A stretch of DNA of 64,000 nucleotides from NCBI GenBank assembly GCA_035444805.1, contig DAOMPM010000006.1, positions 1,069 to 65,068 on the forward strand, read 5' to 3'. The DNA comes from Luteimonas sp. Lineage in GTDB: Bacteria > Pseudomonadota > Gammaproteobacteria > Xanthomonadales > Xanthomonadaceae. Positions 1 to 64,000 of this stretch are shown piece after piece (positions within the stretch are counted from its first letter, which is position 1; every line of letters starts with the position of its first letter). A model generated the notes under the pieces. The model was not told the DNA's origin and made no database searches. It saw nothing but the letters and a program-made list of their open reading frames with translations. Made by a program: the position numbers and the translations under genes.

Positions 1-148
1 TCTTGCCGCAGCCCGAGGCGCCGAGCAGGCAGCCGATCTCGCCGGCGGCCAGCGCCAGCGACAGGCCGTCGACCACCACCTTGATGCCACCGCCGGGCGC
101 CGGATAGCCGACGCGGATGCCCGCGATGTCCAGCAGCGCATCGGTCAC
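1..148 (-). CDS. fbpC: Fe3+ ABC transporter ATP-binding subunit (N-terminal part only; runs off the window)
   Basis: Manual translation from GTG at 148 (GTGA overlap with permease stop): VTDALLDIAGIRVGY...GEIGCLLGASGCGK, a Walker A motif; follows permease and binding protein. Confidence 0.85.
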   Translation of the reverse strand, partial: MTDALLDIAGIRVGYPAPGGGIKVVVDGLSLALAAGEIGCLLGASGCGK

Positions 149-1872
149 GACATCCTCTCCCGACCATAGCGCACGCCGGTGCGCGCCAGCAGCACCACCG
201 GCAGCAGGCCGACCAGCACGATCAGCAGCGCGGCCACGGCGCCCTCCTCATAGGTCCCGCGCGATGCCTCGGCGTAGAGCCAGGTCGCCAGGGTCTCGAA
301 ATTCAGCGGCCGCAGCAGCAGGGTCGCCGGCAGCTCCTTCATCGCGTCGACGAACACCAGCAGCGCCGCCGCGGCCAGCGCCGGGCGCAGCAGCGGCAGG
401 TGGATCCGCCACAGGGTCGAACCCGGTGCGTGGCCGAGGCTGGCTGCGGCCTGGTCGAGGCTGGGCGGGACGCGCGCCAGGCCCGACTCGACGCCACCGG
501 CGGCGATCGCCAGGAAGCGCACGGCGTAGGCCAGCACCAGCGCCGTCGCCGAGCCCATCAGCAGCATCCGCGGCGTCATCCCGAAGCCCGCCAGCAGCGC
601 ATTGGCGCCGTCGTCGAACCAGGCCAGCGGCAGCAGCAGGCCGATCGCCAGCACCGTGCCCGGCACCGCATAACCGAGGCTGCCGCCGCGCAGCGCCAGC
701 AGCGCCCCGGCCGGGCGGCGTCGCCCCTGCGCAAGCCGCATCGACCAGCCCAGCACCAAGCCGGCGGCCAGCGTCACCAGCGTCGCCGCCAGCGCCACGC
801 CCACGGTGTTGCCGACGCTGGCCAGCAGCTGCGGCGACACCCCGTGCTGGCCGATGCGTTCGACTGCTTCCCAGGCCAGATAACCCGCCGGCAGCACGAA
901 GCCGACCAGCACCGGGAACACGCCCAGCGCCAGCGCCAGCAGCGCCGCGCCGCCGCGCAGCCGCTTCGGCCGCATCGGCCGCGGACGTTCGACCGCCGCA
1001 TAGCGCTGCCGCCGCCGCGCGTGCCGCTCCAGCGCCAGCAGCGCGATCACGATCGCCAGCATCGCCAGCGCGATCTGCGCCGCGCCCGGCAGGTCGCTGC
1101 GCGTGACCCATGTCGTATAGACCGCCACGGTCATGGTCTGCACGCCGAGGAACTCGGACGCGCCGATGTCGTTGAGCACCTCCATCAGCGCCAGCGCGGT
1201 GCCGATCGCGATCGCCGGACGCGCCAGCGGCAGGGCCACGCGGCGGAACACCTGGGTCGGGGTCGCGCCCAGCGCGCGCGCGGCTTCCATCAGGCCCGCG
1301 GCCTGGGTCATGAACATCGCCCGCGTGGTCAGGTAGACATAGGGATAGAGCACGAAGCCCAGCAGCACGATGCAGCCGGCCAGGCCGCGGATGTCGGGCA
1401 GGCGGAAGTCACGCGGGCTGTCGTAGCCGAGCAGCGCGCGGATCACGCCCTGCACCGGCCCCAGCGGATGCAGCAGGTCGAGGTAGGCGAAGGCGACGAT
1501 GTAGGTCGGCACCGCCAGCGGCAGCAGCAGCGCCCAGGCCACGGTGCGGCGGCCGGGGAAGTCGAAGGCGGTGACCAGCCAGGCCGCGCCGGTGCCGATC
1601 GCCACCACCAGCACGCCGACGCCGAGCAGCAGCGCCAGCGTGTTGCGTGCCGCGCCCGGCAGCACGTGGCGGGCGACGTGGGTCCACAGCCCGTCCTGCC
1701 CGCCCTGCAGCGCGATCCATGCAAGCGCGGCCAGCGGCAGCAGGACCAGGACCGCAATTGCTGCTGCCGCCCACTGCCACGGACCTTCTGGCAGCAGCCG
1801 GCGCAGGCTGCGGCCGGTGGGGTTGCGGACCACCGGATGCAGCGCGCCTGCGGATGTTCCAGCCGTTGCCAT
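145..1872 (-). CDS. fbpB: Fe3+ ABC transporter permease
   Basis: Multi-TM protein with two EAA loops (EAARALGA; DQAAASLG); probable start MATAG at 1872. Confidence 0.88.
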   Translation of the reverse strand: MATAGTSAGALHPVVRNPTGRSLRRLLPEGPWQWAAAAIAVLVLLPLAALAWIALQGGQDGLWTHVARHVLPGAARNTLALLLGVGVLVVAIGTGAAWLVTAFDFPGRRTVAWALLLPLAVPTYIVAFAYLDLLHPLGPVQGVIRALLGYDSPRDFRLPDIRGLAGCIVLLGFVLYPYVYLTTRAMFMTQAAGLMEAARALGATPTQVFRRVALPLARPAIAIGTALALMEVLNDIGASEFLGVQTMTVAVYTTWVTRSDLPGAAQIALAMLAIVIALLALERHARRRQRYAAVERPRPMRPKRLRGGAALLALALGVFPVLVGFVLPAGYLAWEAVERIGQHGVSPQLLASVGNTVGVALAATLVTLAAGLVLGWSMRLAQGRRRPAGALLALRGGSLGYAVPGTVLAIGLLLPLAWFDDGANALLAGFGMTPRMLLMGSATALVLAYAVRFLAIAAGGVESGLARVPPSLDQAAASLGHAPGSTLWRIHLPLLRPALAAAALLVFVDAMKELPATLLLRPLNFETLATWLYAEASRGTYEEGAVAALLIVLVGLLPVVLLARTGVRYGRERMS

Positions 1873-1885
1873 GGCGCTCGGCGCG

Positions 1886-2962
1886 TCAGTTGTCGAAGCC
1901 GACCTTGTCGACCAGCGCACTGGCCTCGCGGCGGTTGGCGACCACCTCGGTCAGCGGCAGCGGATCGACGTGCAGTTCGCCGAAGCTGGCGACCACCGGA
2001 TCGAGCTCGACCCCGGCCTTGACCGGGTACTCGTAGTTGGCGCGCGCGTACAGGCTCTGCGCCTCGTCCGAGACCAGGTACTCCATCAGCGCCACGGCGT
2101 TGTCGCGGTTGGGCGCGTGGCGGGCCAGCGCGGCGCCGCTGATGTTGACGTGGGTGCCGCCGCCTTCGACGTTGAAGGTCGGGCGGATGACCTTGATCGC
2201 CTCGCCCCACTGGTGCGACTCGGAGCCGGGCTCGGCGTTCTTCATGCGGCCGACGTAGTACGCGTTGGCGATGCCGATGTCGCAGATGCCGGCGAGGATG
2301 TCGCGGGCCACGTCGCGGTCGCCGCCGGCGGCCTTGCGCCCGAGGTTGGCCTTGACGCCGCGCAGCCAGGTCTCGGTGGCCTCGGCGCCGTGGTGGGCGA
2401 TCATCGCCGCGAACAGGCTGGTGTTGTAGGGATGCTGGCCGGAGCGGATGCAGACCCTGCCCTTCCACTTCGGATCGGCGAGGTCCTCGTAGTGGAACGA
2501 GGTGATGTCCAGGTCCTTGTCGGCATAGAGCACGCGGTCGCGCAGCGACATCGCGAACCACTGCCCGTCGGCACCGCGCAGGTGCGCGGGGATGGCCGCC
2601 TCCAGCACCTGCGACTGCAGCGGCTGGGTATGGCCGGCTTCGACCAGGTCGAGCATGTTGCCGGTGTCGACCACCATCAGCACGTCGGCCGGCGAACGCT
2701 CGCCCTCGGCGCCGAGGCGCTCAAGCAGGCCGTCCTTGAGCAGCACGGTGTTGACCTTGATCCCGGAGCTGGCGGTGAAGGCATCGAGCAGCGGCTGGAT
2801 CAGGCCGGGCTCACGGGTGGTGTAGAGGTTGACCTCGCCGGCCGCCGCCGCTGACGCGGCGTCCGATTCCGGGGCGGAAGACGACTGCTGGGCGCAGGCG
2901 GCGAGCAGCAGGGCCACGCCCGACAGCAGCGACAGGCGGGCGACATGGGCGAAGCGCTGCAT
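1886..2962 (-). CDS. fbpA: Fe3+ ABC transporter substrate-binding lipoprotein (FbpA/FutA family)
   Basis: LAAC lipobox; VNLYTTRE, SPADV, GICDIGIANAYY, HVNISGAA, NYEYPV motifs; start MQRFAH at 2962. Confidence 0.88.
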   Translation of the reverse strand: MQRFAHVARLSLLSGVALLLAACAQQSSSAPESDAASAAAAGEVNLYTTREPGLIQPLLDAFTASSGIKVNTVLLKDGLLERLGAEGERSPADVLMVVDTGNMLDLVEAGHTQPLQSQVLEAAIPAHLRGADGQWFAMSLRDRVLYADKDLDITSFHYEDLADPKWKGRVCIRSGQHPYNTSLFAAMIAHHGAEATETWLRGVKANLGRKAAGGDRDVARDILAGICDIGIANAYYVGRMKNAEPGSESHQWGEAIKVIRPTFNVEGGGTHVNISGAALARHAPNRDNAVALMEYLVSDEAQSLYARANYEYPVKAGVELDPVVASFGELHVDPLPLTEVVANRREASALVDKVGFDN

Positions 2963-3030
2963 CGTAACCCCTTGATATGAATGAGAGAACAGGCTCCGGG
3001 CGACGCCAATGGAAACGGCAACCGGAGCGG

Positions 3031-3051
3031 GAATGAGAATTGTACGCATTT
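3031..3051. promoter_or_regulatory. Fur box-like operator upstream of fbpABC
   Basis: GAATGAGAATTGTACGCATTT resembles the AATGAGAAT-N-ATTNTCATT Fur consensus and lies ~70 bp upstream of an iron transporter. Confidence 0.7.
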
Positions 3052-3150
3052 GCCGGCACGCCGCCAAACGATCGCCCGCGGCACGGGCCTGGCCTCGGTC
3101 CGCCGCTGCCGCGCGTGGCGACGCCGTGGACGATGTCGCGCCCACTACCA

Positions 3151-3269
3151 ACTTGCGATCAAGCTTGAAAAGTAGGAGCGGGCCATGCCCGCGACCCACG
3201 CAGCCTGGGCACCGCCGCTCGCCGGTCGCGCCCATGGGGCGCTCCTACACCATGCTGTTGATTGCGAAT
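3151..3269. repeat. GTAG-type REP doublet (77 bp core 3172-3248) with outer inverted flanks
   Basis: GTAGGAGCGGGCCATGCCCGCGAC...GGTCGCGCCCATGGGGCGCTCCTAC, flanked by CTTGCGATCAAG / TTGATTGCGAAT. Confidence 0.9.
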
Positions 3270-3274
3270 GGGGA

Positions 3275-4312
3275 TCAACGATCCGCCTGGCGCGGGAACA
3301 GCAGCATCGCGTCGCCGTAGGAGAAGAAGCGGTAGCGCTCGCGCACCGCGTGCTCGTAGGCGGCGAAGATGCGCTCGCGCCCGGCGAAGGCCGACACCAG
3401 CATCAGCAGGGTCGACTCGGGCAGGTGGAAGTTGGTCAGCAGCGCGTCGACGCTGCGGATGCGGTAGCCAGGGAAGATGAAGATCCGCGTCTCGCCGGCG
3501 AACGGATGCAGCTCGCCGTCCTGCATTGCGCTTTCGAGCGCGCGCACGACGGTGGTGCCGACCGCGACCACGCGCCCGCCCGCCTCGCGCGTGCGCCGCA
3601 CCTGCGCGACCAGTTCGGCACCGACGTTGAGCCACTCGCTGTGCATGTCGTGCGCGTGCAGGTCGTCCACGCGCACCGGCTGGAAGGTGCCCGCGCCGAC
3701 GTGCAGAGTGACATGGCCGAACGCGACCCCGCGCTCGCGCAGGTCGGCCAGCAGCGCATCGTCGAAGTGCAGGCCGGCGGTGGGCGCGGCGACCGCACCG
3801 ATCTCGCGCGCGAACACGGTCTGGTAGCGCTCGGCGTCGTCCTGCCCCGGCTCGCGGCGGATGTAGGGCGGCAGCGGCAGGCGCCCGGCCTTGAGCAACC
3901 ACGACTCCAGCGCACCGTCGACATGGAAGCGCAGGTGGTAGAACTCGCCGTCGCGACCGAGCACCTCGGCCTCGCCGCCGGCGTCGAGCACGATGCGTCC
4001 GCCGGGCCTGGGCGACTTGCTGGCGCCGACCTGCACCCGCGCCTCGTTGCCAGGCAGCAGGCGCTCGACCAGGATCTCCACCCGGCCGCCGCTGTCCTTC
4101 TGTCCGAACAGCCGCGCCGGGATCACCCGGGTGTCGTTGAACACCAGCAGGTCGCCAGGACGCAGCCAGTCGCCGAGTTCGCGCACCTGCGTATCCACGA
4201 ACGCCGCGTCGCCCGGTGGCACCACCAGCATCCGACTGGCCGAACGTTCCGGCAGCGGCGCCTGCGCGATCAGCTCGGGCGGCAGCTGGTAGTGGAAGTC
4301 CGACTTCTTCAT
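3275..4312 (-). CDS. queA: S-adenosylmethionine:tRNA ribosyltransferase-isomerase
   Basis: [55 protein letters not shown] motifs. Confidence 0.98.
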
Positions 4313-4321
4313 CGCGTGATT

Positions 4322-4407
4322 GTAGGGCGGGCCTTGGCCCGCCATGGTGAGGATTCCATGCGCGTCTTTGCGGCGGTATGGCGATGGCGGGCCAAGGCCC
4401 GCCCTAC
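4322..4407. repeat. Second GTAG-type REP doublet family
   Basis: Perfect 24 bp inverted repeat GTAGGGCGGGCCTTGGCCCGCCAT...ATGGCGGGCCAAGGCCCGCCCTAC. Confidence 0.9.
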
Positions 4408-4835
4408 CGCTCGAACTTGGTCGACAGGATCACCGCCGACGTCGTCCGCTCCACCCCGTCGATCGCGCCGATGCGGTCGGTCAGCTCGTCCATGTCCACC
4501 ACCGTCGGCACCACGCCCATCGCCACCAGGTCGTGCGCGCCGCTGACCGAATGCAGGCTGCGCACCTGCGGCATGTCGCGCAGCGCCTGCACCACCGCCG
4601 GCATCTGCTTGGGCAGCACGGTGATCAGGATGTGCGCGCGGATGTGGCCGCGCTCGACTTCCTCGTTCACGCGCACGGTGTAGCCGCGGATCACGTCCTC
4701 GCGCTCGAGCCGCTCGATCCGGCTCTGTACCGTGGTTCGCGACAGGCCCAGCCGGCGCGCGATCTGGGCGGTCGAAGCCCGCGCGTCCTCGCGCAGGGCG
4801 GACAGCAGTTCGGCGTCGGCGGGGGTGATTTTCAT
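4404..4835 (-). CDS. Lrp/AsnC family transcriptional regulator
   Basis: N-terminal HTH ([31 protein letters not shown]) and AsnC ligand domain (SVSGAHDL); divergent from lat. Confidence 0.93.
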
Positions 4836-5012
4836 GATCTGCGCAGATGCTTCGTCGATTCGACGAAATCATACTGAATTTTGCGCAATTCGACCCTGTC
4901 TTGTGCCGACAGGATCGAGATAATAGGCGTCTGGCCGCCGTTCCCGGCGCCCCTTCCACGACCGCCGACGCCGTCCCGACCGCGCCGCGACCCCGTCCCA
5001 GGAGAAGTGCCG

Positions 5013-6509
5013 ATGTCCGTCACCGCCGCCCTCGCCCCCCTGCGCGCCCACGCCGGCCAGCGCCGCACCAGCGGCCTCGACGACGCCACGATCGGGCGCC
5101 TGGCCGATTCGCACCCGGACCTCGTCGCCGCCATCGACGCGGCCGCCGTCGAATACGCGCGGATCAAGGCTGACTTCGCCGAGCTGCTCGACCTCGACGA
5201 AGACGCGCAGGTCGCCGCCACCCAGGCCGGCTACGTCAACTTCTACCCGACCGACGCGGTCAACCCCTACGTCGCGCTCACCGCGCGCGGGCCGTGGATC
5301 GTCACCCTCAAGGGCGCGGTGGTCCATGACTCCGGCGGCTACGGCATGCTCGGCCTCGGCCACGCGCCGCAGGCGGTGATCGAGGCCATGGCCAAGCCGC
5401 AGGCGATGGCCAACGTGATGACGCCGAGCCTGTCGCAGCTGCGCTTCGAACGCGCCATGCGCAAGGAAATCGGCCACACCGCCGGCGGCTGCCCGTTCAC
5501 GCACTTCCTGTGCCTGAACTCCGGCTCCGAATCGGTGGGCCTGGCTGCGCGCATCGCCGACGTCAACACCAAGCTGATGACCGACCCGGGCGCGAAGCAT
5601 GCCGGCCGCGTCGTCAAGCGCATCGTGGTCAAGGGCAGCTTCCACGGCCGCACCGAGCGCCCGGCGCTGTATTCGGATTCCTCGCGCAAGGCCTACCTGC
5701 AGCACCTGGCCAGCTTCCGCGGCGAGGACTCGCTGATCGCGATCGAGCCCTACGACGCCGACGCCCTGCGCCGCGCCTTCGCCGACGCCGAGGTGAACGG
5801 CTGGTTCGTCGAAGCCGTGTTCCTGGAGCCGGTGATGGGCGAAGGCGACCCCGGTCGCGCCCTGCCGCGCGCGTTCTACGACACCGCGCGCGAGCTGACC
5901 AAGGCGCACGGCTCGCTGCTGCTGGTCGACTCGATCCAGGCCGGCCTGCGCGCGCACGGCGTGCTGTCGATCGTCGACTACCCCGGCTTCGAGGGCATCG
6001 ACCCGCCGGACATGGAAACCTATTCCAAGGCGCTCAACGCCGGCCAGTACCCGCTGTCGGTGCTGGCGGTGACCGCGCATGCCGCCGGCCTGTACCGCAG
6101 CGGCATCTACGGCAACACCATGACCACCAACCCGCGCGCGCTCGACGTCGCCTGCGCGGTGCTGGAGGCGATCACGCCGGAACTGCGCGCCAACATCCGC
6201 GAGCGCGGCCGGGAATCGGTGGCCAAGCTCGAAGCGCTCAAGGCCGAACTCGGCGGCCTGATCACCAAGGTCCAGGGCACCGGCCTGCTGTTCTCCTGCG
6301 AACTCGCGCCGCAGTTCAAGTGCTACGGCGCCGGCTCGACCGAGGAATGGCTGCGCGAGCAGGGCATCGGCGTGATCCACGGCGGCGCCAACTCGCTGCG
6401 CTTCACCCCCCGCTTCGGCCTGCAGTCGGACGAGATCGACCTGCTGGTGTCGATGATCGGCAAGGCGCTGCGCGAAGGGCCACGGCAGAAGGTCGCCGCC
6501 GCCGCGTAG
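5013..6509 (+). CDS. lat: L-lysine 6-aminotransferase (class III PLP enzyme)
   Basis: SFHGRT, EPVMGEG, DSIQAG and TYSKALN motifs; SD AGGAG. Closely resembles my recollection of the xanthomonad-type Lat (LAPLRAHAG...CLNSGSE...GNTMTTNPRALDVAC). Confidence 0.8.
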   Translation: MSVTAALAPLRAHAGQRRTSGLDDATIGRLADSHPDLVAAIDAAAVEYARIKADFAELLDLDEDAQVAATQAGYVNFYPTDAVNPYVALTARGPWIVTLKGAVVHDSGGYGMLGLGHAPQAVIEAMAKPQAMANVMTPSLSQLRFERAMRKEIGHTAGGCPFTHFLCLNSGSESVGLAARIADVNTKLMTDPGAKHAGRVVKRIVVKGSFHGRTERPALYSDSSRKAYLQHLASFRGEDSLIAIEPYDADALRRAFADAEVNGWFVEAVFLEPVMGEGDPGRALPRAFYDTARELTKAHGSLLLVDSIQAGLRAHGVLSIVDYPGFEGIDPPDMETYSKALNAGQYPLSVLAVTAHAAGLYRSGIYGNTMTTNPRALDVACAVLEAITPELRANIRERGRESVAKLEALKAELGGLITKVQGTGLLFSCELAPQFKCYGAGSTEEWLREQGIGVIHGGANSLRFTPRFGLQSDEIDLLVSMIGKALREGPRQKVAAAA

Positions 6510-6649
6510 GAGCGGCCGCGCCGCGAAGCACTGGACGATGCGGGATGACAACCGGCATGATCCCGGCGCTGCATCGCCATCCGGTCGCGCCCATGGGGCG
6601 CTCCTACGGGAGTACGGTTTCCTCGTAGGAGCGGGCCATACCCGCGACC
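6506..6649. repeat. Cluster of three GTAG REP arms
   Basis: GTAGGAGCGGCCGCGCCGCGA at 6506 (contains lat stop TAG); GGTCGCGCCCATGGGGCGCTCCTAC ending 6607; GTAGGAGCGGGCCATACCCGCGACC from 6625. Confidence 0.85.
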
Positions 6650-6732
6650 GCGCCGCTAAACCTGGACCGAATCTTGCAAGCACCGACGCGCGTCGGTAAA
6701 AGCCATTTGTGTGGGCAACATCGATCACGCGC

Positions 6733-7200
6733 ATGGCACCCGTTCCTGCCAGGACCTGGAAGTTCTCGGACATTTGTATTGCCACGCTGCTGTTGGCGGT
6801 GGCATTGTTCGGCCTGTTCTACATCGGGATCGCCGAGTTTCGTTGGCGGGACTATACCGCGCCTCCTTTGATGGGCTTCGGACCCCACAGATGGGATCTG
6901 GCAGGCGTAATCGAAGCCGTCGTGCGATCCATCGCGGGCTTGGTTGCGCTTCTCTCCCTGTTCCTGTTCCGCCGCCATCCTCGCTTGTCCCTGACGCTCG
7001 GCATCGCCAGCGCACTAGCGGCCGCCGCGACCAACGCATACCGAATCTACGACGATGTCACGGCATGGGCGCCCTTCGGCGCAGGCGCTCTGGATGTCAC
7101 CCACCCATTCGTGATGATTGACACCCTGATCTGCGTCGTCCTGCTGGCTTGGCTGGGAGTGCGTGCTGCAAGTGAATGCGCTCGAAGTGGATCCGGATGA
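6733..7200 (+). CDS. Hypothetical 4-TM membrane protein, atypical lower-GC codon usage
   Basis: ORF with four hydrophobic stretches; many A/T-ending codons compared with neighbours; start uncertain (6709 or 6733). Confidence 0.55.
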   Translation: MAPVPARTWKFSDICIATLLLAVALFGLFYIGIAEFRWRDYTAPPLMGFGPHRWDLAGVIEAVVRSIAGLVALLSLFLFRRHPRLSLTLGIASALAAAATNAYRIYDDVTAWAPFGAGALDVTHPFVMIDTLICVVLLAWLGVRAASECARSGSG

Positions 7201-7285
7201 AGCAACCGGATCGCCGCTCATCGCGCCTCGGCGACCTGTCTCTCACCGTATGGCGGCAGCGTCAGACCGCCGCCGCCGTCCGGAA

Positions 7286-9349
7286 TCAAGGCTGGCGCAT
7301 CTCCAGGCCCAGCGCCTCGGCGATCGCCTTCCACGACACGATCTTGTAGTTCTGGTTCTCGGCGGGGAGCACGTTGCGCCCGTCCTGCGCGACCATCGCG
7401 CCGTACTCCAGCCCGGGCCCGAGGTTCGCGCTGCTGACGTCCAGGCCATCGGTCTCGGAAATGCCGTCGATGCCGCGCGCCGGATCGGCGACCACGGCGA
7501 ACGAACCCAGATACTCCTGCTCCGCCTCGCGCCGGTACACCGCATAGGTGTCGTTGCCCTGGCTGGACACGATGATGTAGCCGCGGCCTTCGCCGAGGTC
7601 GTACAGACCTACGCCTTCGAAGTCGTCCTTCACCGCGGGGTTGTCCGCGATACGCTCGACGACGGTCTTGTCGTCGCCGCCGTCGGGCTCGGCGGACAGT
7701 TTCCACAGCGCGACGTCCTCCTCGCCGACGTAGAGGATGCCGGTCTCGTCGTCGGCCACGCAGCCCTCGGTCTGGGAGTCGAACTCCAGTTCGCGCACCA
7801 GCTCGGTCCGCACCCGCCCGTTGCCGGCGTCGAGTAGCCGCCACTGCCGCTTCACCGTGTCGTCGCCGTTGATGAAAACGTAGAAGTCGCCGTTGCGCTG
7901 GCTGCGGTACATGCACAGGCCGTACGGGTCGTGCATGCCGGTCGGCTGCACGCCGTCGGCGATTTCCACCAGCTCGCCCTTGCCGGTGTCGAGCCGGTAG
8001 ATGGCGATGGACTTGCGCGTGCGGTCGCTCGCGGTGACCAGCACCACCTTCTCGCCGCCAAGGTCGAAGCCGTCGCGCAGGTCGACGTTGTTCATCTTGC
8101 CGTCGGCCACGTAGTGCTTCACCCGCCCCTGCATGTCGTGCACGTACAGCCCGGACTTCTTGTCGGTCGCCACGATCAGGCTCATCCCCGGTTGCATCGG
8201 ATTGGCCCAGATCGCCGGGTCGTCCGCGGCGTCGCCGTAGCTGGCGACGGGAACCGTTTCCGCCACCGCGACCACGCCGGAACCGGGGCCTGGGGCAGTG
8301 GTCCGCGGGTCCCGCGGCGCGCCCGCGGTGAAGCCGAGCGCCTCGGCGATGGTGCCGATCGACAGCAGCTTGACGTCCGGTCCATCCTCGTCGGTCACCA
8401 GTAGCGCGCCGTCCGGCATGTCCGGGCCGAGTCCGGGCCCTGCGGCGAACATCGGCCCCGGTTCGTCGACGGTGGCGTCATCGCCGGCGGCGATGCGGAA
8501 GCTGCCGATATAGGCCGCGTCGTCCGCGAGGTCGTAGACGTTGACGCTGCCGGCCGAGGCGTTGGACGCGAACAGCCAGCGACCGCCCTCGCCCTCGTGG
8601 ACCGCCAGCCCGCCGACTTCCTCTTCGATGTGTCCGCCGCGCGGCAGGTCGATCAGTGCGGCCGCGACGTCAGACTCCGGATCCGCGTTCAAGCGCCAGA
8701 TGCCGACCGTTTCCTCCGACGCGTAGACGTGGCCCGCGGCATGGTCCACCGCGCACTGCTTCAGCGGCGACGGCACCGAGATCCTGCGCACCTGCGTAGC
8801 CGCGAGCGTGCCATCGCCAGCATCATGGATCACGCGCTGCTCGATCTCGCCGCCGTCGCCGACCACGAACGCGTTGAGCACCCCACTGAGCGGATTGCGG
8901 GACAGGCACAGCCCCTCGCCGGCGAAGCCCAGCGGCACCGGCGGCGCGACCTCGACCAACGTGTCCGCGGCGAAGCGGAACAGACGCAGGCTGTGCGGCG
9001 TGGTGGTGTCGATCGCCGCCACCAGGGTGATGCGGTCGTCGCCGAGACCGATGCCGTAGGCGACGTCCACTGCGGCGACCTCGCCGGCGGCGACCGCCGC
9101 GACACGGCGACCATCGACGGTGTGCAGCTCCAGTCCGCCTCGCGCCGTCGCGGAAACGATCCGGTTCCCGTCCGGACCCTCGCCCAGCAGCAGCGCAGCG
9201 CCGAGGACCTCGCCCGACTCGGCCGCCGCGGTACGCGCCGCCGGCGCCAGCGTCGACAGCGGATCGCCGGCGCCCTGCTGGACCTGGGTGCACCCACCTA
9301 GGCACAGCATGACCGTGGCCAGGCCGCAGAGCGTCCGCATCGTTCCCAT
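7286..9349 (-). CDS. Tandem-domain beta-propeller (alkaline, Ca-dependent) phytase, lipoprotein
   Basis: C-terminal domain has ADDPAIW, NNVD, PYGLCMY, EGCVADD, GEED, EGVGLY, SSQGND, ETDG, QDG motifs; N-terminal half is a degenerate second propeller; LGGC lipobox. Confidence 0.9.
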   Translation of the reverse strand: MGTMRTLCGLATVMLCLGGCTQVQQGAGDPLSTLAPAARTAAAESGEVLGAALLLGEGPDGNRIVSATARGGLELHTVDGRRVAAVAAGEVAAVDVAYGIGLGDDRITLVAAIDTTTPHSLRLFRFAADTLVEVAPPVPLGFAGEGLCLSRNPLSGVLNAFVVGDGGEIEQRVIHDAGDGTLAATQVRRISVPSPLKQCAVDHAAGHVYASEETVGIWRLNADPESDVAAALIDLPRGGHIEEEVGGLAVHEGEGGRWLFASNASAGSVNVYDLADDAAYIGSFRIAAGDDATVDEPGPMFAAGPGLGPDMPDGALLVTDEDGPDVKLLSIGTIAEALGFTAGAPRDPRTTAPGPGSGVVAVAETVPVASYGDAADDPAIWANPMQPGMSLIVATDKKSGLYVHDMQGRVKHYVADGKMNNVDLRDGFDLGGEKVVLVTASDRTRKSIAIYRLDTGKGELVEIADGVQPTGMHDPYGLCMYRSQRNGDFYVFINGDDTVKRQWRLLDAGNGRVRTELVRELEFDSQTEGCVADDETGILYVGEEDVALWKLSAEPDGGDDKTVVERIADNPAVKDDFEGVGLYDLGEGRGYIIVSSQGNDTYAVYRREAEQEYLGSFAVVADPARGIDGISETDGLDVSSANLGPGLEYGAMVAQDGRNVLPAENQNYKIVSWKAIAEALGLEMRQP

Positions 9350-9468
9350 CGTTGCAACTCCTCATTATCTGGCGTGGATCGGTCGGTCGCGGCACCCGGC
9401 CTGCGCGCCGACGGGCTGGCGGCGGGAGACGCGGCCAGGTGGCCACGCTAGCCAAGTAGCCCCCCATT

Positions 9469-9514
9469 TGCAAGAAAAATTCTAATTTAGTTGCATTTTG
9501 GAATCTTTGTTCGT
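9469..9514. promoter_or_regulatory. Pair of candidate IolR operators in phytase/TBDR divergent promoter
   Basis: TGCAA-GAAAAA-TTCTA (9469-9484) and TGGAA-TCTTTG-TTCGT (9499-9514); same TGGAA-N6-TTCCA-like palindrome as at the iol promoters. Confidence 0.55.
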
Positions 9515-9588
9515 AATCTCGGTCCTGGCCGGACCGTCCGGCAATCGCCGGTGTGTGCATCGGAACAGTCCTCGGGAGGGACCGGATC

Positions 9589-12162
9589 ATGCGGAGATTG
9601 CGTCGTAACGCGCTTTTCAAGGCATTGGTGCTCTGCCAATGCGTGGCACTGCCTTCCATCGCGCTCGCACAGGACGCGGCACCCCAGTCGCCACCGGCGT
9701 CCGACCCCACCGAGTTCGACACGATCGTCGTCACCGGCCGCCGCGCCGCCGATCGCCTGGCGATCGACGACAAGCGCAACGCCGACAACCAGGTGGATGC
9801 GATCCGCGCCGACGACGTCGGCCACCTGCCCGACCAGAACGTGGCCGAAGCGGTGCGCCGCCTGCCCGGCGTCACCACGATCAACGACCAGGGCGAGGGC
9901 CGCTACCTCACCGTGCGCGGCGTCTCGCCGGACCTGCTCAACGTCACCCTCAACGGGCAGACCGCGGCCGCGCCGGAACCGGACGGCCGACAGGTCAAGC
10001 TCGACGACATCCCCTCGGCGCTGATCGGCGGCGTCACCGTCGCCAAGACGCTGACGCCGGACATGGACGCCAACGCGATCGCCGGCCAGGTCAACATCGA
10101 GACGGTGTCGGCGTTCGACCGCAACCGTACCTTCGGCTCGGTGCGCGCCGCCTACGGCCGCTACGACATCAACGGCGAGAACCCGTACGAGTTCGATGCG
10201 TCGATCGGCGGCGTGTTCGGCGCCAACCGGCAATTCGGCGCGGTGGTCGCAGTGAACCGCTCCGACCGCAAGATCGGCTCGCAGAACATGCAGAACCCCG
10301 GCGACTGGATCGAGGTCGACGGCGAATGGGTGCCCGAAGGCCTGACGGTGCGCCAGTACAACACCCACCGCCAGCGCACCGGCGCGGTCGCCAACTTCGA
10401 CTGGAAGCCGAACGACAATGCCTTGCTGTACCTGCGCTTCCTGTACTCGAAGTACCAGGACCAGGAGACCCGCGACGGGTTCGCGCTGGAGTTCGACGAC
10501 GACAGCATCTTCCCGACGTCGGCAACCGGCGGCACCTTCGAGGACGCCGAGGCGATCCGCGCGATCCGCACGCGCGAGGAGACCACCAGCTCCTTCACCG
10601 TCTCCGCCGGCGGCGAGTTCGACTTCGGCAGAAACAAGCTGACCGCCGAGGCCGCCTATGCCCGCGCCGACAAGCGCGACCCGAACCGCGACGAGTGGGG
10701 CTTCGTCGCGGAGGACATCACCGGCAGCTATGTGATCGGCCCGCGCGGCTACGACATCTCGTTCGACGACGATGCCGCGTTCGACCCGTCCAACTTCGAG
10801 CCGGATTTCTTCGAGCCCGAATCACGCCGCGCGATCGAGGATCTGTACCAGGCGCGGCTGGACTACGTAATCCCGTTCGGCGAGAACGGCTCCGAGTTCC
10901 AGTTTGGCGTCAAGTACATCAAGCGCGACAAGACCAACGACGAGAGCGGTCGCGCCTGGAAGTACGACGACGGCGACCTGATGATGTCGGACGTGACCAA
11001 CCGGTCGATCGCGACGCTGTTCGGCGGCCGCTACCGGCTGGGCCCGCTGGTGAGCGGCCCGCTGTCGGACGCGTACTTCGCCGCCAACCCGGGCGAATTC
11101 GAGGAGGATGAGGAAGGCACGATCAGCGCTTCGCTGGCCGCCGACTACGCGATCACCGAGGAGATCACCGCAGCCTACGCAATGGCGCGGCTGTGGTTCG
11201 GCAACGTGACTGTGATCCCCGGCGTGCGCATGGAACACACCAAGGGCAGCTACGCCGCGCATGGCTTCGACCTGGAGGACGCCAGCCTCGATCAACCGTT
11301 CAACGTGTTCGGATCGCGCAGCTACACCGATTTCTTCCCGGGTATCAACGTCCGCTGGGACGCCGGCGAGCACTTCGTCGTGCGCGGCGCCATCACCCGT
11401 GCCATCGGCCGGCCGGCCTACGAGTCGCTGGCGCCATTCGTGGAGATCGAAGGCGTCAACAGCATCGAGCCCGAGGTCACGATGGGCAACCCGGACCTCG
11501 AGCCGCTGTACTCGACCAACTTCGACTTCTCGGTCGAGTACTACGTCGGCAACCGCGGCCTGCTCTCCGCCGCCGTGTTCTACAAGGACATCAAGAACCC
11601 GATCTACGAAGTCACCCGCACCGACCAGGACGGCGTGTTCGGCGGCATCAGCCTGACCGGTGCCGAGGTCAGCACCTGGACCAACGCCAGCAAGGCAACG
11701 GTGTCCGGCATCGAGCTCAACGCCCAGTACGAACTGAGCTTCCTGCCCTCGCCGTTCGACGGCTTCAGCGTCGGCGCCAACCTGACCTTCGTCGACTCGG
11801 AGGCCGAGGGCCTGCCGGAGCGCACCGACAAGGTGCCGCTGATGAGCCAGTCCGATCGCGTCGCGTCCGCACAGATCGCCTACGAGAAGTACGGGTTCTC
11901 CGCGCGGCTCGCCTACACCTACCGCTCGGCGATGCTCGACGAGGTGCACGAGGACGACCCGGACGGCGACATCTACTGGGATTCGCTGAAGCAGTGGGAC
12001 ATCAAGTTCGGCTACGAGATCAATCCGCGCTGGTCGGTATTCCTGGAGGGCTCCAACCTCAACGACGCGGCGATGCGCGCCTACGTCGGCCGCCGCGAGC
12101 GCACCATGGAGCGGGAGATCTACGGCTGGTCCGCGCGCATGGGGGTCCAGTTCAAGTTCTGA
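9589..12162 (+). CDS. TonB-dependent receptor (phytase-associated type)
   Basis: Signal peptide; TonB box DTIVVTG; plug motif NVAEAVRRLPG/DQGEGRYLTVRG; GNPDLEP; C-terminal VQFKF. Confidence 0.93.
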   Translation: MRRLRRNALFKALVLCQCVALPSIALAQDAAPQSPPASDPTEFDTIVVTGRRAADRLAIDDKRNADNQVDAIRADDVGHLPDQNVAEAVRRLPGVTTINDQGEGRYLTVRGVSPDLLNVTLNGQTAAAPEPDGRQVKLDDIPSALIGGVTVAKTLTPDMDANAIAGQVNIETVSAFDRNRTFGSVRAAYGRYDINGENPYEFDASIGGVFGANRQFGAVVAVNRSDRKIGSQNMQNPGDWIEVDGEWVPEGLTVRQYNTHRQRTGAVANFDWKPNDNALLYLRFLYSKYQDQETRDGFALEFDDDSIFPTSATGGTFEDAEAIRAIRTREETTSSFTVSAGGEFDFGRNKLTAEAAYARADKRDPNRDEWGFVAEDITGSYVIGPRGYDISFDDDAAFDPSNFEPDFFEPESRRAIEDLYQARLDYVIPFGENGSEFQFGVKYIKRDKTNDESGRAWKYDDGDLMMSDVTNRSIATLFGGRYRLGPLVSGPLSDAYFAANPGEFEEDEEGTISASLAADYAITEEITAAYAMARLWFGNVTVIPGVRMEHTKGSYAAHGFDLEDASLDQPFNVFGSRSYTDFFPGINVRWDAGEHFVVRGAITRAIGRPAYESLAPFVEIEGVNSIEPEVTMGNPDLEPLYSTNFDFSVEYYVGNRGLLSAAVFYKDIKNPIYEVTRTDQDGVFGGISLTGAEVSTWTNASKATVSGIELNAQYELSFLPSPFDGFSVGANLTFVDSEAEGLPERTDKVPLMSQSDRVASAQIAYEKYGFSARLAYTYRSAMLDEVHEDDPDGDIYWDSLKQWDIKFGYEINPRWSVFLEGSNLNDAAMRAYVGRRERTMEREIYGWSARMGVQFKF

Positions 12163-12191
12163 CAACAACAACGATGCGTCGCCTGCCTCCG

Positions 12192-12219
12192 ACGGCGGCC
12201 TCTGGCCGCCGTTCTTTTT
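12192..12219 (+). terminator. Rho-independent terminator after TBDR-1
   Basis: ACGGCGGCC-TCT-GGCCGCCGT followed by TCTTTTT. Confidence 0.8.
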
Positions 12220-12225
12220 CGGTCA

Positions 12226-12440
12226 GGGGTCAGAGTGGCTTTTTCCTGGCGACCTTGTTGCAGCCTGTTAGGGCAACGCTGAGAACCGCTGTCATCCCCG
12301 CGGAGGCGGGGACCCAGTGTCTTCAAGTCTTTGAACAACAAAGACGCTGGGTCCCCGCCTCCGCGGGAATGACGAGCAAAAGCGACTTGATCAGCGTTGC
12401 CTTGGTCTTGATCTGGCGAGGAAAAAGCCACTCTGACCCC
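12226..12440. repeat. Nested palindromic composite element
   Basis: Outer perfect 22 bp IR GGGGTCAGAGTGGCTTTTTCCT / AGGAAAAAGCCACTCTGACCCC; middle IR GGCAACGCTGA / TCAGCGTTGCC; inner GTCATCCCCGCGGAGGCGGGGACCCAG doublet at 12291-12373. Confidence 0.9.
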
Positions 12441-12521
12441 AGCTTTCCTTCCACTTTCCGGTCCGGTCGCAGCCGTATGTGGAGTGCCCCGTCTGGGGAG
12501 AGTCCCCGCAGGAGAAACCAC

Positions 12522-13826
12522 ATGCACCCAAGCCTCCGCATCCGCCCTCTCCTCCGCACCATCGCGACCGTCGCGCTCGCCGCCCTCGCCGCGTCCTGCG
12601 CGCACGCGCCCTCGCCGGACGCGGCCAGCGCGCCGGCCGGCGGCGATTCGCTGCAGCTGGATCGCGTGGTCCTGCTGATGCGCCACGGCGTGCGCCCGCC
12701 GACGCGGATGCCGCCGATCGCCGAGGGGCTGTCGCGCCAACCCTGGGCGGGATGGGACGCCGAGCCCGGGCACTTGACCGCGCACGGCTACGCCGGAACC
12801 GTGCTGGTCGGACGCTGGAGCCGCGGCGCGCTCGCCCATCGCGGACTGTTCGCCGCGGACGGCTGCCCGCCGCCGGGCAGCGTCGCGGTGCGCGCCAACA
12901 CCGACCAGCGCACGCGCGAAAGCGCGCGCGGGTTCCTGGAAGGGTTCGCGCCGGGCTGCGGCATCGCGGTCGCGCACAGCGACGGCCACCGCGACGACCC
13001 GATCTTCCAGTCGATCGACCTCGGGCTGGTGGAGTTCGACCGCGACCTCGCGCGCGCAGCGGTGATGGCGCGCGTCGACGGCGATCTCGGCAACGCCGTG
13101 CGCCCGCTGGCCGACGCATTCGCCCGGCTCGATGCCATCCTCGGATGCTGCGCCCCGCCTGCCTGCGCACAGGCCGGGTTGCCGCCGGACTGCACGCTGT
13201 CCACCTGGCCGACCGGCTGGGCGGACACCGCGCCCGGAAGGCGGGTGAAGTTCGGCGGCGCGCTGGACGCCGGCGGCATCGCCGCGCACACGCTGCTGCT
13301 GGAGTACGTGGAAGGCAAGCCGAGGGACCGGGTCGGCTGGGGTCGCGCCACGGAAGCGGACATCGCGCTGCTGTCGCGGATCCACGCGGTCGAGTTCGAC
13401 CTGCTCTACCGCACGCCCTACATCGCCCACCGCGGCGCCACGCCGATCCTGGAGCGGGTGCTGGCGACGTTCGGCGACGACGCAGCGCCGCGGCTGGACG
13501 TGCTGGTCGGCCATGACACCAACGCCTCCAACGTCGGCGGCGCGCTGGAGCTGCACTGGCACGTGCCCGGCTATGCGCCCGACGATGCCGCGGTCGGCGG
13601 CGCGATCGGTTTCGAGCTGCTGCGCGACGCCGCCGGCGACCGCTTCGTACGCGTGTCTTACCAGGCGCAGGGCGCGCGGCAACTGCGCGAACGGCAGCCG
13701 CTCGATGCCGCCAGCCCGCCCTATTTCGTACATATGGCGCAGCCGCTGTGCGCGCTGCCGTCCGACCCGACGCTGTGCCGCTACGAGGATTTTGCCGACG
13801 CGCTGCGGGCGCGGCTCGTGCGCTGA
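12522..13826 (+). CDS. Histidine acid phosphatase / acid phytase (AppA/Agp-like), probable lipoprotein
   Basis: RHGVRPP and GHDTN catalytic motifs, RT..SA motif, several Cys; LAASC lipobox-like signal; SD AGGAG. Confidence 0.9.
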   Translation: MHPSLRIRPLLRTIATVALAALAASCAHAPSPDAASAPAGGDSLQLDRVVLLMRHGVRPPTRMPPIAEGLSRQPWAGWDAEPGHLTAHGYAGTVLVGRWSRGALAHRGLFAADGCPPPGSVAVRANTDQRTRESARGFLEGFAPGCGIAVAHSDGHRDDPIFQSIDLGLVEFDRDLARAAVMARVDGDLGNAVRPLADAFARLDAILGCCAPPACAQAGLPPDCTLSTWPTGWADTAPGRRVKFGGALDAGGIAAHTLLLEYVEGKPRDRVGWGRATEADIALLSRIHAVEFDLLYRTPYIAHRGATPILERVLATFGDDAAPRLDVLVGHDTNASNVGGALELHWHVPGYAPDDAAVGGAIGFELLRDAAGDRFVRVSYQAQGARQLRERQPLDAASPPYFVHMAQPLCALPSDPTLCRYEDFADALRARLVR

Positions 13827-13842
13827 CGCCAGCCGCGCGCGT

Positions 13843-14820
13843 TCACAGGACCACCACCTCGCCGGTCTTCGCCGACCGCGTTGCCGCCTCGGCCAGCGCC
13901 AGCGCGGCAACGCCGTCGGCGTAGCCCACCAGCGGCGGCGCCCCGCCGAGCATCGCGGCGAAGTGTTCCATCTCGCGTCGGTAGGCCTCGGCGTAGCGGT
14001 CCAGGAAGAAGTTCTGCAGGCGGTCGCTGCCCGCCCCGTCCTCGCCGAACACCTGCACGGTGCTTTCGAGCACGTTGTCCGCGCGCACCATGCCCGCCGA
14101 CGCATAGGCCTCGATGCGCTGGTCGTAGCCGTAGCCGCTGCGCCGTGTGTTGGCGATCACGCACAGCTTGCCGGAGGCGGTCTTCAGCACCGTGCGCGCG
14201 GTGTCGACATCGCCCAGCCGGCCGATCTCCGGATCGACCAGGCAGCTGCCCACGGCCCAGACTTCGGCAATCTCCTCTCCAAGCAGCCAGCGCGCCATGT
14301 CGAAGTCGTGGATCGCCATGTCCTTGAACAGGCCACCCGAGACCGCGACATAGGACGGCGGTGGCGGCGCCGGATCGTTGGAGGTGATCTGCAGGCTCTC
14401 GATGGTGCCGATGGCGCCGCCGTCAAGCCGCGCCTTGAGCGCCTGGAAGTTCGGGTCGAAGCGGCGGTTGAAGGCCAGCAACAGGCGCGCGTCGCGCAGC
14501 GCGCCTGCGGCCGCGCGCGCACGCTGCAGGTCCTGGTCGATGGGCTTCTCGCAGAACACCGCCTTGCCTGCCTGCACCGAGCGGACGCTGTACTCCAGGT
14601 GCGTGTCGGTGGAGCTGGCAATGACCACGCCATCGATCGACGCGTCCGCCATCACCTCGTCCAGCGCCGCCACGCGCGCGCCCCACTCGCCGGCCAGTGC
14701 CTGCGCAGACGCCGCCACCGGGTCCACCACCGCTGCCAGCTCCAGTCCTGGATGCAGCGCGGCGTTGCGGGCGTGGATGCGGCCGATGCGGCCCGCCCCG
14801 ATCAATGCGACCTTGTGCAT
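13843..14820 (-). CDS. iolG: myo-inositol 2-dehydrogenase (Gfo/Idh/MocA)
   Basis: GAGRIG Rossmann motif, FCEKPI, FNRRFDP, SGGLFKDMAIHDFD, YGYDQRIE. Confidence 0.9.
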   Translation of the reverse strand: MHKVALIGAGRIGRIHARNAALHPGLELAAVVDPVAASAQALAGEWGARVAALDEVMADASIDGVVIASSTDTHLEYSVRSVQAGKAVFCEKPIDQDLQRARAAAGALRDARLLLAFNRRFDPNFQALKARLDGGAIGTIESLQITSNDPAPPPPSYVAVSGGLFKDMAIHDFDMARWLLGEEIAEVWAVGSCLVDPEIGRLGDVDTARTVLKTASGKLCVIANTRRSGYGYDQRIEAYASAGMVRADNVLESTVQVFGEDGAGSDRLQNFFLDRYAEAYRREMEHFAAMLGGAPPLVGYADGVAALALAEAATRSAKTGEVVVL

Positions 14821-15818
14821 CAGATTTTCTCCTGCAGGCGGACCGGGCGGCGCTCGCGCACCGACCGCTGGCAGGCCTCGGCCAGCGCCAGCGCGGCAAT
14901 GCCGTCGGCATAGTGGGTGCGCGGCTGCGCGTTGCCGTGCACGACCTCCGCGAAGTGCGCGATCTGCGCGCGATAGGATTCGGCGTAGCGCTCCGGGAAC
15001 GCGTACGCGATTGGCGCCGAGGTCACGCCACGCTCGTCCAGCGACTGCACGGTGTCGCGCGACACGTTGCCGGCGCGCGCCATGCCCTTGGCACCGAAGG
15101 CCTCGATGCGCTGGTCGTAGCCGTAGCCGCTGCGCCGGGTGTTGGAAATCACGCACAGCTTGCCGGAGGCGGTCTTCAGCACCGTGCGCGCGGTATCGAC
15201 ATCGCCCAGCTGGCCGATCTCCGGATCGACCAGGCAGCTGGCGGTCGCGAACACCTCGACCGGCTCCTCGCCCAGCATCCAGCGCGCCATGTCCAGATCG
15301 TGGATGGTGAAGTCCTTGAACAGGCCGCCGCTGGTCGGGATGAAGTGCGGCGGTGGCGCCTCCGGGTCGTGGTTGACGATGTGCAGGCTCTCCAGCGCAC
15401 CGATGACACCTGCGTCCAGCCGCCGCTTCAGGGCGAGGAAATGCGGGTCGTAGCGGCGGTTGAAGCCGAGCACGAAGCGGGCGCCCTCGAACTGCGACCG
15501 GGCGGCGAGCGCCTTGTCCAGGTCCAGGTCGATCGGCTTCTCGCAGAAGACGGCCTTACCGGCCGCGACCGCCTCCAGTGCGTGGGCCAGGTGCTGGTCG
15601 GTGGAGCTGCACACCAGCACGCCGCCAAGGTCGGGGTCGGCCAGCGCCTGCGCCAGGGACGACACCGCTGCACCGGTGGCCGCCGCCGTCGCCGCGGCGG
15701 CCTCGGGACGCGGGTCGACCACGTACTTGAGCCGCAGCCCGGGCATGCCCGCCGCGTTGGGGCCGTGTACCTGGCCCATGCGCCCGGCCCCGATCAGGGC
15801 CACCTCGATCCGTTCCAT
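14820..15818 (-). CDS. iolG: Second inositol dehydrogenase paralog (Gfo/Idh/MocA)
   Basis: GAGRMG, FCEKPI, FNRRYDP, SGGLFKDFTIHDLD; stereoisomer specificity uncertain. Confidence 0.8.
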   Translation of the reverse strand: MERIEVALIGAGRMGQVHGPNAAGMPGLRLKYVVDPRPEAAAATAAATGAAVSSLAQALADPDLGGVLVCSSTDQHLAHALEAVAAGKAVFCEKPIDLDLDKALAARSQFEGARFVLGFNRRYDPHFLALKRRLDAGVIGALESLHIVNHDPEAPPPHFIPTSGGLFKDFTIHDLDMARWMLGEEPVEVFATASCLVDPEIGQLGDVDTARTVLKTASGKLCVISNTRRSGYGYDQRIEAFGAKGMARAGNVSRDTVQSLDERGVTSAPIAYAFPERYAESYRAQIAHFAEVVHGNAQPRTHYADGIAALALAEACQRSVRERRPVRLQEKI

Positions 15819-15844
15819 GCGACCCTCCTGCCGCCGACTACAGA

Positions 15845-15884
15845 TAGAATATGATTTCCAAATTCAAATGCAATAGAATTTCCA
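15845..15884. promoter_or_regulatory. Pair of candidate IolR operators in iolG/iolR divergent promoter
   Basis: TAGAA-TATGAT-TTCCA (15845-15860) and TGCAA-TAGAAT-TTCCA (15869-15884) in an AT-rich patch. Confidence 0.65.
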
Positions 15885-15960
15885 GAAATCTGGCCGCGTT
15901 CCATTTTTTCCCGGACACTGCCACACCACGCAGGACCCAAGGACGACGGAGCGCCGCCGC

Positions 15961-16857
15961 ATGCCCGAGACCAGCAGCACCCCCCCCGCCAGCGCCGAAG
16001 AACTGCGCGCGGCCATCCTCGCCCGCTACGACGGGCTGAGCAAACGGCTCAAGCAGATCGCGCGCTACGTTCTCGACGAGCCCAACGCGGTCGCGCTGGA
16101 GACCCTTGCCGTGCTGTCCGAGCGCTGCGGCGTGCAGCCGTCGGCGATCGTGCGCTTCGCCAAGTCGTTCGGCTTCGATGGCGCCACCCAGATGCAGCGG
16201 CTGTTCCGCGACGGACTGCTGTCGGCCAACACTTCGCTGGGCTACGGCGAGCGCATCCGCGAGTTCAGCAAGGCGGTCGACGGCAAGCGCGTCAGCGACC
16301 CGGCGCAGGTGCTGGCGGAGTTCATCGAGGGCAACCTGCTGGCACTGCGGCACCTGGGCGATGCGATCGACAAGCGGGAGTTGACCGAGGCGGTGAAGCT
16401 GATCAAGCAGGCCGACACCGTGTTCGTGGCCGGGTTCCGGCGCTCGTTCCCGGTCGCCGCCTACCTGGCCTACTCATTGCACCAGGTCGACAAGAAGACG
16501 GTGTTCATCGACAGCCTCGGCGGCATGACCCGGCAGCAGATCCACGGCATCACCCGCAACGACCTGCTGCTGGTGGTGAGCTACCAGCCCTACGCCGAGG
16601 AGGCGGTGCACCTGATCGACGTCGCGGTGGACAACCAGTGCAAGGTGCTGTCGATCAGCGACAGCCCGGTCAGCCCGGTCGCCAAGCCGGCCACGCTGGT
16701 ATTGCAGGTCAAGGAGGCGGAGATCCGCAAGTTCCGCTCGCTGTCGACCTCCATGTGCCTGGCGCAGGCGCTGGTGATCTCCTACGCGTTCTCCACGGCC
16801 ACCGCCACGCGCAACGCCTCGGCCCTTGAGACGCGTCGCGGGCCTGGCGAAAAATGA
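15961..16857 (+). CDS. iolR: RpiR/MurR family regulator IolR
   Basis: HTH (LSKRLKQIARY...VQPSAIVRFAKSFGF) plus SIS domain (GFRRSFPVA, SISDSPVSP); flanked by iol genes. Confidence 0.88.
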   Translation: MPETSSTPPASAEELRAAILARYDGLSKRLKQIARYVLDEPNAVALETLAVLSERCGVQPSAIVRFAKSFGFDGATQMQRLFRDGLLSANTSLGYGERIREFSKAVDGKRVSDPAQVLAEFIEGNLLALRHLGDAIDKRELTEAVKLIKQADTVFVAGFRRSFPVAAYLAYSLHQVDKKTVFIDSLGGMTRQQIHGITRNDLLLVVSYQPYAEEAVHLIDVAVDNQCKVLSISDSPVSPVAKPATLVLQVKEAEIRKFRSLSTSMCLAQALVISYAFSTATATRNASALETRRGPGEK

Positions 16858-16899
16858 AACAAATCTTGCTATTCTCAATAAAATAGAATAGATTTTACA
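16855..16899. promoter_or_regulatory. Pair of candidate IolR operators upstream of iolC
   Basis: TGAAA-CAAATC-TTGCT (16855-16870) and TAGAA-TAGATT-TTACA (16884-16899). Confidence 0.55.
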
Positions 16900-16942
16900 A
16901 AGCAGGGCGATTCCCGCCCGACCCCGGGAGGACCGTCGGCAC

Positions 16943-18880
16943 ATGGCCAAGTCGGAAGGACTGGAACTGGTCACGATCGGGCGCTCCTGCATCGACCTCT
17001 ACGGCGAACAGACCGGCGGCCGCCTGGAGGACATGCTGTCCTTCGCCAAGTACATCGGCGGCAGCCCCACCAACACCGCGGTCGGGGCCTCGCGGCTGGG
17101 TCTGCGGACCGGGCTGCTGACCCGCGTCGGCGAAGACCACTTCGGCCGCTTCATCCGCGAACAGCTGGCGCGCGAACGCGTCGACACGCGCGGCGTGATC
17201 ACCGACCCGGACCGTCTGACCGCACTGGTGTTCCTGGGCATCAGCGACCCCGACACGTTCCCGCTGATCTTCTACCGCGAGAACTGCGCCGACATGGCGC
17301 TGGAGGCCGGCGACGTCGATCCGGACTTCATCGCCTCGGCGAAGGCGGTGCTGATCAACGGCACCCACCTGTCTCAGCCGGGTGTGTTCGCCGCGTCGCT
17401 GAAGGCCTGCGAGTTGGCGCGCGCCGCTGGCGGCAGGGTCGTCTTCGACATCGACTACCGCCCGGTGCTGTGGGGCCTGACCGGCAAGGACGCGGGCGAG
17501 AACCGCTTCGTGGCCAGCGCCGACGTCACCGGGCGGCTGCAGCAGGTGCTGCCGCTGTGCGACCTGGTGGTCGGCACCGAGGAGGAGGTGCACATTCTCG
17601 GCGGCAGCACCGACACCATCGCCGCACTGCGCGAGATCCGCGCCAGGACGCCGGCGCTGCTGGTGTGCAAGCGCGGTGCGCAGGGCTGCTCCGCATTCCC
17701 CGGGGCGATCCCGGATTCACTGGACGAAGGCGTGGTCGGGCGCGGCTTCGCGGTCGACGTGTTCAACGTACTCGGTGCCGGCGACGCGTTCATGGCCGGT
17801 TTCCTGCGCGGCTGGCTGCGCGATGCGCCACTGGCCGAGTGCTGCGCATGGGCCAACGCCTGCGGCGCGATCGTGGTCTCGCGCCACGGCTGTTCGCCGG
17901 CGATGCCGAGCTGGGAGGAGCTGCAGGCGTTCCTGCACGGCGGCGAGCGGCCGTTCCGGCTGCGCGACGATTGCGCGCTGGAGCAACTGCACTGGGCGAC
18001 CACGCGCACCACGGAGTACCCGTCGCTGACCGTGCTGGCGATGGACCACCGCAGCCAGTTCGAGACGCTGTGCAGCCAACTCGGCGCAGACCCTGCACGC
18101 ATCGCCGGATTCAAGTCGCTGGCGCTGCAGGCGGTGGACCGCGTGGCCCGCGGCGATCCGGGCTTCGGCGTACTGCTGGACGGGCGCTACGGCATGCGCG
18201 CGCTCGAGGCCGCCGGCGCCTTCCCGTACTGGATTGGGCGCCCGATCGAACGACCGGGTTCGTGCCCGCTGGAGTTCGAATCCTCCCCTGACGTGGCGAG
18301 CGAGCTGGCAACATGGCCGGCGAACCACGTCGTCAAGTGCCTGGTGCTGTACCACCCGGACGATCCGGCGGAGCTTCGGGAACGCCAGGAGCGCCAGCTG
18401 CTGCGCCTGCAGGACGCGGCGCGCAAGACCCGGCACGAGCTGCTGGTGGAGATCATCGCCTCGCGCAACGGCGTGGTGGCCGAAGACACCGCTTCGCGGG
18501 CGATCCAGCGCCTCTACGAACTCGGCATCCGGCCCGACTGGTGGAAGCTGGAGCCCGACGACCGCGCCGCCGCCTGGCACAACATCGAAGAAGCCATCGT
18601 GCGCAACGACCCGCACTGCCGCGGGGTGGTGCTGCTGGGCCTGTCGGCGCCGCAGGACGAGCTGATCGCGTCGTTCGAGGCCAGCGCGCAAGCGCCGATC
18701 GTCAAGGGCTTCGCAGTGGGGCGCACGATCTTCGCCGATGCCGCGGAGCGATGGCTGACCGGCGCGATCGACGACGAAGCCGCGATCGCTGACCTCGCGC
18801 GGCGTTTCTCGATCCTGGTCGACGCCTGGCGTGATGCGAAGCAGCGGGCAAATCCCGGCGCGATCCGTGAGACTGCCTGA
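16943..18880 (+). CDS. iolC: 5-dehydro-2-deoxygluconokinase fused to C-terminal DUF2090 aldolase-like domain
   Basis: IGRSCIDLY, GGSPTN, PfkB GAGDAF motif; C-terminal LAMDHR, WWKLEP, GFAVGRTIF. Confidence 0.93.
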   Translation: MAKSEGLELVTIGRSCIDLYGEQTGGRLEDMLSFAKYIGGSPTNTAVGASRLGLRTGLLTRVGEDHFGRFIREQLARERVDTRGVITDPDRLTALVFLGISDPDTFPLIFYRENCADMALEAGDVDPDFIASAKAVLINGTHLSQPGVFAASLKACELARAAGGRVVFDIDYRPVLWGLTGKDAGENRFVASADVTGRLQQVLPLCDLVVGTEEEVHILGGSTDTIAALREIRARTPALLVCKRGAQGCSAFPGAIPDSLDEGVVGRGFAVDVFNVLGAGDAFMAGFLRGWLRDAPLAECCAWANACGAIVVSRHGCSPAMPSWEELQAFLHGGERPFRLRDDCALEQLHWATTRTTEYPSLTVLAMDHRSQFETLCSQLGADPARIAGFKSLALQAVDRVARGDPGFGVLLDGRYGMRALEAAGAFPYWIGRPIERPGSCPLEFESSPDVASELATWPANHVVKCLVLYHPDDPAELRERQERQLLRLQDAARKTRHELLVEIIASRNGVVAEDTASRAIQRLYELGIRPDWWKLEPDDRAAAWHNIEEAIVRNDPHCRGVVLLGLSAPQDELIASFEASAQAPIVKGFAVGRTIFADAAERWLTGAIDDEAAIADLARRFSILVDAWRDAKQRANPGAIRETA

Positions 18881-18881
18881 C

Positions 18882-20732
18882 ATGGACGCGCAACCGCCCG
18901 GCACCGTCCGCCTGACCGCCGCCCAGGCCACCGTGCTCTGGCTGTCGGCGCAGCACGTCGTCGTCGACGGCGTGGAAGTGCCGTACTTCGCCGGCGCCTG
19001 GGCGATCTTCGGGCACGGCAACGTCGCCGCGCTGGGCGAGGCGCTGTACGCGGCGCGCGACGCGCTGCCCACCTTCCGCGCGCACAACGAACAGGCGATG
19101 GCACATGCCGCGATCGCCTATGCCAAGCAGATGCGGCGGCGGCGCGCGATGCTCTGCACCACGTCGATCGGACCCGGCGCGACGAACCTGGTCACCGCCG
19201 CCGCGCTCGCCCACGTCAACCGGCTGCCGGTGCTGCTGTTGCCCGGCGACGTCTATGCCAGCCGGCGCCCCGACCCGGTGCTGCAGCAAATCGAGGACTT
19301 CGGCGACGGCAACGTCTCGGCGAACGACTGCCTGCGTCCGGTGTCGCGCTGGTTCGACCGCATCACCCGGCCGGAGCAGATCCTCGACTCGCTGCCCAGG
19401 GCGCTGGCGACGCTGCTCGATCCAGCCGACTGCGGGCCGGCAACGCTGGCGTTCTGCCAGGACGTGCAGGCAGAGGCCTTCGACTATCCCGCGGACTTCT
19501 TCTCGCGCCGGGTCTGGCAGTTCCGCCGACAGCCGGCCGACCCGCGCGAGATCGACGCGCTCGCCGATGCCCTGCGCAACGCCAGGCGTCCGCTGCTGGT
19601 CGCCGGCGGCGGCGTGCTCTACAGCGGCGCGGAATCCTCGCTGACGGCGTTCGCGGAACGTACCGGCCTGGCGGTCGCCGAAACCCAGGCCGGCAAGGGC
19701 GCGCTACCGTGGAATCATGCCGGCGCCCTGGGATCGATCGGCGTAACCGGATCGAGTGCCGCCAACGCCGCCGCCGCGGACGCCGACGTGGTCGTCGGCA
19801 TCGGCACCCGGCTGCAGGACTTCACCACCGGCTCGCGCAGCCTGTTCCCCGACGCGCGACTGTTCCAGGTCAACGTGCAGACGTTCGACGCGCACAAGCA
19901 TGGCGCGACGCCCGTCGTCGGCGACGCACGTGCGGTGCTCGAAGCGCTCGATGCCGCGCTCGACGGCTGGCATTCGCCGCGCGGCGTCGACCGCGCGGCG
20001 GTGTCGCAATGGACCGCGGCGGTCGACGCGGCCACGCGCGGCGACGACACGACCAAGCTGCCCAGCGACGCCCAGGTCATCGGCGCGGTGCAGGCAGCGC
20101 TGGACGACGAGACCATCGTGGTCTGCGCCGCGGGCGGCCTGCCCGGCGAACTGCACAAGCTGTGGCGCACCGCGCGCAGCGACGGTTACCACCTCGAATA
20201 CGGCTACTCGTGCATGGGCTACGAGATCGCCGGCGGCCTTGGCGTGAAGCTGGCCGCACCTGAGCGCGAGGTGGTGGTGATGGTCGGCGACGGCAGCTAC
20301 CTGATGCTGAACTCCGAGCTGGCCACCTCGGTGATGCTTGGCCTGAAGCTGGTGGTGGTGCTGCTGGACAACCGCGGCTTCGGCTGCATCAACCGCCTGC
20401 AGCAGGCGACCGGCAGCCCCGGCTTCAACAACCTGCTGGCCGATGCGCACCACCAGGCGCTGCCCGACATCGACTTCGTCGGGCACGCGCGCAGCCTCGG
20501 CGCGAACGCCGAGAAAGCCGCGAACCTGGGCGAGCTGCGCGCCGCGCTGGCGCGCGCGCGCGACGCCGACCGCAGCACGGTGGTGGTCATCGACACCGAT
20601 CCGCTGAAGACCACCGAAGCCGGGGGCTGGTGGTGGGATGTCGCCATCCCGGAAGTCTCCGACCGCCCCGGCGTGAACGCCGCGCGCCGCGACTACGAGC
20701 AACGCGCGCGCATGAAGAGGAACCTGTCATGA
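18882..20732 (+). CDS. iolD: 3D-(3,5/4)-trihydroxycyclohexane-1,2-dione acylhydrolase
   Basis: IFGHGNVA, HNEQAMAH, TSIGPGATN, EYGYSCMGYEI, GDGSYLM ThDP motif. Confidence 0.95.
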   Translation: MDAQPPGTVRLTAAQATVLWLSAQHVVVDGVEVPYFAGAWAIFGHGNVAALGEALYAARDALPTFRAHNEQAMAHAAIAYAKQMRRRRAMLCTTSIGPGATNLVTAAALAHVNRLPVLLLPGDVYASRRPDPVLQQIEDFGDGNVSANDCLRPVSRWFDRITRPEQILDSLPRALATLLDPADCGPATLAFCQDVQAEAFDYPADFFSRRVWQFRRQPADPREIDALADALRNARRPLLVAGGGVLYSGAESSLTAFAERTGLAVAETQAGKGALPWNHAGALGSIGVTGSSAANAAAADADVVVGIGTRLQDFTTGSRSLFPDARLFQVNVQTFDAHKHGATPVVGDARAVLEALDAALDGWHSPRGVDRAAVSQWTAAVDAATRGDDTTKLPSDAQVIGAVQAALDDETIVVCAAGGLPGELHKLWRTARSDGYHLEYGYSCMGYEIAGGLGVKLAAPEREVVVMVGDGSYLMLNSELATSVMLGLKLVVVLLDNRGFGCINRLQQATGSPGFNNLLADAHHQALPDIDFVGHARSLGANAEKAANLGELRAALARARDADRSTVVVIDTDPLKTTEAGGWWWDVAIPEVSDRPGVNAARRDYEQRARMKRNLS

Positions 20733-21619
20733 GCATACGATTCGGCGTCAGCCCGATCGCCTGGGCCAACGACGACATGCCCGAGCTGGGCGGCGACACG
20801 CCGCTGGACAGCATCCTCGCCGACATCCGCGACGTCGGCTTCGAGGGCGTCGAGCTGGGCGGGAAGTTCCCGCGCGATGCCGCCGCGCTCAAGCCGCTGC
20901 TCGACGGCTACGGCCTCGACCTGATCGGCGGCTGGTACAGCGGCTCGCTGCTGGCGCAGGACGCCGACGCCGAGATCGCTGCACTGCAGCCGCACCTGCA
21001 GCTGCTCAAGGCAATGGGCAGCACCGTGTTCGTGTTCGCCGAGACCAGCAATGCGGTGCACGGCGACCGCAGCGTTGCGCTCACCGGCACGCCGCGCCTC
21101 GCCGAGGGCGACTGGCCCCGGTTCGGCGCGCGAATGACCGCGGTCGCCGACTACATCGCCGCGCAGGGACTGAGGTTCGCCTACCACCACCATCTGGGCA
21201 CGGTGGTCGAGCGCGCTGCGGACATGGACGCCTTCATCCGCCACACCGGGCCCTCGGTCGGCTTCACGCTCGATACCGGCCACGCTGCGCTCGGCGGCGT
21301 CGACTATCTCGGGGTGATCCGCGGGCATCCGAAGCGCATCGCACACGTCCACTGCAAGGACTTCCGTGCCGACACGTATCGCAGGCTGCGCGACAGCGGC
21401 GCTAGCTTCCTCGACGGCGTGCTCGCCGGCATGTTCACCGTGCCCGGCGACGGCGGCATCGACTACGGCGAAGTGATGCGCGCGCTGGCCGGGATCGGCT
21501 ACGAAGGCTGGATCGTGATCGAGGCGGAGCAGGATCCAGCCGCCGCGCCGCCCAAGCCCTACGCGGAGCTTGGCCTGCGCACGCTCAAGGCCGCGGCCAC
21601 GCAGGCGGGGTTGGCCTGA
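20729..21619 (+). CDS. iolE: myo-inosose-2 dehydratase
   Basis: GVSPIAWANDDMPELG, YHHHLGT, DTGH, HVHCKD, FTVPGDG, IEAEQDP. Confidence 0.95.
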   Translation: MSIRFGVSPIAWANDDMPELGGDTPLDSILADIRDVGFEGVELGGKFPRDAAALKPLLDGYGLDLIGGWYSGSLLAQDADAEIAALQPHLQLLKAMGSTVFVFAETSNAVHGDRSVALTGTPRLAEGDWPRFGARMTAVADYIAAQGLRFAYHHHLGTVVERAADMDAFIRHTGPSVGFTLDTGHAALGGVDYLGVIRGHPKRIAHVHCKDFRADTYRRLRDSGASFLDGVLAGMFTVPGDGGIDYGEVMRALAGIGYEGWIVIEAEQDPAAAPPKPYAELGLRTLKAAATQAGLA

Positions 21620-22440
21620 TGTCGCGCCTGCATGTCCGCCCGCACCCGCCCGCCGCCGACGGCACCGTGCTGTCGGTGACGCCGGAAAGCGCCGGCTGGT
21701 CGCACGTCGGCTTCCGGGTCGCGAAGCTGTCCGACGGGCAGCGCCACGACGGCGGCGAGGCCGGGCGCGAAACCTGCCTGGTGCTGGTTGCCGGCAGCGC
21801 GGACATCGTCGCCGGCGAGCATCGCTTCGACGGCGTCGGCGGCCGCGCGTCGCCGTTCGACGACCGCGCCCCGGGCGCGGTGTACGTGCCGGCCGGCGTG
21901 ACCTGGTCGGTACTCGCCCGCGGCGACGCCGAACTCGCGGTCTGCACCGCGCCGGGCAGCGGCGGCCGTGCGCCGCGGCTGATTGGCGACGCCGAGATGC
22001 CGCGCGAGATCCGCGGCAGCGGCACCAACACCCGCCACGTGCGCAACATCCTGCCGGAGACCGAACCGGCCGACGGCCTGCTGGTGGTCGAGGTGATCAC
22101 CCCCGCCGGCCACTGGTCCAGCTATCCGCCGCACAAGCACGACACCGCCACGCCCGGCGAGGAAACCGTGCTTGAGGAAACCTACTACCACCGCACCCGG
22201 CCGCGGCAGGGATTCGCGTTCCAGCGCGTCTACAGCGCCGACCGCGCGCTCGACGAGGCCATCGCGGTCGAGGACGGCGACGTGGTGATGGTGCCGCGCG
22301 GTTACCACCCGGTCGGCGCCGCGCACGGCTACGACCTGTACTACCTCAACGTCATGGCCGGCCCCGAGCGGCGCTGGCTGTTCCGCACCGATCCCGACCA
22401 CGCCTGGATCATCGCGCCTCCCCCAAGCCCCGGATCATGA
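21619..22440 (+). CDS. iolB: 5-deoxy-glucuronate isomerase
   Basis: VEVITPAGHWSSYPPHKHD, LEETYYH, VPRGYHP, YYLNVMAG. Confidence 0.95.
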   Translation: MSRLHVRPHPPAADGTVLSVTPESAGWSHVGFRVAKLSDGQRHDGGEAGRETCLVLVAGSADIVAGEHRFDGVGGRASPFDDRAPGAVYVPAGVTWSVLARGDAELAVCTAPGSGGRAPRLIGDAEMPREIRGSGTNTRHVRNILPETEPADGLLVVEVITPAGHWSSYPPHKHDTATPGEETVLEETYYHRTRPRQGFAFQRVYSADRALDEAIAVEDGDVVMVPRGYHPVGAAHGYDLYYLNVMAGPERRWLFRTDPDHAWIIAPPPSPGS

Positions 22441-23942
22441 GCATGCGCAACATCGAGCACTTCATCGACGGCCGCATCGTCGCCGGAACCTCCGGCCGAC
22501 ACGGCGACGTCTTCGACCCAAACAGCGGCCGCGTGCAGGCGAAGGTGGCGCTGGCTTCAGCGGCGGAACTCGACAAGGCCGTCGCCTGCGCCGCCGCCGC
22601 GCAGCCCGGCTGGGCGGCTGTCAACCCGCAGCGTCGCGCGCGGGTGATGTTCGAGTTCAGGCGCCTGCTCGAGGCGAACATGGAGGAGCTGGCCGCGCTG
22701 CTGTCGTCCGAGCACGGCAAGGTGCTGTCGGACGCGCGCGGCGACCTGCAGCGCGGGCTGGAGGTGATCGAATTCTCGTGCGGCATCCCGCACCTGCTCA
22801 AGGGCGAATACACCCAGGGCGCCGGCCCGGGCATCGACGTGTACTCGATGCGCCAGCCGCTGGGGGTGGTCGCCGGCATCACCCCGTTCAACTTCCCGGC
22901 GATGATCCCGATGTGGATGTTCGGCCCGGCGATCGCGTCGGGCAACGCCTTCATCCTCAAGCCCTCCGAGCGCGACCCGTCGGTCCCGGTCCGCCTCGCC
23001 GAACTGATGATCGAAGCCGGCCTGCCCGAAGGCGTGCTCAACGTGGTCCACGGCGACAAGGAGAGTGTCGACGCGATCCTGCGCCATCCCGGCATCAAGG
23101 CGGTCAGCTTCGTTGGTTCGTCCGACATCGCGCAATACGTCTGTGGACAGGGCGCGGCGCACGGCAAGCGCGTGCAGTGCATGGGCGGCGCCAAGAACCA
23201 CGGCATCGTGCTGCCCGACGCCGACCTCGACCACGCGGTGGCCGACATCATTGGCGCCGCCTACGGCTCCGCCGGTGAACGCTGCATGGCGCTGCCGGTG
23301 GTGGTGGCCGTGGGCGCGGCGACCGCGGACGCGCTGCGCGAGCGGCTGCTCGCCGCCATCGCGAAGCTTCGCTTCGGCGTCTCCACCGATCCGGACGCGC
23401 AGTACGGGCCGGTGGTCACCGCCGCGCACAAGGCGCGGATCGAGCAGTACATCCAGATCGGCGTCGACGAGGGCGCGGAACTGGTGGTTGACGGCCGCGG
23501 CTTCTCGCTGCCGGGGCACGAAGGCGGCTTCTTCCTCGGCCCCACCCTGTTCGACCGGGTCACATCGGACATGCAGACCTGGCGCGAGGAGATCTTCGGC
23601 CCGGTCCTGCAGATCATGCGCGCGGAAACGCTTGAGCAAGCCATCGCGCTGCCGACCACCCACCAGTACGGCAACGGCGTTGCGATCTTCACCCGCAACG
23701 GCGATGCCGCGCGCGAGTTCGCCGACCGGGTCGAGGTCGGCATGGTCGGCATCAACGTGCCGATCCCGGTGCCGGTGGCCTACCACAGCTTCGGCGGCTG
23801 GAAGCGCTCCGGCTTCGCCGACCTCAATCAGTACGGCATGGACGGCGTGCGCTTTTATACGCGCACCAAGGTGGTGACCCAGCGCTGGCCGCGCGACGGG
23901 GCCTCCGTCGGCAGCGCGTTCGTGATCCCGACGATGCAGTAG
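22437..23942 (+). CDS. iolA: Malonate/methylmalonate-semialdehyde dehydrogenase (CoA-acylating)
   Basis: ITPFNFPAMIP, KPSERDP, FVGSS, GGAKNH, GERCMA, EEIFGP, GINVPIP. Confidence 0.93.
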   Translation: MSMRNIEHFIDGRIVAGTSGRHGDVFDPNSGRVQAKVALASAAELDKAVACAAAAQPGWAAVNPQRRARVMFEFRRLLEANMEELAALLSSEHGKVLSDARGDLQRGLEVIEFSCGIPHLLKGEYTQGAGPGIDVYSMRQPLGVVAGITPFNFPAMIPMWMFGPAIASGNAFILKPSERDPSVPVRLAELMIEAGLPEGVLNVVHGDKESVDAILRHPGIKAVSFVGSSDIAQYVCGQGAAHGKRVQCMGGAKNHGIVLPDADLDHAVADIIGAAYGSAGERCMALPVVVAVGAATADALRERLLAAIAKLRFGVSTDPDAQYGPVVTAAHKARIEQYIQIGVDEGAELVVDGRGFSLPGHEGGFFLGPTLFDRVTSDMQTWREEIFGPVLQIMRAETLEQAIALPTTHQYGNGVAIFTRNGDAAREFADRVEVGMVGINVPIPVPVAYHSFGGWKRSGFADLNQYGMDGVRFYTRTKVVTQRWPRDGASVGSAFVIPTMQ

Positions 23943-24017
23943 CGGCATCGCCGGCGCGGCGCCGGGTTCGATCCATACCAGGGCAGGCGCCGTGAGCCGG
24001 TCCGGACACCAGGGGAA

Positions 24018-25373
24018 ATGCATTCCATGGCTTCCAGGCTGCTGAAATTCTTCGCAACCGGCGAGGACAAGCCGTTGATCGCCGACCAGGCGACCGTCGA
24101 CGCCATGTTCCGCAAGCACCGCTTCCGGGTGATGCTGGCGATCACCCTCGGCTACGGCGTGATCTACACCTGCCGCCTGGCGCTGGGGGTGGTGAAGAAG
24201 CCGTTGATCGACGAAGGCATCTTCAGCCCGGTGGAACTGGGCATGATCGGTTCGGCGCTCTACTACGCCTACGCGATCGGCAAGCTGACCAACGGCTTCC
24301 TCGCCGACCACGCCAACATGAAGCGGTTCCTCGCGGTGTCGTTCGTGCTCACGGCACTGTGCAACTTCGCGATGGGCCTGACCACGACCGTGTGGCTGGC
24401 GGTGATGATCTGGGGCCTGAACGGCTGGTTCCAGAGCTTCGGCGCACCGGGCGGCGTGGTCGCGATGACGGCGTGGTTCTCCAACCACGAGCGCGGTCGT
24501 GCCTACGGCATCTGGAGCACCGCGCATTCGATCGGCGAGGGGCTGACCTTCGTCGGCGTGGGCAGCGTGGTGGCTTGGCTGGGATGGCGCTGGGGCTACT
24601 TCGTGCCGGCGATGTTCGGCCTCGCCGCGGCCGCGATGATGTACTGGCTGGTGCAGGACCGGCCGCGCACGATGGGGCTGCCCAACGTCAACGACTGGAA
24701 GAACGACCACTTCCAGGCGAAGCCGAAGGCGGACATCAAGTCGGTCCTCGCCCTGCAGCTCTCGATCCTCAGGATCCCGGCGATCTGGGTGCTGTGCCTG
24801 TCTGCGGCAACGATCTACGTGACCCGCTACGCGATCAACTCGTGGGGCATCCTCTACCTGCAGGAGGAGCACGGCCTGTCGCTGCCGATGGCGGGTACGG
24901 TGCTGATGACCAGCACCCTGGCCGGCATCGCCGGCGCGGTCGCCTACGGGTTCACTTCCGACCTGGTGTTCAAGGCGCGCCGTCCGCCGACCAACCTGCT
25001 GTTCGCGATGCTCGAGATCGCCGGTCTGCTGCTGTTCTTCTACGGCCCCGGCACGATGCCGGCGCTGATCACCGGGATGGTGCTGTTCGGCGTCGGCCTG
25101 ACCGGCCTGGTCACCTCGCTCGGCGGGCTGTTCGCGGTCGACATCGCGCCCAAGCGCGTGGCCGGGGCGGCGATGGGCGTGATCGGCATCTTCGCCTACA
25201 TCGGCGCGGGCGTGCAGGAGTACGTCTCCGGCAAGCTGATCGAGGAAGGCATGACCATGGTCGACGGCGTGCGGGTGTACGACTTCGATCCGGTCATCGT
25301 GTTCTGGGTCGGCGCGTCGGTGGTGTCGATGCTGCTCGCGGCCAGCCTCTGGCGCACCGCACTGAGGGATTGA
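24018..25373 (+). CDS. MFS organophosphate:Pi antiporter (OPA family, GlpT/UhpT/PgtP-like)
   Basis: About 12 TM; YTCR, IGKLTNGFLAD, NGWFQ, ERG..GIWSTAHSIG, YVTRYAINSW align by eye with GlpT motifs. Confidence 0.85.
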   Translation: MHSMASRLLKFFATGEDKPLIADQATVDAMFRKHRFRVMLAITLGYGVIYTCRLALGVVKKPLIDEGIFSPVELGMIGSALYYAYAIGKLTNGFLADHANMKRFLAVSFVLTALCNFAMGLTTTVWLAVMIWGLNGWFQSFGAPGGVVAMTAWFSNHERGRAYGIWSTAHSIGEGLTFVGVGSVVAWLGWRWGYFVPAMFGLAAAAMMYWLVQDRPRTMGLPNVNDWKNDHFQAKPKADIKSVLALQLSILRIPAIWVLCLSAATIYVTRYAINSWGILYLQEEHGLSLPMAGTVLMTSTLAGIAGAVAYGFTSDLVFKARRPPTNLLFAMLEIAGLLLFFYGPGTMPALITGMVLFGVGLTGLVTSLGGLFAVDIAPKRVAGAAMGVIGIFAYIGAGVQEYVSGKLIEEGMTMVDGVRVYDFDPVIVFWVGASVVSMLLAASLWRTALRD

Positions 25374-25380
25374 TCCGGAG

Positions 25381-26202
25381 ATGGCGATCGATGCATCCAG
25401 CGAATTGAAGGCCATGGTCGACGCCGCCCGCGCGGCTGGCGAGGGACTGCTGCGGCATTTTTCGCAGCTCGCCGACCTGGAGGTACAGACTAAGGCCGGC
25501 CCGACCGACCTGGTGTCGATTGCCGATGAAGAGGCCGAACGCACCGTGCGTTCGCTGCTGGCGGCGGCGCGTCCCGCGTACGCGTTCCTCGGCGAGGAGA
25601 GCGGCATCGGCGGCGGCGGTGACCTTTCGCAGTGCTGGATCGTCGACCCGCTCGACGGCACCACCAACTTCCTGTTCGGTGGTCCACTGTGGGGCGTGAA
25701 CGTCGCGCTGGCGCGCGACGGCGAGGTCGTCGCCGGCGTGACCTACCTGCCGGTGCACGATGAACTGTTCGTCGCCGAGCGCGGCAAGGGCGCGTGGCTG
25801 GGCAACCGCCGCATCCGGGTATCGACCCGCCGCACGCTGATCCAGAGCGTGCTCGCCTGCGGCATCCCCTACGCCGACAAGCCCGACCACCCGGTCTTCG
25901 CCAGGGAGATGGCGCTGCTCAGCGCCAAGGTCGCCGGCATCCGGCGCACCGGCGCCTGCTCCATCGACATGGCGTACGTCGCGGCCGGGCGCTGGGACGC
26001 GTACTGGGAACGTGCGCTCAACGCCTGGGACATGGCGCCGGGCGTGATCCTGGTCGAGGAGGCGGGCGGCATCGCGACCTCGGTCACCGGCGCCGCGCTT
26101 GACCTGGACGCAGGCAACGTCTGCGTCAGCAACGGAGCGATCCACACCGCTCTGCTCGACCGGCTCAACGAAGCGCTCCACCCGGGGGAGAACACAACAT
26201 GA
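25381..26202 (+). CDS. Inositol monophosphatase family protein
   Basis: GEESG, WIVDPLDGTTNF, WDMAPG motifs. Confidence 0.93.
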   Translation: MAIDASSELKAMVDAARAAGEGLLRHFSQLADLEVQTKAGPTDLVSIADEEAERTVRSLLAAARPAYAFLGEESGIGGGGDLSQCWIVDPLDGTTNFLFGGPLWGVNVALARDGEVVAGVTYLPVHDELFVAERGKGAWLGNRRIRVSTRRTLIQSVLACGIPYADKPDHPVFAREMALLSAKVAGIRRTGACSIDMAYVAAGRWDAYWERALNAWDMAPGVILVEEAGGIATSVTGAALDLDAGNVCVSNGAIHTALLDRLNEALHPGENTT

Positions 26203-27641
26203 AGCTGCAGCGCCGTACCTTCCTCGCCGCGACCGGACTGGCCGGCATGTTCGGGGCCATGCCCAGGGTGCTGGCCAGGGCGCTCGGCTATCCGCGGGCA
26301 CTTCAGGGCCCGATGCTCGGCGCACCGGGCCCGCACCAGCTGTCGGTCTGGGTGCGCGCCAGCGGCGCCTTCGAAGTCCTGCTGGAAGTCGCGGCCGACC
26401 GCGAGTTCCGGCGCGTGGTGCAGACCGCGAGCGCGGTGGCGTCGCCGGAGGACGACTGCTGCCTGGTGCTGCGCGCCGAAGGCCTGCAGCCCGACACCGA
26501 CTACTGGTACCGCCTGAAGTACGACGGCGTCGGCGACCGCTACCAGTTCCTGCCGCACCGCGCCAGGACCGCGCCGGCGGGCGCGGCTGCGTTCCGGGTC
26601 GCATTCGGCTCCTGCTGCCGCATCCAGTACGACCCGCAGCAGCGCATCTGGAACACCGTCCGCGCGCTCGAACCGGACATGTTCCTGTGGCTCGGCGACA
26701 ACATCTACGCCGACAGCGACCAGCCCGCGGCGATCACCGATCTCTACGCCCGAGGCCGCGTGGTGCCGAACCTGGAGCCGCTGCTGCGCTCGGTGCCACA
26801 GCTGGCCACCTGGGATGACCACGATTTCGGCTACAACGATTCCGACGGCCTCAATCCGGTCAAACGCGAGTCGCTGCGCATCTTCAAACGCTTCTGGGCG
26901 AACCCGTCCTACGGCGAGCGGGACAATCCAGGCATCTACTTCAAGCAGCACTATGGCGGCGTCGATTTCTTCGTGCTCGACGGGCGCTACCATCGCGATC
27001 CGACCGACAGGCCCGACAACGCGGGCAAGACCATGCTCGGCGCCAGGCAGAAGGCCTGGCTCAAGCGCGAGCTCAAGGCCAGCACCGCGCCGTTCAAGGT
27101 GCTCGCGATCGGCGGCGGCTGGTCGTCGGCCGAAAACGAGAAGGGCGGCGATTCGTGGGCGGTCTACATGACCGAGCGCAACGAAATCTTCGACTTCATC
27201 CGCGACCAGGACATCGGCGGCGTAGTCTGCATCTCCGGCGATTCGCACATGGGCGAGCTCAACTGCGTTCCGTGGTCGGAGCGCGGCGGCTACGACATCT
27301 ACGACCTGTGCTCGTCGCCGCTGGCGCAGATGCCCGCGTCCAAGCACACCCGCCAGGCCCCGGAAGTACGCGTGCGCGATGTATGGACGCGGTCGGTGAA
27401 CGTCGGCCTGCTGCACTTCGACCTGACCGGGGCCACGCCAACACTCACCTGCACCCTGCACGACGATCTGAGCGAGGCGGTGTGGGAGCCGCTGGTGCTC
27501 ACCCCCGACGACCTGAAGAACGGCGCCCGCACCTGGGACAGCAAGTCAGACCCAGTGGAACTGCAGCGGCTGGAGCGGTTCAGGCGCGGCGGCGGCTACT
27601 ACGGCTTCGATCCGCCGGAGGGCTGGCCCGGGGCCCGTTAA
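26199..27641 (+). CDS. phoD: PhoD-family alkaline phosphatase with Tat signal
   Basis: RRTFLA twin-arginine signal; FGSC, WLGDNIYAD, TWDDHD, LDGRY, ISGDSH motifs; ATGA overlap with IMPase. Confidence 0.85.
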   Translation: MKLQRRTFLAATGLAGMFGAMPRVLARALGYPRALQGPMLGAPGPHQLSVWVRASGAFEVLLEVAADREFRRVVQTASAVASPEDDCCLVLRAEGLQPDTDYWYRLKYDGVGDRYQFLPHRARTAPAGAAAFRVAFGSCCRIQYDPQQRIWNTVRALEPDMFLWLGDNIYADSDQPAAITDLYARGRVVPNLEPLLRSVPQLATWDDHDFGYNDSDGLNPVKRESLRIFKRFWANPSYGERDNPGIYFKQHYGGVDFFVLDGRYHRDPTDRPDNAGKTMLGARQKAWLKRELKASTAPFKVLAIGGGWSSAENEKGGDSWAVYMTERNEIFDFIRDQDIGGVVCISGDSHMGELNCVPWSERGGYDIYDLCSSPLAQMPASKHTRQAPEVRVRDVWTRSVNVGLLHFDLTGATPTLTCTLHDDLSEAVWEPLVLTPDDLKNGARTWDSKSDPVELQRLERFRRGGGYYGFDPPEGWPGAR

Positions 27642-27678
27642 CCCCTGGAGCATTTTCGACTCAAGTGGCTACAGTCTC

Positions 27679-27781
27679 GTCATTCCCGCGAAAGCGGGAA
27701 TCCAGCTTTTTCTTGCGCAAGGTCCATGGATAACCAGACATCCGTTTGTTGAAAAGCGATTCCCGCTTTGGCGGAAATGAC
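27679..27781. repeat. GTCATTCCCGCG-type palindromic doublet between convergent genes
   Basis: GTCATTCCCGCGAAAGCGGGAATCCA and degenerate inverse GATTCCCGCTTTGGCGGAAATGAC. Confidence 0.8.
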
Positions 27782-27811
27782 GATGTTGTGAGTGTTTGAC
27801 ACGAATTTGCC

Positions 27812-29854
27812 CTAGCCGCCCACACTACGGCGAAGAGTGACCAGCACCTGCCCCGGCGTGCGGTGGCTGCGGGTTTCGCGCTCGTCCAGCGGAACCTGCG
27901 CACGCAGGCCGTCGTACTTGTCGCGCGCCTCGGAGAAGCGGCGCCCGAACAGATCGCGCATTTCGGCGCGCACGCGCCAACCGCCACCCAGGCGCTTTTC
28001 CGCGAACACGTTCCAGGACAGGTCGTCACGCTCGTGCCTGACCTCGTCATGGCTGTATTTGGTCTCGCGCTCGGCCAGCTCCAGTTCAATGCCCCAGGTC
28101 ATGCGCTGGGCAGGCAGGATCTGCGTCAGCCTGATCCGACCTTCCAGCGGTGACTCGCCCGAGATCCCGCGGGTCTCGTTGGTGGTCGGGTCGACCACCG
28201 AGCTGGTCCGCCACAGCATCTTCGAGGAAAGCCGGAACCCGGTCATCCCGATCCTGTCCAGCGATCCCGACAGTTCCAGTTCGAGCGTGTCGCGCCGACC
28301 GTCCCCGATGTTGCCCGGTGCGTCGTACACGTCCTCGCCGGACACCACCGGCACGCGATCGACGACATCGCTGATGCGCTCGTGGGTCCACGTCACGCCG
28401 AGCGCGCCATCCTCGCCGAAGCTCCGCTCCCAGCCGGCGACCAGGCGCCAGGTCTTGTCCGGCTCCAGTTCCGCATTACCGGCGCTGACCACGCCGGTGT
28501 CGAGCGCGGCCGAAGCGACGAAGTCCCCGAAGTCCAGCTGCCCCACCTCGCGCGACAGTCCCAGGTGGAACCCGTTCCGGTCGTCGCGCTCCCAGTACCC
28601 GGTCAGCCGCGGCTTGAAGTAGACGAAGTCACGCTCCATCGGCGTATCGCCGCTTTGGCGCAGGGCGGACGTCTCGACCCTCACGCCGGCCTCGACGGTC
28701 AATGCCTTGGCCGGCTGCCACGCTGCAGCGAGCATCGCCTCCGCCCGCCGCTCCTCGATCCGCACATCCGAACCGGGCAGATCGATCCGCTCGCCGTTCT
28801 CGCTCAGGCGCGCCTGGCTTTCGAGGAAGTTGAACGCACCCTCCAGTCCTGCCGACAGGCGCAGCCGCGGGGACCACTCGCGGCCCAACTCGACCCGCAG
28901 CAGGGTCTCGCCGCTGTCGGTATCTTCCTCGAAGCGCTCCTCGTCGTCGTCCTCGTGCGACAGGGACAATGCCTGCAGTCGCCCCAGCCGCTGGCTGGCC
29001 ATCAGTTCCAGCCGCGAGTGCTCGCCGAGGTGGCGCACGTAGCGCCCGCCGATCTCGAACTCCCGCGTGTCCTCGGTGTCATCCGCGATTTCGGTGCGCG
29101 TGCCGGTGGCGCGATCGAATCGCGTCATGGCCTCGTCGACGCGCTCGCCGCGCAACGCGGCGTTGACCCCGAGGCTGCCGCCAGCCAGCGGCTGCCGCCA
29201 GCTGGCGCTGGATCCGTACACGTCGTTGACCCGGCGGGTCCGGGTGTCCAGGTCTTCCAGCAGCGCACCGTCGGGCGCGAAGGCGCGGATCCTGCCCGGC
29301 CCCGTGTCGTCGTCCAGCTCCCGCTCCGCCGACAGCGCGAATTCCAGCACCCGGTCGTCGCGTCGGCGCCCGTACTCGAATTGCCCTTGCGGACCGGCCC
29401 AGCCATCGCTGGCGATCGCGACGCCAAGCTGCGTCGCCATTTCCGAGGTGGCCGCCCGTTCGCGCACCACGTTCGCCAGCACCGCGTGGCCGCCCATGTC
29501 GATGCCGGGCGCACCGCCACGGATCACTTCGATGCGCTCCACCGAAGCGGCCGGAATCCGCTGCAGCAGGCTGACGATATCCTCGCGCCGACTGGTGGGC
29601 TGGGCACCGTCGATCAGCACGTTGCCGCGCGCGCCCGCGTAGCCGCGCACGTCGGTATCGGCCTCGACGATGCTGAAACCGGGCAGGCGCAGCACCATGT
29701 CATGGGCGTTGGCAGGCGCAGCCGCGGCAAAACTGTCGGCCTCGTATACGGTCACGCCCTGGGTCTCCGGCGCGGACCCATTGTCCTGCGCCGTGCACGG
29801 CGATGCCGCAAGCGCGAGCAAAAGCAGGGGAACAAGGGATAAGCGGTCCGGCAT
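27812..29854 (-). CDS. TonB-dependent receptor-like outer membrane protein
   Basis: Signal peptide; plug-like LRLPGF...RG..GNVLIDG...IPAASVERIEVIRG; GNAELEP; beta-strand patterning. Confidence 0.8.
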   Translation of the reverse strand: MPDRLSLVPLLLLALAASPCTAQDNGSAPETQGVTVYEADSFAAAAPANAHDMVLRLPGFSIVEADTDVRGYAGARGNVLIDGAQPTSRREDIVSLLQRIPAASVERIEVIRGGAPGIDMGGHAVLANVVRERAATSEMATQLGVAIASDGWAGPQGQFEYGRRRDDRVLEFALSAERELDDDTGPGRIRAFAPDGALLEDLDTRTRRVNDVYGSSASWRQPLAGGSLGVNAALRGERVDEAMTRFDRATGTRTEIADDTEDTREFEIGGRYVRHLGEHSRLELMASQRLGRLQALSLSHEDDDEERFEEDTDSGETLLRVELGREWSPRLRLSAGLEGAFNFLESQARLSENGERIDLPGSDVRIEERRAEAMLAAAWQPAKALTVEAGVRVETSALRQSGDTPMERDFVYFKPRLTGYWERDDRNGFHLGLSREVGQLDFGDFVASAALDTGVVSAGNAELEPDKTWRLVAGWERSFGEDGALGVTWTHERISDVVDRVPVVSGEDVYDAPGNIGDGRRDTLELELSGSLDRIGMTGFRLSSKMLWRTSSVVDPTTNETRGISGESPLEGRIRLTQILPAQRMTWGIELELAERETKYSHDEVRHERDDLSWNVFAEKRLGGGWRVRAEMRDLFGRRFSEARDKYDGLRAQVPLDERETRSHRTPGQVLVTLRRSVGG

Positions 29855-29921
29855 GGTGGTATACAGGGATCAGGATCCGGTCATCCTGGACCGGCGCTGC
29901 TGACAACTGGCGCCTGCGCCG

Positions 29922-29938
29922 TGTCAGCCCGTTGTCAG
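29922..29938 (-). promoter_or_regulatory. OmpR-type direct repeat CTGACA-N5-CTGACA
   Basis: + strand TGTCAG-CCCGT-TGTCAG, 11 bp phasing, between divergent TBDR-3 and PepSY genes. Confidence 0.5.
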
Positions 29939-29962
29939 GCCCGCCGCCCCATCATCGCCGCC

Positions 29963-30292
29963 ATGAACACGACCTCCTCCCGTCCCAGGCACGTCCTCCC
30001 GCTCGCGCTTGGCCTCGCGCTCACGGCTCTCTTCGCCCCGGCCATCCAGGCTGGCGACGACGACCACATCGAAGCGCGCCGGCTGCTCCAGCGCGGCGAG
30101 ATCCTGCCGCTCAACCATATCCTCCAGATCGTGCAGCGTCGCGTGCCAGGCGACGTCATCGATGTGGAGCTGGACCGCAGCAGCAAGCACGGCTGGGAGT
30201 ACGAGGTGAAGGTGCTGACCTCGACCGGGCGCGTGCTGGAAGTCGACCTCAACGCCCGCACCGGGGAAATCCGCAAGATCGAGGACGACTGA
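29963..30292 (+). CDS. PepSY domain-containing secreted protein
   Basis: Signal peptide; GEILPL...VPGDVIDVELD...YEVKVL..GRVLEVDLNARTGEI. Confidence 0.88.
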   Translation: MNTTSSRPRHVLPLALGLALTALFAPAIQAGDDDHIEARRLLQRGEILPLNHILQIVQRRVPGDVIDVELDRSSKHGWEYEVKVLTSTGRVLEVDLNARTGEIRKIEDD

Positions 30293-30960
30293 TGCGTTGC
30301 CTCGTCGTCGAGGACGATCCCGACATCCAGGCCGACCTGAGGCACGGGCTCGAGGCTTCGGGTTTCGCAGTCGATACCGCCGGCGACGGCAGGGACGCCT
30401 GGTTCCTCGGCGACACCGAGGACTACGACGCCGTGGTCCTCGACCTCGGCCTGCCGCAGCTCGACGGCCTGTCGGTGCTGCGACGCTGGCGTTCGGCCGG
30501 CCGCGCTTTCCCGGTCATCGTGCTCTCGGCCAGGGGCGACTGGACCGAGAAGGTGGAAGGCATCGAGGCCGGCGCGGACGACTACATGGGCAAGCCGTTC
30601 CAGATGGGCGAACTGCTCGCACGCGTGCGCGGACTGACCCGGCGCGGTGCCGGACGCACCAGCAACGTCGTCGCCGTCGGCAGGCTGCGGTTGGACACGG
30701 CGCGGATGAGCGCCACCTTCGACGGTGCACCGGCGCAGCTGTCGCCGCTGGAATTCCGGCTGCTCGACCACCTCGCCCACTCGCCGGACCGCCCGGTGCC
30801 CGCCGGGGAGCTCGCCGAACAGCTGTATGGCGTCGGTGACGCCGATGCCGGCGACACCAATGCCATCGAGGCCATCGTCGCCCGGCTGCGGCGCAAGTTC
30901 GGCGCCAGGATCATCGCCACCCGGCGCGGATTCGGCTACCTGCCAGGCGATCCGTCGTGA
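30292..30960 (+). CDS. OmpR-family response regulator
   Basis: LVVEDD, DLGLPQLDG, GADDYMGKPF, winged-helix IEAIVARLRRK/TRRGFGY. Confidence 0.93.
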   Translation: MRCLVVEDDPDIQADLRHGLEASGFAVDTAGDGRDAWFLGDTEDYDAVVLDLGLPQLDGLSVLRRWRSAGRAFPVIVLSARGDWTEKVEGIEAGADDYMGKPFQMGELLARVRGLTRRGAGRTSNVVAVGRLRLDTARMSATFDGAPAQLSPLEFRLLDHLAHSPDRPVPAGELAEQLYGVGDADAGDTNAIEAIVARLRRKFGARIIATRRGFGYLPGDPS

Positions 30961-32303
30961 TCACGCGCTCGCTGCACTGGCGTCTGCTGGCGGGCGCCGC
31001 GGCGGCGATCCTGCTGGCGCTGTGCGTGGCCTGGGCGTTGATGACGCTGCTGTTCGAACGGCACCTCGAGCGCAGGCTCGAAAGCGAGCTCACCCGCGAC
31101 GGGCTGCGCCTGGTCGCCGCACTGGAGCTTGATGCCGGCGGCGCACCGCTGGTCGAGCCGGTGCCGATGGACCCGCGCCTGCAGACGCCCGCGGGCGGCT
31201 ACTACTGGCAGGTGTCGACGCCATCCGGCGCCGCACGCTCGCGTTCGCTGTGGGATGCCGACCTGCCCGCGCGCGATACCGCGCCGACCGACGACTGGAA
31301 GCTGCGGCACCAGGACGGTCCGTTCGGCGAACCCATCTCGCTGCTCGAGCGCGTGGTCGCGCCGGACGCCGGCGGACCCGACGTGCTGGTGCAGCTGGCG
31401 CAGGATCGTGCGCCGCTCACCGCCGCACGCGACGAATTCGGCCGCGAGCTGGCGCTGTTCCTGTTCGCGCTGTGGCTGGTGCTGTCGGCGGCTGCGTGGC
31501 TGCAGGTTCGCCTCGGCCTGCGCCCGCTGCGCCGCATCCGCGGCGACCTGGATCGGCTGCGCGACAGCGCACAGGCGCGGCTACCGGAAGCACACCTGCG
31601 CGAGATCCAGCCGCTCACCGAGGCGATCAACTCGCTCGCCGACGCGCGCGAAAACGACCTCGACCTCGCCCGGCGGCGCGCCGGCGACCTCGCGCACGGG
31701 CTGAAGACGCCGCTGTCGGCGATCGCCGCGCAAAGCCGCCGCGCGCGGGAAGACGGTGCCGCCCAGGCAGCCGACGGGCTGGATCGCGCCGTCGCGGCCA
31801 TGCGCCGCACGATCGATTCCGAACTGGCGCGAGCTCGGATCGCCGCAATCAGACGCGGCCCTGGCGGATCGAGCCAGGTGCGAACGACGGTGGAACGCCT
31901 GGTCAACGTGATCGAGCACACGGACCAGGGCGGGCAACTGGCGTTCAGTATCGACATCCCGGGCACGCTGGAGCTCGCCGTGCAACCGGACGACCTGTCC
32001 GAAATCATCGGCGCGGTGCTGGAGAACGCCTCCCGCCATGCCCGGCGACACGTGCGAATCAGCGGAGCCGCCGGTCCCGAATGGACCACGCTGAGCGTGG
32101 AGGACGATGGGCCGGGCATCAGCGACGACCGGCTTGTGCAAGTGATGGAGCGCGGCGGCAGAATGGACGAGAGCGGAACCGGGCTGGGGCTCGCGATCGC
32201 GCGCGACCTGACCGAGGCCACGGGGGGACGCATCCGCCTCTCGCGTTCCGGACTGGGCGGATTCGCCGTCGTCTTCATCTGGGGCCCGGCCTCGCCCGAA
32301 TGA
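30957..32303 (+). CDS. Sensor histidine kinase
   Basis: Two TM helices, HAMP, H-box DLAHGLKTPL, N-box LENA, DDGPG, GTGLGLAI. Confidence 0.93.
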   Translation: MITRSLHWRLLAGAAAAILLALCVAWALMTLLFERHLERRLESELTRDGLRLVAALELDAGGAPLVEPVPMDPRLQTPAGGYYWQVSTPSGAARSRSLWDADLPARDTAPTDDWKLRHQDGPFGEPISLLERVVAPDAGGPDVLVQLAQDRAPLTAARDEFGRELALFLFALWLVLSAAAWLQVRLGLRPLRRIRGDLDRLRDSAQARLPEAHLREIQPLTEAINSLADARENDLDLARRRAGDLAHGLKTPLSAIAAQSRRAREDGAAQAADGLDRAVAAMRRTIDSELARARIAAIRRGPGGSSQVRTTVERLVNVIEHTDQGGQLAFSIDIPGTLELAVQPDDLSEIIGAVLENASRHARRHVRISGAAGPEWTTLSVEDDGPGISDDRLVQVMERGGRMDESGTGLGLAIARDLTEATGGRIRLSRSGLGGFAVVFIWGPASPE

Positions 32304-32349
32304 CCGCCTGCGGCCCGCAACCGCTTCCGGCACCTGTCGCTGCGACTAC

Positions 32350-32367
32350 CTGACATTTTCCTGACAG
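32350..32367 (+). promoter_or_regulatory. OmpR/Pho-type direct repeat CTGACA-N5-CTGACA
   Basis: CTGACATTTTCCTGACAG about 105 bp upstream of the metallophosphoesterase start. Confidence 0.5.
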
Positions 32368-32472
32368 CCTGCGAACGTGGGCTATCAGTCGCCGCGTGCG
32401 ATCTTTCCCTGGACCACCCCCGCATGTATCCGGGGCCGCGGAGTCCAACCACTTCAATCAGGGAGAACCCCC

Positions 32473-33759
32473 GTGCAAGTTGCGTCCACCCTTCTGCTGT
32501 CCATGGCAAGCCTGGGCCTTGTCGCCGCATTGCCGCCCGCTGCCTCCGCGGCGGGGCCCGATGCCCGCGCTCCTTCATTCGTGGTCTTCGGCGACAGCGG
32601 CTACATCCCCTCCTACTACGAACTCGACGACGACGAACCGCCGATGCGCACGATCGGCGAGTACATGGCCATCGAAGTGGAAGAGTGGCTGGAGCGCAAC
32701 CCGTCGCTGGAAGGCTTCACGCCGACGCCGTGGACGTTCGAAACGGCAATGGGCAGCTACTTCCAGGCCAGCGGCATGTACCCGGTGGCCTGGGCCATGG
32801 ACGAGTACTGCAGGACCTGGAACTGCGACTTCGCGGTGATGCTGGGCGACAACATCTATCCCGACGGTGCCACCCTCGGCGCCGATGGCATTTCGGATGA
32901 ACGGCGCTTCAGGCAGATGCTCGATCAGCCGTTCGGCGCGTTCGGTGCCGGCACCCCCGGCTTCACCATCTACTCGATGCTGGGCAACCACGACTGGCGA
33001 ACCTCGCGCGAAGCCGTCTACGCACAGATGCGCTATCTCCAGCAGCATCCCAACTTCCACATGCCCGCCCTGTTCTATCGCGTCATTCCACCGGGGTTCG
33101 AGGGACAGGTGGAGATGTTCGTCATCGACACCGAAGTCCTGCTGGCCGGCACCACGGTGCGCAAGGACGAACTGGACGAGGAAGGCAACGAACTCGATAC
33201 CGGCAGGCTGGAGGAGTGGGATCCGCACATCAAGCCGGCCAACGCCGCCGAACGCAACATGGTTGCCTGGCTGGAAGGAGCGCTGCGCGACTCCACGGCG
33301 AAATGGAAGATCGTGTTGGGGCATCATCCGCTGTGGTCCGGTGCCGGCAGCAAGTACGAAAAGGCCCGCGCGCTGCGCGCCCTGTTCCTGCCGGTGCTGT
33401 GCCGCCACGCCGACGCCTACTTCGCCGGCGACGACCACACCATGGAGGTCTACACCGACGACTGCAGCGGGCCCGACGGCCTCGGCGAGGCCGCCGACCA
33501 GCCGCTACCGCTGCTGGTCAGTGGCGCGGCAGCGAAGTACCGCCCGCTGCACCCGAAGTTCATGGCCCAGCAGGTCGCCAACAATCCGCAGATTCGCAAC
33601 CTGTGGTCGAAGGGCCAAACCTGGGGCTTCATGCACGTCAGCATCGAGGACGACACCATGACGGTGCGCACGCTGACGACGCCCGGCGACTTCAGCGGAC
33701 GTCCCGTACTGGAGGTCGAGCACAGGTTCCCGCATCGCTCGCACGATCCAGGCCCCTGA
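32473..33759 (+). CDS. Secreted metallophosphoesterase, purple/tartrate-resistant acid phosphatase type
   Basis: GDSG, GDNIY, GNHD, GHHP, GDDH motifs; N-terminal signal peptide; GTG start with SD. Confidence 0.82.
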   Translation: MQVASTLLLSMASLGLVAALPPAASAAGPDARAPSFVVFGDSGYIPSYYELDDDEPPMRTIGEYMAIEVEEWLERNPSLEGFTPTPWTFETAMGSYFQASGMYPVAWAMDEYCRTWNCDFAVMLGDNIYPDGATLGADGISDERRFRQMLDQPFGAFGAGTPGFTIYSMLGNHDWRTSREAVYAQMRYLQQHPNFHMPALFYRVIPPGFEGQVEMFVIDTEVLLAGTTVRKDELDEEGNELDTGRLEEWDPHIKPANAAERNMVAWLEGALRDSTAKWKIVLGHHPLWSGAGSKYEKARALRALFLPVLCRHADAYFAGDDHTMEVYTDDCSGPDGLGEAADQPLPLLVSGAAAKYRPLHPKFMAQQVANNPQIRNLWSKGQTWGFMHVSIEDDTMTVRTLTTPGDFSGRPVLEVEHRFPHRSHDPGP

Positions 33760-33859
33760 GCCTGCGCGTTCCGCTCGACGCGGATCCCGCCACCGGTTGC
33801 CGGGGAAGCGCGGCATCGGGAACGGTGCCGCGCCTCGATCGCCGGCGCGCCGGGCCGAA

Positions 33860-34537
33860 TCAGTTGCCGCCGGGCACGCCCGGTTGCACCGCCCGCTGCC
33901 GATGGCCGTCGAGCGCCGCTCGAATCAGCGCCTTCGCTTCCGCTGCATCGCCGAAGCCGTTCAACACCACCGGGTTGCGGCCCTCCGGCAAGTCCTTGTA
34001 GACGCGGAAGAACGCCTCGATGCGATCGCGCTCGATCTCCGGCAGGTCGCCGATGTCGCGGATGCCGGCGTAAGTCGGATCAACCCTGTCGGCCGGCACG
34101 CCAATGATCTTCTCGTCGCGTTCGCCGCCATCGATCATGCGCAGCACGCCGATCGGGCGAAAACGGATCATCGTGCCCGGGTGCATCGGCTCGCGCGTGA
34201 GCACCAGGGCGTCAAGCGGGTCGTCGTCGCCGGCCAGGGTGCGCGGCAGCGAGCCGTAGTTGGCCGGGTACGTCATCGGCATCGACAGGAAGCGATCGAC
34301 ATGCACCAGGCCGTCCTCGCCGATCTCGTACTTGGTGAAGCTGCCCGCCGGGATTTCCACTGCGAGCAGCACTTCCTCCGGCGCAGCGTCCGGCTGTGCC
34401 GCGAGGAAGGGATGGCGGATCCCTTCACCGCGATCGGCCGCGACCGCCGGCAGCACCAGAAGCAGAGCCGGCAGCAGCGCCAACAGCACGGCCGATGCCG
34501 CGCGCGGACGCGCCGCCGGTACCGGCCTTGCCGCCAT
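33860..34537 (-). CDS. ppa: Family I inorganic pyrophosphatase with N-terminal signal peptide
   Basis: EIPAGSFTKYE, YPANYG, DDDPLD, DEKI, FFRVYK; preceded by a hydrophobic leader ending AVA-A. Confidence 0.85.
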   Translation of the reverse strand: MAARPVPAARPRAASAVLLALLPALLLVLPAVAADRGEGIRHPFLAAQPDAAPEEVLLAVEIPAGSFTKYEIGEDGLVHVDRFLSMPMTYPANYGSLPRTLAGDDDPLDALVLTREPMHPGTMIRFRPIGVLRMIDGGERDEKIIGVPADRVDPTYAGIRDIGDLPEIERDRIEAFFRVYKDLPEGRNPVVLNGFGDAAEAKALIRAALDGHRQRAVQPGVPGGN

Positions 34538-35703
34538 CAGCGCGTGCAGGCCGGCAGCGACAGCGCCGTGGCAATCCCGCGCCAGTCGAAGGCCACCGCG
34601 CCCTGGTCGTCGTGCACGGCATACAACACGCCATCGGGGAAGCGCGTGCTCGCGGCCTGGTCCAGCCAGATGCCATCGGTATTGGCAACGGTCGGTCCGG
34701 TCACCGCACCGGCGTGCGCCAGCGAGACGCGGTCGAACAGGTGGAACACCGTGCGGCCCTTGCCCTGCTCGGTGGTGATCCACCAGCCGCTGCCGTCGGC
34801 GCAGTCCTTGAGCATGATCCCTTCCGACTGCGCCTTCAGGAAATCGGCGCCGATGGTGCGCCCGCTGAACCTGCCCTCGAGGTCATAGACCTTGAGTTCG
34901 TTGGCGTACGCCTCGTCTTCCTCGGCGATCATCAGGCGGTTGTGCCCGGGATCGCCCCAGATCGACTCGACCACGCGCAGCGCACCCTCCGGCGAGGTGT
35001 CGCCGAAGGCACCGAGGTGACGCGTGGCGAAGCCTTCGCCCTCGCCCGCCATCGCGAAGCGGTGCACGCGACGGGTCAGCTCGGCCAGCGGCGGCAGGAT
35101 GTCCTCGCCCTGCGCGTCCTCGCCGGCCATGTATGCATCGGTGACGTAAAGCTCGTAGCCCGCGTCCACCTTGTGCGCCCACAGGCCGTAGGGCAGTTCG
35201 AGCACGTCGGCACCGAACATCGCCACCGCCTCCATCCCCGGCAGGCGCAGCACCTGCACCCGGCGGTTGTCGCGCTCGACCACGAACACCAGGTCATCGA
35301 CGATGGCGATGCCGTTGGGGCGGTCGAACTGGCCCGCGCCGGCGCCGCGCTCGCCGACGTGGCGCACGAACTCGCCGGTGTCGCCGTCATAGACCACCAA
35401 CCTGTGCGTGGACTTGGCGGTCGCCAGCAGCAGGATCCCGCCATCGGGCGCGGTCCAGCTGGCGACAGAGTCGATGTTGTCCTCGGGCGTCATCGGCGTG
35501 GCGAAGGCTTCGTCGACGGTCACCGCATCGCTGGTGCCTTCGCCGCGCGCTCCCTCGCGCACGAGGTCGGCGCGGTCTTCGGCGTCCGCGGCCGCTTCCA
35601 CTGTATCGGTATCGCCGGCGCCGCCGCAGGCGGCAAGCGCCAGCGCAAGTGCAGCGGCGGCCAGGACGCGCAAGTGTGCGGGTCGTGCGTGGTCGATGTT
35701 CAT
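34537..35703 (-). CDS. Divergent beta-propeller phytase-like lipoprotein
   Basis: LAAC lipobox; NIDS, RPNG, PYG, EED, SEG, EQG, NTDG, HDD motifs echo propeller phytases; TGATG overlap with ppa. Confidence 0.65.
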   Translation of the reverse strand: MNIDHARPAHLRVLAAAALALALAACGGAGDTDTVEAAADAEDRADLVREGARGEGTSDAVTVDEAFATPMTPEDNIDSVASWTAPDGGILLLATAKSTHRLVVYDGDTGEFVRHVGERGAGAGQFDRPNGIAIVDDLVFVVERDNRRVQVLRLPGMEAVAMFGADVLELPYGLWAHKVDAGYELYVTDAYMAGEDAQGEDILPPLAELTRRVHRFAMAGEGEGFATRHLGAFGDTSPEGALRVVESIWGDPGHNRLMIAEEDEAYANELKVYDLEGRFSGRTIGADFLKAQSEGIMLKDCADGSGWWITTEQGKGRTVFHLFDRVSLAHAGAVTGPTVANTDGIWLDQAASTRFPDGVLYAVHDDQGAVAFDWRGIATALSLPACTR

Positions 35704-35741
35704 CAGGTCTTCCCTCGGTAACAGCGCGCCATTCTCGGGCG

Positions 35742-35770
35742 CTGACATTTCGCTGTCATGACAATGACTC
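35742..35770. promoter_or_regulatory. Three 11-bp-phased Pho-box-like half sites
   Basis: + strand CTGACAT-TTCG-CTGTCAT; - strand reads GAGTCAT-TGTC-ATGACAG-CGAA-ATGTCAG. Confidence 0.5.
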
Positions 35771-35816
35771 ATCAGGGACACCAGGCCGCCAAGCGCCCTG
35801 CACAAGAACCTAGCAA

Positions 35817-35850
35817 CAGTCATATCCATGTAACGTCTCGATCACAAGAT
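35817..35850 (+). promoter_or_regulatory. Pho-box-like promoter of TBDR-2
   Basis: CAGTCAT-ATCC-ATGTAAC, 10 nt spacer, then weak -10 CAAGAT: canonical PhoB promoter geometry. Confidence 0.5.
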
Positions 35851-35907
35851 CCGATTCCGACGCGGACCGCAGCAGCGGCCGCACTCCGTCCGGACTCGAG
35901 AATCAAA

Positions 35908-38751
35908 ATGCCCTTCCAACGCTCACTGATCGCCGCCGCGATCGTCTCAGCGCTGTCCCTTTCGCTTGCCCAGAACGCCTCCGCCACCAGCGACCAGAGC
36001 ACCACGGTCACCGCCAGTGACAGTGCGGGCACCGTCCATGGCCAAGTCCGCGCCTCCAACGTGGGCGTCGCCCTCGACGGCGCGATCGTCACCTTGGGGA
36101 ACCGCCAGGTCGCCACCTCGGGCAACGGCAACTTCCGCCTGACCGGCGTCAGTCCCGGCCACCACCTGGTCCGCGTCGACTACCTCGGCTATGTGGCCCA
36201 GGAACTCGAGATCGAGGTCGTTGCCAACCGCGGCGCGCGCGTGGACGTGATCCTGGCCAGCACCGTCGGCGTCACCGATCTGGATACGCTCGATGTCCGC
36301 ACCGCCCGCGACGCCCAGGCCCTGGCCCTGAACCAGCAGCGCGCCTCCACCAACTACGTCAACGTGGTCTCGGCCGACCTGCTGGGCCAGTTCCCGGACA
36401 ACAATATCGCCGAGTCCACCCAGCGCATCCCCGGCGTATCGATCGAGCGCGACCAGGGCGAAGGCCGCTACGTGACCGTGCGCGGCGCGCCCAAGGAATT
36501 CACCACCGTCACCATGGACGGCGTGCAGCTGGCCAACCCGGACAACAGCAGCCGCGGCGTGGAGCTGGACACCATCCCGTCCGACGCGATCGCGGCGCTC
36601 GAGGTCACCAAGGCGCTGACTCCGGACATGGACGGTGACGCCATCGCCGGCAACATCAACATCCGCACGCAGAGCGCGCTGGACCGCGAGGGCCTGACCT
36701 TGCGCGCCTCGGCGGCCATGGGCGAGTTCGAGCTCGGCAGCGGCGCCAACGAGCGCTACAACGCCACCATCGGCAACCGCTTCGGGCCTGATGGCAACAT
36801 CGGCGTGATCATTTCCGCCTCGCGCAGCAAGCAGGAGCGCTTCACCGACAACGTCGAGGCGACGTTCGCCGACTTCGACGGCGAGATCATGCCCGAGGTG
36901 GTCGAGATCAAGGACTATGAGGGCACCCGCACCCGCACCGGGCTCACCGGCCGCTTCGACTTCCGGATCAATCCGGACCACCTCGTCTACTTCATCGCCT
37001 CCGATTCGAACTTCAAGGACCGCGAGTTCCGCGACACGCTTGCCATCGAGCTGGAGCGCCACGAAGCCGGATCGAACGACGTCAGCGGCGTCGCCGGCCG
37101 CGCCACCTTCGACAAGGAGCTGCGCGAGCGCACCTACGACAAGACGATCCGCACCTACAACCTGGGCGGCGAGCACTGGGTGGGCCAGGACTGGAAGCTC
37201 GACTGGCAGGTCGCGCAGAGCACCGCCGAGAAGACCACCAGCCCGCGCGACCAGTTCATCTTCCGCTCCACGGTGCGGCCGCGGATGGCCTACGACTACA
37301 GCAATCCCGACTTCCCGGTGTGGACGATCCTGGGCAGGGCCGACGCTCCGGCCACCGGCGTCAACCTGCCGGAGGACTGGTACGCATTCCGCCGCCTCAA
37401 CCAGCGTTACGAGTACAGCGAGGAAGAAGAGACCAGCTTCAGGCTCGACCTGGGCCGGGCGCAGACCTTCCTCGGCGAGAGCGGCGACATCAAGTTCGGC
37501 GTGCGCGCGCGCCTGCGCGACAAGATGTTCGACGACGAGCGCAGGCGCAACGGCAACGCGGGTGATTTCAACGCGCTGGGCGTCAGCTATGCCGACATGC
37601 TGCAGGACAGCTGGTCGAACAACTTCGACTACTTCCTGACCGGCCGCCGCTTCAGCCGCTACATCTTCGGCAACTACGCCGGTCCGCTGCAGCAGAGCAG
37701 CAACCACCAACTGCTGCTGGCCGATTCCACCACCGCCGACTACAGGGCCTCCGAAGACGTCTACGGCGCCTATTTCCGCATCGACGCGACCTGGGGCAAA
37801 CTGACCCTGGTCGGCGGCGCCCGCTACGAGCGCACCGAGCTGGACGGCAGTGCCGCCGAATTCAACGAGGAGACCGAAGAGTTCACCCAGCTGCACGCGA
37901 GCCGCAGCTACGGCCACTTCCTGCCGAGCGTGCACCTGCGCTACGAGATCGACCGGGACACCATCCTGCGCACCTCGTACTCCACCGGCATCAACCGCCC
38001 CGACTTCATGCACACCGCTCCCTACCGGATCATCGGCGAGAATCCGTGGGACGACATCACGGTGGGCAATCCGGACGTGGAAGCGGCCTATGCACACAAC
38101 TTCGACGTGTCGTTCGAGCGCTACCTGCGTCCGCTGGGCCTGCTCTCGGCCGCGGCCTTCTACAAGCGCATCAACGATCCGCTGTTCATTGCCAACAGCG
38201 TCGAGAGTTGGGAGGTGGTGGATCCCGACGACGGCTCGGTGGAAATCGTCAACCAGCGGATCACCCGTCCTGAGAATGGCGACAAGGGCAGCATCTATGG
38301 CCTTGAGCTGACCTGGCAGCAGACCTTCGACAAGCTGCCCGGCGCACTCAGCGGCCTGGGCATCTACGCCAACTACACCTGGGCCAAGTCCAAGGCGGAC
38401 CTGCCGTTCGGCCTGGGCGAAACCGAGCTGCCCGGCACCTCGCGCCACAACTACAACCTGGCGCTGACCTACGAGAAGGCCGGCTTCAACGCGCGCCTGG
38501 CGTACAACCGCCGCTCCGAATTCATCCAGGAGTTCAACATCACCAACCCGGAGCTCAACATCCTTTGGGATGGACGTTCGAGCCTGGACTTCACCACCAG
38601 CTACCGCTTCAGCAACGGCCTGGGCATCTTCGGCGAGGTCAACAACATCAACGACAGCCGCCAGGTCCGCTACCAGGGCGAACGCAACCGCGTGCTGGAA
38701 ATGGAGGGCTTCGGCCGCTCCTGGCTGGTCGGACTGCGCTACGACTACTGA
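35908..38751 (+). CDS. TonB-dependent receptor with N-terminal carboxypeptidase-regulatory-like extension (phytase-associated type)
   Basis: NIAESTQRIPG, DQGEGRYVTVRG, KALTPDMDGDAIAG, GNPD, C-terminal LRYDY. Confidence 0.92.
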   Translation: MPFQRSLIAAAIVSALSLSLAQNASATSDQSTTVTASDSAGTVHGQVRASNVGVALDGAIVTLGNRQVATSGNGNFRLTGVSPGHHLVRVDYLGYVAQELEIEVVANRGARVDVILASTVGVTDLDTLDVRTARDAQALALNQQRASTNYVNVVSADLLGQFPDNNIAESTQRIPGVSIERDQGEGRYVTVRGAPKEFTTVTMDGVQLANPDNSSRGVELDTIPSDAIAALEVTKALTPDMDGDAIAGNINIRTQSALDREGLTLRASAAMGEFELGSGANERYNATIGNRFGPDGNIGVIISASRSKQERFTDNVEATFADFDGEIMPEVVEIKDYEGTRTRTGLTGRFDFRINPDHLVYFIASDSNFKDREFRDTLAIELERHEAGSNDVSGVAGRATFDKELRERTYDKTIRTYNLGGEHWVGQDWKLDWQVAQSTAEKTTSPRDQFIFRSTVRPRMAYDYSNPDFPVWTILGRADAPATGVNLPEDWYAFRRLNQRYEYSEEEETSFRLDLGRAQTFLGESGDIKFGVRARLRDKMFDDERRRNGNAGDFNALGVSYADMLQDSWSNNFDYFLTGRRFSRYIFGNYAGPLQQSSNHQLLLADSTTADYRASEDVYGAYFRIDATWGKLTLVGGARYERTELDGSAAEFNEETEEFTQLHASRSYGHFLPSVHLRYEIDRDTILRTSYSTGINRPDFMHTAPYRIIGENPWDDITVGNPDVEAAYAHNFDVSFERYLRPLGLLSAAAFYKRINDPLFIANSVESWEVVDPDDGSVEIVNQRITRPENGDKGSIYGLELTWQQTFDKLPGALSGLGIYANYTWAKSKADLPFGLGETELPGTSRHNYNLALTYEKAGFNARLAYNRRSEFIQEFNITNPELNILWDGRSSLDFTTSYRFSNGLGIFGEVNNINDSRQVRYQGERNRVLEMEGFGRSWLVGLRYDY

Positions 38752-38775
38752 CCACCGCGGTCGGCAGGACGGACA

Positions 38776-38798
38776 GGCCGGGGAAACCCGGCCCTTTC
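38776..38798 (+). terminator. Probable terminator hairpin after TBDR-2
   Basis: GGCCGGG-GAAA-CCCGGCC followed by CTTTC. Confidence 0.6.
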
Positions 38799-38805
38799 GT
38801 TGGAT

Positions 38806-38887
38806 AAAACCGGGGTCAGAGTCGATTTTCCCCTGGAGCCGCCAGCTGCCGACTGGTGCCGGGAAAATCGACTCTGACCCCGGTTTT
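38806..38887. repeat. GGGGTCAGAGT-type inverted repeat element
   Basis: Perfect 27 bp IR AAAACCGGGGTCAGAGTCGATTTTCCC / GGGAAAATCGACTCTGACCCCGGTTTT. Confidence 0.9.
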
Positions 38888-38939
38888 GGCGAGCCTCCGG
38901 ATTTGATGCAGACTTCCGGCATCGCAGGCCGGAGCCACC

Positions 38940-39572
38940 ATGAAGATCGTCGAAGTCCGGCACCCGCTGGTGCAGCACAAGATCGGCCTGCTGCGCGATG
39001 CCTCGCTCAGCACCAAGGGCTTCCGCGAGCTGGTGACCGAACTGGGCACCCTGCTCGCCTACGAGGCGACCGCCGACCTGGCCACCGAACCGGCGCTGGT
39101 GCCCGGCTGGGCCGGCGAGGTGCCGGTGCGGCGCATCGCCGGCGCCAAGGTGACCCTGGTGCCGATCCTGCGCGCGGGCCTTGGCATGCTGCCGGGCGTG
39201 CTGGCGCTGATCCCGGCGGCGAAGGTGAGCGTGGTCGGCCTGCAGCGCGACGAGGAAACGCTGCAGCCGGTGCCCTACTTCGAGAAGCTGACCGGCCGCC
39301 TTGACGAGCGCGACGCGCTGATCCTCGACCCGATGCTCGCCACCGGCGGCACCCTGGTCGCCACCATCGACATGCTCAAGCGCGCCGGCGCGCGCCGGAT
39401 CCGTGGCATCTTCCTGGTCGCCGCGCCGGAAGGGCTGCAGGCGCTGGAGGCCGCGCATCCGGACGTGGCGGTCTACACCGCCGCGATCGACGAGCGGCTC
39501 AACGAGAAGGGCTACATCCTGCCGGGCCTGGGCGACGCCGGGGACCGCATCTTCGGCACGCGCATCGGCTGA
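38940..39572 (+). CDS. upp: Uracil phosphoribosyltransferase
   Basis: [39 protein letters not shown]. Confidence 0.98.
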
Positions 39573-39841
39573 ACCAGCGGCGCCGCTCGTGCCTTCCGGG
39601 GCCGACGGAACGATCCTGCCGTCCCGGATAAGCCGTGTGGTGCCCGTCGTGGGGGAGGGCCTGGGGCAGACGGTGCGGCTGGATCGACGGGAACCGCCGA
39701 CCCAGCCGAACCTGCGCATGCTCCCAGCGTTTCCTTGCGAGACCGCTCCTGAAGGCATCCATCCGTGAAGCCGACGCGACCACTTGTCGAAGACTCGGCC
39801 ATGAATGCCCCTCGCGCAACGGGTCAACACCGGCACGGGAC

Positions 39842-39955
39842 GTCAGCATCACTGACAACGCCAGAATTTGCCTCATCATTCCAGATACCTGCCGAATCTT
39901 GTCAACAAGGCTGGACAAGCGTTGCCAGTATTGCTGACAGGTCAGCATCGCTGAT
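39842..39955. promoter_or_regulatory. Two copies of palindromic operator GTCAG-N5-CTGA(C/T)
   Basis: GTCAGCATCACTGAC (39842-39856) and GTCAGCATCGCTGAT (39941-39955), upstream of an XRE regulator and flanking a leftward TTGACA (39900-39905). Confidence 0.55.
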
Positions 39956-40006
39956 AACATGGCCACGTCCGGTCGCATGGAGCCTCCGGACCACAGGGGA
40001 CAAGGC

Positions 40007-40390
40007 ATGAGGCTGAGTACACGCATCCGGACCGCGCGGGTCCGCGCCGGCCTGTCGCAGGCGGGACTGGCCGAGGCGCTCGGCGTCAGCCGCAGCGCGG
40101 TCGGCAACTGGGAAAGCGCCAAGACGCGCGTGTTCCCGTCCACCGAGCGCCTGTCCGAGCTGGCCCTGGCCACCGGGGTGTCGTACGAATGGCTGGCCAC
40201 CGGCCGCGGGCTGCCGCAGGCGTCCTACGACGGCATTCCCGCCGCAGACGCCGAGTTCGTGGACGACCCGGTCGAGCGGCGCCTGCTGGAGGGCTTCCGC
40301 GCCTGCAGCGAATCCTTCCAGCAGGCGATCCTCACCGTGATCGAAGCGCAGTCGCCACAGCGCACGCGCCGGCCGCGTTCGGCGGGTTGA
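40007..40390 (+). CDS. XRE-family helix-turn-helix regulator
   Basis: RIRTARVRAGLSQAGLAEALGVSRSAVGNWE...GVSYEWLATGRG. Confidence 0.9.
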   Translation: MRLSTRIRTARVRAGLSQAGLAEALGVSRSAVGNWESAKTRVFPSTERLSELALATGVSYEWLATGRGLPQASYDGIPAADAEFVDDPVERRLLEGFRACSESFQQAILTVIEAQSPQRTRRPRSAG

Positions 40391-40403
40391 GCCGATCCCG
40401 CAT

Positions 40404-40481
40404 GCAGGAGCGGGCGATGCCCGCGACCCGCCGCGACCGGTGCATCATCGCCGTCCGGTCGCGCCCATGGGGCGCTCCTAC
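40404..40481. repeat. GTAG-type REP doublet (78 bp)
   Basis: GCAGGAGCGGGCGATGCCCGCGAC...GGTCGCGCCCATGGGGCGCTCCTAC. Confidence 0.88.
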
Positions 40482-40517
40482 GCGAGCGCACCTGCGCGCA
40501 GCCAGCCACCCCTCTCA

Positions 40518-40913
40518 TCAACCGCCGGCCAGCACCCGCCACAGGCCGGTCACCGCCATCGCCAGCAGCACGGCAAAGGTCAGCAGCGCACCGGAGAAGC
40601 GGCCGACCGAATAGCCGGCCGAGCCGGACAGGCCGATCGCGTGCAGCACGCGCGCAGCCAGCAGCGCCAGGCCGAAGGTCCACAGCAGGCCGGCGCCAAC
40701 GCCCGACAGCTCCAGCAGGGCCAGCATCAGCAGCGCCAGCGGCACGTACTCGCCGAAGTTCGCGTGCACGCGCACCTTTCGGGTCATTGCGGCATCGTCA
40801 CCGGTGCCGACGCCGATGTGGTGCGCGCGCCGGTGCAGCGAGACCCGCAGCGACAGCGCGACATACAGCAGCACGTGCAGCGAAGCGACCAGCAAGGTGA
40901 TGCGAGGCGTCAT
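40518..40913 (-). CDS. MAPEG family membrane protein (YecN-like)
   Basis: GVGTGDD...[11 protein letters not shown]...ARVLHAIG; four TM helices. Confidence 0.88.
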
Positions 40914-41812
40914 GCGCGATCCTCCCCGTGCAGCGGCCGCGCGGAGAGGCGCGGTACCTGGTGGGCGGCAACGTAGCGGCCCTTGTCGTCGCGCCCGATG
41001 CGGACCAGCGCGGTTCCCGGATCGTGGGTCAGGAACAGGTGCACGTCGCGCGCCAGCTTGTCCGCGAGGAAGTCCTGCTTCTCGTCGATCAGCAGCTCCG
41101 GGCAGCGGTCGTAGCCCATGGTGATCGGCACGTGCAGCCAGGGCAGGCCGGGCACGAGGTCGGCGCAGAACACCACGCCGCCATGTGGCCGGCCGTTTCG
41201 CAGGTCCGGGCCGAGGATCTCGGCCAGCATCATCCCCGGCGTGTGCCCGTCGCTGTAGTGGAAGCGCACCGCGTCGCCGAGCGACGGCGTGCGGTCGCCG
41301 TCGACGAACTCGATGCGGCCGCTGGCCTCCAGCAGGTCCGGCAATTCCGGGATGAAGCTGGCGCGGTCGCGCGGATGCGGATTCCGCGCACGCTGCCAGT
41401 GGCGGCGTCCGAGCACGAAGGTCGCGTTGGGAAACAGCAGCTCCGGCGCAGCGCCCTCGCGCCATGGCGCCAGCAGGCCGCCAGCGTGGTCGAAATGCAG
41501 GTGGCTGAGCACGACCACGTCGATGTCGGTGTGCTCGAAGCCGGCCTCGCGCAGCGAGTCGAGCAGCACGTGCTGCCCTTCGGCCACGCCGTAGCGTTCG
41601 CGCAGCTTCGGATCGAAGAACGCGCCGATGCCGGTTTCGAACAACACGGTCTTGCCGTTGAGCGGCGTGGCCAGCAGGCCGCGCGTGGCGAGGTGGATGC
41701 GGTTGAGTGCGTCGGGTTCGGCCCACTGCGTCCACATCGCGCGCGGCGCATTGCCGAACATCGAGCCGCCATCGAGCCGCTGCGAGTTGCCTTCGATCGA
41801 CCAGAGTTTCAT
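40910..41812 (-). CDS. MBL-fold metallo-hydrolase
   Basis: [29 protein letters not shown]. Confidence 0.92.
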
Positions 41813-41899
41813 GGCTGGGCTCCTGGCGTCATCCTGGATGACGATATCCCTGCAAGCGGCATTCCCGCAAAGCCTGCCCCCGCGGGCCACCGCGTATCC

Positions 41900-42024
41900 A
41901 TTCACGATCAAGGCGACAAGCGTAGGAGCGGGCCATGCCCGCGACCCGCGGCGGCCGGGGCATCACGCGACCCGGTCGCGCCCATGGGGCGCTCCTACAC
42001 CATTGCATTTTCTTGATCGCGCGT
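41900..42024. repeat. GTAG-type REP doublet (77 bp core 41922-41998) with outer inverted flanks
   Basis: Core as at 3172; flanks ATTCACGATCAAG / TTGATCGCGCGT. Confidence 0.9.
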
Positions 42025-42029
42025 TGGCC

Positions 42030-44585
<2,556 letters not shown>

Positions 44586-44595
44586 GGTCGTCACG

Positions 44596-45084
44596 TCACT
44601 TGGCTTCGACGAAGACGTAGTCGACGCCGGCCGGTTCGACTGCGGCCTTGACACGCTCGTTGTTGGCGGTGTCACCGATGAACAGCACGCGCACACCCTT
44701 CATCGTGTTGGCGGGCACGCTCTCGAAGGCGGCGACGACCATGTCGGCGGTCTTGGTCGGGTCGAGGCCGGCGTAGGCCAGCATGTTGCCCTTCACGATG
44801 CCGCGGCCGACGTCAGACTTGGCCTTGTCCTCCAGCCGTTCGTACTCGCCCGGATCGCTCTCGTTGACCAGCGCCGGCACGCGGTAGACATACAGATTGC
44901 TGGACGGGATGTCGCCCAGGTGGCGCGGCACCTGGTCGCTGAGGTAGTCGTTCCACGCCGCCTTGTCGTCGGTGGTCGGCACCGCGACCGGCGCCTTCTC
45001 GACCTGCGCGGCCTCTTCCTTCTTGCATGCCGCGAACGGCAGCACCAGACAGGCGGCCAGCGCCAGGCGGTTGATCAGTTTCAT
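44596..45084 (-). CDS. Hypothetical lipoprotein
   Basis: FAAC lipobox-like signal; normal codon usage; SD GGAG. Confidence 0.8.
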   Translation of the reverse strand: MKLINRLALAACLVLPFAACKKEEAAQVEKAPVAVPTTDDKAAWNDYLSDQVPRHLGDIPSSNLYVYRVPALVNESDPGEYERLEDKAKSDVGRGIVKGNMLAYAGLDPTKTADMVVAAFESVPANTMKGVRVLFIGDTANNERVKAAVEPAGVDYVFVEAK

Positions 45085-45123
45085 CTCGGTACTCCGTGGT
45101 GTGATGTGGTGTGGTGGACGATA

Positions 45124-46267
<1,144 letters not shown>

Positions 46268-46332
46268 CGGGGCGGAAGGGGCGCGGGTGCTAGCATGGCG
46301 CCATTCTCGCGCACTGCCGACGCTCCCCACGC

Positions 46333-47489
<1,157 letters not shown>

Positions 47490-47493
<4 letters not shown>

Positions 47494-48818
47494 ACGCCAC
47501 GCCAGGCCAGGCCGGAGCCCCGCGGGCGCGCCGGCGCTGGCTGCGCTGGCTGCTCGTGCTGTGCGCCATCCCCGTGGTGCTGGTCGCGCTGCTGTGGCTG
47601 GTGGTGTGGCTCGTGCTGCCGCCCGAACGCATGGTGCCGATGGTGCTGGCGCAGATCGGTTCCTCGCTGAACCTCGAGATCAGCGCCGAGGGCGATCCGG
47701 CCTCGCACCTTGGCGACAGCCCCACCTTCGTCGTGCGCAACGTGGTCGCGCGCGAGCCTGGCGCGGAGCGGCCGCTGCTGGAGGCGCGACGCGTCCTCGT
47801 CGCCCTGCCCTGGCACACGATCCGCAGCCTTGGCGACACGCTCAACCTGGTGCGCATCGAACTCGAAGCCCCGGTGCTGGACCTGCCCGCGCTGCAGCAC
47901 TGGCTGGCCACGCGCCCGCCGGGCACGGGCCGGCTGCCGACGCTCTCGGACGGGCTGCGCGTGCACGCCGGTCGCGTCGAAGGCGGAACATGGCGGATCG
48001 AGGCATTGGACCTGAGCCTGCCGCAGCTGCATCCGGACCAGCCGCTGCGCGCACGCGCCGAAGGCCGCTACGACGACGGCGCGACGCAGGCACCGTTCCT
48101 GTTCGCCGCCACCCTGATGCGCCCGTCCAGCGGACGCGGCTTCGGCCTTGCCGGCACGGTGGCGCCCACGCGCGAGGACTGGCGGCTGCCGGCGTGGATC
48201 ACCCTGTCCGGCGCGCTGCACTGGGACGAGGGCCTGCGCCTGCTGCCGGCGACGTTCGGCGCCAGCGCGCGCTATCAATCGCCCAATACCGATCTGCCCT
48301 TCTCGCTCGGCCTGCACGGCCCGCTGCGCCGGCACGACGGCGCCTGGACCCTGTACCCCGCCGGCCTCGTGCTGCGCGGCGGCGGCCGGGTGCCCACGCT
48401 CGACGCGCACGGCAGGATCGCGCTCGGCCAACGCCTGCTGTTCGAACTCGACGGCGACATCGCGCAGTGGCCGGCGGACTGGCCGGCCCTGCCGCCGCCG
48501 CTGGGCGACTCGCGCGAACCGCTGGCGCTTTCCGCCAGCTACCTCGGCGCACCGGACCTCACCGACCCGCTGGCCCTGCGCGTGACTCGCCACGACCCCT
48601 TGTCAAGTACGGGGCAGGATTTGAGCTTCGACGGCCGCCTCGACGTCCCCGCGCTGGCCGCGTGGATCGCCACGGACGAGCGCGATTCCCTGCTGCCCCC
48701 GCTCAGCGGCCGGCTGCAGGCGCCGCGCGTCGAGATCTCGGGCGCGCAGCTGGAGGGCGTGGTGATCGATTTCGACGATGACGATGACGCCGGCGCAACG
48801 GACGCATCGCCACCATGA
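47490..48818 (+). CDS. AsmA-like envelope protein
   Basis: N-terminal TM anchor then extended beta-rich domain; GTGA-coupled to ftsY and ATGA-coupled to mutY. Confidence 0.6.
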
Positions 48819-49885
48819 GCGCGATGCCGCCCACCGATTCCTTCGCGTCGCGCCTGCTGCAGTGGTTCGACGTCTCCGGCCGCCACGACCTGCCCTGGCA
48901 GCATCCGCGCACGCCGTATCGCGTCTGGCTGTCGGAAATCATGCTGCAGCAGACCCAGGTGCGGGTGGTGATCCCCTACTTCGAGCGCTTCACCGGCGCC
49001 CTGCCCGACGTGCCCGCGCTCGCCGCCGCCTCGCTCGACGAGGTGCTGGCGCTGTGGTCGGGCCTGGGCTACTACGCCCGCGCGCGCAACTTGCACGCCG
49101 CCGCGAAGCTGTGCGTGGAATGGCATCGCGGCGACCTGCCGCGCGACTTCGACGCACTCGTCGCCCTGCCCGGCATCGGCCACAGCACCGCCGGCGCGAT
49201 CCTGGCGCAGGCCTGGGGCGAGCGGTTCGCGATCCTCGACGGCAACGTCAAGCGCGTGCTGTGCCGCGTGCACGGCGTCGAAGGCTGGCCCGGCTCGCCG
49301 CGGGTCGAGAAGCGACTGTGGACGATCGCCCGCGACCACGTCGACGGCGTGCCCGCCGGACGCATGGCCGACTACACCCAGGCGCAGATGGATTTCGGCG
49401 CGACCCTGTGCACCCGCCACGATCCGGCCTGCGTGCTGTGCGTGCTGCAGGACGATTGCGTCGCGCTGCAGACCGGCCGCGTCGAAGCGCTTCCCACGCC
49501 CAAGCCGGCCAAGCCCCTGCCCGAACGCCAGGCACTTGCGCTGCTGCTGCGCGACGCCGATGGCCGCGTGCTGCTGCAGCGGCGCCCGCCCACCGGCATC
49601 TGGGCCGCGCTGTGGTCGCTGCCCGAACACCCCGACCACGACGCCGCGCGCGCATGGTTCGGCAGCCACGTCGGCGATGGCTACGACGACTCCGAAGCCC
49701 TCGACGTCATCGCCCACGGCTTCACCCACTACCGGCTCACCCTGCAGCCGCTGGCGTGGCGCGGCGTCACGCTGAAGGCGGCGGTGCGCGATGGCGACGA
49801 CCAGCGCTGGATCGATGCCTCCGACCTTTCCGCCCTCGGCATCCCCGCCCCGATCCGCACGCTGCTGGAGCAGCAACTCGCGTAG
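48815..49885 (+). CDS. mutY: A/G-specific adenine glycosylase
   Basis: WLSEIMLQQTQV, GLGYYARARN, LPGIG, DGNVKRV, CTRHDPACVLCVLQDDC Fe-S motif. Confidence 0.97.
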   Translation: MSAMPPTDSFASRLLQWFDVSGRHDLPWQHPRTPYRVWLSEIMLQQTQVRVVIPYFERFTGALPDVPALAAASLDEVLALWSGLGYYARARNLHAAAKLCVEWHRGDLPRDFDALVALPGIGHSTAGAILAQAWGERFAILDGNVKRVLCRVHGVEGWPGSPRVEKRLWTIARDHVDGVPAGRMADYTQAQMDFGATLCTRHDPACVLCVLQDDCVALQTGRVEALPTPKPAKPLPERQALALLLRDADGRVLLQRRPPTGIWAALWSLPEHPDHDAARAWFGSHVGDGYDDSEALDVIAHGFTHYRLTLQPLAWRGVTLKAAVRDGDDQRWIDASDLSALGIPAPIRTLLEQQLA

Positions 49886-49958
49886 GAGCGGCCCATGGCC
49901 GCGACCCGGGCGGCATCGCTCATCGGAATTGCGGGTCGCGCGCATGGCGCGCTCCTAC
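49882..49958. repeat. GTAG-type REP doublet (77 bp), variant arms
   Basis: GTAGGAGCGGCCCATGGCCGCGACC...GGTCGCGCGCATGGCGCGCTCCTAC; contains mutY stop TAG. Confidence 0.88.
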
Positions 49959-49990
49959 AATAGGCGTTCCGTACTTTCCGGATGGCAGCG

Positions 49991-50272
49991 ATGAGCCGCA
50001 CCGTTTTCTGCGAATACGAGCAGCGCGACACCGAGGGCCTCGCTTTCGTGCCCTGGCCCGGCGACCTGGGCAAGCGCGTGTTCGCGCACATCGGCAAGGC
50101 CGGCTGGGCCGCGTGGCTGGCGCACCAGACCATGCTGATCAACGAGAACCGGCTCTCGCCGCTCGATCCCAAGCACCGCGCCTTCCTCGAAGAGGAGATG
50201 CAGAAGTTCCTGTTCGGCGGCGGCGCGGACAAGCCCGCCGGCTACGTGCCGACGATCGACGGGAATCCGTAG
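49991..50272 (+). CDS. yggX: Fe(II)-trafficking / oxidative damage protection protein
   Basis: MSRTVFC...PGDLGKR...[11 protein letters not shown]...[11 protein letters not shown]. Confidence 0.95.
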
Positions 50273-50299
50273 GGCCGCCCGGCTCCGACCGAGGGCGTC

Positions 50300-50764
50300 C
50301 TACTCCTCCGGCACCTCGGCTTCGCGCTCCTCGACGCGCGCCGCGCGCAGCTCGTTCTCCGACGCACGCAGCGCCTTGACGTCGAGCGGACGGATCTGCG
50401 CGATGTGGCAGGGGAAATTGATCGAACCCTGGCTGCGGACGAGGACCTTGTCGAACCGCGCGTAGACGCTGCTCATGTTGCTGGTCAGGCCGATCGCGGG
50501 CGTGAACCGGAGGTCCTGGCAGGGCCCCGTCAGGTCGAGCAGCCATGCTTCCCCCGGCCGCGTCCACACCGCGAGCGCGCTGTCGCCCAGCGGAGTCCAG
50601 CCGTTGAGGCTGCCGAAGAACCTGAAGCTGTTCACCGGCTCGCCGGCATGCGAGTCGTACAGGGACAGCTTCTCCTGGTCGCTGAGCTTCGCGCCAGTGG
50701 CGCAGCCGGCCAGGGCCAGGACCGCCGCCAGCGCCGCGACCATCGTCGACTTCATGGCGTTCAT
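50300..50764 (-). CDS. Conserved lipoprotein (DUF6491-like)
   Basis: LAGC lipobox; WTPL...LLDL..PC..L.F...IGLT...D.V...C.I..I pattern; SD GGAGG. Confidence 0.7.
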   Translation of the reverse strand: MNAMKSTMVAALAAVLALAGCATGAKLSDQEKLSLYDSHAGEPVNSFRFFGSLNGWTPLGDSALAVWTRPGEAWLLDLTGPCQDLRFTPAIGLTSNMSSVYARFDKVLVRSQGSINFPCHIAQIRPLDVKALRASENELRAARVEEREAEVPEE

Positions 50765-50892
50765 CGTTGTCTCCTCCCGCCTTTGGCGGCAGCTTGCGGA
50801 CATGCCCGCATGATGCGCCCGCGGTGGTCGCGCTCAAGCGGAGGAGCGTCGGCGGTTCAGCCCATGGTGGGCATCGCCGCGCGGATGCGACA

Positions 50893-52314
50893 ATGGCGCA
50901 TGACCTGTCGCCATCCGAACCCTTGAGCACGGCCACGTCCCCGGGGGACGCCGGATACGACGTGGCCATCGTCGGCGGCGGCGCGGCCGGCGCGCTGGTC
51001 GCGATCCGACTGCTGATGCGCGACCGGCCACCGCCGCGCATCGCGGTCATCGAGCCGGATGCGCAGCTCGCGCGCGGCGCGGCGTACTCGACCGGTCGCC
51101 CGGAACACCTGCTCAACGTGATCGCCTCGCGCATGAGCGCGATCACGGAGGATCCCGGCCACTTCGTGCGCTTCCTCGCCGCGGACGGACAGGTGCCGGG
51201 AGAAGCGCTGGACGCCAGCTTCGCCCGCCGCCGCGACTACGGCCGCTACCTGCGGCATACGCTCGACTCGCTGCCCGGGCGCGATGCGCTGGAGCACGTG
51301 CGCGAGCGCGCGGTCGACGTCGAGCGCGGCGACGAAGGCTTCGTCGTGCACCTCGCCTCCGGCGCACGGCTGCATGCCGGCCACGTCGTGCTCGCGATCG
51401 GCAACGCGCCGCGCAGCCTGCCCGCCTTCCTGCGCCACCCGGGCGCACGCATCGCCGAGGCCTGGGACTACGACGCGGTCGCCGGCATCGACACCGATGC
51501 CGGGATATGCATCCTCGGCTCGGGCCTGAGCATGGTCGATGCCGCGCTCAGCCTCGCGCAGGCGGGACATCGCGGGCGCATCCACGTGCTTTCGCGCCAT
51601 GGGCTGGTGCCGCTGCCGCATGCAGATGCGGGATCGCAGCACGGCGACGGGGCGGATGACCTGCTGCCGCTGGGCATGCGCGAACGCTGGCGGCGCGTGC
51701 GGCAGCGCGTCGAAGCCGCAGTGGCATCGGGCGAACCCTGGCAGTGGAGTTTCGACCGCCTGCGCCACCACGGCGAAGCCATGTGGCGTTCGCTTGGCGA
51801 GGGCGAACGCCGCCGGTTCCTGCGCCATGCCGTGCGCTACTGGGACATCCACCGCCACCGCATCGCTCCGCAGGCCGCGGCGACGCTCGCCGGACTGCAG
51901 GCCGCGGGGCAACTGGTCGTCATCCCCGGCCGCCTGCGCTCGATCGCCGCCGACCCCGCCGGCGGCAGCCGCCTCCACTACCGCCCGCGCCACGCCGCGC
52001 ATGACCGCACGCTGCACGCGGACTGGATCGTCAACGCCACCGGCGTGGAAACCAGCATCGAACTGCGCCCCGGCGAACTGCTGCAGGCGCTGCGCGCACG
52101 CGGCCTGGTCCTGCCCGGCCCGCTGGGGCTGGGCGTCGCCAGCGAAGGCATCGGCCACGTCCTCGACGGCCGCGGCCGCCCCGACCCGCGCCTGTTCGTC
52201 CTCGGCGCACTGCGCATCGGCGACCTGTGGGAAAGCATCGCCATCCCCGAACTGCGCGTGCAGGCGCAGCGGATCGCCGACGCCATCCCCGATGCCGGGC
52301 CCATCGCGTGCTGA
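50893..52314 (+). CDS. FAD/NAD(P)-binding oxidoreductase (YdhS-like)
   Basis: GGGAAG, GAAYST..HLLNV, GSGLSMVDA, SRHG, WDIHRHR, LWESIAIPELR. Confidence 0.85.
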   Translation: MAHDLSPSEPLSTATSPGDAGYDVAIVGGGAAGALVAIRLLMRDRPPPRIAVIEPDAQLARGAAYSTGRPEHLLNVIASRMSAITEDPGHFVRFLAADGQVPGEALDASFARRRDYGRYLRHTLDSLPGRDALEHVRERAVDVERGDEGFVVHLASGARLHAGHVVLAIGNAPRSLPAFLRHPGARIAEAWDYDAVAGIDTDAGICILGSGLSMVDAALSLAQAGHRGRIHVLSRHGLVPLPHADAGSQHGDGADDLLPLGMRERWRRVRQRVEAAVASGEPWQWSFDRLRHHGEAMWRSLGEGERRRFLRHAVRYWDIHRHRIAPQAAATLAGLQAAGQLVVIPGRLRSIAADPAGGSRLHYRPRHAAHDRTLHADWIVNATGVETSIELRPGELLQALRARGLVLPGPLGLGVASEGIGHVLDGRGRPDPRLFVLGALRIGDLWESIAIPELRVQAQRIADAIPDAGPIAC

Positions 52315-52371
52315 TGCCCTTCGACTACAGCCTGGCCAGCGACATCCAGACGCAGGCGCCGACCCCGATGC

Positions 52372-52596
52372 TCAGCCGCAGGCGCCGATGATCACGGACC
52401 TTCCGTCGGGCATCGGCACGCGGACCGCGGTCGGCCGCAGCGTCTCCGCGTAGCGGCGCGACGCCAGCGCGTGCGCCTGCTCCATCGCCTGCAGCTTGGT
52501 CGCGCAGGCCACATACCAGCCGTCAGCGCGCACCAGCCAACCGTCGTCCGACGCCTCGATCTCGACCAGTTCGCGAACCATGGCGGGCACCTTCAC
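52372..52596 (-). CDS. Small hypothetical protein (DUF2188-like)
   Basis: DGWLVR...ATKLQAMEQAHALA pattern; start uncertain (52596 or 52581). Confidence 0.5.
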   Translation of the reverse strand: MKVPAMVRELVEIEASDDGWLVRADGWYVACATKLQAMEQAHALASRRYAETLRPTAVRVPMPDGRSVIIGACG

Positions 52597-52828
52597 GATG
52601 GGAGGTGCCCCGGCTTGAACCGCGAGAACAGGTGAATCCGCGGTCGGCGTCCGTGCAGCGGCATCGTTCGATGCGCTACCGGGGCAGGCTCAGGTTGCGC
52701 GCAAGCACTCGACTGCGCCGTCAGCGGGTGACGGACGGGCGTGTAGGAAAACTCCGTATCGGGCGCTCGGGGATCCGGACCCGAAACCCGGAGCGACCGC
52801 CTGCTCCGGTCGTGGCGTGCCCGTGCCC

Positions 52829-53194
52829 TCAGTAGAGCCGCAAGGGAATGCCGCGCGCGTTGCGTTCGCTGTAGTCGGCGCGAATCTCGCGGCAGTAGGG
52901 GCCGGCCATCACGAATCTCCGACAGACCTGCGGGCGGACCTCGTAGATGGAACAGCTCATGCGCGCGGCATCGACGGCGACACACCAGCCTTCGGCGTCC
53001 CGCGCCATGACATTGAGGCCGGCGGCAGTGGTATCGGTGTAGTGGCTTGGAATGCGGTCTTCCGGTTGAAGCACCACGGTCAGGCGGCAGCACACGGCAT
53101 CACAGCGTCCGCACAACGGAGCCTCGGGTTCTCCATCCGTCGTCGTGTGCGCAACTCCCTGTGGCAAAGCCGAAGGAGCGGGTTGGATGCCCAT
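52829..53194 (-). CDS. YkgJ family cysteine-cluster protein
   Basis: CGRCDAVCC...GWCVA...CSIYEVRPQVCR.F; probable start MGIQP at 53194. Confidence 0.82.
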   Translation of the reverse strand: MGIQPAPSALPQGVAHTTTDGEPEAPLCGRCDAVCCRLTVVLQPEDRIPSHYTDTTAAGLNVMARDAEGWCVAVDAARMSCSIYEVRPQVCRRFVMAGPYCREIRADYSERNARGIPLRLY

Positions 53195-53506
53195 GATGCT
53201 GATTCCTGGAGGTGGATTCGCGGTTCGCGAATCCCGGGATGGCCAAAGCCAAGTACCTCGCCGGGACGAGGCAAGATGCTCGGTGCGGAGCGTGGGAAAG
53301 TGCGGCGTGGCTGAGTGGCCGTCGCGACATTGCGTCGTGCCGCAGATGCAGCGTGCGCCTTTCGCCGTTATCTGGATGTAACAACTCCTTGTCAGGCCCG
53401 CACGCGCCGCGTGCCTGGCGGACCGTGCCAGCGGCATCAGGTGCTCACCACGGCTGCATGGCTGGCACAGGAACAACCCGAAGCACAGGAGAACTGACGG
53501 ACAAGG

Positions 53507-53528
53507 AAAAGGCACCCGGAGGCGCCTT
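53507..53528 (-). terminator. Terminator downstream of tRNA-Phe
   Basis: - strand AAGGCGCC-TCCG-GGTGCCTTTT. Confidence 0.75.
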
Positions 53529-53550
53529 CGTCTGGATCACTTGATCCCAA

Positions 53551-53626
53551 TGGTGGCCGGGGAGGGAATCGAACCCCCGACACGGGGATTTTCAATCCCC
53601 TGCTCTACCAACTGAGCTACCCGGCC
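53551..53626 (-). tRNA. tRNA-Phe (GAA)
   Basis: GGCCGGGTAGCTCAGTTGGTAGAGCAGGGGATTGAAAATCCCCGTGTCGGGGGTTCGATTCCCTCCCCGGCCACCA; cloverleaf, 76 nt, encoded CCA. Confidence 0.98.
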
Positions 53627-53659
53627 AAACGCTGCGGCGCTGGGCCGTGCGAGCCCGGC

Positions 53660-53688
53660 ATGATACGGGTGGGCGGTCCGGCGGGCAA
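53660..53688 (-). promoter_or_regulatory. Sigma70 promoter of tRNA-Phe
   Basis: TTGCCC-N17-TATCAT on the - strand. Confidence 0.65.
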
Positions 53689-53828
53689 GCCGGGCCGGGT
53701 CCGCCGGTCGTGTCCCGGCCGCCTTCAGCCAGTGGTGCGCCTGTGCGCGAGCGCCCTGCAGGCCGGCCGGCGGCCGTGCTCCGTACGTCGTAGTATGCTC
53801 CCCGCTCCCCTCGACACACGGGTTCGAC

Positions 53829-54311
53829 ATGATGCGTGGATGGCATGTGGCGGTGGCGATGCTGCTGGTGGTGGCCCTGGTGGCCTGTTCGAGCAGCGGC
53901 ATACCGCGCAGGATCTCGGATCCGGCGGCCAGCCTGCAGCAGCTGACGGTGCAGGCCGACGGCCGCTGGTCGATCGAGCTGCGGCTGCAGAACTACAGCA
54001 GCATCGCGATGCGCTTCGACAGCGTGTCGTTTGCGCTCGCCATCGACGAAGAGGACGCCGGCACGCTGGCGGCACAGCCGACGCTGACGATCGGGCCGGA
54101 GTCGGCGGACGTGGTGACGGTGGAGTTCGATCCTTCCGCCAATGCGCGCCTGCTGATGGCCGGCCGCCTCGCCGACGGCCGCGGCGTCGGCTACCGCCTC
54201 GAGGGCACGATCAATGCCGCGCCGACCGACCGCGGCAAGGCCCGCGACTACAAGGTCAAGCGCGACAGCCAGCTCAGCCCGGTGCCCGGCCTGGCCGGCG
54301 TGCTGCGCTGA
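53829..54311 (+). CDS. LEA type 2 / WHy domain lipoprotein
   Basis: LVAC lipobox; IELRLQNYS...F.S.SF.L...G...YRLEG pattern. Confidence 0.72.
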   Translation: MMRGWHVAVAMLLVVALVACSSSGIPRRISDPAASLQQLTVQADGRWSIELRLQNYSSIAMRFDSVSFALAIDEEDAGTLAAQPTLTIGPESADVVTVEFDPSANARLLMAGRLADGRGVGYRLEGTINAAPTDRGKARDYKVKRDSQLSPVPGLAGVLR

Positions 54312-54345
54312 CCCCCACCTCTCCGCACTCCCCGGGACTGCATCG

Positions 54346-56136
54346 ATGAGCACCTATGCCGCGCCGCTGCGCGACGTCCGCTTCGCGCTGTTCGACGTGC
54401 TCGACGTCGAATCGGCCTTCCGCCGCCTCGGCTTCGACGACACCGGCCGCGACACCGTCGACGCCGTGCTCGACGAGGCCGCGCGCTTCAGCGAGACGGT
54501 GCTGGCGCCGCTCAACAAGGTCGGCGACACGCACGGCGCGGCCTACGACAAGGACAGCGGCAGCGTCACCACCTCGCCGGGCTTCAAGGAGGCCTACGTG
54601 CAGTTCGCCGAGGGCGGCTGGGGCGGGCTGGGGGCACCGGCCGAATACGGCGGCATGGGCCTGCCGCACGTGCTGGGCATGCCGCTGGAGGAAATGATCG
54701 ACGCGGCCAACCTCGCCTGGGGCAACTTCCCGCTGCTCTCGCATGGCGCCGTCAACGCGCTGCTGCACCACGGCGAGGACTGGCAGCGCGAGGTGTTCCT
54801 GACGAAGATGGTGTCGGGCGAATGGACCGGCACCATGTGCCTGACCGAGCCGCACTGCGGCACCGACCTGGGCCTGCTCAAGACCCGCGCCGAGCCCAAC
54901 GGCGACGGCAGCTTCGCGATCACCGGCACCAAGATCTTCATCACCGCCGGCGAGCACGATCTCACGCCGAACATCATCCACCTGGTGCTGGCGCGCCTGC
55001 CGGACGCGCCCGCGGGCAGCAAGGGCATCTCGCTGTTCATCGTGCCGAAGCTGCAGGTGGCGCGCGACGGCAGCGTCGGCGGGCGCAATGCGGTGCGCTG
55101 CGGCGCGATTGAGCACAAGATGGGCATCCACGGCTCGGCCACCTGCGTGATGAACTTCGACGGCGCCCAGGGCTACCTCATCGGCCAGCCGCACAAGGGC
55201 CTGATGGCGATGTTCACCATGATGAACACCGCCCGCCTCGGCGTCGGCATGCAGGGCCTGGGACTGTCCGAACGCGCCTACCAGAACGCGCTGCGCTATG
55301 CGCGCGAGCGGCTGCAGTCGCGTGCGCTGTCGGGCGCGAAGTACCCCGACAAGCCGGCCGATCCGATCATCGTGCAGCCGGACGTGCGGCGCATGCTGCT
55401 CACCTGCAAGGCGCTGGTCGAAGGCGGCCGCGCGCTGGCCTACCACGCGGGGCTGCAGGTCGACTTCGCGGCGCACGCTGAGGACGCGGCCGAACGCCAG
55501 CAGGCAGACGACCTGCTCGGCTTCCTCACCCCGATCGTCAAGGCCTGCCTGACCGAATGGGGCAACGAGTGCACCTACCACGCGCTGCAGTGCTTCGGCG
55601 GACACGGCTACATCGCCGAACACGGCATGGAGCAGCTCGCGCGCGATGCGCGCATCACCACCCTGTACGAAGGCACCACCGGCATCCAGGCGCTGGACCT
55701 GATGGGTCGCAAGACCATGCAGCTGCAGGGCGCGGGGCTGAAGGTGTTCCTCGGCCTGGTGCAGGCCCTGTGCGAAGAGCACGCGGGCAACGAAGCGTTG
55801 GCCGAGTTCATCGGACCGCTGCGCGAGAAGGCCGGCGAGTGGCAGGCGCTGACGCTGTCGATCGGCAAGCGCGCCGCGGCCGATCCCGAGGAGATCGGCG
55901 CAGCGGCGTACGACTACCTGTTCTACTCGGGCTACGTGGCGCTGGCCTACTGGTGGGCGCGCAGCGTCGCCGCGGCCGATGCCTCGTCACAGCCGCAGGC
56001 GTTCAGGGACGGCAAGCGCGAGACGGCACGCTTCTACTTCGCCCGCATCCTGCCGCGCACGCTGGCGCACAAGGCGGCGATCGACAGCGGCACGGCGCCG
56101 TTGCTGGCGCTGGCGGATGAGGGCTTCGACGCGTAG
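54346..56136 (+). CDS. Acyl-CoA dehydrogenase
   Basis: GTMCLTEPHCGTDL, GTKIFIT, EHKMGIHGSATC, FGGHGYI, YEGTTGIQA. Confidence 0.95.
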   Translation: MSTYAAPLRDVRFALFDVLDVESAFRRLGFDDTGRDTVDAVLDEAARFSETVLAPLNKVGDTHGAAYDKDSGSVTTSPGFKEAYVQFAEGGWGGLGAPAEYGGMGLPHVLGMPLEEMIDAANLAWGNFPLLSHGAVNALLHHGEDWQREVFLTKMVSGEWTGTMCLTEPHCGTDLGLLKTRAEPNGDGSFAITGTKIFITAGEHDLTPNIIHLVLARLPDAPAGSKGISLFIVPKLQVARDGSVGGRNAVRCGAIEHKMGIHGSATCVMNFDGAQGYLIGQPHKGLMAMFTMMNTARLGVGMQGLGLSERAYQNALRYARERLQSRALSGAKYPDKPADPIIVQPDVRRMLLTCKALVEGGRALAYHAGLQVDFAAHAEDAAERQQADDLLGFLTPIVKACLTEWGNECTYHALQCFGGHGYIAEHGMEQLARDARITTLYEGTTGIQALDLMGRKTMQLQGAGLKVFLGLVQALCEEHAGNEALAEFIGPLREKAGEWQALTLSIGKRAAADPEEIGAAAYDYLFYSGYVALAYWWARSVAAADASSQPQAFRDGKRETARFYFARILPRTLAHKAAIDSGTAPLLALADEGFDA

Positions 56137-56141
56137 TACCG

Positions 56142-56266
56142 ATTCTCGGTCAAAGCGATGAATGTAGGAGCGGGCCATGCCCGCGACCCGCGCAGCCCGG
56201 ATACGGTCGCTCGCCGGTCGCGCCCATGGGGCGCTCCTACACCATCCCGTACTTTTGATCGCGAAT
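56142..56266. repeat. GTAG-type REP doublet (77 bp core 56164-56240) with outer inverted flanks
   Basis: Core as at 3172; flanks ATTCTCGGTCAAA / TTGATCGCGAAT. Confidence 0.9.
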
Positions 56267-56398
56267 AGGTACAGGAACCGCCGGGCAAGTCGAAACTGTC
56301 GTTCGCGGGAAGGACGCATCCGCTGTCCGCCGGCGGCCGGTTTCCGCGTCCGCAGGGACGATCCCCCTGCAATCGCCGCGACCCGGCCGGAGCCTGCC

Positions 56399-57712
56399 AT
56401 GTCCCTGAGTCGACGTGAATTCCTGGCGACGCCCTCGCTGGGCGCGCTTGGCCTGCTTCCCGGCAGCCTGCTCGCGGCCGTCGCCGCGCAGACCCCGCCA
56501 CCGCCCGACCTGTCCGACTGGGAGGGCGTGCGCGCGCAGTTCTCGCTCGACCCGTCGCTGGCGCACTTCGCCAGCTTCTTCATCGCCAGCCACCCGGCGC
56601 CGGTGCAGGCCGCGATCGACGGCTACCGGCGCGCGATCGACCGCGACCCCTTCCACGTCGTCGAGCAAAGCATGTTCGAGGACGATGCACACAACCTGCC
56701 GCTGCAGGTGTGCAGGCAGATCGGCGACTACCTGGGCGCGCGCGCCGACGACATCTGCCTCACCGGCAACACCACCACCGGCCTGGCGCTGGTCTACCAC
56801 GGCCTGCCGCTGCAGGCGGGCGACGAGGTGCTGTGCACCACCCACGACCACTATTCGCACCACGAATCGATCCGCCTGGCCACCGCGCGCTGCGGCGCGA
56901 CGATGCGCAAGCTCAAACTGTTCGACGAGGCGGCGACCGCCAGCACCGAGTCGATCATCGACGCCCTGCTCGCGGGCATCGGGCCGAAGACGCGCGTGGT
57001 CGGCCTGACCTGGGTGCACTCGAGCAGCGGCATCCGCCTTCCGATCCGCGAGATCGCCGCCGCGCTGCGCGCGCGCAGCGAAACACCGCCGCTGCTGGTC
57101 GTCGATGGCGTGCACGGCCTCGGCGCGGTCGATGACATCGTCGCCACGCTCGGTTGCGACTACTTCTGCGCCGGCACGCACAAGTGGATGTTCGCGCCGC
57201 GCGGCACCGGCCTGGTCTGGGCCAATGCCGACAACTGGGCACGACTGCGGCCGATCGTCCCCAGCTTCAGCGACGCCGACCAGTACACCGCCTGGGAGCA
57301 GGGTCGCGACCCGGCCACGCCCACCAACGCCAACCGCATGACCCCCGGCGGCTTCCACGCCTACGAGCACCAGTGGGCCACCGCCGCCGCGTTCGCCATG
57401 CACAAGGCGATGGGCCGTGCGCGCGTGGCCGCGCGCATCCGCGCGCTCAACGACCAGTGCAAGGCGGGGCTGGCCGATAATCCGAAGGTCAAGCTGCACA
57501 CGCCGACGTCGGGGGAGTTGTCCGCAGGCCTGGTGTCGTTCGAAGTCGCGGGCCTGGCACCGGCGGAAGTGGTCAGGCAACTGCTGGCGAAGCGCATCAT
57601 CGCCAGCACCAGTCCGTATGCCATCACTTACGCACGGCTCGCGCCCAGCCTGGTGAACACGCCCGGGCAGGTCGACGACGCGGTGCGTGCGGTGCGCGAG
57701 ATCTCCGGTTGA
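56399..57712 (+). CDS. Tat-exported class V PLP enzyme (PvdN / isopenicillin N epimerase-like)
   Basis: SRREFL twin-arginine signal; NTTTGL, HDHYS, VDGVHG, AGTHKWMFAPRGTG (PLP lysine). Confidence 0.82.
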   Translation: MSLSRREFLATPSLGALGLLPGSLLAAVAAQTPPPPDLSDWEGVRAQFSLDPSLAHFASFFIASHPAPVQAAIDGYRRAIDRDPFHVVEQSMFEDDAHNLPLQVCRQIGDYLGARADDICLTGNTTTGLALVYHGLPLQAGDEVLCTTHDHYSHHESIRLATARCGATMRKLKLFDEAATASTESIIDALLAGIGPKTRVVGLTWVHSSSGIRLPIREIAAALRARSETPPLLVVDGVHGLGAVDDIVATLGCDYFCAGTHKWMFAPRGTGLVWANADNWARLRPIVPSFSDADQYTAWEQGRDPATPTNANRMTPGGFHAYEHQWATAAAFAMHKAMGRARVAARIRALNDQCKAGLADNPKVKLHTPTSGELSAGLVSFEVAGLAPAEVVRQLLAKRIIASTSPYAITYARLAPSLVNTPGQVDDAVRAVREISG

Positions 57713-57806
57713 GTCCACGCTGCACGCACCGCGTCGCGTCGCGGGCCAGGGAAACGCGCGCCTGCCTACACAAAACGTAAACAAAGGCGTATAAGCTGTT
57801 TCTCCA

Positions 57807-58484
57807 ATGGAGTCTGACAGAGCGCAGCTTCGCGTGATTCATACCGGAGTCCCACGGACCCCGGACGGCATCGTCGCCGCCGAATCCCCACCGCCCAACG
57901 CCATGCCGCACCGGATCGATTCGGTGCGCCTGCTCTCGCTCGATGCCCACGGTCGTGCGCTGAACTGGATCAGCTGGCAGGACGCGGCCTGCCTGTACGC
58001 GCGCGAAGCGGTCGCCTGGACCCTCGGCGAGCCCTGCCTGAGCATCCGCGGCGGCATGAGCCGCATGACCGGCGCGCGCAGCACCCTCGACCTGCACCCG
58101 ATCATCGCCGCGCGCGGCCACGTGCGCCCGCAGGCGCTCGACCCGACGCCGGCGCTGACCAACGCCTCGCTGTTCGCCCGCGACCAGCACCTGTGCATGT
58201 ACTGCGGCAAGAGCTACAGCCGGCAGCTGCTCACCCGCGACCACGTCATGCCGCTGTCGCGCGGCGGCCGCGACATCTGGGAAAACGTGGTCTGCGCCTG
58301 CTTCCACTGCAACTCGCGCAAGGGCGGGCGCACGCCGCAGCAGGCGTCGATGCCGCTGCTGGCGGTGCCGTACCGGCCGAGCTGGATCGAGCACCTGATC
58401 CTGAGCAACCGCAACATCCTTGCGGACCAGATGGCGTTCCTGAAGTCGCACCTGCCCAAGCGCAAGGATCGTCGTCCCCAGTAG
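57807..58484 (+). CDS. HNH endonuclease family protein
   Basis: LFARDQHLCMYCG...TRDHVMPLSRGG..WENVVCACFHCNSRKG. Confidence 0.9.
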   Translation: MESDRAQLRVIHTGVPRTPDGIVAAESPPPNAMPHRIDSVRLLSLDAHGRALNWISWQDAACLYAREAVAWTLGEPCLSIRGGMSRMTGARSTLDLHPIIAARGHVRPQALDPTPALTNASLFARDQHLCMYCGKSYSRQLLTRDHVMPLSRGGRDIWENVVCACFHCNSRKGGRTPQQASMPLLAVPYRPSWIEHLILSNRNILADQMAFLKSHLPKRKDRRPQ

Positions 58485-58496
58485 CTGCCGGTCGCC

Positions 58497-58573
58497 GCAG
58501 GAGCGGGCCATGCCCGCGACAGGCATCTGCTGGCAACGGTGTGCCCCCGGTCGCGCCCATGGGGTGCTCCTGC
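58497..58573. repeat. GTAG-type REP doublet (77 bp, GCAG feet)
   Basis: GCAGGAGCGGGCCATGCCCGCGAC...GGTCGCGCCCATGGGGTGCTCCTGC. Confidence 0.88.
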
Positions 58574-58666
58574 GAACGCAGACATGCCCGCGATACGCTC
58601 CCGCAGGCCGCCTTCGCGCGCAGCACTGGTTTACACTCACACGATCTTCACGACCGAAGCTGCGCC

Positions 58667-59803
58667 ATGTCCCTGACCATCGGCCTGGCCGGGATGGATC
58701 CGGCCACCGAAGCCGCGCTCAAGGCGGCGTTCCACGAAGCCAACGAGCGCCTCGCCGGGCGCTTCCAGCTGCTCGCCGAGACCCAGGCCGAGCATGTCGT
58801 GGTCGACATGGACAGCATGTACGGGCCGATGAGCTGGCTGCGCCTGCATGCCTCCGGCAAGCGCGTGATCGGGCTCACAGCGGCGACACGCTCGCAGACA
58901 GACTTCCGCCTTGGCCGCCCCTTCAGCGTCGACGCGGTGGCGGCCCTGCTGCAGGAGATCGCCGGCGAGGGCGTCGCCCCCGCCGTGGTCGAAGCAACGC
59001 CCGAACCCGAAGCCGCGACCAAGGCCACCGAGGCCATCGTCGAGGCCGAGCCGCCCGCGCCGGACGCAATCGCGGACCCCGCCCCCCCGGCGCCGCTGGC
59101 ACCGCCGGAGCCACCCGCGCCGGCACAGGTTCCCGAACCGACACCCGCGCCGACGCCCGCGCCGACGCCCGCAACCGCCTCCACACCCGAGCCGGCGCCG
59201 ACCGACATCCCGGCAGCCACGCCCGCGGACATCGCGCCGCCGGGCACACTCTTCGGCTGGCTCTCCAGCGGCACCCTGCGCGGTCGCCTGCGCTATCGCC
59301 GCCCGAGCGGGCCCAACCTGCTGATCGACGCCGACGCGCGCAGCTACCACGGCCCGGCCGCGCTCAAGCCGCTGGCCCAGTATTTCGAGGGCGAGGTCGC
59401 GCTGGAGGATTTCGAGACGCTCGACGCCGCCACCTGGGAGCGGGAAGCCGGCGAAGCCGGCGAGGCCCAGTCGCTGTCGCGACTGCTGTGGCTGGGCGCC
59501 CTGCTCACCGGCAAGGGCCAACTGCTGCCGGGCCTGGACCCGGAGGCCAGGTACCAGCTCACCCGCTGGCCGCAGACCGAGCGCGAGTTCCCGCGCCACT
59601 TCCGCATCGCCACGGCGATGATGAAGGGGCCGGCGGTGCTGGCCGACGTCGCCGAGGCCAGCGGCATCGCGCTGGAGGAGATCATCGACTTCGTCAACGC
59701 CAGCCTGGCCACCGGCGTCGCCGAAGTGGTGCCCGAGCCGCCGCCGGAGCCGGTCGCGCCGCCCAGGTCCGGCGGCCTGCTGGGCCGGCTGCGCGGACGC
59801 TGA
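58667..59803 (+). CDS. Hypothetical two-domain protein with Pro/Ala/Thr-rich linker
   Basis: Typical codon usage; globular N- and C-terminal parts joined by a (PTPA)n-rich linker. Confidence 0.75.
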   Translation: MSLTIGLAGMDPATEAALKAAFHEANERLAGRFQLLAETQAEHVVVDMDSMYGPMSWLRLHASGKRVIGLTAATRSQTDFRLGRPFSVDAVAALLQEIAGEGVAPAVVEATPEPEAATKATEAIVEAEPPAPDAIADPAPPAPLAPPEPPAPAQVPEPTPAPTPAPTPATASTPEPAPTDIPAATPADIAPPGTLFGWLSSGTLRGRLRYRRPSGPNLLIDADARSYHGPAALKPLAQYFEGEVALEDFETLDAATWEREAGEAGEAQSLSRLLWLGALLTGKGQLLPGLDPEARYQLTRWPQTEREFPRHFRIATAMMKGPAVLADVAEASGIALEEIIDFVNASLATGVAEVVPEPPPEPVAPPRSGGLLGRLRGR

Positions 59804-59857
59804 CCGGCCCCGCCCTGCCTGCACACCCCGCCGGCGGCGCGGGCTTACAATGCGCAG

Positions 59858-61786
59858 ATGATCGATTCCACCCGCTACCCGCGCCTCTCGCGCATCGGCA
59901 GCCCGGCCGAACTGCGCCAGTTCGACGAGGCCGAACTGCCCGCCATCGCCGACGAACTGCGTGCCTACCTGATCGAATCGGTCGGCAAGTCGGGCGGCCA
60001 TTTCGGCGCCGGCCTCGGCGTGGTCGAGCTGACCACCGCCCTGCACTACCTGTACGACACGCCCGAGGACCGCATTGTCTGGGACGTCGGCCACCAGGCC
60101 TACCCGCACAAGATCCTCACCGGCCGCCGCGACAGCATCCACACGGTCAAGCAATCGGGCGGCGTGGCGCCGTTCCCCAAGCGCGAGGAATCCGAGTACG
60201 ACACTTTCGGCGTCGGCCACTCCTCGACCTCGATCTCGGCCGCGCTCGGCATGGCCGTTGCCAACGCCGCACTCGTCAAAGAAGGCAAGGCAGCTTCCAG
60301 GCAGATCGTTGCGGTGATCGGCGACGGCGCGATGACCGCGGGCATGGCCTACGAGGCGCTCAACCACGCCGGCGGCATGGACGAGGAGCCGGACCTGCTG
60401 GTGATCCTCAACGACAACCGCATGTCGATCAGCGAAGCGGTCGGCGGCGTCACCCGCATGCTCGGCCGCATGACCGGCAGCAAGACGCTCAACGCCCTGC
60501 GCGAGGGCGGCAAGAAGCTGCTCGGCGACAAGAACAAGCCGCCGGCGCGCTTCGTCAAGCGCTGGGAAGAACACTGGAAGGGCATGTTCGTGCCGTCCAC
60601 GCTGTTCGAGGAAATGGGCTTCCACTACACCGGCCCGATCGACGGCCATGACGTCAAGGCGCTGGTCGACACGCTGAAGATGCTCAAGGGCCTCAAGGGG
60701 CCGCAGCTGCTGCACGTCATCACCACCAAGGGCAAGGGCTACGAACTGGCCGAAGGCGACCAGATCGGCTACCACGCGGTGTCGCCGTTCGATCCGAGCA
60801 AGGGCCTGGTCAGCAAGGGCGGGCCGAAGAAGCCGACCTATACCGACGTCTTCGGCGACTGGCTGTGCGACATGGCGGCGGCCGATCCGACCTTGATGGG
60901 CATCACCCCGGCAATGCGCGAGGGCTCGGGCCTGGTGCGTTTCTCGAAGGAATATCCCGAGCGCTATTTCGACGTCGCCATCGCCGAGCAGCACGCGGTG
61001 ACGCTCGCCGCCGGCATGGCCTGCGAGGGTGCGAAGCCGGTCGTGGCGATCTACTCGACCTTCCTGCAGCGCGCATACGACCAGCTGGTGCACGACGTCG
61101 CGATCCAGAAGCTCGACGTGCTGTTCGCGATCGACCGCGGCGGCGTGGTCGGACCGGACGGCGCCACCCACGCCGGCAACCTCGACCTGAGCTACCTGCG
61201 CTGCGTCCCGAACATGCTGGTGATGGCGCCGGCCGACGAACGCGAATGCCGGCAGATGCTGTCCACAGGCTTCCGGCACGAAGGCCCGGCCGCGGTGCGC
61301 TACCCGCGCGGCAGCGGCCCCGGCGTACCCGCGGGCCACGAACTCGACACGTTGCCGATCGGCAAGGCCGAGCTGCGCCGCAAGGGCGCGCGCCTCGCCC
61401 TGCTCGCCTTCGGCGCGCTGGTGCCCGCAGCAGAGCAGGTCGGCGAAGAGCTCGGCCTGAGCGTGGTCAACATGCGCTTCGTCAAGCCGCTCGACCGCGC
61501 GCTGTTGCTGGAGCTTGCGAAGACGCACGAGGGCTTCGTCACGCTCGAGGACAACGTCGTCGCCGGCGGCGCCGGCTCGGGCGTGCTCGAACTGCTGCAG
61601 GCCGAGGGCATCACTGTGCCGGTGCTGCAGCTCGGCCTGCCCGACGCCTTCCAGCACCACGCCAGCCGCGAGGACCTGCTCGCCGAGGCCGGGCTGGACG
61701 TGGCCGGCATCCGCACGGCGGTCCTGGCGCGCTGGCCGGGGCTGGGCATCGCAGCAACGACGACGCGCTCGGCGGCATCCGCGTAG
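59858..61786 (+). CDS. dxs: 1-deoxy-D-xylulose-5-phosphate synthase
   Basis: [28 protein letters not shown]...[35 protein letters not shown]. Confidence 0.98.
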
Positions 61787-61805
61787 CCGCATACCGGAAC
61801 ATGGT

Positions 61806-61905
61806 GCAGGAGCGCCCCATGGGCGCGACCGAATCGCGACGTTGTCCCTGCCGCCGTGGGTCGCGGGCATGGCCCGCTCCTGCAGTCATCTTTCCGATCG
61901 CGAAT
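61806..61905. repeat. GTAG-type REP doublet (78 bp core 61806-61883, reversed) with one outer flank
   Basis: GCAGGAGCGCCCCATGGGCGCGACC...GGTCGCGGGCATGGCCCGCTCCTGC then CCGATCGCGAAT. Confidence 0.85.
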
Positions 61906-62974
61906 CGGCATCAACCTCCGGCCCCGCTTCCACCGGGGATATGACCGGCGCAACCGCTGGTACCTCGACGAGGTAACCCTTCGCTTCCAGCCGCGCCAGG
62001 TAGCCGTCGGACGCCAGTATCAGTCCGATCGGCAGCATGGCGACGGCCGACGCATGCTCGTCCAGCGCCTCCTCAGCCGCAGCCAGCCACAGGTCCATCA
62101 CCCGCGGGCGCAGGTCGCCCATGCCCAGCCGCTGCGCGAGGCCGGTCTCGGTGACCGCGCGGATGCAGGCGGAGTACTGGGTCTCGACCGGCAGCGCGCG
62201 CAAGGCCTCGACGTCGCCCACGGCCCAGGCGTTGGCGCGCTGGCGCATGGTCTCCAGGTCGTGCTCGATCCGCGACAGGGTCTTGCCGAAGCAGTCGGTG
62301 TCGGCGAGCGTGGTCTCGCGGAACTCGCGCAACGCCGCCTTCGGATCTTCGATCTGCATGCGCAGGTTGACCGCCTTCTGCGGCACGTCGTGGCGCCTGG
62401 CCATGCGCCTGACCGCCTTGCCGACGATGTCGTCCTGCTCGAGGCCGGACTTGCGCATCGCCGCTTCGTACAGTTCCTGCGCGGCGAAGATCGGCCGCCA
62501 CTGCTCCACGCCGCGATCGTTGCCGAGGTAGCGCTGCTTCAGCGGTTGCCAGCGCGCGTACAGCTCCGGCGACACCGCTTGCTCCAGCGCCTTGCCATCC
62601 GGGTTCCGCCGCGCCTTGAGCAGCGACGGCAGCAGCATCATGCCGCGGAACACGCCGATGTCGGAGTCCAGCGTGAACGACGGCGGCAACAGCACCTGCT
62701 GCGAACGCGCGACCAGCGATTCGACGCCCGCCGACTCCCACTGCATGCGCTTGGGCAACGGCGACAGCGTGGCCAGCACGTACAGCGTGTGCTCGCCCTT
62801 GCGCACCTTCCACAGGCCCGGCCCCGGCAGCACGCCGGAGACGACCACAGTCTCGTGGTCGACGATGCCCGGCGTGGCCTGCGGCTGCGTTTGCTCTGTG
62901 GGCGCTGGATCCTGCGCGGCGGCGAAGGCGGGCGCGACGAGCAGCAGGCAGGACAGCAGCCAGATCCGGCGCAT
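61886..62974 (-). CDS. TraB/GumN family secreted protein
   Basis: Signal peptide; PGLWKV...LYVLAT...; AWAVGD; YLARLEAKGYLVE. Confidence 0.8.
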   Translation of the reverse strand: MRRIWLLSCLLLVAPAFAAAQDPAPTEQTQPQATPGIVDHETVVVSGVLPGPGLWKVRKGEHTLYVLATLSPLPKRMQWESAGVESLVARSQQVLLPPSFTLDSDIGVFRGMMLLPSLLKARRNPDGKALEQAVSPELYARWQPLKQRYLGNDRGVEQWRPIFAAQELYEAAMRKSGLEQDDIVGKAVRRMARRHDVPQKAVNLRMQIEDPKAALREFRETTLADTDCFGKTLSRIEHDLETMRQRANAWAVGDVEALRALPVETQYSACIRAVTETGLAQRLGMGDLRPRVMDLWLAAAEEALDEHASAVAMLPIGLILASDGYLARLEAKGYLVEVPAVAPVISPVEAGPEVDADSRSER

Positions 62975-63012
62975 GGATGACGATCGAGGTGGGGGAAACG
63001 GATGATGCCCGA

Positions 63013-63495
63013 TCACGGATGAAGCGCACCCAGTCGCGCGAGTTCCCACGCGACCTCACTCGCGGCATCCAGCAGTTCGAAGCCTTCCCACACGAATCCC
63101 GGCGCCACCGTGCACGTCACCAGCACCGCCTCGTCCGCCGCGATCGCCGACTGCCAGGTGCCCGCCGGCACGATGCAGGACAAGGCGCGTTCACCGCCCG
63201 CCGACGGCCCCAGTCGCGTGCGCGACAGCTTGCCGCCCGCCGCATCGAACTGCAGCAGCTCCAGCGCCCCGCCCTGCTGCCAGTGCCAGGCCTCGTCGGC
63301 GTCGACCCGGTGCCAGCGGCTGCGTCCTCCGGCATCAAGCAGGTAATCGACCGCCGTCATCGCCGGGCGGCGATGGCCGTTCCATTCGACCTGCGCGCGC
63401 GAGGCGTGGATGCGGCGGTACCAGCCGCCTTCGGGGTGCGGCTCGAGTCCGAGTGACGCGATCCACCGTGCGCTGTCATCGATGTCCCTGGCCAC
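63013..63495 (-). CDS. Cupin_5 (DUF985) family protein
   Basis: LGLEPHPEGGWYR, WHRVDADEAWHW, VPAGTWQ, CTVAPGF.W.GFE; probable GTG start. Confidence 0.9.
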   Translation of the reverse strand: MARDIDDSARWIASLGLEPHPEGGWYRRIHASRAQVEWNGHRRPAMTAVDYLLDAGGRSRWHRVDADEAWHWQQGGALELLQFDAAGGKLSRTRLGPSAGGERALSCIVPAGTWQSAIAADEAVLVTCTVAPGFVWEGFELLDAASEVAWELARLGALHP

Positions 63496-63566
63496 GACGC
63501 GGTTCCTTCTTCCGGGGCGGGCATCATGCGCCGCCTGGCGGCAGCGTGGCGTCGGGCCGCATCGTT

Positions 63567-63591
63567 CCCGGCCCGGCCCGGCCCGGCCCGG
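63567..63591. repeat. (CCCGG)5 microsatellite
   Basis: Five exact CCCGG units in the cupin / small-ORF divergent intergenic region. Confidence 0.85.
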
Positions 63592-63736
63592 CGCGATGCG
63601 AACCGCGGCCGCGGCCACTGGTGTACTGCGTTGGACTCGATGACGACATCGCCTTGACGCCCCCGTTCGCAACATGTGCCCGGGCGGCCGCTGCAGGCGC
63701 GTCGTCCGGCCATGACCCGTCACTGAGGAGAACGCA

Positions 63737-63940
63737 ATGGATATCGCTTCCCTGTTCACCCAGCGCATGCGCCTGACCCCGGCGGAGCAACAGGCCGAGG
63801 CCCTGCTGTCGCTGGAGAACCTCCAGCGTTACTTCGAACAGTCCGCCAGGACGACCGTGAACAACCCCGCGCCGCTGCCACCCCGCCCGAGGGTCGACCT
63901 CGACGCCCTGTACGCAGGAACGGCAGTCATGAGGGCCTGA
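63737..63940 (+). CDS. Small hypothetical protein (67 aa)
   Basis: Strong SD GAGGAG; typical codon usage; ends just before a terminator hairpin. Confidence 0.65.
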   Translation: MDIASLFTQRMRLTPAEQQAEALLSLENLQRYFEQSARTTVNNPAPLPPRPRVDLDALYAGTAVMRA

Positions 63941-63965
63941 CGCGCCAAGCTGCAATGCGCGCAGG

Positions 63966-63997
63966 AAAAAAAGGGCCCGCGGATCACCGCGGGCCCT
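63966..63997 (-). terminator. Rho-independent terminator (for a gene entering from the right; possibly bidirectional)
   Basis: AAAAAAA-GGGCCCGCGG-ATCA-CCGCGGGCCC. Confidence 0.8.
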
Positions 63998-64000
63998 GGA

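What the first reader, a model, noticed from the sequence alone, without database searches (positions are those of the whole stretch)
7286..38751. A ~31 kb phytate-to-carbon utilisation island: six phosphatase chemistries, three TBDRs and a full iol pathway
Seen: contiguous genes for a tandem beta-propeller phytase, TBDR-1, a histidine acid phytase, 2x iolG, iolR, iolCDEBA, an OPA-family carrier, IMPase, Tat-PhoD, TBDR-3, PepSY/RR/HK, a purple-acid-type phosphatase, a secreted PPase, a divergent propeller phytase and TBDR-2. The island sits between core genes (lat and upp). Established: propeller phytases typically stop near InsP3, histidine acid phytases go to InsP1, and iolGEDBCA converts myo-inositol to DHAP + acetyl-CoA. 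Inference: this is a PUL/CUT-like locus that fully mineralises InsP6, using both the phosphate and the inositol ring. I know phytase-TBDR pairs and iol operons separately, but not this complete combination.
Basis: partly seen in the sequence, partly recalled or inferred. Interest (0 to 1): 0.88.

Follow-up and report, generated by a model that had tools for sequence, protein, structure and literature searches.

The report
Phytate-to-inositol utilisation gene cluster
A Luteimonas bacterium carries a gene cluster, shared by several hundred soil and water bacterial species, that appears to take up plant phytate, remove its phosphates and burn the inositol ring, probably importing inositol phosphate through an exchanger that nobody seems to have described in this role.

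Summary
The organism is a Luteimonas, assembled from a metagenome.

Three points change the picture.

1. The 31 kb is composite. PPase, the phytase-like propeller and TBDR2 (33860-38751) sit between lat and upp in most Luteimonas I examined. Only the ~26.5 kb block at 7286-33759 is accessory. It occurs in 5 of 37 genus genomes and at different sites.

2. The block is not unique. The OPA-MFS orthologue is encoded in 445 species representatives, in Lysobacterales, Steroidobacterales, Caulobacterales and Sphingomonadales. It usually lies between iolA and IMPase. The tandem phytase lies within 16 kb in 23 of 28 named genomes.

3. Caulobacter crescentus CC1295-CC1305 is a reduced homologue that has been studied piecemeal: the iol genes, IolR, the phytase and the UrpRS two-component system.

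The functional link between phytase and catabolism is supported. The experimentally defined IolR operator (TGGAA-N6-TTCCA) lies in the phytase/TBDR1 promoter here. It also lies upstream of the OPA-MFS in 28 related loci.

I found no paper describing the transporter + IMPase entry route or the whole pathway. All biochemistry is inferred. Verdict: a new variant of a known kind, of moderate to high interest.

The parts
7286..9349 (-). Tandem (two-domain) beta-propeller phytase, a lipoprotein with lipobox LGGC
   Evidence: PF02333, 420 bits, 2 stretches. N-terminus. Orthologues lie 13-16 kb from the OPA-MFS in most of 28 named genomes.
9469..9514 (.). Two IolR-type operators (TGCAAGAAAAATTCTA at 9469-9484 and TGGAATCTTTGTTCGT at 9499-9514) in the divergent phytase/TBDR1 promoter
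   Evidence: The strict motif gives 3 hits in the window against 0.05 expected. The block is conserved in six Luteimonas islands. [quoted passage not shown]
9589..12162 (+). TBDR1, a TonB-dependent receptor of the Xanthomonas/Caulobacter type
   Evidence: TIGR01782, 615 bits against a cut-off of 310. Plug and barrel domains. Signal peptide.
12522..13826 (+). Histidine acid phosphatase (AppA-like), a lipoprotein
   Evidence: RHGVRPP and GHD motifs. PF00328. NF007552 E 7e-72, below the equivalog cut-off.
13843..15818 (-). Two tandem inositol 2-dehydrogenase genes: iolG_a 13843-14820 and iolG_b 14820-15818
   Evidence: TIGR04380, 408 and 382 bits against a cut-off of 355.
15845..15884 (.). Two IolR operators (TAGAATATGATTTCCA and TGCAATAGAATTTCCA) in the iolG/iolR divergent promoter
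15961..16857 (+). iolR, an RpiR-family repressor (HTH_6 + SIS)
   Evidence: 62-64% identical to the iolR at the C. crescentus locus and at a second Caulobacter locus.
16943..23942 (+). iolC (kinase/aldolase fusion), iolD, iolE, iolB, iolA
   Evidence: NF047869, 758 bits against 600. Pfam TPP enzyme, AP_endonuc_2, KduI/IolB and Aldedh. A weaker IolR site lies at 16884-16899.
24018..25373 (+). OPA-family MFS (GlpT/UhpC-like), the candidate inositol-phosphate:Pi antiporter
   Evidence: GlpT 1PW4, E 9e-46, with the equivalents of R45, K80, H165 and R269 conserved. It scores below all NCBIfam equivalog cut-offs. iolA lies directly upstream in 48 of 72 related loci and IMPase directly downstream in 58 of 78.
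25381..26202 (+). Cytoplasmic inositol monophosphatase family enzyme
   Evidence: PF00459, E 5e-60. No signal peptide; DPLDGT motif present.
26199..27641 (+). PhoD-like phosphatase with a twin-arginine signal (QRRTFL)
   Evidence: PF09423 and PF16655. N-terminus.
27812..29854 (-). TBDR3, a small divergent TonB-dependent receptor
   Evidence: Plug and barrel domains with weak scores. No NCBIfam match. Conserved beside the two-component system in most loci.
29922..29938 (-). Direct repeat CTGACA-N5-CTGACA in the TBDR3/PepSY promoter
   Evidence: Exact matches at the syntenic position (about 4.4 kb downstream of the MFS) in about 26 of the related loci, from many genera.
29963..32303 (+). Periplasmic PepSY protein, OmpR-family response regulator and histidine kinase; an orthologue of C. 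crescentus UrpRS
   Evidence: Pfam. RR 75% and HK 55% identical, and in the same position after iolA-PepSY, in the C. crescentus locus. That locus was identified by its published operator sequences.
32350..32366 (+). CTGACA-N5-CTGACA repeat upstream of the metallophosphoesterase gene
32473..33759 (+). Secreted purple-acid-phosphatase-like metallophosphoesterase
   Evidence: PF00149. The best solved relatives are mammalian purple acid phosphatases, E 5e-11.
33860..34537 (-). Family I inorganic pyrophosphatase with a signal peptide. Part of the resident module.
   Evidence: PF00719. NF002317, E 9e-49. Present at the lat-upp site in Luteimonas genomes that lack the iol block.
34537..35703 (-). 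Phytase-like/NHL six-bladed propeller lipoprotein. Part of the resident module.
   Evidence: Model pLDDT 85.9. The top PDB fold match is Bacillus phytase 1QLG, TM 0.63/0.69. 14 of 22 family members hit PF02333. Sources name the family 'phytase'.
35742..35758 (+). CTGACA-N5-CTGTCA repeat in the propeller/TBDR2 promoter
   Evidence: An exact match is absent from the ten lat-upp regions (eight with a propeller/TBDR module) that do not hold the inserted block.
35908..38751 (+). TBDR2, a TonB-dependent receptor with an N-terminal CarboxypepD_reg domain. Part of the resident module.
   Evidence: TIGR01782, 597 bits. Pfam.

Best explanation
The accessory block at 7286-33759 is a TonB-receptor-based utilisation locus for phytate and lower inositol phosphates. 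It yields both phosphate and carbon. It has been inserted next to a resident phosphorus-scavenging module (PPase, phytase-like propeller, TBDR2).

Proposed mechanism. Only sequence features are shown here; every biochemical step is inferred.
1. TBDR1 carries phytate or its metal complexes across the outer membrane.
2. Envelope enzymes remove most of the phosphates. These are the lipoproteins BPP phytase and histidine acid phosphatase, Tat-exported PhoD and the Sec-exported PAP-like enzyme.
3. The OPA-family MFS imports the remaining inositol monophosphate (or possibly bisphosphate) in exchange for cytoplasmic Pi.
4. The adjacent cytoplasmic IMPase releases myo-inositol plus the Pi that drives the next exchange.
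5. IolG, IolE, IolD, IolB, IolC/J and IolA convert inositol to DHAP, acetyl-CoA and CO2.

Control is two-tiered.
- The RpiR-type IolR represses the phytase/TBDR1 and iol promoters through TGGAA-N6-TTCCA operators. In relatives it also acts at the OPA-MFS promoter.
- The PepSY/RR/HK system is the orthologue of Caulobacter UrpRS, which activates the Caulobacter phytase promoter. Here it probably drives TBDR3, the PAP-like enzyme and the propeller/TBDR2 pair through CTGACA-N5-CTGWCA repeats.
For: Gene families and localisation signals.

IolR operators:
- The strict motif gives 3 hits in the window against 0.05 expected. All lie in the phytase/TBDR1 and iolG/iolR promoters.
- These blocks are conserved in six Luteimonas islands.
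- In 80 related loci (1.41 Mb) the motif occurs 59 times. 54 of these lie within 250 bp upstream of island genes.
- 28 loci carry it 50-130 bp upstream of the OPA-MFS and 11 carry it upstream of the phytase.
- The motif and the repressor were validated experimentally in C. crescentus (PMC2597717).

Synteny:
- The MFS orthologue is encoded in 445 species representatives.
- iolA lies directly upstream in 48 of 72 loci and IMPase directly downstream in 58 of 78.
- The tandem phytase lies within 16 kb on the same contig in 23 of 28 named genomes from two classes.

Transporter:
- The GlpT substrate-site residues are conserved.
- G000, G035 and the complete Arenimonas daejeonensis chromosome have no strong IbpA-type binding protein and no full-length sugar porter.

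Two-component system:
- The RR is 75% and the HK 55% identical to those of the C. crescentus locus, in the same position. That locus was identified by exact matches to both published operators.
- UrpRS regulates the phytase gene there (PMC8963506).
- CTGACA repeats occur 6 times in the two island copies of this assembly. Genome-wide there are 8 hits against 0.6 expected. The repeat is conserved at the TBDR3/PepSY promoter across genera.
Against: - No expression, growth or enzyme data exist for this organism.
- The substrates of TBDR1-3, the OPA-MFS, PhoD, the PAP-like enzyme and the IMPase are inferred from context only.
- The histidine acid phosphatase and the MFS score below their NCBIfam equivalog cut-offs.
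- In the window itself the site upstream of the MFS is degenerate (24012-24027, two mismatches).
- IMPases generally act poorly on Ins(2)P, the usual end product of AppA-type phytases. The species that is imported is therefore uncertain (my own knowledge).
- The CTGACA repeat resembles the Pho box (CTGTCAT-N4-CTGTCA). It could be bound by PhoB instead of the local regulator.
- G000 is only 91.5% complete, so absence of an inositol transporter there is weak evidence.
- C. crescentus grows on inositol through an ABC transporter and has no OPA-MFS, so the phytase-iol link does not require it.
Confidence: 0.68

Rival explanations
1. These are two unrelated functions that happen to be neighbours. 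One is a phosphate-starvation scavenging set (phytases, PhoD, PAP-like enzyme, PPase, TBDRs). The other is an ordinary free-inositol catabolic operon. On this reading the OPA-MFS carries glycerol-3-phosphate or a sugar phosphate, and the IMPase is a housekeeping SuhB/HisN-type enzyme.
For: - The PPase-propeller-TBDR2 module occurs without iol genes in most Luteimonas I examined.
- The CTGACA repeats look like Pho boxes. A canonical CTGTCAT-type box precedes an OprP-like porin elsewhere in the genome.
- The MFS is nearest to UhpC/PgtP/GlpT, and the IMPase scores equally well against HisN.
- C. crescentus imports inositol through an ABC system (PMC2597717).
Against: - IolR operators lie in the phytase/TBDR1 promoter here. 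They also lie upstream of the MFS or the phytase in dozens of loci from different orders.
- The order iolA-MFS-IMPase is conserved.
- Three island-bearing genomes show no canonical inositol transporter.
- The local RR is not PhoB (TIGR02154, 135 bits against a cut-off of 296).
Confidence: 0.14
2. The locus is real and integrated, but its natural substrate is not InsP6. It could instead be lower or other inositol phosphates. Examples are soil scyllo- or D-chiro-inositol phosphates, Ins(1)P, or glycerophosphoinositol from phospholipid turnover. The phytases would then act only as trimming enzymes.
For: - Two divergent iolG paralogues could serve different inositol stereoisomers.
- The transporter and IMPase point to monophosphates as the species that enters the cell.
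- No receptor substrate has been shown.
Against: - The tandem beta-propeller phytase is a strong member of PF02333.
- The homologous C. crescentus phytase supports growth on phytate as the phosphorus source (PMC8963506).
- Phytase-TBDR pairs have been predicted to take up phytate (PMC3400609).
Confidence: 0.13
3. The cluster is mainly a metal-stress or biomineralisation system. The UrpRS-like sensor would detect uranium or other metals, and the phytase would release phosphate to precipitate them. Inositol catabolism would be a by-product.
For: UrpRS was discovered as a uranium-responsive regulator of the phytase in C. crescentus. PepSY proteins can bind uranium and iron (PMC8963506).
Against: - That review notes that induction by uranium is thought to be indirect.
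- The conserved partners (complete iol pathway, IolR operators, antiporter, IMPase) are nutritional genes.
Confidence: 0.04

Closest known systems
Caulobacter crescentus CC1295-CC1305 locus: phytase CCNA_01353, idhA, iolR, iolCDEBA, PepSY, UrpRS CCNA_01362/63
   Same: - Same order: tandem beta-propeller phytase, inositol dehydrogenase, RpiR IolR, iolC(J)DEBA, PepSY, RR, HK.
- Identities to the window: 47% (phytase), 64-81% (iol genes), 75% (RR) and 55% (HK).
- Same IolR operator family (TGGAA-N6-TTCCA).
- Inositol catabolism and IolR repression have been shown there (PMC2597717).
- The phytase is needed for normal growth on phytate as phosphorus source, and it is regulated by UrpRS (PMC8963506).
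   Different: - The Caulobacter locus lacks TBDR1, the histidine acid phosphatase, the second iolG, the OPA-MFS, IMPase, PhoD, TBDR3 and the PAP-like enzyme.
- It imports free inositol through the distant IbpA-IatAP ABC transporter.
- In the papers I could search, the phytase, the iol genes and UrpRS have been studied separately and not as one pathway.
TonB-dependent receptor / beta-propeller phytase gene pairs, and the CUT (carbohydrate utilisation with TBDR) loci of Xanthomonas and Caulobacter
   Same: - A TIGR01782-type receptor lies divergent from a secreted hydrolase, with an inner-membrane transporter and a local regulator.
- Phytate has been predicted as a TBDR substrate from such pairs (PMC3400609). 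Lim et al. 2007 and Blanvillain et al. 2007 are cited from my own knowledge.
   Different: - The published pairs are treated as phosphorus-acquisition units.
- Here the pair carries operators of the inositol catabolic repressor.
- It is also joined to a complete ring-degradation pathway and to an organophosphate antiporter.
GlpT and UhpT/UhpC organophosphate:phosphate antiporters (OPA family)
   Same: Same fold and family. The four GlpT substrate-site residues are conserved.
   Different: - The protein scores below every equivalog cut-off, for example UhpC 257 bits against 564 and GlpT 210 against 633.
- Its conserved neighbours are iolA and IMPase, not glp or uhp genes.
- The substrate is unknown. 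My searches found no characterised bacterial inositol-phosphate transporter of this family.
Classical iol clusters of Bacillus subtilis, Salmonella and Sinorhizobium (the IolCatGC of Weber & Fuchs 2022, PMC9430895)
   Same: The same enzyme set: IolG, E, D, B, C, J and A.
   Different: - Those clusters carry inositol permeases (IolT/IolF or ABC systems) and no phytase, TBDR, OPA antiporter or IMPase.
- That survey's text has no occurrence of 'TonB' or 'monophosphatase', and its two mentions of phytase are not about cluster content.

Membership tests
myo-inositol catabolic cluster (IolG-E-D-B-C/J-A) | All enzymes of the route from myo-inositol to DHAP + acetyl-CoA are present | tested here: met
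   Two iolG genes score above the TIGR04380 cut-off. The iolC-iolJ fusion scores above the NF047869 cut-off. iolD, iolE, iolB and iolA are assigned by Pfam and by conserved order.
RpiR-type IolR regulon | Palindromic TGGAA-N6-TTCCA operators upstream of the regulated genes | tested here: met
   3 strict hits against 0.05 expected, all in two island promoters. 54 of 59 hits in 80 related loci lie upstream of island genes. Binding itself was not tested.
Beta-propeller phytase (PF02333) | Significant match to the family model | tested here: met
   The protein at 7286-9349 scores 420 bits against a cut-off of 21, in two domains.
Beta-propeller phytase (PF02333) | Ca2+-dependent hydrolysis of phytate | not testable with these tools
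   An enzyme assay is needed.
Beta-propeller phytase: the second, divergent propeller at 34537-35703 | Family-model match and phytase fold | tested here: inconclusive
   Its own score is 18.5-18.9 bits, below the cut-off of 21. 14 of 22 relatives match at E<=0.01. The best fold match is Bacillus phytase 1QLG, but NHL domains score nearly as well. Catalytic residues were not checked.
AppA-family histidine acid phytase | RHGxRxP and HD catalytic motifs | tested here: met
   RHGVRPP and GHD are present.
AppA-family histidine acid phytase | Score above the NCBIfam equivalog cut-off | tested here: not met
   NF007552 scores 242 bits against a cut-off of 585. The protein is a branch-2 histidine phosphatase, but an AppA equivalog is not shown.
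OPA family antiporter (GlpT/UhpT) | MFS fold with the paired arginines, lysine and histidine of the GlpT substrate site | tested here: met
   In the alignment to 1PW4, the equivalents of R45, K80, H165 and R269 are conserved.
OPA family antiporter (GlpT/UhpT) | Membership of a characterised substrate subfamily (GlpT, UhpT, UhpC, PgtP) | tested here: not met
   All scores are below the curated cut-offs.
UrpRS two-component system | Orthology to CCNA_01362/63, next to the phytase-iol genes | tested here: met
   RR 75% and HK 55% identity with the same PepSY-RR-HK position after iolA. The Caulobacter locus (L109) was identified by both published operator 16-mers. The signal it senses was not tested.
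Pho regulon | Pho boxes (CTGTCAT-N4-CTGTCAT) upstream of the genes | tested here: inconclusive
   The island repeats are of the CTGACA type. A canonical CTGTCAT box precedes an OprP-like porin on contig C97. Which regulator binds the island repeats is unknown.
Mobile genomic island | Patchy distribution and variable insertion site | tested here: met
   Present in 5 of 37 genus genomes. It lies at the lat-upp site only in G000 and G009 and elsewhere in G008, G027 and G035.
Mobile genomic island | Integrase or transposase, tRNA target, flanking direct repeats, atypical composition | tested here: not met
   None of the called genes is a recombinase. The nearest tRNA is at 53554. The block's GC is 0.691 against a genome value of 0.695. 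Flanking direct repeats were not searched for specifically.

The most novel reading that the evidence does not exclude
The OPA-family MFS and the IMPase next to it form an undescribed entry route into inositol catabolism. Inositol monophosphate, the product that most phytases leave behind, would be taken up by antiport against Pi. It would then be dephosphorylated in the cytoplasm, and the released Pi would drive the next exchange. In at least 445 species, phytate would then serve as a carbon source through a TBDR-phytase-antiporter-IMPase-iol regulon under IolR control. In genomes such as this one, this route would replace dedicated inositol permeases.
Probability: 0.5. Interest if true: 0.72.

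Novelty: new variant of a known kind. Interest (0 to 1): 0.6.

Why it matters
Phytate is the largest pool of organic phosphorus in many soils and manures. It is usually discussed only as a phosphorus source that extracellular phytases release. Recent work treats phytase producers and inositol consumers as separate, cross-feeding organisms (PMC12838507).

A conserved regulon that joins receptor, phytases, antiporter, IMPase and ring catabolism would change that view for several abundant groups. Xanthomonad-related bacteria, caulobacters and sphingomonads would be using phytate as food, privately and inside the envelope. The model predicts a first bacterial inositol-phosphate transporter. It also offers a physiological role for the Caulobacter 'uranium' sensor UrpRS.

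Cultured strains that carry the locus are available, so all of this can be tested directly.

Tried and rejected
- A near-perfect-palindrome search and a shared-12-mer search of the intergenic regions found only REP/MITE-like repeats, not the regulator sites. The operators emerged only after aligning orthologous promoters and taking the published Caulobacter motif.
- I first read the CTGACA repeats as Pho boxes. A genome-wide count shows the CTGACA form only in the island copies, while a CTGTCAT form precedes a phosphate porin. PhoB binding still cannot be excluded.
- I suspected in-frame TGA codons in phytase orthologues because one search flagged '1 TGA'. The one case I could read (Brevundimonas, L101) is an uninterrupted ORF, so the flags look like artefacts of alignment ends. 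My script failed on the other three loci.
- G107 looked like C. crescentus by size, but it has no iolC. Its PepSY-RR-HK system is a paralogous one away from any iol genes.
- Rfam found no riboswitch or sRNA in the island.
- The second island copy on contig C40 is probably not a paralogue. See the items noticed in passing.
- Eight literature searches found no description of the full pathway or of an inositol-phosphate OPA transporter. One of them was wasted on ambiguous acronyms. The library lacks most subscription journals, so absence of a paper is not proof.
Full report
**What is there**

The window has about 70% G+C, so I called genes by third-position GC. I named them with Pfam and NCBIfam.

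| Gene | Coordinates (strand) | Evidence |
|---|---|---|
| Two-domain beta-propeller phytase | 7286-9349 (-) | PF02333, 420 bits |
| TBDR1 | 9589-12162 (+) | TIGR01782 'Xanth-Caul' receptor |
| Histidine acid phosphatase | 12522-13826 (+) | RHGVRPP and HD motifs |
| Two inositol 2-dehydrogenases | 13843-15818 (-) | Both above the TIGR04380 cut-off |
| RpiR-type iolR | 15961-16857 (+) | HTH_6 + SIS |
| iolC (kinase/aldolase fusion), iolD, iolE, iolB, iolA | 16943-23942 (+) | NF047869, 758 bits for iolC |
| OPA-family MFS | 24018-25373 (+) | GlpT/UhpC-like |
| IMPase | 25381-26202 (+) | PF00459 |
| PhoD | 26199-27641 (+) | PF09423 |
| TBDR3 | 27812-29854 (-) | Weak plug and barrel matches |
| PepSY, response regulator, histidine kinase | 29963-32303 (+) | Pfam |
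| PAP-like metallophosphoesterase | 32473-33759 (+) | Solved relatives are purple acid phosphatases |
| Family I pyrophosphatase | 33860-34537 (-) | PF00719 |
| Propeller lipoprotein | 34537-35703 (-) | Phytase-like/NHL |
| TBDR2 | 35908-38751 (+) | TIGR01782 |

The N-termini fit the proposed topology:
- Lipoboxes on both propellers and on the acid phosphatase.
- A twin-arginine signal on PhoD.
- Sec signals on the PAP-like enzyme, the PPase, PepSY and the three receptors.
- No signal on the IMPase.

The six phosphatase families and the three receptors are therefore real.

**The second propeller**

By itself this protein falls just under Pfam's Phytase threshold. Its family is nevertheless phytase-like:
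- 14 of 22 relatives match PF02333.
- Public annotation names the family 'phytase'.
- An AlphaFold model (pLDDT 85.9) has Bacillus phytase 1QLG as its best match in the PDB (TM 0.63/0.69). NHL-repeat propellers score close behind.

**Whose genome, and is it an island?**

Names on homologues place the window in Luteimonas. The assembly has 155 contigs and is 91.5% complete, so it is probably assembled from a metagenome.

The OPA-MFS orthologue is present in only 5 of 37 genomes of the genus. The four other carriers hold the same block: phytase-TBDR1-(HAP)-iolGG-iolR-iolCDEBA-MFS-IMPase-PhoD-(TBDR3)-PepSY-RR-HK.

Mapping lat and upp in 38 Luteimonas genomes gave this picture:
- In the genomes where both genes map to one contig region, they are adjacent or 4-8 kb apart.
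- In eight of the ten lat-upp regions I fetched, the gap holds a propeller with a TBDR (TBDR2-like, or divergent). Six of these, and a ninth region that has no propeller, also carry the PPase.
- Only this genome and L. saliphila (G009) have the roughly 26 kb block inserted between lat and the PPase.
- In G008, G027 and G035 the block lies elsewhere.

It consists of a resident module (33860-38751) and an accessory block (7286-33759).

The block has the genome's own base composition (0.691 against 0.695). It carries no recombinase gene.

**How widespread**

A pattern scan of one genome per species found 445 loci that encode the MFS orthologue. The best 80 are 67-86% identical. They come from:
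- Lysobacterales: Luteimonas, Pseudoxanthomonas, Arenimonas, Rhodanobacter.
- Steroidobacteraceae and Povalibacter.
- Alphaproteobacteria: Brevundimonas, Caulobacter, Phenylobacterium, Sphingomonas, Hephaestia and Hyphomonas.

In these 80 loci:
- iolA lies directly upstream of the MFS in 48 of 72.
- IMPase lies directly downstream in 58 of 78.
- 71 contain iol genes.
- 78 contain a phosphatase.
- The two-component system is present in 40 of 59.

In 23 of 28 named genomes the tandem phytase lies within 16 kb of the MFS on the same contig. In Povalibacter, Sphingomonas, Hephaestia and Pseudokordiimonas the two are within 3 kb.

Brevundimonas genes are about as similar to the Luteimonas genes as the Arenimonas genes are. 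This points to transfer of the whole cluster between classes.

**Is the phytase really coupled to catabolism?**

This was the crux, and operator sites answer it.

Boutte et al. (PMC2597717) showed that C. crescentus IolR acts through the palindrome TGGAA-N6-TTCCA. A strict version, T[AG]GAA-N6-TT[CG]CA, occurs three times in the 64 kb window against 0.05 expected:
- Once in the divergent phytase/TBDR1 promoter (9469-9484). A second, weaker site lies at 9499-9514.
- Twice in the iolG/iolR promoter.

Both promoter blocks are conserved in all six Luteimonas copies.

In the 80 related loci (1.41 Mb) the strict motif occurs 59 times. 54 of these are within 250 bp upstream of island genes. Perfect operators lie 50-130 bp upstream of the OPA-MFS in 28 loci from Lysobacterales, Steroidobacteraceae, Caulobacter, Niveispirillum and others. 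Operators lie upstream of the phytase in 11 loci. Sphingomonad loci carry the same TGCAAG-N4-ATTCYA variant in their phytase/TBDR1 promoter as this window does.

Sequence alone cannot give stronger evidence than this that phytase, receptor, antiporter and the iol genes form one regulon.

**The entry step**

The MFS aligns with GlpT (1PW4, E 9e-46). The equivalents of the four substrate-site residues R45, K80, H165 and R269 are conserved. The protein is below the cut-off of every characterised subfamily.

Three carriers have neither a strong IbpA-type periplasmic binding protein nor a full-length sugar porter. These are this genome, Luteimonas sp. MJ293 and the complete Arenimonas daejeonensis chromosome. 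C. crescentus, L. saliphila and L. wenzhouensis do have them.

I therefore infer the following. The substrate enters as an inositol phosphate in exchange for Pi and is dephosphorylated by the adjacent cytoplasmic IMPase. The released Pi then drives the next exchange. Which isomer is carried is unknown.

**The second control tier**

Locus L109 contains both 16-mers that Boutte et al. mutated in the C. crescentus iolC promoter. It therefore represents C. crescentus or a very close relative. Its order is:

tandem phytase - idhA - iolR - iolCDEBA - PepSY - RR - HK.

The RR is 75% identical to the island's RR and the HK is 55% identical. By locus-tag arithmetic and a review (PMC8963506), this pair is UrpRS, the 'uranium-responsive phytase regulator'. 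The Luteimonas system is therefore its orthologue.

A direct repeat, CTGACA-N5-CTG[AT]CA, occurs exactly three times in the window: upstream of TBDR3/PepSY, of the PAP-like gene and of TBDR2. Further points about this repeat:
- Genome-wide there are 8 hits against 0.6 expected. Six of them lie in the two island copies.
- The TBDR3/PepSY copy has exact matches at the syntenic position in about 26 related loci from many genera.
- An exact match is missing from all ten lat-upp regions that do not hold the inserted block. Eight of these have a propeller/TBDR module.

The last point suggests that the resident module was wired into the island's regulon after insertion. The repeat does resemble a Pho box, and a canonical CTGTCAT box precedes an OprP-like porin on contig C97. 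PhoB therefore remains a rival binder.

**Literature**

Published work covers:
- Phytase-TBDR pairs (PMC3400609).
- iol clusters (PMC9430895).
- The Caulobacter iol module and IolR (PMC2597717).
- The Caulobacter phytase and UrpRS (PMC8963506).
- Phytate enrichment of Caulobacter and Sphingomonas (PMC5017799).

Eight full-text searches found no description of the joined pathway or of an inositol-phosphate OPA transporter. A 2026 study still frames phytate-to-inositol use as cross-feeding between different organisms (PMC12838507). The library lacks most subscription journals.

Earlier notes from this scan report analogous TBDR-phytase-OPA-inositol loci in Marinimicrobia and Acidobacteriota. Those notes are unverified leads, and I did not test them. 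They fit a general strategy that has not yet been written up.

**Verdict**

The functional coupling holds and is strengthened.
- The '31 kb island' is a resident module plus an inserted block.
- The combination is common, and a reduced version is partly characterised in Caulobacter.
- All biochemistry remains inferred.
- I rate it a new variant of a known kind, with interest 0.6.

Noticed in passing
G000 contig C40 (27.5 kb; L003/L004): A second copy of the island sits on its own contig. Its proteins are about 84% identical to those of the window. The contig is 94.6% identical in DNA to the island of another Luteimonas MAG (G027). It has the lowest GC of the assembly's 100 contigs of 10 kb or more (0.645 against a mean of 0.695, sd 0.014), which matches the GC of G027. 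It is most likely a mis-binned contig from a co-occurring species and not a paralogue. In this version, two true purple acid phosphatases (with the Pur_ac_phosph_N domain) and the PPase flank the CTGACA repeats.
   Followed up: partly
window 12224-12443, 27675-27785, 38805-38888: Long nested inverted repeats fill three intergenic gaps in and beside the island. Blastn of the three segments gave 106, 53 and 52 hits in the genome. The ~130 bp core of the first has about 15 further copies of 100 bp or more, at 72-91% identity. They are REP/MITE-like elements, not regulatory sites specific to the island.
   Followed up: partly
window 6709-7200 (+): There is a 163-aa hydrophobic ORF with lower GC3 in the 776 bp gap between lat and the phytase. 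In L. saliphila the same junction is only about 55 bp. REP-like GTAGGAGCGG repeats lie next to it. Whether it is a gene is unknown.
   Followed up: no
G063 (Luteimonas wenzhouensis) C14:500796-501533: A Peripla_BP_4 sugar-binding protein gene (E 2e-39) lies about 400 bp from the tandem phytase gene. Some island versions may therefore also carry an inositol ABC importer.
   Followed up: no
G066 (Arenimonas daejeonensis) C1:256667-258519: The tandem phytase orthologue matches as two pieces in different frames (query residues 70-437 and 430-686). This suggests a frameshift or a split gene in that complete genome.
   Followed up: no
G000 contig C97:10852 (-) and ORF 9435-10799 (-): A canonical Pho box (CTGTCATCTTCCTGTCA) lies about 50 bp upstream of a gene that I judged, from its translation alone, to be an OprO/OprP-like phosphate porin. 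It is a useful yardstick for the real Pho box of this organism.
   Followed up: partly
window 14818-14822 and 34535-34539: There are two start/stop overlaps. The iolG_a start overlaps the iolG_b stop, and the PPase start overlaps the propeller gene's stop. Both suggest translational coupling. I did not examine the near-identical tract between the two iolG genes that another first-stage note reported.
   Followed up: no
G107:C1:1295900-1298200, with similar loci in G104 and G125: Some Caulobacter-genus genomes that lack iolC carry a paralogous PepSY-RR-HK system (RR about 63% identical) away from any phytase or iol genes. The PepSY two-component family is therefore broader than the phytate locus.
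   Followed up: partly

What the first reader, a model, noticed from the sequence alone, without database searches (positions are those of the whole stretch)
9469..16899. One 16-bp palindrome occurs in pairs at three promoters, placing phytase-1/TBDR-1 under the inositol repressor
Seen: six instances of a degenerate TGGAA-N6-TTCCA, two per promoter. They are TGCAA/TTCTA 9469, TGGAA/TTCGT 9499, TAGAA/TTCCA 15845, TGCAA/TTCCA 15869, TGAAA/TTGCT 16855 and TAGAA/TTACA 16884, with pair spacings of 30, 24 and 29 bp, in AT-rich islands of a GC-rich genome. Established (from memory): alphaproteobacterial RpiR-type IolR binds a GGAA-N6-TTCC-like operator. Inference: this phytase and receptor respond to an inositol (carbon) signal rather than to phosphate starvation, which is unusual for phytases.
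Basis: partly seen in the sequence, partly recalled or inferred. Interest (0 to 1): 0.68.

Follow-up and report, generated by a model that had tools for sequence, protein, structure and literature searches.

The report
IolR operators control phytase and receptor
A Luteimonas-like soil bacterium carries the known inositol-repressor (IolR) binding palindrome, in pairs, in front of its inositol-catabolic genes and also between a phytase gene and an outer-membrane receptor gene, so phytate breakdown is probably switched on as carbon (inositol) acquisition; the link is conserved in many relatives and I found no paper describing it.

Summary
All six 16-mers lie at the stated coordinates, spaced 30, 24 and 29 bp, in AT-rich islands of a 69.5% GC genome.

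They are not chance. I trained a weight matrix (TGnAA-N6-TTnCA) only on iolG/iolR/iolC promoters of distant relatives. In the 3.3-Mb genome it finds paired sites at seven places: the three named promoters, their three counterparts on a second cluster copy (contig C40), and one other.

The phytase/receptor pair sits in a 46-bp block that is conserved while its flanks are not. It occurs in 44 syntenic loci of Lysobacterales and Caulobacterales, nearly always with exactly 30-bp spacing. Box B fills the spacer of a conserved -35/-10 promoter for the receptor.

Across sampled genomes with a beta-propeller phytase, 9 of 10 that encode RpiR-type IolR have paired boxes upstream of the phytase. None of 28 without IolR do.

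The motif matches the tested Caulobacter IolR operator. No Pho box is present.

Verdict: a well-supported, untested extension of the known IolR regulon to a phytate-scavenging module. The organism is a gammaproteobacterium, not an alphaproteobacterium. This is a new member of a known kind, of moderate interest.

The parts
7286..9349 (-). Two-domain beta-propeller phytase (687 aa) with a lipoprotein signal (MGTMRTLCGLATVMLCLGGC)
   Evidence: Pfam PF02333, 420 bits. N-terminus read.
9469..9484 (.). Box A, TGCAAGAAAAATTCTA, 11.1 bits. Its left half overlaps a TTGCAA hexamer that may be the -35 of the phytase promoter (weak inference).
   Evidence: Consensus TGCAAGagAaATTCcA in 41 distinct orthologous blocks. 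Phytase promoter guess tested: only 18/44 loci have TAnnnT at the right spacing.
9491..9519 (+). Predicted TBDR promoter: -35 TTGCAT (9491-9496), 17-bp spacer, -10 TAATCT (9514-9519)
   Evidence: -35 TTGnnn in 43/44 and -10 TAnnnT in 41/44 orthologous loci at fixed spacing. Not flagged by the stricter consensus scan.
9499..9514 (.). Box B, TGGAATCTTTGTTCGT, 6.0 bits. It lies inside the -35/-10 spacer of the TBDR promoter, and its last T is the first base of the -10.
   Evidence: Consensus TGGAAtnTTtGTTCGT. Exactly 30 bp from box A in 38 of 44 loci, 29 bp in one more.
9589..12162 (+). TonB-dependent receptor of the Xanthomonas/Caulobacter subfamily, with a signal peptide
   Evidence: TIGR01782, 615 bits against cut-off 310. 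Pfam Plug + barrel. Start codon established.
12191..12223 (+). Intrinsic-terminator-like hairpin after the TBDR gene (10-bp stem, 8 GC pairs, T tract)
   Evidence: sequence.
12522..13826 (+). AppA-like histidine acid phosphatase/phytase lipoprotein. No IolR box upstream. Part of the locus but not evidently of the regulon.
   Evidence: Pfam His_Phos_2. NCBIfam AppA family, 242 bits, below cut-off. Start and signal. No matrix hit of 4 bits or more in 12163-12521.
13843..14820 (-). Second inositol 2-dehydrogenase paralog (iolG2). Its start overlaps the iolG stop.
   Evidence: TIGR04380, 409 bits against cut-off 355. Start codon.
14820..15818 (-). iolG/idhA, inositol 2-dehydrogenase
   Evidence: TIGR04380, 382 bits against cut-off 355.
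15845..15860 (.). Box C, TAGAATATGATTTCCA, 14.3 bits, in the divergent iolG/iolR intergenic region
   Evidence: Conserved as aTgGAA-N6-TTC.
15869..15884 (.). Box D, TGCAATAGAATTTCCA, 16.3 bits (genome rank 2)
   Evidence: Conserved as tg.AATaGAATTtcca.
15961..16857 (+). iolR, an RpiR-family regulator (HTH_6 + SIS domains)
   Evidence: Pfam PF01418 + PF01380. 72-79% identical to syntenic Brevundimonas/Phenylobacterium proteins.
16855..16870 (.). Box E, TGAAACAAATCTTGCT, 9.7 bits. Its first three bases are the iolR stop codon.
   Evidence: Conserved as TGAAAc..atgTTGC.
16884..16899 (.). Box F, TAGAATAGATTTTACA, 16.3 bits, 44-59 nt upstream of the iolC ATG
   Evidence: Same position and same TTACA right arm as Caulobacter iolC motif 2 (TGGAATATGCGTTACA, 45-60 nt upstream; PMC2597717).
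16943..23942 (+). iolC (bifunctional kinase/aldolase)-iolD-iolE-iolB-iolA catabolic operon
   Evidence: NF047869, 758 bits against cut-off 600, for iolC.
24018..27641 (+). UhpC/GlpT-type organophosphate:Pi antiporter-like MFS, inositol monophosphatase and PhoD-like phosphatase. Same strand as the iol operon, short gaps, no box of their own.
   Evidence: The 23943-24017 intergenic region is GC-rich and its best site scores 0.1 bits.

Best explanation
The six 16-mers are operators of the locally encoded RpiR-type repressor IolR (15961-16857). This is the same regulator/operator system that was defined experimentally in Caulobacter crescentus and Sinorhizobium meliloti.

Proposed mechanism (inferred throughout): IolR, probably as a dimer of dimers, binds pairs of TGnAA-N6-TTnCA palindromes spaced 24-30 bp. 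It thereby represses up to five transcription units:
- the phytase;
- the TonB-dependent receptor;
- iolG-iolG2;
- iolR itself;
- iolCDEBA, probably read through into the MFS/IMPase/PhoD genes.

At the receptor promoter, box B occupies the spacer between a conserved -35 (TTGCAT) and -10 (TAATCT). Bound IolR should therefore exclude RNA polymerase. Box A, 30 bp away, overlaps a TTGCAA hexamer that may serve the divergent phytase promoter.

By analogy with S. meliloti, a phosphorylated catabolic intermediate made by IolC (2-deoxy-5-keto-gluconate-6-phosphate) binds the SIS domain and releases IolR. Inositol freed from phytate would then feed back positively on phytate uptake and hydrolysis.

The locus therefore behaves as a product-induced phytate/inositol-phosphate utilisation locus, driven by carbon catabolism rather than by the Pho regulon.

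Shown here: the sites, their genome-wide specificity, their conservation, their position relative to conserved promoter hexamers, and their co-occurrence with iolR.
Inferred: binding, repression, the identity of the inducer, and the absence of phosphate control.
For: - Sites verified.
- A matrix trained without any phytase/TBDR sequence ranks the sites 2, 4, 8, 26, 44 and 140 genome-wide. Paired hits occur at only 7 genomic places, 6 of them the three promoters in the two cluster copies.
- Synteny phytase-(TBDR)-iolG2-iolG-iolR-iolCD holds in 44 of 80 IolR-anchored loci from Luteimonas, Pseudoxanthomonas, Arenimonas, Rhodanobacter, Brevundimonas, Phenylobacterium, Terricaulis and other Hyphomonadaceae.
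- The 46-bp block TGCAAGa.AaaTTCcA-N14-TgGAAt.TTtGTTCGT is conserved amid unconserved flanks. The two best matrix hits are exactly 30 bp apart in 38/44 loci.
- Box A and box B profiles correlate with the iol-promoter profile at r = 0.65 and 0.62. The column-permuted null is 0.06 +/- 0.15, and 0 of 5000 permutations reach the observed value.
- Box B lies in the spacer of a promoter whose -35 and -10 are conserved in 43/44 and 41/44 loci.
- Co-occurrence: 9/10 IolR-positive genomes have paired boxes upstream of the phytase, against 0/28 IolR-negative genomes. G048 (no IolR, no boxes) belongs to the same genus as G029 and G091 (IolR, boxes). G029/G091 carry a different box pair 25-60 nt before the phytase ATG, which is an independent architecture. 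Fisher p is about 1e-8, uncorrected for phylogeny.
- Experimental precedent: deleting Caulobacter iolR derepresses idhA, iolC and ibpA, and mutating motif 1 derepresses iolC (PMC2597717). For S. meliloti, IolR is described as binding promoters and being released by DKGP (as summarised in PMC8877191).
- Box F matches Caulobacter motif 2 in position and in its right arm.
- IolR is the only regulator gene seen in the part of the cluster that is shared across the syntenic loci.
Against: - No binding or expression data exist for this organism.
- Box B departs from the palindrome at positions 15-16 (GT instead of CA), scores only 6 bits, and ranks 140 genome-wide.
- The promoter hexamers are weak matches. 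The consensus scanner found no sigma-70 promoter in 9300-9650.
- The phytase-side promoter is not established: a -10 of form TAnnnT is found in only 18/44 loci.
- In Caulobacter crescentus the phytase next to idhA is reported to be controlled by the UrpRS two-component system (PMC8963506). It is not among the genes induced at least 2-fold on myo-inositol (supplement of PMC2597717).
- One IolR-positive genome with that gene order (G329) lacks the boxes. IolR control of phytase is therefore not universal.
- The co-occurrence counts are not phylogenetically independent.
Confidence: 0.78

Rival explanations
1. IolR does bind boxes A and B but is only a modulator. The phytase and receptor are mainly controlled by another signal: phosphate starvation through PhoB, or the PepSY-associated two-component system encoded at about 29.9-32.3 kb, which may correspond to Caulobacter UrpRS. 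Alternatively, IolR acts positively at the phytase promoter.
For: The Caulobacter phytase adjacent to idhA is reported as UrpRS-regulated (PMC8963506). The window encodes PepSY, a response regulator and a histidine kinase downstream of the island. Boxes A and B are weaker (11.1 and 6.0 bits) than the iol boxes (14-16 bits). The phytase-side promoter is undefined.
Against: No Pho-box-like direct repeat lies in 9350-9590 (best is 5 of 14 mismatches), whereas good ones lie at 35742 and 32350 in front of other genes of the island. Outside the 46-bp block nothing in the intergenic region is conserved. Box B sits in the promoter spacer, a typical repressor position.
Confidence: 0.13
2. The conserved 46-bp block between phytase and TBDR is recognised by a different transcription factor with a similar half-site, or is only a conserved divergent promoter. 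Its resemblance to the IolR operator would then be coincidental.
For: Box B has an invariant non-palindromic right arm (TTCGT). Box A has an invariant TGCAAG left arm that differs from the commonest TGGAA. The TTGCA hexamers could be -35 elements.
Against: Both box profiles match the iol-promoter profile far better than permuted columns. The block is present only in genomes that encode IolR. It is absent upstream of equally similar (48-57% identical) two-domain phytases in nine IolR-negative Caulobacterales genomes and in G048. A second, sequence-different box pair precedes the phytase in G029 and G091, which have a 46-47% identical IolR. No other regulator gene was seen in the shared part of the cluster.
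Confidence: 0.07
3. The six sites are chance matches of a degenerate pattern in AT-rich intergenic DNA.
For: With 3 mismatches allowed, TGGAA-N6-TTCCA matches about 170 positions in the window. AT-rich islands carry matrix hits of 6 bits or more at 0.7 per kb.
Against: Paired hits occur at only 7 places in 3.3 Mb, against about 0.15 expected. All six boxes are conserved in orthologous loci of two classes. Spacing is fixed at 30 bp.
Confidence: 0.01

Closest known systems
Caulobacter crescentus IolR (CC1297, RpiR family) and its GGAA-N6-TTCC operator (Boutte et al. 2008, PMC2597717)
   Same: Same regulator architecture (HTH_6 + SIS). Same gene order: idhA/iolG divergent from iolR, followed by iolC-D-E-B-A. 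Same 16-bp palindrome, with two copies in the iolC promoter. Box F sits at the same distance from the iolC start as Caulobacter motif 2 and shares its TTACA arm. Syntenic Caulobacteraceae IolRs are 72-79% identical.
   Different: The described Caulobacter regulon comprises idhA, iolC, iolA and the ibpA-iatA-iatP ABC transporter. Here there is no such ABC transporter in the cluster. The operator pair is instead found in front of a beta-propeller phytase and a TonB-dependent receptor. The host is a gammaproteobacterium.
Sinorhizobium meliloti IolR (Kohler, Choong and Rossbach 2011, J Bacteriol 193:5155; seen only through the summary in PMC8877191)
   Same: [quoted passage not shown] It autoregulates and is proposed to be released by 2-deoxy-5-keto-gluconate-6-phosphate.
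   Different: No phytase or outer-membrane receptor is reported in its regulon. The paper itself was not available, so the binding details rest on the secondary source and on my memory.
CUT loci (carbohydrate utilisation loci containing TonB-dependent transporters) of Xanthomonas and Caulobacter (Blanvillain et al. 2007, PMC1790865)
   Same: A TonB-dependent receptor of the Xanthomonas/Caulobacter subfamily (TIGR01782) is clustered with degradative enzymes, an inner-membrane transporter and a substrate-responsive repressor.
   Different: The presumed substrate is phytate or lower inositol phosphates, not a plant carbohydrate. That paper does not mention phytase, phytate or inositol.
Caulobacter phytase CCNA_01353 under the UrpRS two-component system (reviewed in PMC8963506)
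   Same: A phytase gene stands next to the iol cluster, and a two-component system is encoded just beyond the cluster.
   Different: Regulation there is reported as UrpRS-dependent and uranium-responsive. A Caulobacter-like arrangement (G329) lacks IolR boxes upstream of the phytase and has no divergent receptor gene.
Pho-regulon phytases (for example Bacillus phyC and E. coli appA; from my own knowledge)
   Same: The enzyme classes are the same: beta-propeller phytase and AppA-like acid phosphatase.
   Different: No Pho box lies in the phytase/TBDR intergenic region. The only conserved element there is the IolR-type box pair.

Membership tests
RpiR-type IolR regulon/operator (Caulobacter/Sinorhizobium type) | Regulator with an N-terminal RpiR HTH and a C-terminal SIS domain, encoded beside iol catabolic genes | tested here: met
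   PF01418 + PF01380. It lies between iolG and iolC. NCBIfam gives only generic MurR/RpiR matches below cut-off.
RpiR-type IolR regulon/operator (Caulobacter/Sinorhizobium type) | 16-bp palindrome (T)GGAA-N6-TTCC(A) upstream of iolC and idhA/iolG | tested here: met
   Boxes C, D and F score 14-16 bits and box E 9.7 bits, against a matrix built from relatives. All are conserved.
RpiR-type IolR regulon/operator (Caulobacter/Sinorhizobium type) | The same palindrome at the candidate new targets (phytase/TBDR) | tested here: met
   Box A scores 11.1 bits. Box B scores 6.0 bits, with an intact GAA-N6-TTC core but GT instead of CA at positions 15-16. The profiles correlate with the iol matrix, and the boxes are conserved in 44 loci.
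RpiR-type IolR regulon/operator (Caulobacter/Sinorhizobium type) | Sites occur only where the regulator is present (phyletic co-occurrence) | tested here: met
   9/10 IolR-positive against 0/28 IolR-negative genomes. Not corrected for phylogeny.
RpiR-type IolR regulon/operator (Caulobacter/Sinorhizobium type) | Direct binding by IolR and derepression in an iolR mutant | not testable with these tools
   Needs EMSA/footprinting and reporter or RNA assays.
RpiR-type IolR regulon/operator (Caulobacter/Sinorhizobium type) | Release by a phosphorylated inositol catabolite (DKGP) | not testable with these tools
   Only the SIS domain and the S. meliloti model quoted in PMC8877191 point this way.
CUT locus (TonB-dependent-transporter utilisation locus) | TBDT + degradative enzymes + inner-membrane transporter + regulator in one cluster | tested here: met
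   TBDR TIGR01782. Phytase, AppA-like phosphatase, IMPase and PhoD. UhpC/GlpT-like MFS. IolR.
Pho regulon | Pho box (two CTGTCAT repeats, 11-bp phase) in the promoter | tested here: not met
   The best match in 9350-9590 has 5 of 14 mismatches. Matches with 1 and 3 mismatches exist elsewhere in the window, at 35742 and 32350.
UrpRS-type control of phytase (Caulobacter) | Response-regulator direct repeats upstream of the phytase | tested here: inconclusive
   No CTGACA/CTGTCA-type direct repeat lies in 9350-9590. The UrpR site itself was not available to me. G329 shows a TTTGGGCCACACCCTC tandem repeat upstream of its phytase instead of IolR boxes.

The most novel reading that the evidence does not exclude
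The island is a horizontally mobile 'phytate as carbon source' module shared by Lysobacterales and Caulobacterales. The outer-membrane receptor and the lipoprotein phytase are induced by a cytoplasmic catabolite of their own end product, through IolR, giving a positive feedback loop. A second phytase-like/receptor pair in the same island carries Pho-box-like repeats. One organism would thus run two parallel phytate-scavenging modules, one keyed to carbon demand and one to phosphorus (or metal) stress. Leaky, weaker operators at the uptake genes would provide the basal sensing capacity.
Probability: 0.4. Interest if true: 0.65.

Novelty: new member of a known kind. Interest (0 to 1): 0.5.

Why it matters
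Phytate is the main organic phosphorus pool in soils and manures. Bacterial phytases are usually treated as phosphate-starvation enzymes. A conserved IolR operator pair in front of a phytase and its TonB-dependent receptor says something different for many soil and freshwater Lysobacterales and Caulobacterales. In these bacteria phytate hydrolysis would be wired to inositol catabolism, so it could proceed when phosphate is plentiful and would be induced by its own product.

This affects how phytase gene counts in metagenomes are read as indicators of P limitation. It gives a concrete promoter/repressor pair for inositol- or phytate-inducible expression. It also assigns a candidate substrate class to one member of the large Xanthomonas/Caulobacter TBDR subfamily.

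It remains a regulon extension of a known repressor, not a new mechanism.

Tried and rejected
- Plain mismatch counting against TGGAA-N6-TTCCA was useless at 3 mismatches, so I replaced it with a weight matrix.
- The consensus sigma-70 scan found no promoter in 9300-9650, and only an unconvincing one inside the end of iolR. The TBDR promoter therefore rests on conservation of weak hexamers. My guess for the phytase promoter (-35 TTGCAA, -10 TAGCGT) is supported in only 18/44 loci and is left as speculation.
- I looked for an IolR box before the acid phosphatase (12163-12521) and before the MFS gene (23943-24017). There is none, although many relatives have a strong box just after iolA.
- Other single high-scoring sites in the genome (C21 3087 and 4524, C36 29592, C3 66495, C46 pair) showed no obvious inositol-related context and were not pursued.
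- An alignment of the iolC leader to test a hairpin seen by eye gave no consensus structure. My coordinates were rough.
- My first TBDR query was translated one base out of frame (9590 instead of 9589). It still located the orthologous DNA, but the identity figures for 'TBDR' are off-frame values and should not be quoted.
- The Kohler 2011 paper is not held.
- Literature searches for IolR + phytase, phytase + TonB-dependent + inositol, and phytate + TonB-dependent + inositol catabolism found no report of this link. RegPrecise could not be consulted.

Full report
**1. What is there**

The window is contig C6:1069-65068 of a 3.3-Mb, 155-contig assembly with 69.5% GC. The nearest IolR-bearing loci are Luteimonas marina and L. 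saliphila, at 91-92% IolR identity. The organism is therefore a Luteimonas-like member of the Lysobacterales (Gammaproteobacteria), not an alphaproteobacterium.

Gene content of the region:

| Coordinates | Strand | Gene |
|---|---|---|
| 7286-9349 | - | two-domain beta-propeller phytase with a lipoprotein signal |
| 9589-12162 | + | TonB-dependent receptor, Xanthomonas/Caulobacter subfamily (TIGR01782, 615 bits) |
| 12191-12213 | + | terminator-like hairpin, followed by a repetitive palindromic element |
| 12522-13826 | + | AppA-like histidine acid phosphatase lipoprotein |
| 13843-14820 and 14820-15818 | - | two inositol 2-dehydrogenase paralogs, translationally overlapping |
| 15961-16857 | + | RpiR-type regulator (HTH_6 + SIS), iolR |
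| 16943-23942 | + | iolC (bifunctional kinase/aldolase), iolD, iolE, iolB, iolA |
| 24018-27641 | + | UhpC/GlpT-like MFS carrier, inositol monophosphatase, PhoD-like phosphatase |

**2. The observation**

All six 16-mers are at the stated coordinates, with spacings of 30, 24 and 29 bp. They sit in islands of 47-53% GC. Box E begins with the iolR stop codon.

**3. Is it more than chance?**

Mismatch counting does not discriminate. I therefore built a 16-column symmetric weight matrix from the iolG-iolR and iolR-iolC intergenic regions of 115 distinct sequences. These came from loci whose IolR is at most 80% identical to the window's, and the matrix used no phytase/TBDR sequence. Its consensus is TGnAAyatatrTTnCA, with nearly all the information in T1 G2 A4 A5 / T12 T13 C15 A16. 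The seed was the literature consensus, so the matrix is not a de novo discovery.

- Scanned over the whole genome, the six sites rank 2, 4, 8, 26, 44 and 140 of 3.3 million positions.
- Pairs of hits of at least 6 bits, 16-40 bp apart, exist at only seven places. About 0.15 would be expected from the hit density.

**4. Conservation**

Eighty IolR-anchored loci were fetched.

- In 44 of them a phytase homolog lies upstream of iolG2-iolG-iolR-iolCD, mostly with a divergent receptor gene. The taxa are Luteimonas, Pseudoxanthomonas, Arenimonas, Rhodanobacter (Gammaproteobacteria) and Brevundimonas, Phenylobacterium, Terricaulis, Vitreimonas and other Hyphomonadaceae (Alphaproteobacteria).
- In all 44, the phytase-proximal intergenic region contains one conserved block amid unalignable flanks: TGCAAGa.AaaTTCcA - 14 nt containing gTTGca - TgGAAt.TTtGTTCGTA..cT.
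- The two best matrix hits are exactly 30 bp apart in 38 loci and 29 bp apart in one more.
- Profiles built from box A and box B alone correlate with the iol-promoter matrix at r = 0.65 and 0.62 per column. The column-permuted null is 0.06 +/- 0.15, and none of 5000 permutations reaches the observed value.
- Boxes C-F are likewise conserved.

**5. Position relative to promoters**

On the receptor side, a -35 TTGnnn and a -10 TAnnnT with a fixed 17-bp spacer are present in 43 and 41 of the 44 loci. In the window these are TTGCAT at 9491-9496 and TAATCT at 9514-9519.

Box B fills that spacer, and its last T is the first base of the -10. This plausibly explains why its right arm is invariantly TTCGT rather than TTCCA. 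It is a classical repressor position.

The hexamers are weak, and the generic scanner did not call a promoter. The assignment therefore rests on conservation.

The phytase-side promoter is not established. Box A overlaps a TTGCAA that could be its -35, but a suitable -10 is found in only 18 of 44 loci.

**6. Is IolR the cognate factor?**

(a) *Experimental precedent.* The motif is the one defined in Caulobacter. Deleting iolR (CC1297) derepresses idhA, iolC and ibpA. The iolC promoter has two copies, TGGACCATATGTTCCA and TGGAATATGCGTTACA, and mutating the first derepresses the promoter (PMC2597717). Box F (TAGAATAGATTTTACA, 44-59 nt before the iolC ATG) matches Caulobacter motif 2 (45-60 nt) in both position and right arm.

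(b) *Local regulators.* IolR is the only regulator gene seen in the part of the cluster shared across the syntenic loci.

(c) *Co-occurrence.* I sampled 151 genomes of the window's order and 201 of the order of Brevundimonas lenta. I located phytase homologs, then asked which genomes encode the IolR type (E <= 1e-30) and which have paired boxes within about 350 bp upstream of the phytase.

| Group | Genomes | Paired boxes |
|---|---|---|
| IolR-positive | G000 (both copies), G001, G029, G091, G151, G260, G330, G254, G297 | yes |
| IolR-positive | G329 | no |
| IolR-negative | G048, G116, G020, G136; nine Caulobacterales genomes with 48-57% identical two-domain phytases; fifteen with single-domain phytases | none |

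- The totals are 9/10 against 0/28. Fisher p is about 1e-8, not corrected for shared ancestry.
- G048 belongs to the same genus as G029 and G091, which makes it a natural control.
- G029 and G091 have a 46-47% identical IolR. They carry a different box pair (TGAAAATTTCATTCGA-13-TGAAATTATTATTCCA) 25-60 nt before the phytase start, which is a second, independent architecture.

**7. The exception fits the literature**

G329 has the order phytase-(about 1.6 kb)-iolR, as in C. crescentus (CC1295-idhA-iolR). It has no divergent receptor and no IolR boxes. Instead it has a tandem TTTGGGCCACACCCTC repeat before the phytase.

In C. crescentus the phytase CCNA_01353 is reported to be controlled by the UrpRS two-component system (PMC8963506). 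It is not among the genes induced at least 2-fold on myo-inositol (supplement of PMC2597717). IolR control of phytase is therefore lineage-specific, and other inputs are possible.

**8. Phosphate control**

No Pho-box-like repeat occurs in 9350-9590 (best is 5 of 14 mismatches). CTGACATTTCGCTGTCAT (1 mismatch) lies at 35742, in front of the second receptor of the island, and a 3-mismatch site lies at 32350. This agrees with earlier notes of this scan on the right arm of the island.

**9. Most likely mechanism (inferred)**

- IolR binds pairs of operators. RpiR regulators commonly form tetramers through their SIS domains; a dimer-tetramer equilibrium is reported for SpNanR (bioRxiv 10.64898/2025.12.10.693482, abstract).
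- It represses the receptor, the phytase, iolG-iolG2, iolR and iolCDEBA(-MFS-IMPase-PhoD).
- Basal receptor and phytase activity releases inositol or inositol phosphates from phytate. The cell takes these up and catabolises them.
- The IolC product, 2-deoxy-5-keto-gluconate-6-phosphate, releases IolR. This follows the S. meliloti model as quoted in PMC8877191.
- The result is positive feedback on phytate acquisition.
- The operators at the uptake genes are weaker (11.1 and 6.0 bits) than those at the catabolic promoters (14-16 bits). This would allow the necessary basal expression. That last point is speculation.

**10. Comparison and novelty**

The regulator, the operator and the paired arrangement are known. 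The overall locus layout matches the CUT-locus concept (PMC1790865), which does not mention phytate.

What I could not find in the searchable literature is any statement that a phytase or a TonB-dependent receptor belongs to an IolR regulon. Curated regulon databases could not be checked. I therefore rate this as a new member of a known kind. It is well supported computationally and untested experimentally.

Noticed in passing
genome contig C40 (27.5 kb), not in the window: A second complete copy of the cluster (phytase-TBDR-HAP-iolG2-iolG-iolR-iolC-iolD) at 62-90% amino-acid identity, with the same three box pairs. C40 has GC 0.645 against 0.695 for the genome. It is 94.7% identical in DNA to a different Luteimonas MAG (L005), whereas the window's best is 84%. 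It is probably a contig from another Luteimonas in the same sample (binning contaminant) or a recent acquisition.
   Followed up: partly
window 12293-12370 (also about 44317-44479): An approximately 85-bp near-perfect palindromic element (CATCCCCGCGGAGGCGGGGACCCAG ... CTGGGTCCCCGCCTCCGCGGGAATG) lies between the TBDR terminator and the acid phosphatase gene. It is a dispersed REP/MITE-like repeat with a dozen or more copies across the genome.
   Followed up: partly
window 23943-24017; loci L012, L013, L028, L038, L042, L053 at about +8 kb from iolR: Many relatives have a strong IolR box (for example TGGAATAATTCTTCCA, followed by aTGAAATAg) immediately after the iolA stop codon, in front of the next gene. 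The window has a GC-rich 75-bp gap without a box there. Its GlpT-like MFS/IMPase/PhoD genes are therefore probably read through from the iolC promoter.
   Followed up: partly
loci L001-L080: IolR identities interleave between classes: Rhodanobacter 78-80%, Brevundimonas 77-79%, Phenylobacterium 77%, Arenimonas 76-77%. The whole phytase-iol island is syntenic in Gamma- and Alphaproteobacteria. This points to inter-class horizontal transfer of the island. No tree was built.
   Followed up: no
locus L105 (genome G329), upstream of the phytase: This IolR-positive genome has the Caulobacter-like order phytase-idhA-iolR but lacks IolR boxes before the phytase. It has a tandem direct repeat TTTGGGCCACACCCTC x2 and a bidirectional terminator instead. 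The repeat may be the site of a UrpR-like response regulator.
   Followed up: no
window 15899-15904: A third conserved element, TTCCAT (a half-site or promoter hexamer), lies about 15 nt downstream of box D in the iolG-iolR intergenic region. It is conserved as 'tcCa' in most of 62 orthologous sequences.
   Followed up: no
window 9568-9582: GTCCTCGGGAGGGAC, just before the TBDR start codon, is conserved in the Lysobacterales loci. It can form a short hairpin that includes the Shine-Dalgarno GGGAGG. This may be only a conserved ribosome-binding site.
   Followed up: no
window 16193 (inside iolR) and the equivalent position about +215 in many loci: A recurrent matrix hit (TGCAACGGCTGTTCCG in relatives, up to 15.7 bits) lies inside the iolR coding sequence (residues MQRLFR). 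It is most likely a by-product of protein conservation. It is a caution for regulon scans.
   Followed up: no
window 49956 and 45314: Two isolated matrix hits: TACAATAGGCGTTCCG (10.5 bits, 26 nt upstream of ORF 49982-50272) and TGGAATTCGTATTCGA (8.2 bits). Both are unpaired and of unknown relevance.
   Followed up: no
window 29921-32303: PepSY protein, OmpR/PhoB-family response regulator and histidine kinase stand downstream of the island. In Caulobacter the phytase regulator UrpRS is encoded just beyond the iol cluster (PMC8963506), so these may be its counterparts.
   Followed up: no

What the first reader, a model, noticed from the sequence alone, without database searches (positions are those of the whole stretch)
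24018..26202. GlpT/UhpT-type antiporter plus inositol monophosphatase stand where an inositol transporter is expected: candidate inositol-phosphate:Pi antiport
Seen: the iol cluster has no inositol ABC transporter or sugar-porter MFS. Directly after iolA comes an OPA-family MFS in which the GlpT substrate residues appear conserved by eye (R45 = YTCR, K80 = IGKL, H165 = TAHS, R269 = YVTR). It is followed 7 bp later by a cytoplasmic IMPase (DPLDGT). Established: OPA carriers exchange phosphorylated substrates for Pi. Inference: the cell imports inositol monophosphate (the end product of the acid phytase) and dephosphorylates it inside. I know no characterised bacterial InsP1 carrier of this family.
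Basis: partly seen in the sequence, partly recalled or inferred. Interest (0 to 1): 0.8.

Follow-up and report, generated by a model that had tools for sequence, protein, structure and literature searches.

The report
Candidate inositol-phosphate importer in iol operon
A Luteimonas-like soil bacterium has, in place of an ordinary inositol transporter, a GlpT-type phosphate-exchange carrier fused into its inositol-burning operon next to a cytoplasmic inositol monophosphatase and phytate-degrading enzymes, which points to an uncharacterised route for importing inositol phosphates released from phytate.

Summary
Window 24018-25373 encodes an OPA-family MFS carrier that keeps GlpT R45, K80, H165 and R269. 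A leaderless IMPase paralog follows 7 bp later, then a Tat-exported PhoD-like phosphatase with a 4-bp overlap. The three genes end an iolCDEBA operon, beside an AppA-type phytase and TonB-dependent receptors.

The genome (91.5% complete) has no IolT-type, ABC-type or SSF-type inositol importer.

The carrier belongs to a 100/100-supported OPA clade that excludes E. coli GlpT, UhpT and UhpC, and it reaches no NCBIfam cut-off.

In 251 Lysobacteraceae genomes, the carrier occurs in 9, always next to iolD. The two iolD-positive genomes that lack it carry an OprB porin and an ABC system instead, and no phosphatases.

Of 80 metagenomic orthologous loci, 67 show inositol-catabolic and/or phytase/phosphatase neighbours. 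An IMPase (24 loci) or an atypical PfkB (37 loci) lies immediately downstream, never both.

The best reading is an inositol-monophosphate:Pi antiporter feeding a dedicated cytoplasmic IMPase (about 0.65). I found no described bacterial carrier of this kind. Substrate identity, isomer and phosphate number remain untested.

The parts
24018..25373 (+). OPA-family MFS carrier (P0001). It is the proposed inositol-phosphate:Pi antiporter. An alternative start lies at 24027.
   Evidence: Pfam MFS_1 at 150 bits. The best NCBIfam hits are UhpC, PgtP and GlpT, all far below their cut-offs. E 8.9e-46 to GlpT 1pw4, with R45, K80, H165 and R269 kept. It lies in a separate 100/100 clade.
25381..26202 (+). 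Cytoplasmic inositol-monophosphatase-family enzyme (P0002), 7 bp after the carrier.
   Evidence: Pfam Inositol_P at 204 bits. The SuhB equivalog scores 175 bits against a 332 cut-off. The best PDB match is SuhB 3luz at E 3.5e-66. It has no signal peptide and carries the DPLDGT, GEE and WDxxxG motifs. It is one of four IMPase-family genes in the genome.
26199..27641 (+). Tat-exported PhoD-like phosphatase (P0005), with a 4-bp overlap on the IMPase gene.
   Evidence: Pfam PhoD and PhoD_N. The QRRTFL twin-arginine leader is present. The match to B. subtilis PhoD 2yeq is weak, E 5e-19. It is syntenic with the carrier in Luteimonas-type and Sphingopyxis loci.
27682..27701 (+). Terminator-like hairpin that closes the operon.
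   Evidence: It is the only + strand terminator-like site between the stop of iolA and the convergent receptor gene.
16943..23942 (+). iolC(+DUF2090)-iolD-iolE-iolB-iolA catabolic genes upstream in the same transcription direction.
   Evidence: Pfam PfkB+DUF2090, TPP enzyme, AP_endonuc_2, KduI/IolB and Aldedh.
15961..16857 (+). RpiR-type (HTH_6 + SIS) regulator, the likely IolR.
   Evidence: Pfam. TGGAA-N6-TTCCA-like palindromes lie at 15845, 15869 and 16884.
13843..15818 (-). Two tandem IolG-type (Gfo/Idh/MocA) dehydrogenases.
   Evidence: Pfam, translation and 59% mutual identity.
12522..13826 (+). Exported AppA/Hafnia-type histidine acid phytase (RHGVRPP).
   Evidence: Translations. PDB hits are Hafnia, Citrobacter and E. 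coli phytases at E 1e-59 to 1e-53, stronger than glucose-1-phosphatase.
9553..12162 (+). TonB-dependent receptor (Xanth-Caul type) upstream of the phytase.
   Evidence: TIGR01782 at 615 bits. Palindrome-like sites lie at 9469 and 9499.
27812..29854 (-). Small TonB-dependent-receptor-like outer-membrane protein, convergent with the operon.
   Evidence: Pfam Plug and TonB_dep_Rec_b-barrel, both weak. It holds the same position in related loci.
30292..32303 (+). OmpR-type response regulator (30292-30960) and histidine kinase (30957-32303).
   Evidence: Pfam, start site, syntenic in Luteimonas-type loci.
32377..33759 (+). Exported metallophosphoesterase.
   Evidence: Pfam Metallophos. Orthologues of 45-50% identity lie in 9 of the 80 carrier loci, in several of them as the next recognised gene downstream of the carrier.

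Best explanation
The carrier is an organophosphate:Pi antiporter of the OPA family whose physiological substrate is an inositol phosphate, most likely a monophosphate.

Proposed sequence of events:
1. Phytate or lower inositol phosphates cross the outer membrane through the adjacent TonB-dependent receptors.
2. The exported AppA-type phytase and the Tat-exported PhoD-like phosphatase trim them in the periplasm.
3. The remaining InsP1 is exchanged for cytoplasmic Pi by the carrier.
4. The dedicated IMPase paralog hydrolyses InsP1 inside the cell. This yields myo-inositol for IolG/IolEDBCA and regenerates the Pi that drives the next exchange.

The net gain is carbon, not phosphorus. That fits control by the IolR-type (RpiR) regulator rather than by Pho.

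Shown here: family membership, conserved phosphate-binding residues, gene order, phylogenetic separation, co-occurrence and the lack of another inositol importer.

Inferred: the substrate, the exchange mode, the order of the periplasmic steps and the regulation.
For: (1) Family and residues. The alignment to GlpT runs over residues 24-400 of 451. R45, K80, H165 and R269, plus Y38, Y42, Y76, Y266 and Y393, are invariant across the whole clade.

(2) Not an orthologue of a known carrier. All NCBIfam equivalog and subfamily cut-offs are missed by a wide margin. The clade has 100/100 support and excludes E. coli GlpT, UhpT and UhpC. The clade-specific changes are K46L, D274S, E299T, W138A and Y362T/S/N.

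(3) Operon structure. The spacings are 75 bp, 7 bp and a 4-bp overlap. The only terminator-like site follows the PhoD-like gene.

(4) Family-level co-occurrence in 251 Lysobacteraceae genomes. The carrier is in 9, each time within about 5 kb of iolD. iolD is in 11. The two exceptions have an OprB porin and a Peripla_BP_4/BPD_transp_2/ABC_tran system in the iol cluster, and no IMPase, PhoD-like gene or phytase.

(5) The same linkage appears outside the family:
- Sphingopyxis and genome G347 have iol genes, then the carrier, then the PhoD-like gene, with an IMPase and a beta-propeller phytase nearby.
- Genome G099, from another gammaproteobacterial family, has iolG, iolB, the carrier and an IMPase, plus a separate SSF symporter.

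(6) 80 metagenome loci at 57-85% identity. 55 have inositol genes, 53 have an IMPase, phytase, PhoD-like gene or metallophosphoesterase, and 41 have both. An IMPase lies directly downstream in 24.

(7) The IMPase is an additional paralog, 43% identical to the SuhB-like copy on contig C10.

(8) The genome has no IolT-type, ABC-type or SSF-type inositol importer.

(9) Perfect TGGAA-N6-TTCCA palindromes, the motif found at the iol promoters here, lie in the iolA-carrier spacers of relatives.

(10) There is a precedent for InsP1 capture at the outer membrane: the PusCD preprint, 10.64898/2026.09.03.749221.
Against: There is no transport or enzyme assay. All the evidence is comparative.

Two exported phosphatases could in principle strip InsP completely in the periplasm, which would leave free inositol as the only product.

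IMPases are classically poor on Ins(2)P, the usual end product of AppA-type phytases (from my own knowledge, not tested here).

In 37 of 80 orthologous loci the downstream partner is an atypical PfkB rather than an IMPase. A transporter paired with a kinase is what one expects for an unphosphorylated solute.

The GlpT salt-bridge residues K46, D274 and E299 are lost, so the mechanism may differ from GlpT.

The wider clade also has members with other neighbours (GDPD, Pgt-like regulators), so specificity within the clade is not uniform.

The genome is only 91.5% complete, so an importer could lie in the missing part.
Confidence: 0.65

Rival explanations
1. The carrier imports another organophosphate released by the local phosphoesterases and exchanges it for Pi. 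Candidates are glycerophosphoinositol, glycerol-3-phosphate, an inositol bis- or trisphosphate, or a phosphosugar from phosphoinositol lipids.
For: OPA chemistry is retained. One member of the wider clade is followed by a GDPD gene. A metallophosphoesterase is a frequent neighbour, and calcineurin-like enzymes act on inositol phospholipids in the PusCD preprint. Beta-propeller phytases, found next to orthologues, are known from the literature as I recall it to stop at InsP3.
Against: No GDPD gene occurs in any of the 80 orthologous loci. In the own genome the only GlpQ/GDPD-like match lies on another contig, C80. The adjacent cytoplasmic enzyme is an IMPase, whose family acts on monophosphates. 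The linkage is to inositol catabolism, not to glp genes. The carrier falls outside the GlpT/UhpT clade.
Confidence: 0.14
2. The carrier has been recruited as a proton-coupled importer of free myo-inositol, scyllo-inositol or chiro-inositol. The periplasmic phosphatases finish dephosphorylation outside the cytoplasm, and the IMPase has another role.
For: It is the only inner-membrane transporter in the locus, and the genome has no other inositol importer. Two exported phosphatases are present. The GlpT charge network K46/D274/E299 is lost. In 37 related loci a PfkB kinase follows the carrier directly, which is the classic pairing for a free sugar.
Against: Both phosphate-clamping arginines, together with K80 and H165, are invariant across the whole clade. 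An extra cytoplasmic IMPase is translationally close in 24 loci. Dedicated SSF or ABC-type transporter genes coexist with the carrier in some loci. Where the canonical inositol ABC system is present instead, every phosphatase gene is absent too.
Confidence: 0.1
3. The protein is a UhpC-like sensor. It detects external inositol phosphate and signals to the nearby two-component system rather than carrying bulk flux.
For: The best NCBIfam hit by score is the UhpC subfamily model. An RR/HK pair is syntenic in Luteimonas-type loci.
Against: It scores 257 bits against the 564-bit cut-off and falls outside the UhpC clade. The RR is OmpR-type, not UhpA-type. Sphingopyxis, G347 and G099 loci show no RR/HK match within the 8-10 kb flanks examined. 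It sits inside the catabolic operon, ahead of an IMPase.
Confidence: 0.03
4. The gene cluster association is fortuitous or decayed. The carrier is a generic phosphate or organophosphate exchanger with no specific link to inositol.
For: Thirteen of 80 loci showed no recognised inositol or phosphatase neighbour with my query set. The sister representatives P0127 and P0138 sit in an unrelated context.
Against: Seven of those 13 are contigs under 4 kb. The two long ones I examined (L122, L129) carry a PfkB after the carrier, with a Zn-ADH and a metallophosphoesterase (L122) or a TonB receptor (L129). In all, 8 of the 13 have the PfkB directly downstream. P0127 and P0138 are frameshifted at the C-terminus. 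Co-occurrence with iolD is 9 of 9 against 0 of 240.
Confidence: 0.03

Closest known systems
E. coli GlpT (sn-glycerol-3-phosphate:Pi antiporter, PDB 1pw4; TC 2.A.1.4)
   Same: Homology extends over residues 24-400 of the 451-aa protein (E 8.9e-46). R45, K80, H165 and R269 and the surrounding tyrosines are conserved. Like glpT-glpQ, it is genetically paired with enzymes that generate or consume its substrate.
   Different: It lies in another clade (100/100 support) and scores 210 bits against a 633-bit equivalog cut-off. K46, D274 and E299 are replaced by L, S and T. The bulky W138 and Y362 are replaced by A and T. Its neighbours are iol genes, an IMPase and phytases, not glp genes.
E. coli UhpT / UhpC (hexose-6-phosphate:Pi antiporter and its sensor paralog)
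   Same: OPA family. The substrate would be similar in size, a six-membered ring carrying one phosphate. Position 138 is small, as in UhpT (G) and UhpC (S).
   Different: It scores 151 bits against 497 (UhpT) and 257 against 564 (UhpC). It falls outside their clade. No UhpA/UhpB-type partners are present.
Canonical bacterial inositol importers (IolT sugar porters of B. subtilis, Salmonella and Corynebacterium; the IbpA-type ABC system of Caulobacter and Sinorhizobium)
   Same: It holds the same position in an iol cluster. It is the only inner-membrane carrier of the locus.
   Different: It belongs to a different MFS family and has no Sugar_tr match. It retains phosphate-binding arginines. It always comes with phosphatases. 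In related Lysobacteraceae the ABC+OprB module replaces the whole carrier/IMPase/PhoD/phytase/TBDR set.
PusCD TonB-dependent transporter-lipoprotein complexes of Flavobacterium johnsoniae (bioRxiv 10.64898/2026.09.03.749221)
   Same: Gram-negative uptake of inositol phosphate (IP1) and glycerophosphoinositol through a TonB-dependent outer-membrane step, with periplasmic phosphoesterases encoded alongside.
   Different: That system is an outer-membrane route for phosphorus nutrition. No inner-membrane InsP carrier is described, and hydrolysis is periplasmic. The present locus is tied to carbon catabolism and adds an inner-membrane OPA carrier and a cytoplasmic IMPase.

Membership tests
OPA family of the MFS (TC 2.A.1.4) | Full-length MFS_1 domain and homology to a solved OPA carrier | tested here: met
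   Pfam MFS_1 at 150 bits over residues 43-399. 1pw4 at E 8.9e-46 and SLC37A4 at E 3e-23.
OPA family of the MFS (TC 2.A.1.4) | Paired substrate-binding arginines (GlpT R45 and R269) with K80 and H165 | tested here: met
   R53, K89, H170 and R270. They are invariant in all iol-linked relatives aligned.
OPA family of the MFS (TC 2.A.1.4) | Pi-linked exchange of an organophosphate | not testable with these tools
   Needs proteoliposome or whole-cell exchange assays.
GlpT (G3P:Pi antiporter) orthologue | Reaches the equivalog score and groups with GlpT in a tree | tested here: not met
   TIGR00712 scores 210 against 633 and NF008433 scores 197 against 748. It is on the opposite side of a 100/100 split.
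UhpT orthologue | Reaches the equivalog score and groups with UhpT | tested here: not met
   NF007107 scores 151 against 497. Tree.
UhpC-type sensor | Subfamily score, and a UhpB/UhpA-type partner system | tested here: not met
   NF008661 scores 257 against 564. The neighbouring RR is OmpR-type. It falls outside the UhpC clade.
PgtP (phosphoglycerate transporter) | Equivalog score | tested here: not met
   NF047787 scores 141 against 750 and TIGR00881 scores 243 against 408.
IolT-type sugar-porter inositol transporter | Sugar_tr (PF00083) domain | tested here: not met
   Only MFS_1 is reported for P0001. P0001 is not among the genome's PF00083 hits.
Inositol monophosphatase family (PF00459), for the downstream gene | Domain match and the metal/substrate motifs (GEE, DPxDGT, WDxxxG) | tested here: met
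   204 bits. FLGEESG, WIVDPLDGT and AWDMAPG are in the translation. PDB IMPase/SuhB hits reach E 3.5e-66.
SuhB / inositol-1-monophosphatase equivalog, for the downstream gene | NCBIfam equivalog cut-off | tested here: not met
   NF008027 scores 175 against 332. A separate SuhB-like paralog lies on contig C10.

The most novel reading that the evidence does not exclude
This OPA clade is a substrate class of its own: inositol-phosphate:Pi antiporters that supply the missing inner-membrane step of bacterial phytate and phosphoinositol carbon catabolism. It is found in Lysobacteraceae, another gammaproteobacterial family, sphingomonads, and many unclassified metagenome contigs with G+C from 43% to 69%.

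In Luteimonas-type bacteria it would be the sole entry route. Such strains would then grow on inositol phosphates but not on free inositol.

The mutually exclusive IMPase or PfkB partner would mark two alternative cytoplasmic fates of the imported ester.
Probability: 0.4. Interest if true: 0.78.

Novelty: new variant of a known kind. Interest (0 to 1): 0.64.

Why it matters
Phytate and other inositol phosphates are a dominant pool of organic phosphorus and a large carbon pool in soils, manures and guts. Bacterial use of them is normally pictured in two steps: full dephosphorylation outside the cell, then uptake of free inositol.

An inner-membrane InsP:Pi exchanger with a dedicated cytoplasmic IMPase would add a new substrate class to a textbook transporter family. 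It would also explain how the phytase-resistant last phosphate is handled. It predicts organisms that consume inositol phosphates as a carbon source without net phosphorus uptake.

It also gives annotators a rule. OPA carriers of this clade are currently named 'MFS transporter' or 'UhpC-like sensor'. The main iol survey did not count transporters that lack homology to characterised inositol facilitators when it defined clusters (PMC9430895).

The claim can be tested directly with standard exchange assays.

Tried and rejected
(1) A canonical inositol importer elsewhere in the genome. PF00083, PF13407 and an SSF query gave only MHS-type or drug-type MFS proteins, LacI regulators and a 24% SSF hit. 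I rejected this, with the caveat that the genome is 91.5% complete.

(2) Orthology to GlpT, UhpT, UhpC or PgtP. Scores and the tree reject it.

(3) Non-iol sister lineages as counter-evidence. P0127 and P0138 turned out to be frameshifted at the C-terminus.

(4) A glycerophosphodiester link. No GDPD gene lies in any of the 80 loci.

(5) The aldehyde dehydrogenase next to P0132 as an iolA. It is only 32% identical, so it is not iolA.

(6) Neighbours of P0131, P0136, P0139 and P0141. The contigs are short and the Pfam results were uninformative.

(7) Literature. Ten full-text searches found no described bacterial InsP carrier (one search failed on syntax).

(9) The palindrome-like site overlapping the carrier start (24012-24027) has 2 mismatches and a short spacer. 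I treat it as chance. Relatives have real ones.

(10) Structure prediction was not run. The tool returns no coordinates, so it could not show which of the changed residues line the cavity.
Full report
**What is there**

The window is contig C6:1069-65068 of a 3.3-Mb, 155-contig, 91.5%-complete genome. Its closest relatives are Luteimonas and Pseudoxanthomonas, in the Lysobacteraceae.

I called genes from GC3 periodicity and identified them with Pfam, NCBIfam and PDB searches. The map is:

| Coordinates | Strand | Gene |
|---|---|---|
| 9553-12162 | + | TonB-dependent receptor |
| 12522-13826 | + | exported AppA/Hafnia-type histidine acid phytase (RHGVRPP) |
| 13843-15818 | - | two tandem iolG-type dehydrogenases |
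| 15961-16857 | + | RpiR-type regulator |
| 16943-23942 | + | iolC(+DUF2090), iolD, iolE, iolB, iolA |
| 24018-25373 | + | the OPA-family MFS carrier |
| 25381-26202 | + | an IMPase-family protein |
| 26199-27641 | + | a PhoD-like phosphatase with a QRRTFL Tat leader |
| 27682-27701 | + | a terminator-like hairpin |
| 27812-29854 | - | a small convergent TonB-receptor-like gene |
| 30292-32303 | + | an OmpR-type response regulator and a histidine kinase |
| 32377-33759 | + | an exported metallophosphoesterase |

**Check of the observation**

Every element holds.
- The spacer between the carrier and the IMPase is 7 bp.
- iolA ends 75 bp before the carrier, with no terminator-like site between them.
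- The alignment to the GlpT structure 1pw4 (E 8.9e-46) places GlpT R45, K80, H165 and R269 on R53 (YTCR), K89 (IGKL), H170 (TAHS) and R270 (YVTR).
- The IMPase has no leader and carries GEE, DPLDGT and WDxxxG.
- The cluster has no ABC or sugar-porter gene.

I extended the last point to the whole assembly. The PF00083 hits are MHS-type or drug-type MFS proteins. The PF13407 hits are LacI regulators. An SSF inositol-type query finds only a 24% match.

**What kind of OPA carrier it is**

The best NCBIfam hits are UhpC (257 bits against a 564 cut-off), PgtP subfamily (243 against 408), GlpT (210 against 633), UhpT (151 against 497) and the PgtP equivalog (141 against 750). None is reached.

I built a careful maximum-likelihood tree of 70 OPA proteins. 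They comprised full-length representatives from an exhaustive HMMER scan of 1.84 billion proteins, E. coli GlpT, UhpT and UhpC, and context-labelled relatives. The tree splits the family into two 100/100 halves. GlpT, UhpT and UhpC lie in one half and the query lies in the other. No member of the query's half that I scanned reaches a curated cut-off.

Inside that half, the Luteimonas-type, sphingomonad and G099 proteins form one subclade. All of them are linked to iol genes. Its sister pair, P0127 and P0138, sits in an unrelated context, but both proteins are frameshifted at the C-terminus.

A column comparison shows two things:
- The whole clade keeps the phosphate clamp: R45, R269, K80 and H165, plus tyrosines 38, 42, 76, 266 and 393.
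- The clade has replaced K46, D274 and E299 by L, S and T, and the bulky W138 and Y362 by A and T/S/N.

My inference is that phosphate recognition is kept while the cavity is roomier and differently gated.

**Comparative genomics**

*(a) Within the family.* Of 251 Lysobacteraceae genomes, 9 have the carrier and 11 have iolD. All 9 carriers lie within about 5 kb of iolD. The two iolD-positive genomes without the carrier (G559 and G590) have a different transport module. The G590 iol cluster holds an OprB porin and a Peripla_BP_4/BPD_transp_2/ABC_tran system, and has no IMPase, PhoD-like gene or phytase. The transport module has therefore been swapped as a block:
- porin + ABC system for free inositol, or
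- TonB receptor + phytase + PhoD-like phosphatase + OPA carrier + IMPase.

*(b) Outside the family.*
- Sphingopyxis sp. J-6 and genome G347 have iolG, RpiR, iolCDEB(A), the carrier and the PhoD-like gene.
- S. panaciterrae adds an IMPase and a beta-propeller phytase (PF02333, 422 bits).
- G099, from another gammaproteobacterial family (52% identity), has iolG, iolB, the carrier and an IMPase. It also has a separate SSF symporter, a TonB receptor and an RpiR regulator.
- A 45%-identical protein from elsewhere in the large clade precedes a transaldolase-like gene, iolB and iolD.

*(c) Metagenomes.* A metagenome scan returned 80 loci with carriers of 57-85% identity.
- 55 have inositol-catabolic genes.
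- 53 have an IMPase, phytase, PhoD-like gene or metallophosphoesterase.
- 41 have both.
- Of the 13 without either, 7 are contigs under 4 kb. The two long ones I examined (L122, L129) carry a PfkB after the carrier, with a Zn-ADH and a metallophosphoesterase (L122) or a TonB receptor (L129). Eight of the 13 have the PfkB directly downstream.
- Several distinct gene orders occur, so the association does not come from one inherited operon.
- The gene immediately downstream of the carrier is an IMPase in 24 loci and an atypical PfkB of about 296 aa in 37 loci. No locus has both.
- No locus has a GDPD gene.

*(d) Regulation.* TGGAA-N6-TTCCA-like palindromes with AT-rich spacers lie upstream of the first receptor (9469, 9499), in the iolG/RpiR divergent region (15845, 15869) and upstream of iolC (16884). 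Relatives with longer iolA-carrier spacers carry perfect copies there, such as TGGAATGATTCTTCCA and TGGAAGAAAACTTCCA. I infer that the carrier module belongs to the inositol regulon.

*(e) The IMPase.* It is an extra paralog. The genome has four IMPase-family genes, including a SuhB-like copy on C10 that is 43% identical.

**Mechanism proposed**

Inositol phosphates enter the periplasm through the TonB-dependent receptors. The phytase and the PhoD-like enzyme trim them there. The residual monophosphate is exchanged for cytoplasmic Pi by the carrier. The IMPase releases inositol for the iol pathway and returns the Pi that drives the next cycle.

This mirrors the logic of GlpT and UhpT. It yields carbon without net phosphorus, which matches control by IolR rather than Pho.

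Shown: family, residues, operon structure, phylogeny, co-occurrence and the absence of alternatives. Inferred: substrate identity, exchange mode, isomer and the periplasmic sequence of steps.

**Weak points**

- There is no assay of any kind.
- Two exported phosphatases might complete hydrolysis outside the cytoplasm.
- From my own knowledge, IMPases are classically weak on Ins(2)P, the usual AppA-type end product.
- The PfkB partner in half of the orthologous loci would also fit a free-solute-plus-kinase logic.
- Other members of the wider clade have GDPD or Pgt-like neighbours, so specificity varies within it.
- 8.5% of the genome is unseen.

**Literature**

Ten full-text searches found no described bacterial inositol-phosphate carrier.
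- The organic-phosphorus review PMC9306846 lists GlpT and UhpT only for their classical substrates.
- The iol survey PMC9430895 did not count transporters without homology to characterised inositol facilitators when defining clusters.
- The gut phytate paper PMC7618129 assumes uptake by an inositol transporter.
- The PusCD preprint shows TonB-dependent capture of IP1 and GroPI at the outer membrane, but describes no inner-membrane carrier.

Earlier notes from this scan flag similar OPA-inositol loci in other phyla. I treated them as leads. My own scan reproduces the pattern independently for this clade.

**Verdict**

This is a new predicted substrate class within a known transporter family, and it awaits a simple biochemical test.

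Noticed in passing
metagenome loci L076-L129 (e.g. L122:5434-6324, L129:11390-12289, L078:3993-4901): In 37 of 80 orthologous loci the gene directly after the carrier is an atypical PfkB-family protein of about 296 aa (Pfam only 39-55 bits) instead of an IMPase. The two partners never co-occur. These loci also carry Zn-ADH and several iolG-like genes, in a layout that earlier notes of this scan call the Thermotoga-type inositol pathway. What the PfkB does with the imported compound is unexplained.
   Followed up: partly
genome contig C40:5600-25800 (outside the window): The bin holds a second complete copy of the locus (TBDR, phytase, iolG x2, RpiR, iolCDEBA, carrier, IMPase, PhoD-like, RR/HK) at about 82% DNA identity. 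C40 is the lowest-GC contig of the assembly, 64.5% against a median of 69.7%. It is either a laterally acquired duplicate or a contig from a second Luteimonas-like organism in the bin.
   Followed up: partly
L043 (G590:C1:3283100-3303000): A related Lysobacteraceae genome has an iol cluster with an OprB carbohydrate porin and a three-gene ABC system, and no phosphatases. It is a natural comparison strain for growth tests.
   Followed up: yes
L028:8001-9401 and L029 (protein P0127); P0138: The closest non-iol-linked relatives of the carrier are frameshifted after about residue 350. The same frameshift is seen in an NCBI assembly and in an independent Logan contig. They are probably decaying genes.
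   Followed up: partly
window 33860-34537 (-): A family-I inorganic pyrophosphatase-like ORF has a long hydrophobic N-terminal leader (…LLALLPALLLVLPAVAADRG). It lies just downstream of the 34537-35829 gene that another first-stage note calls a phytase-like lipoprotein. An exported PPase would be unusual.
   Followed up: no
window 9469-9514, 15845-15884, 16884-16899; relatives L054, L056, L062, L063, L072, L088: TGGAA-N6-TTCCA palindromes with AT-rich centres recur at the receptor/phytase promoter, the iolG/RpiR divergent promoter and the iolC promoter. In relatives they recur in the iolA-carrier spacer, often next to an AAATGAAATA motif. This is a candidate IolR (RpiR-type) operator.
   Followed up: partly
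L042 (G367:C66:2500-22400): A 40%-identical member of the same large OPA clade is divergently paired with a solute-binding-protein-like gene, a histidine kinase and a sigma-54 response regulator. The layout resembles PgtABC-PgtP regulation, although the carrier fails the PgtP equivalog (174 bits against 750).
   Followed up: partly
window 25381-26202: The best solved-structure match of the iol-linked IMPase is the alphaproteobacterial Bartonella SuhB (E 3.5e-66). It scores above the other SuhB and IMPase entries (next best E 5.6e-56). Together with the sphingomonad synteny, this hints that the module moved between Alpha- and Gammaproteobacteria.
   Followed up: no
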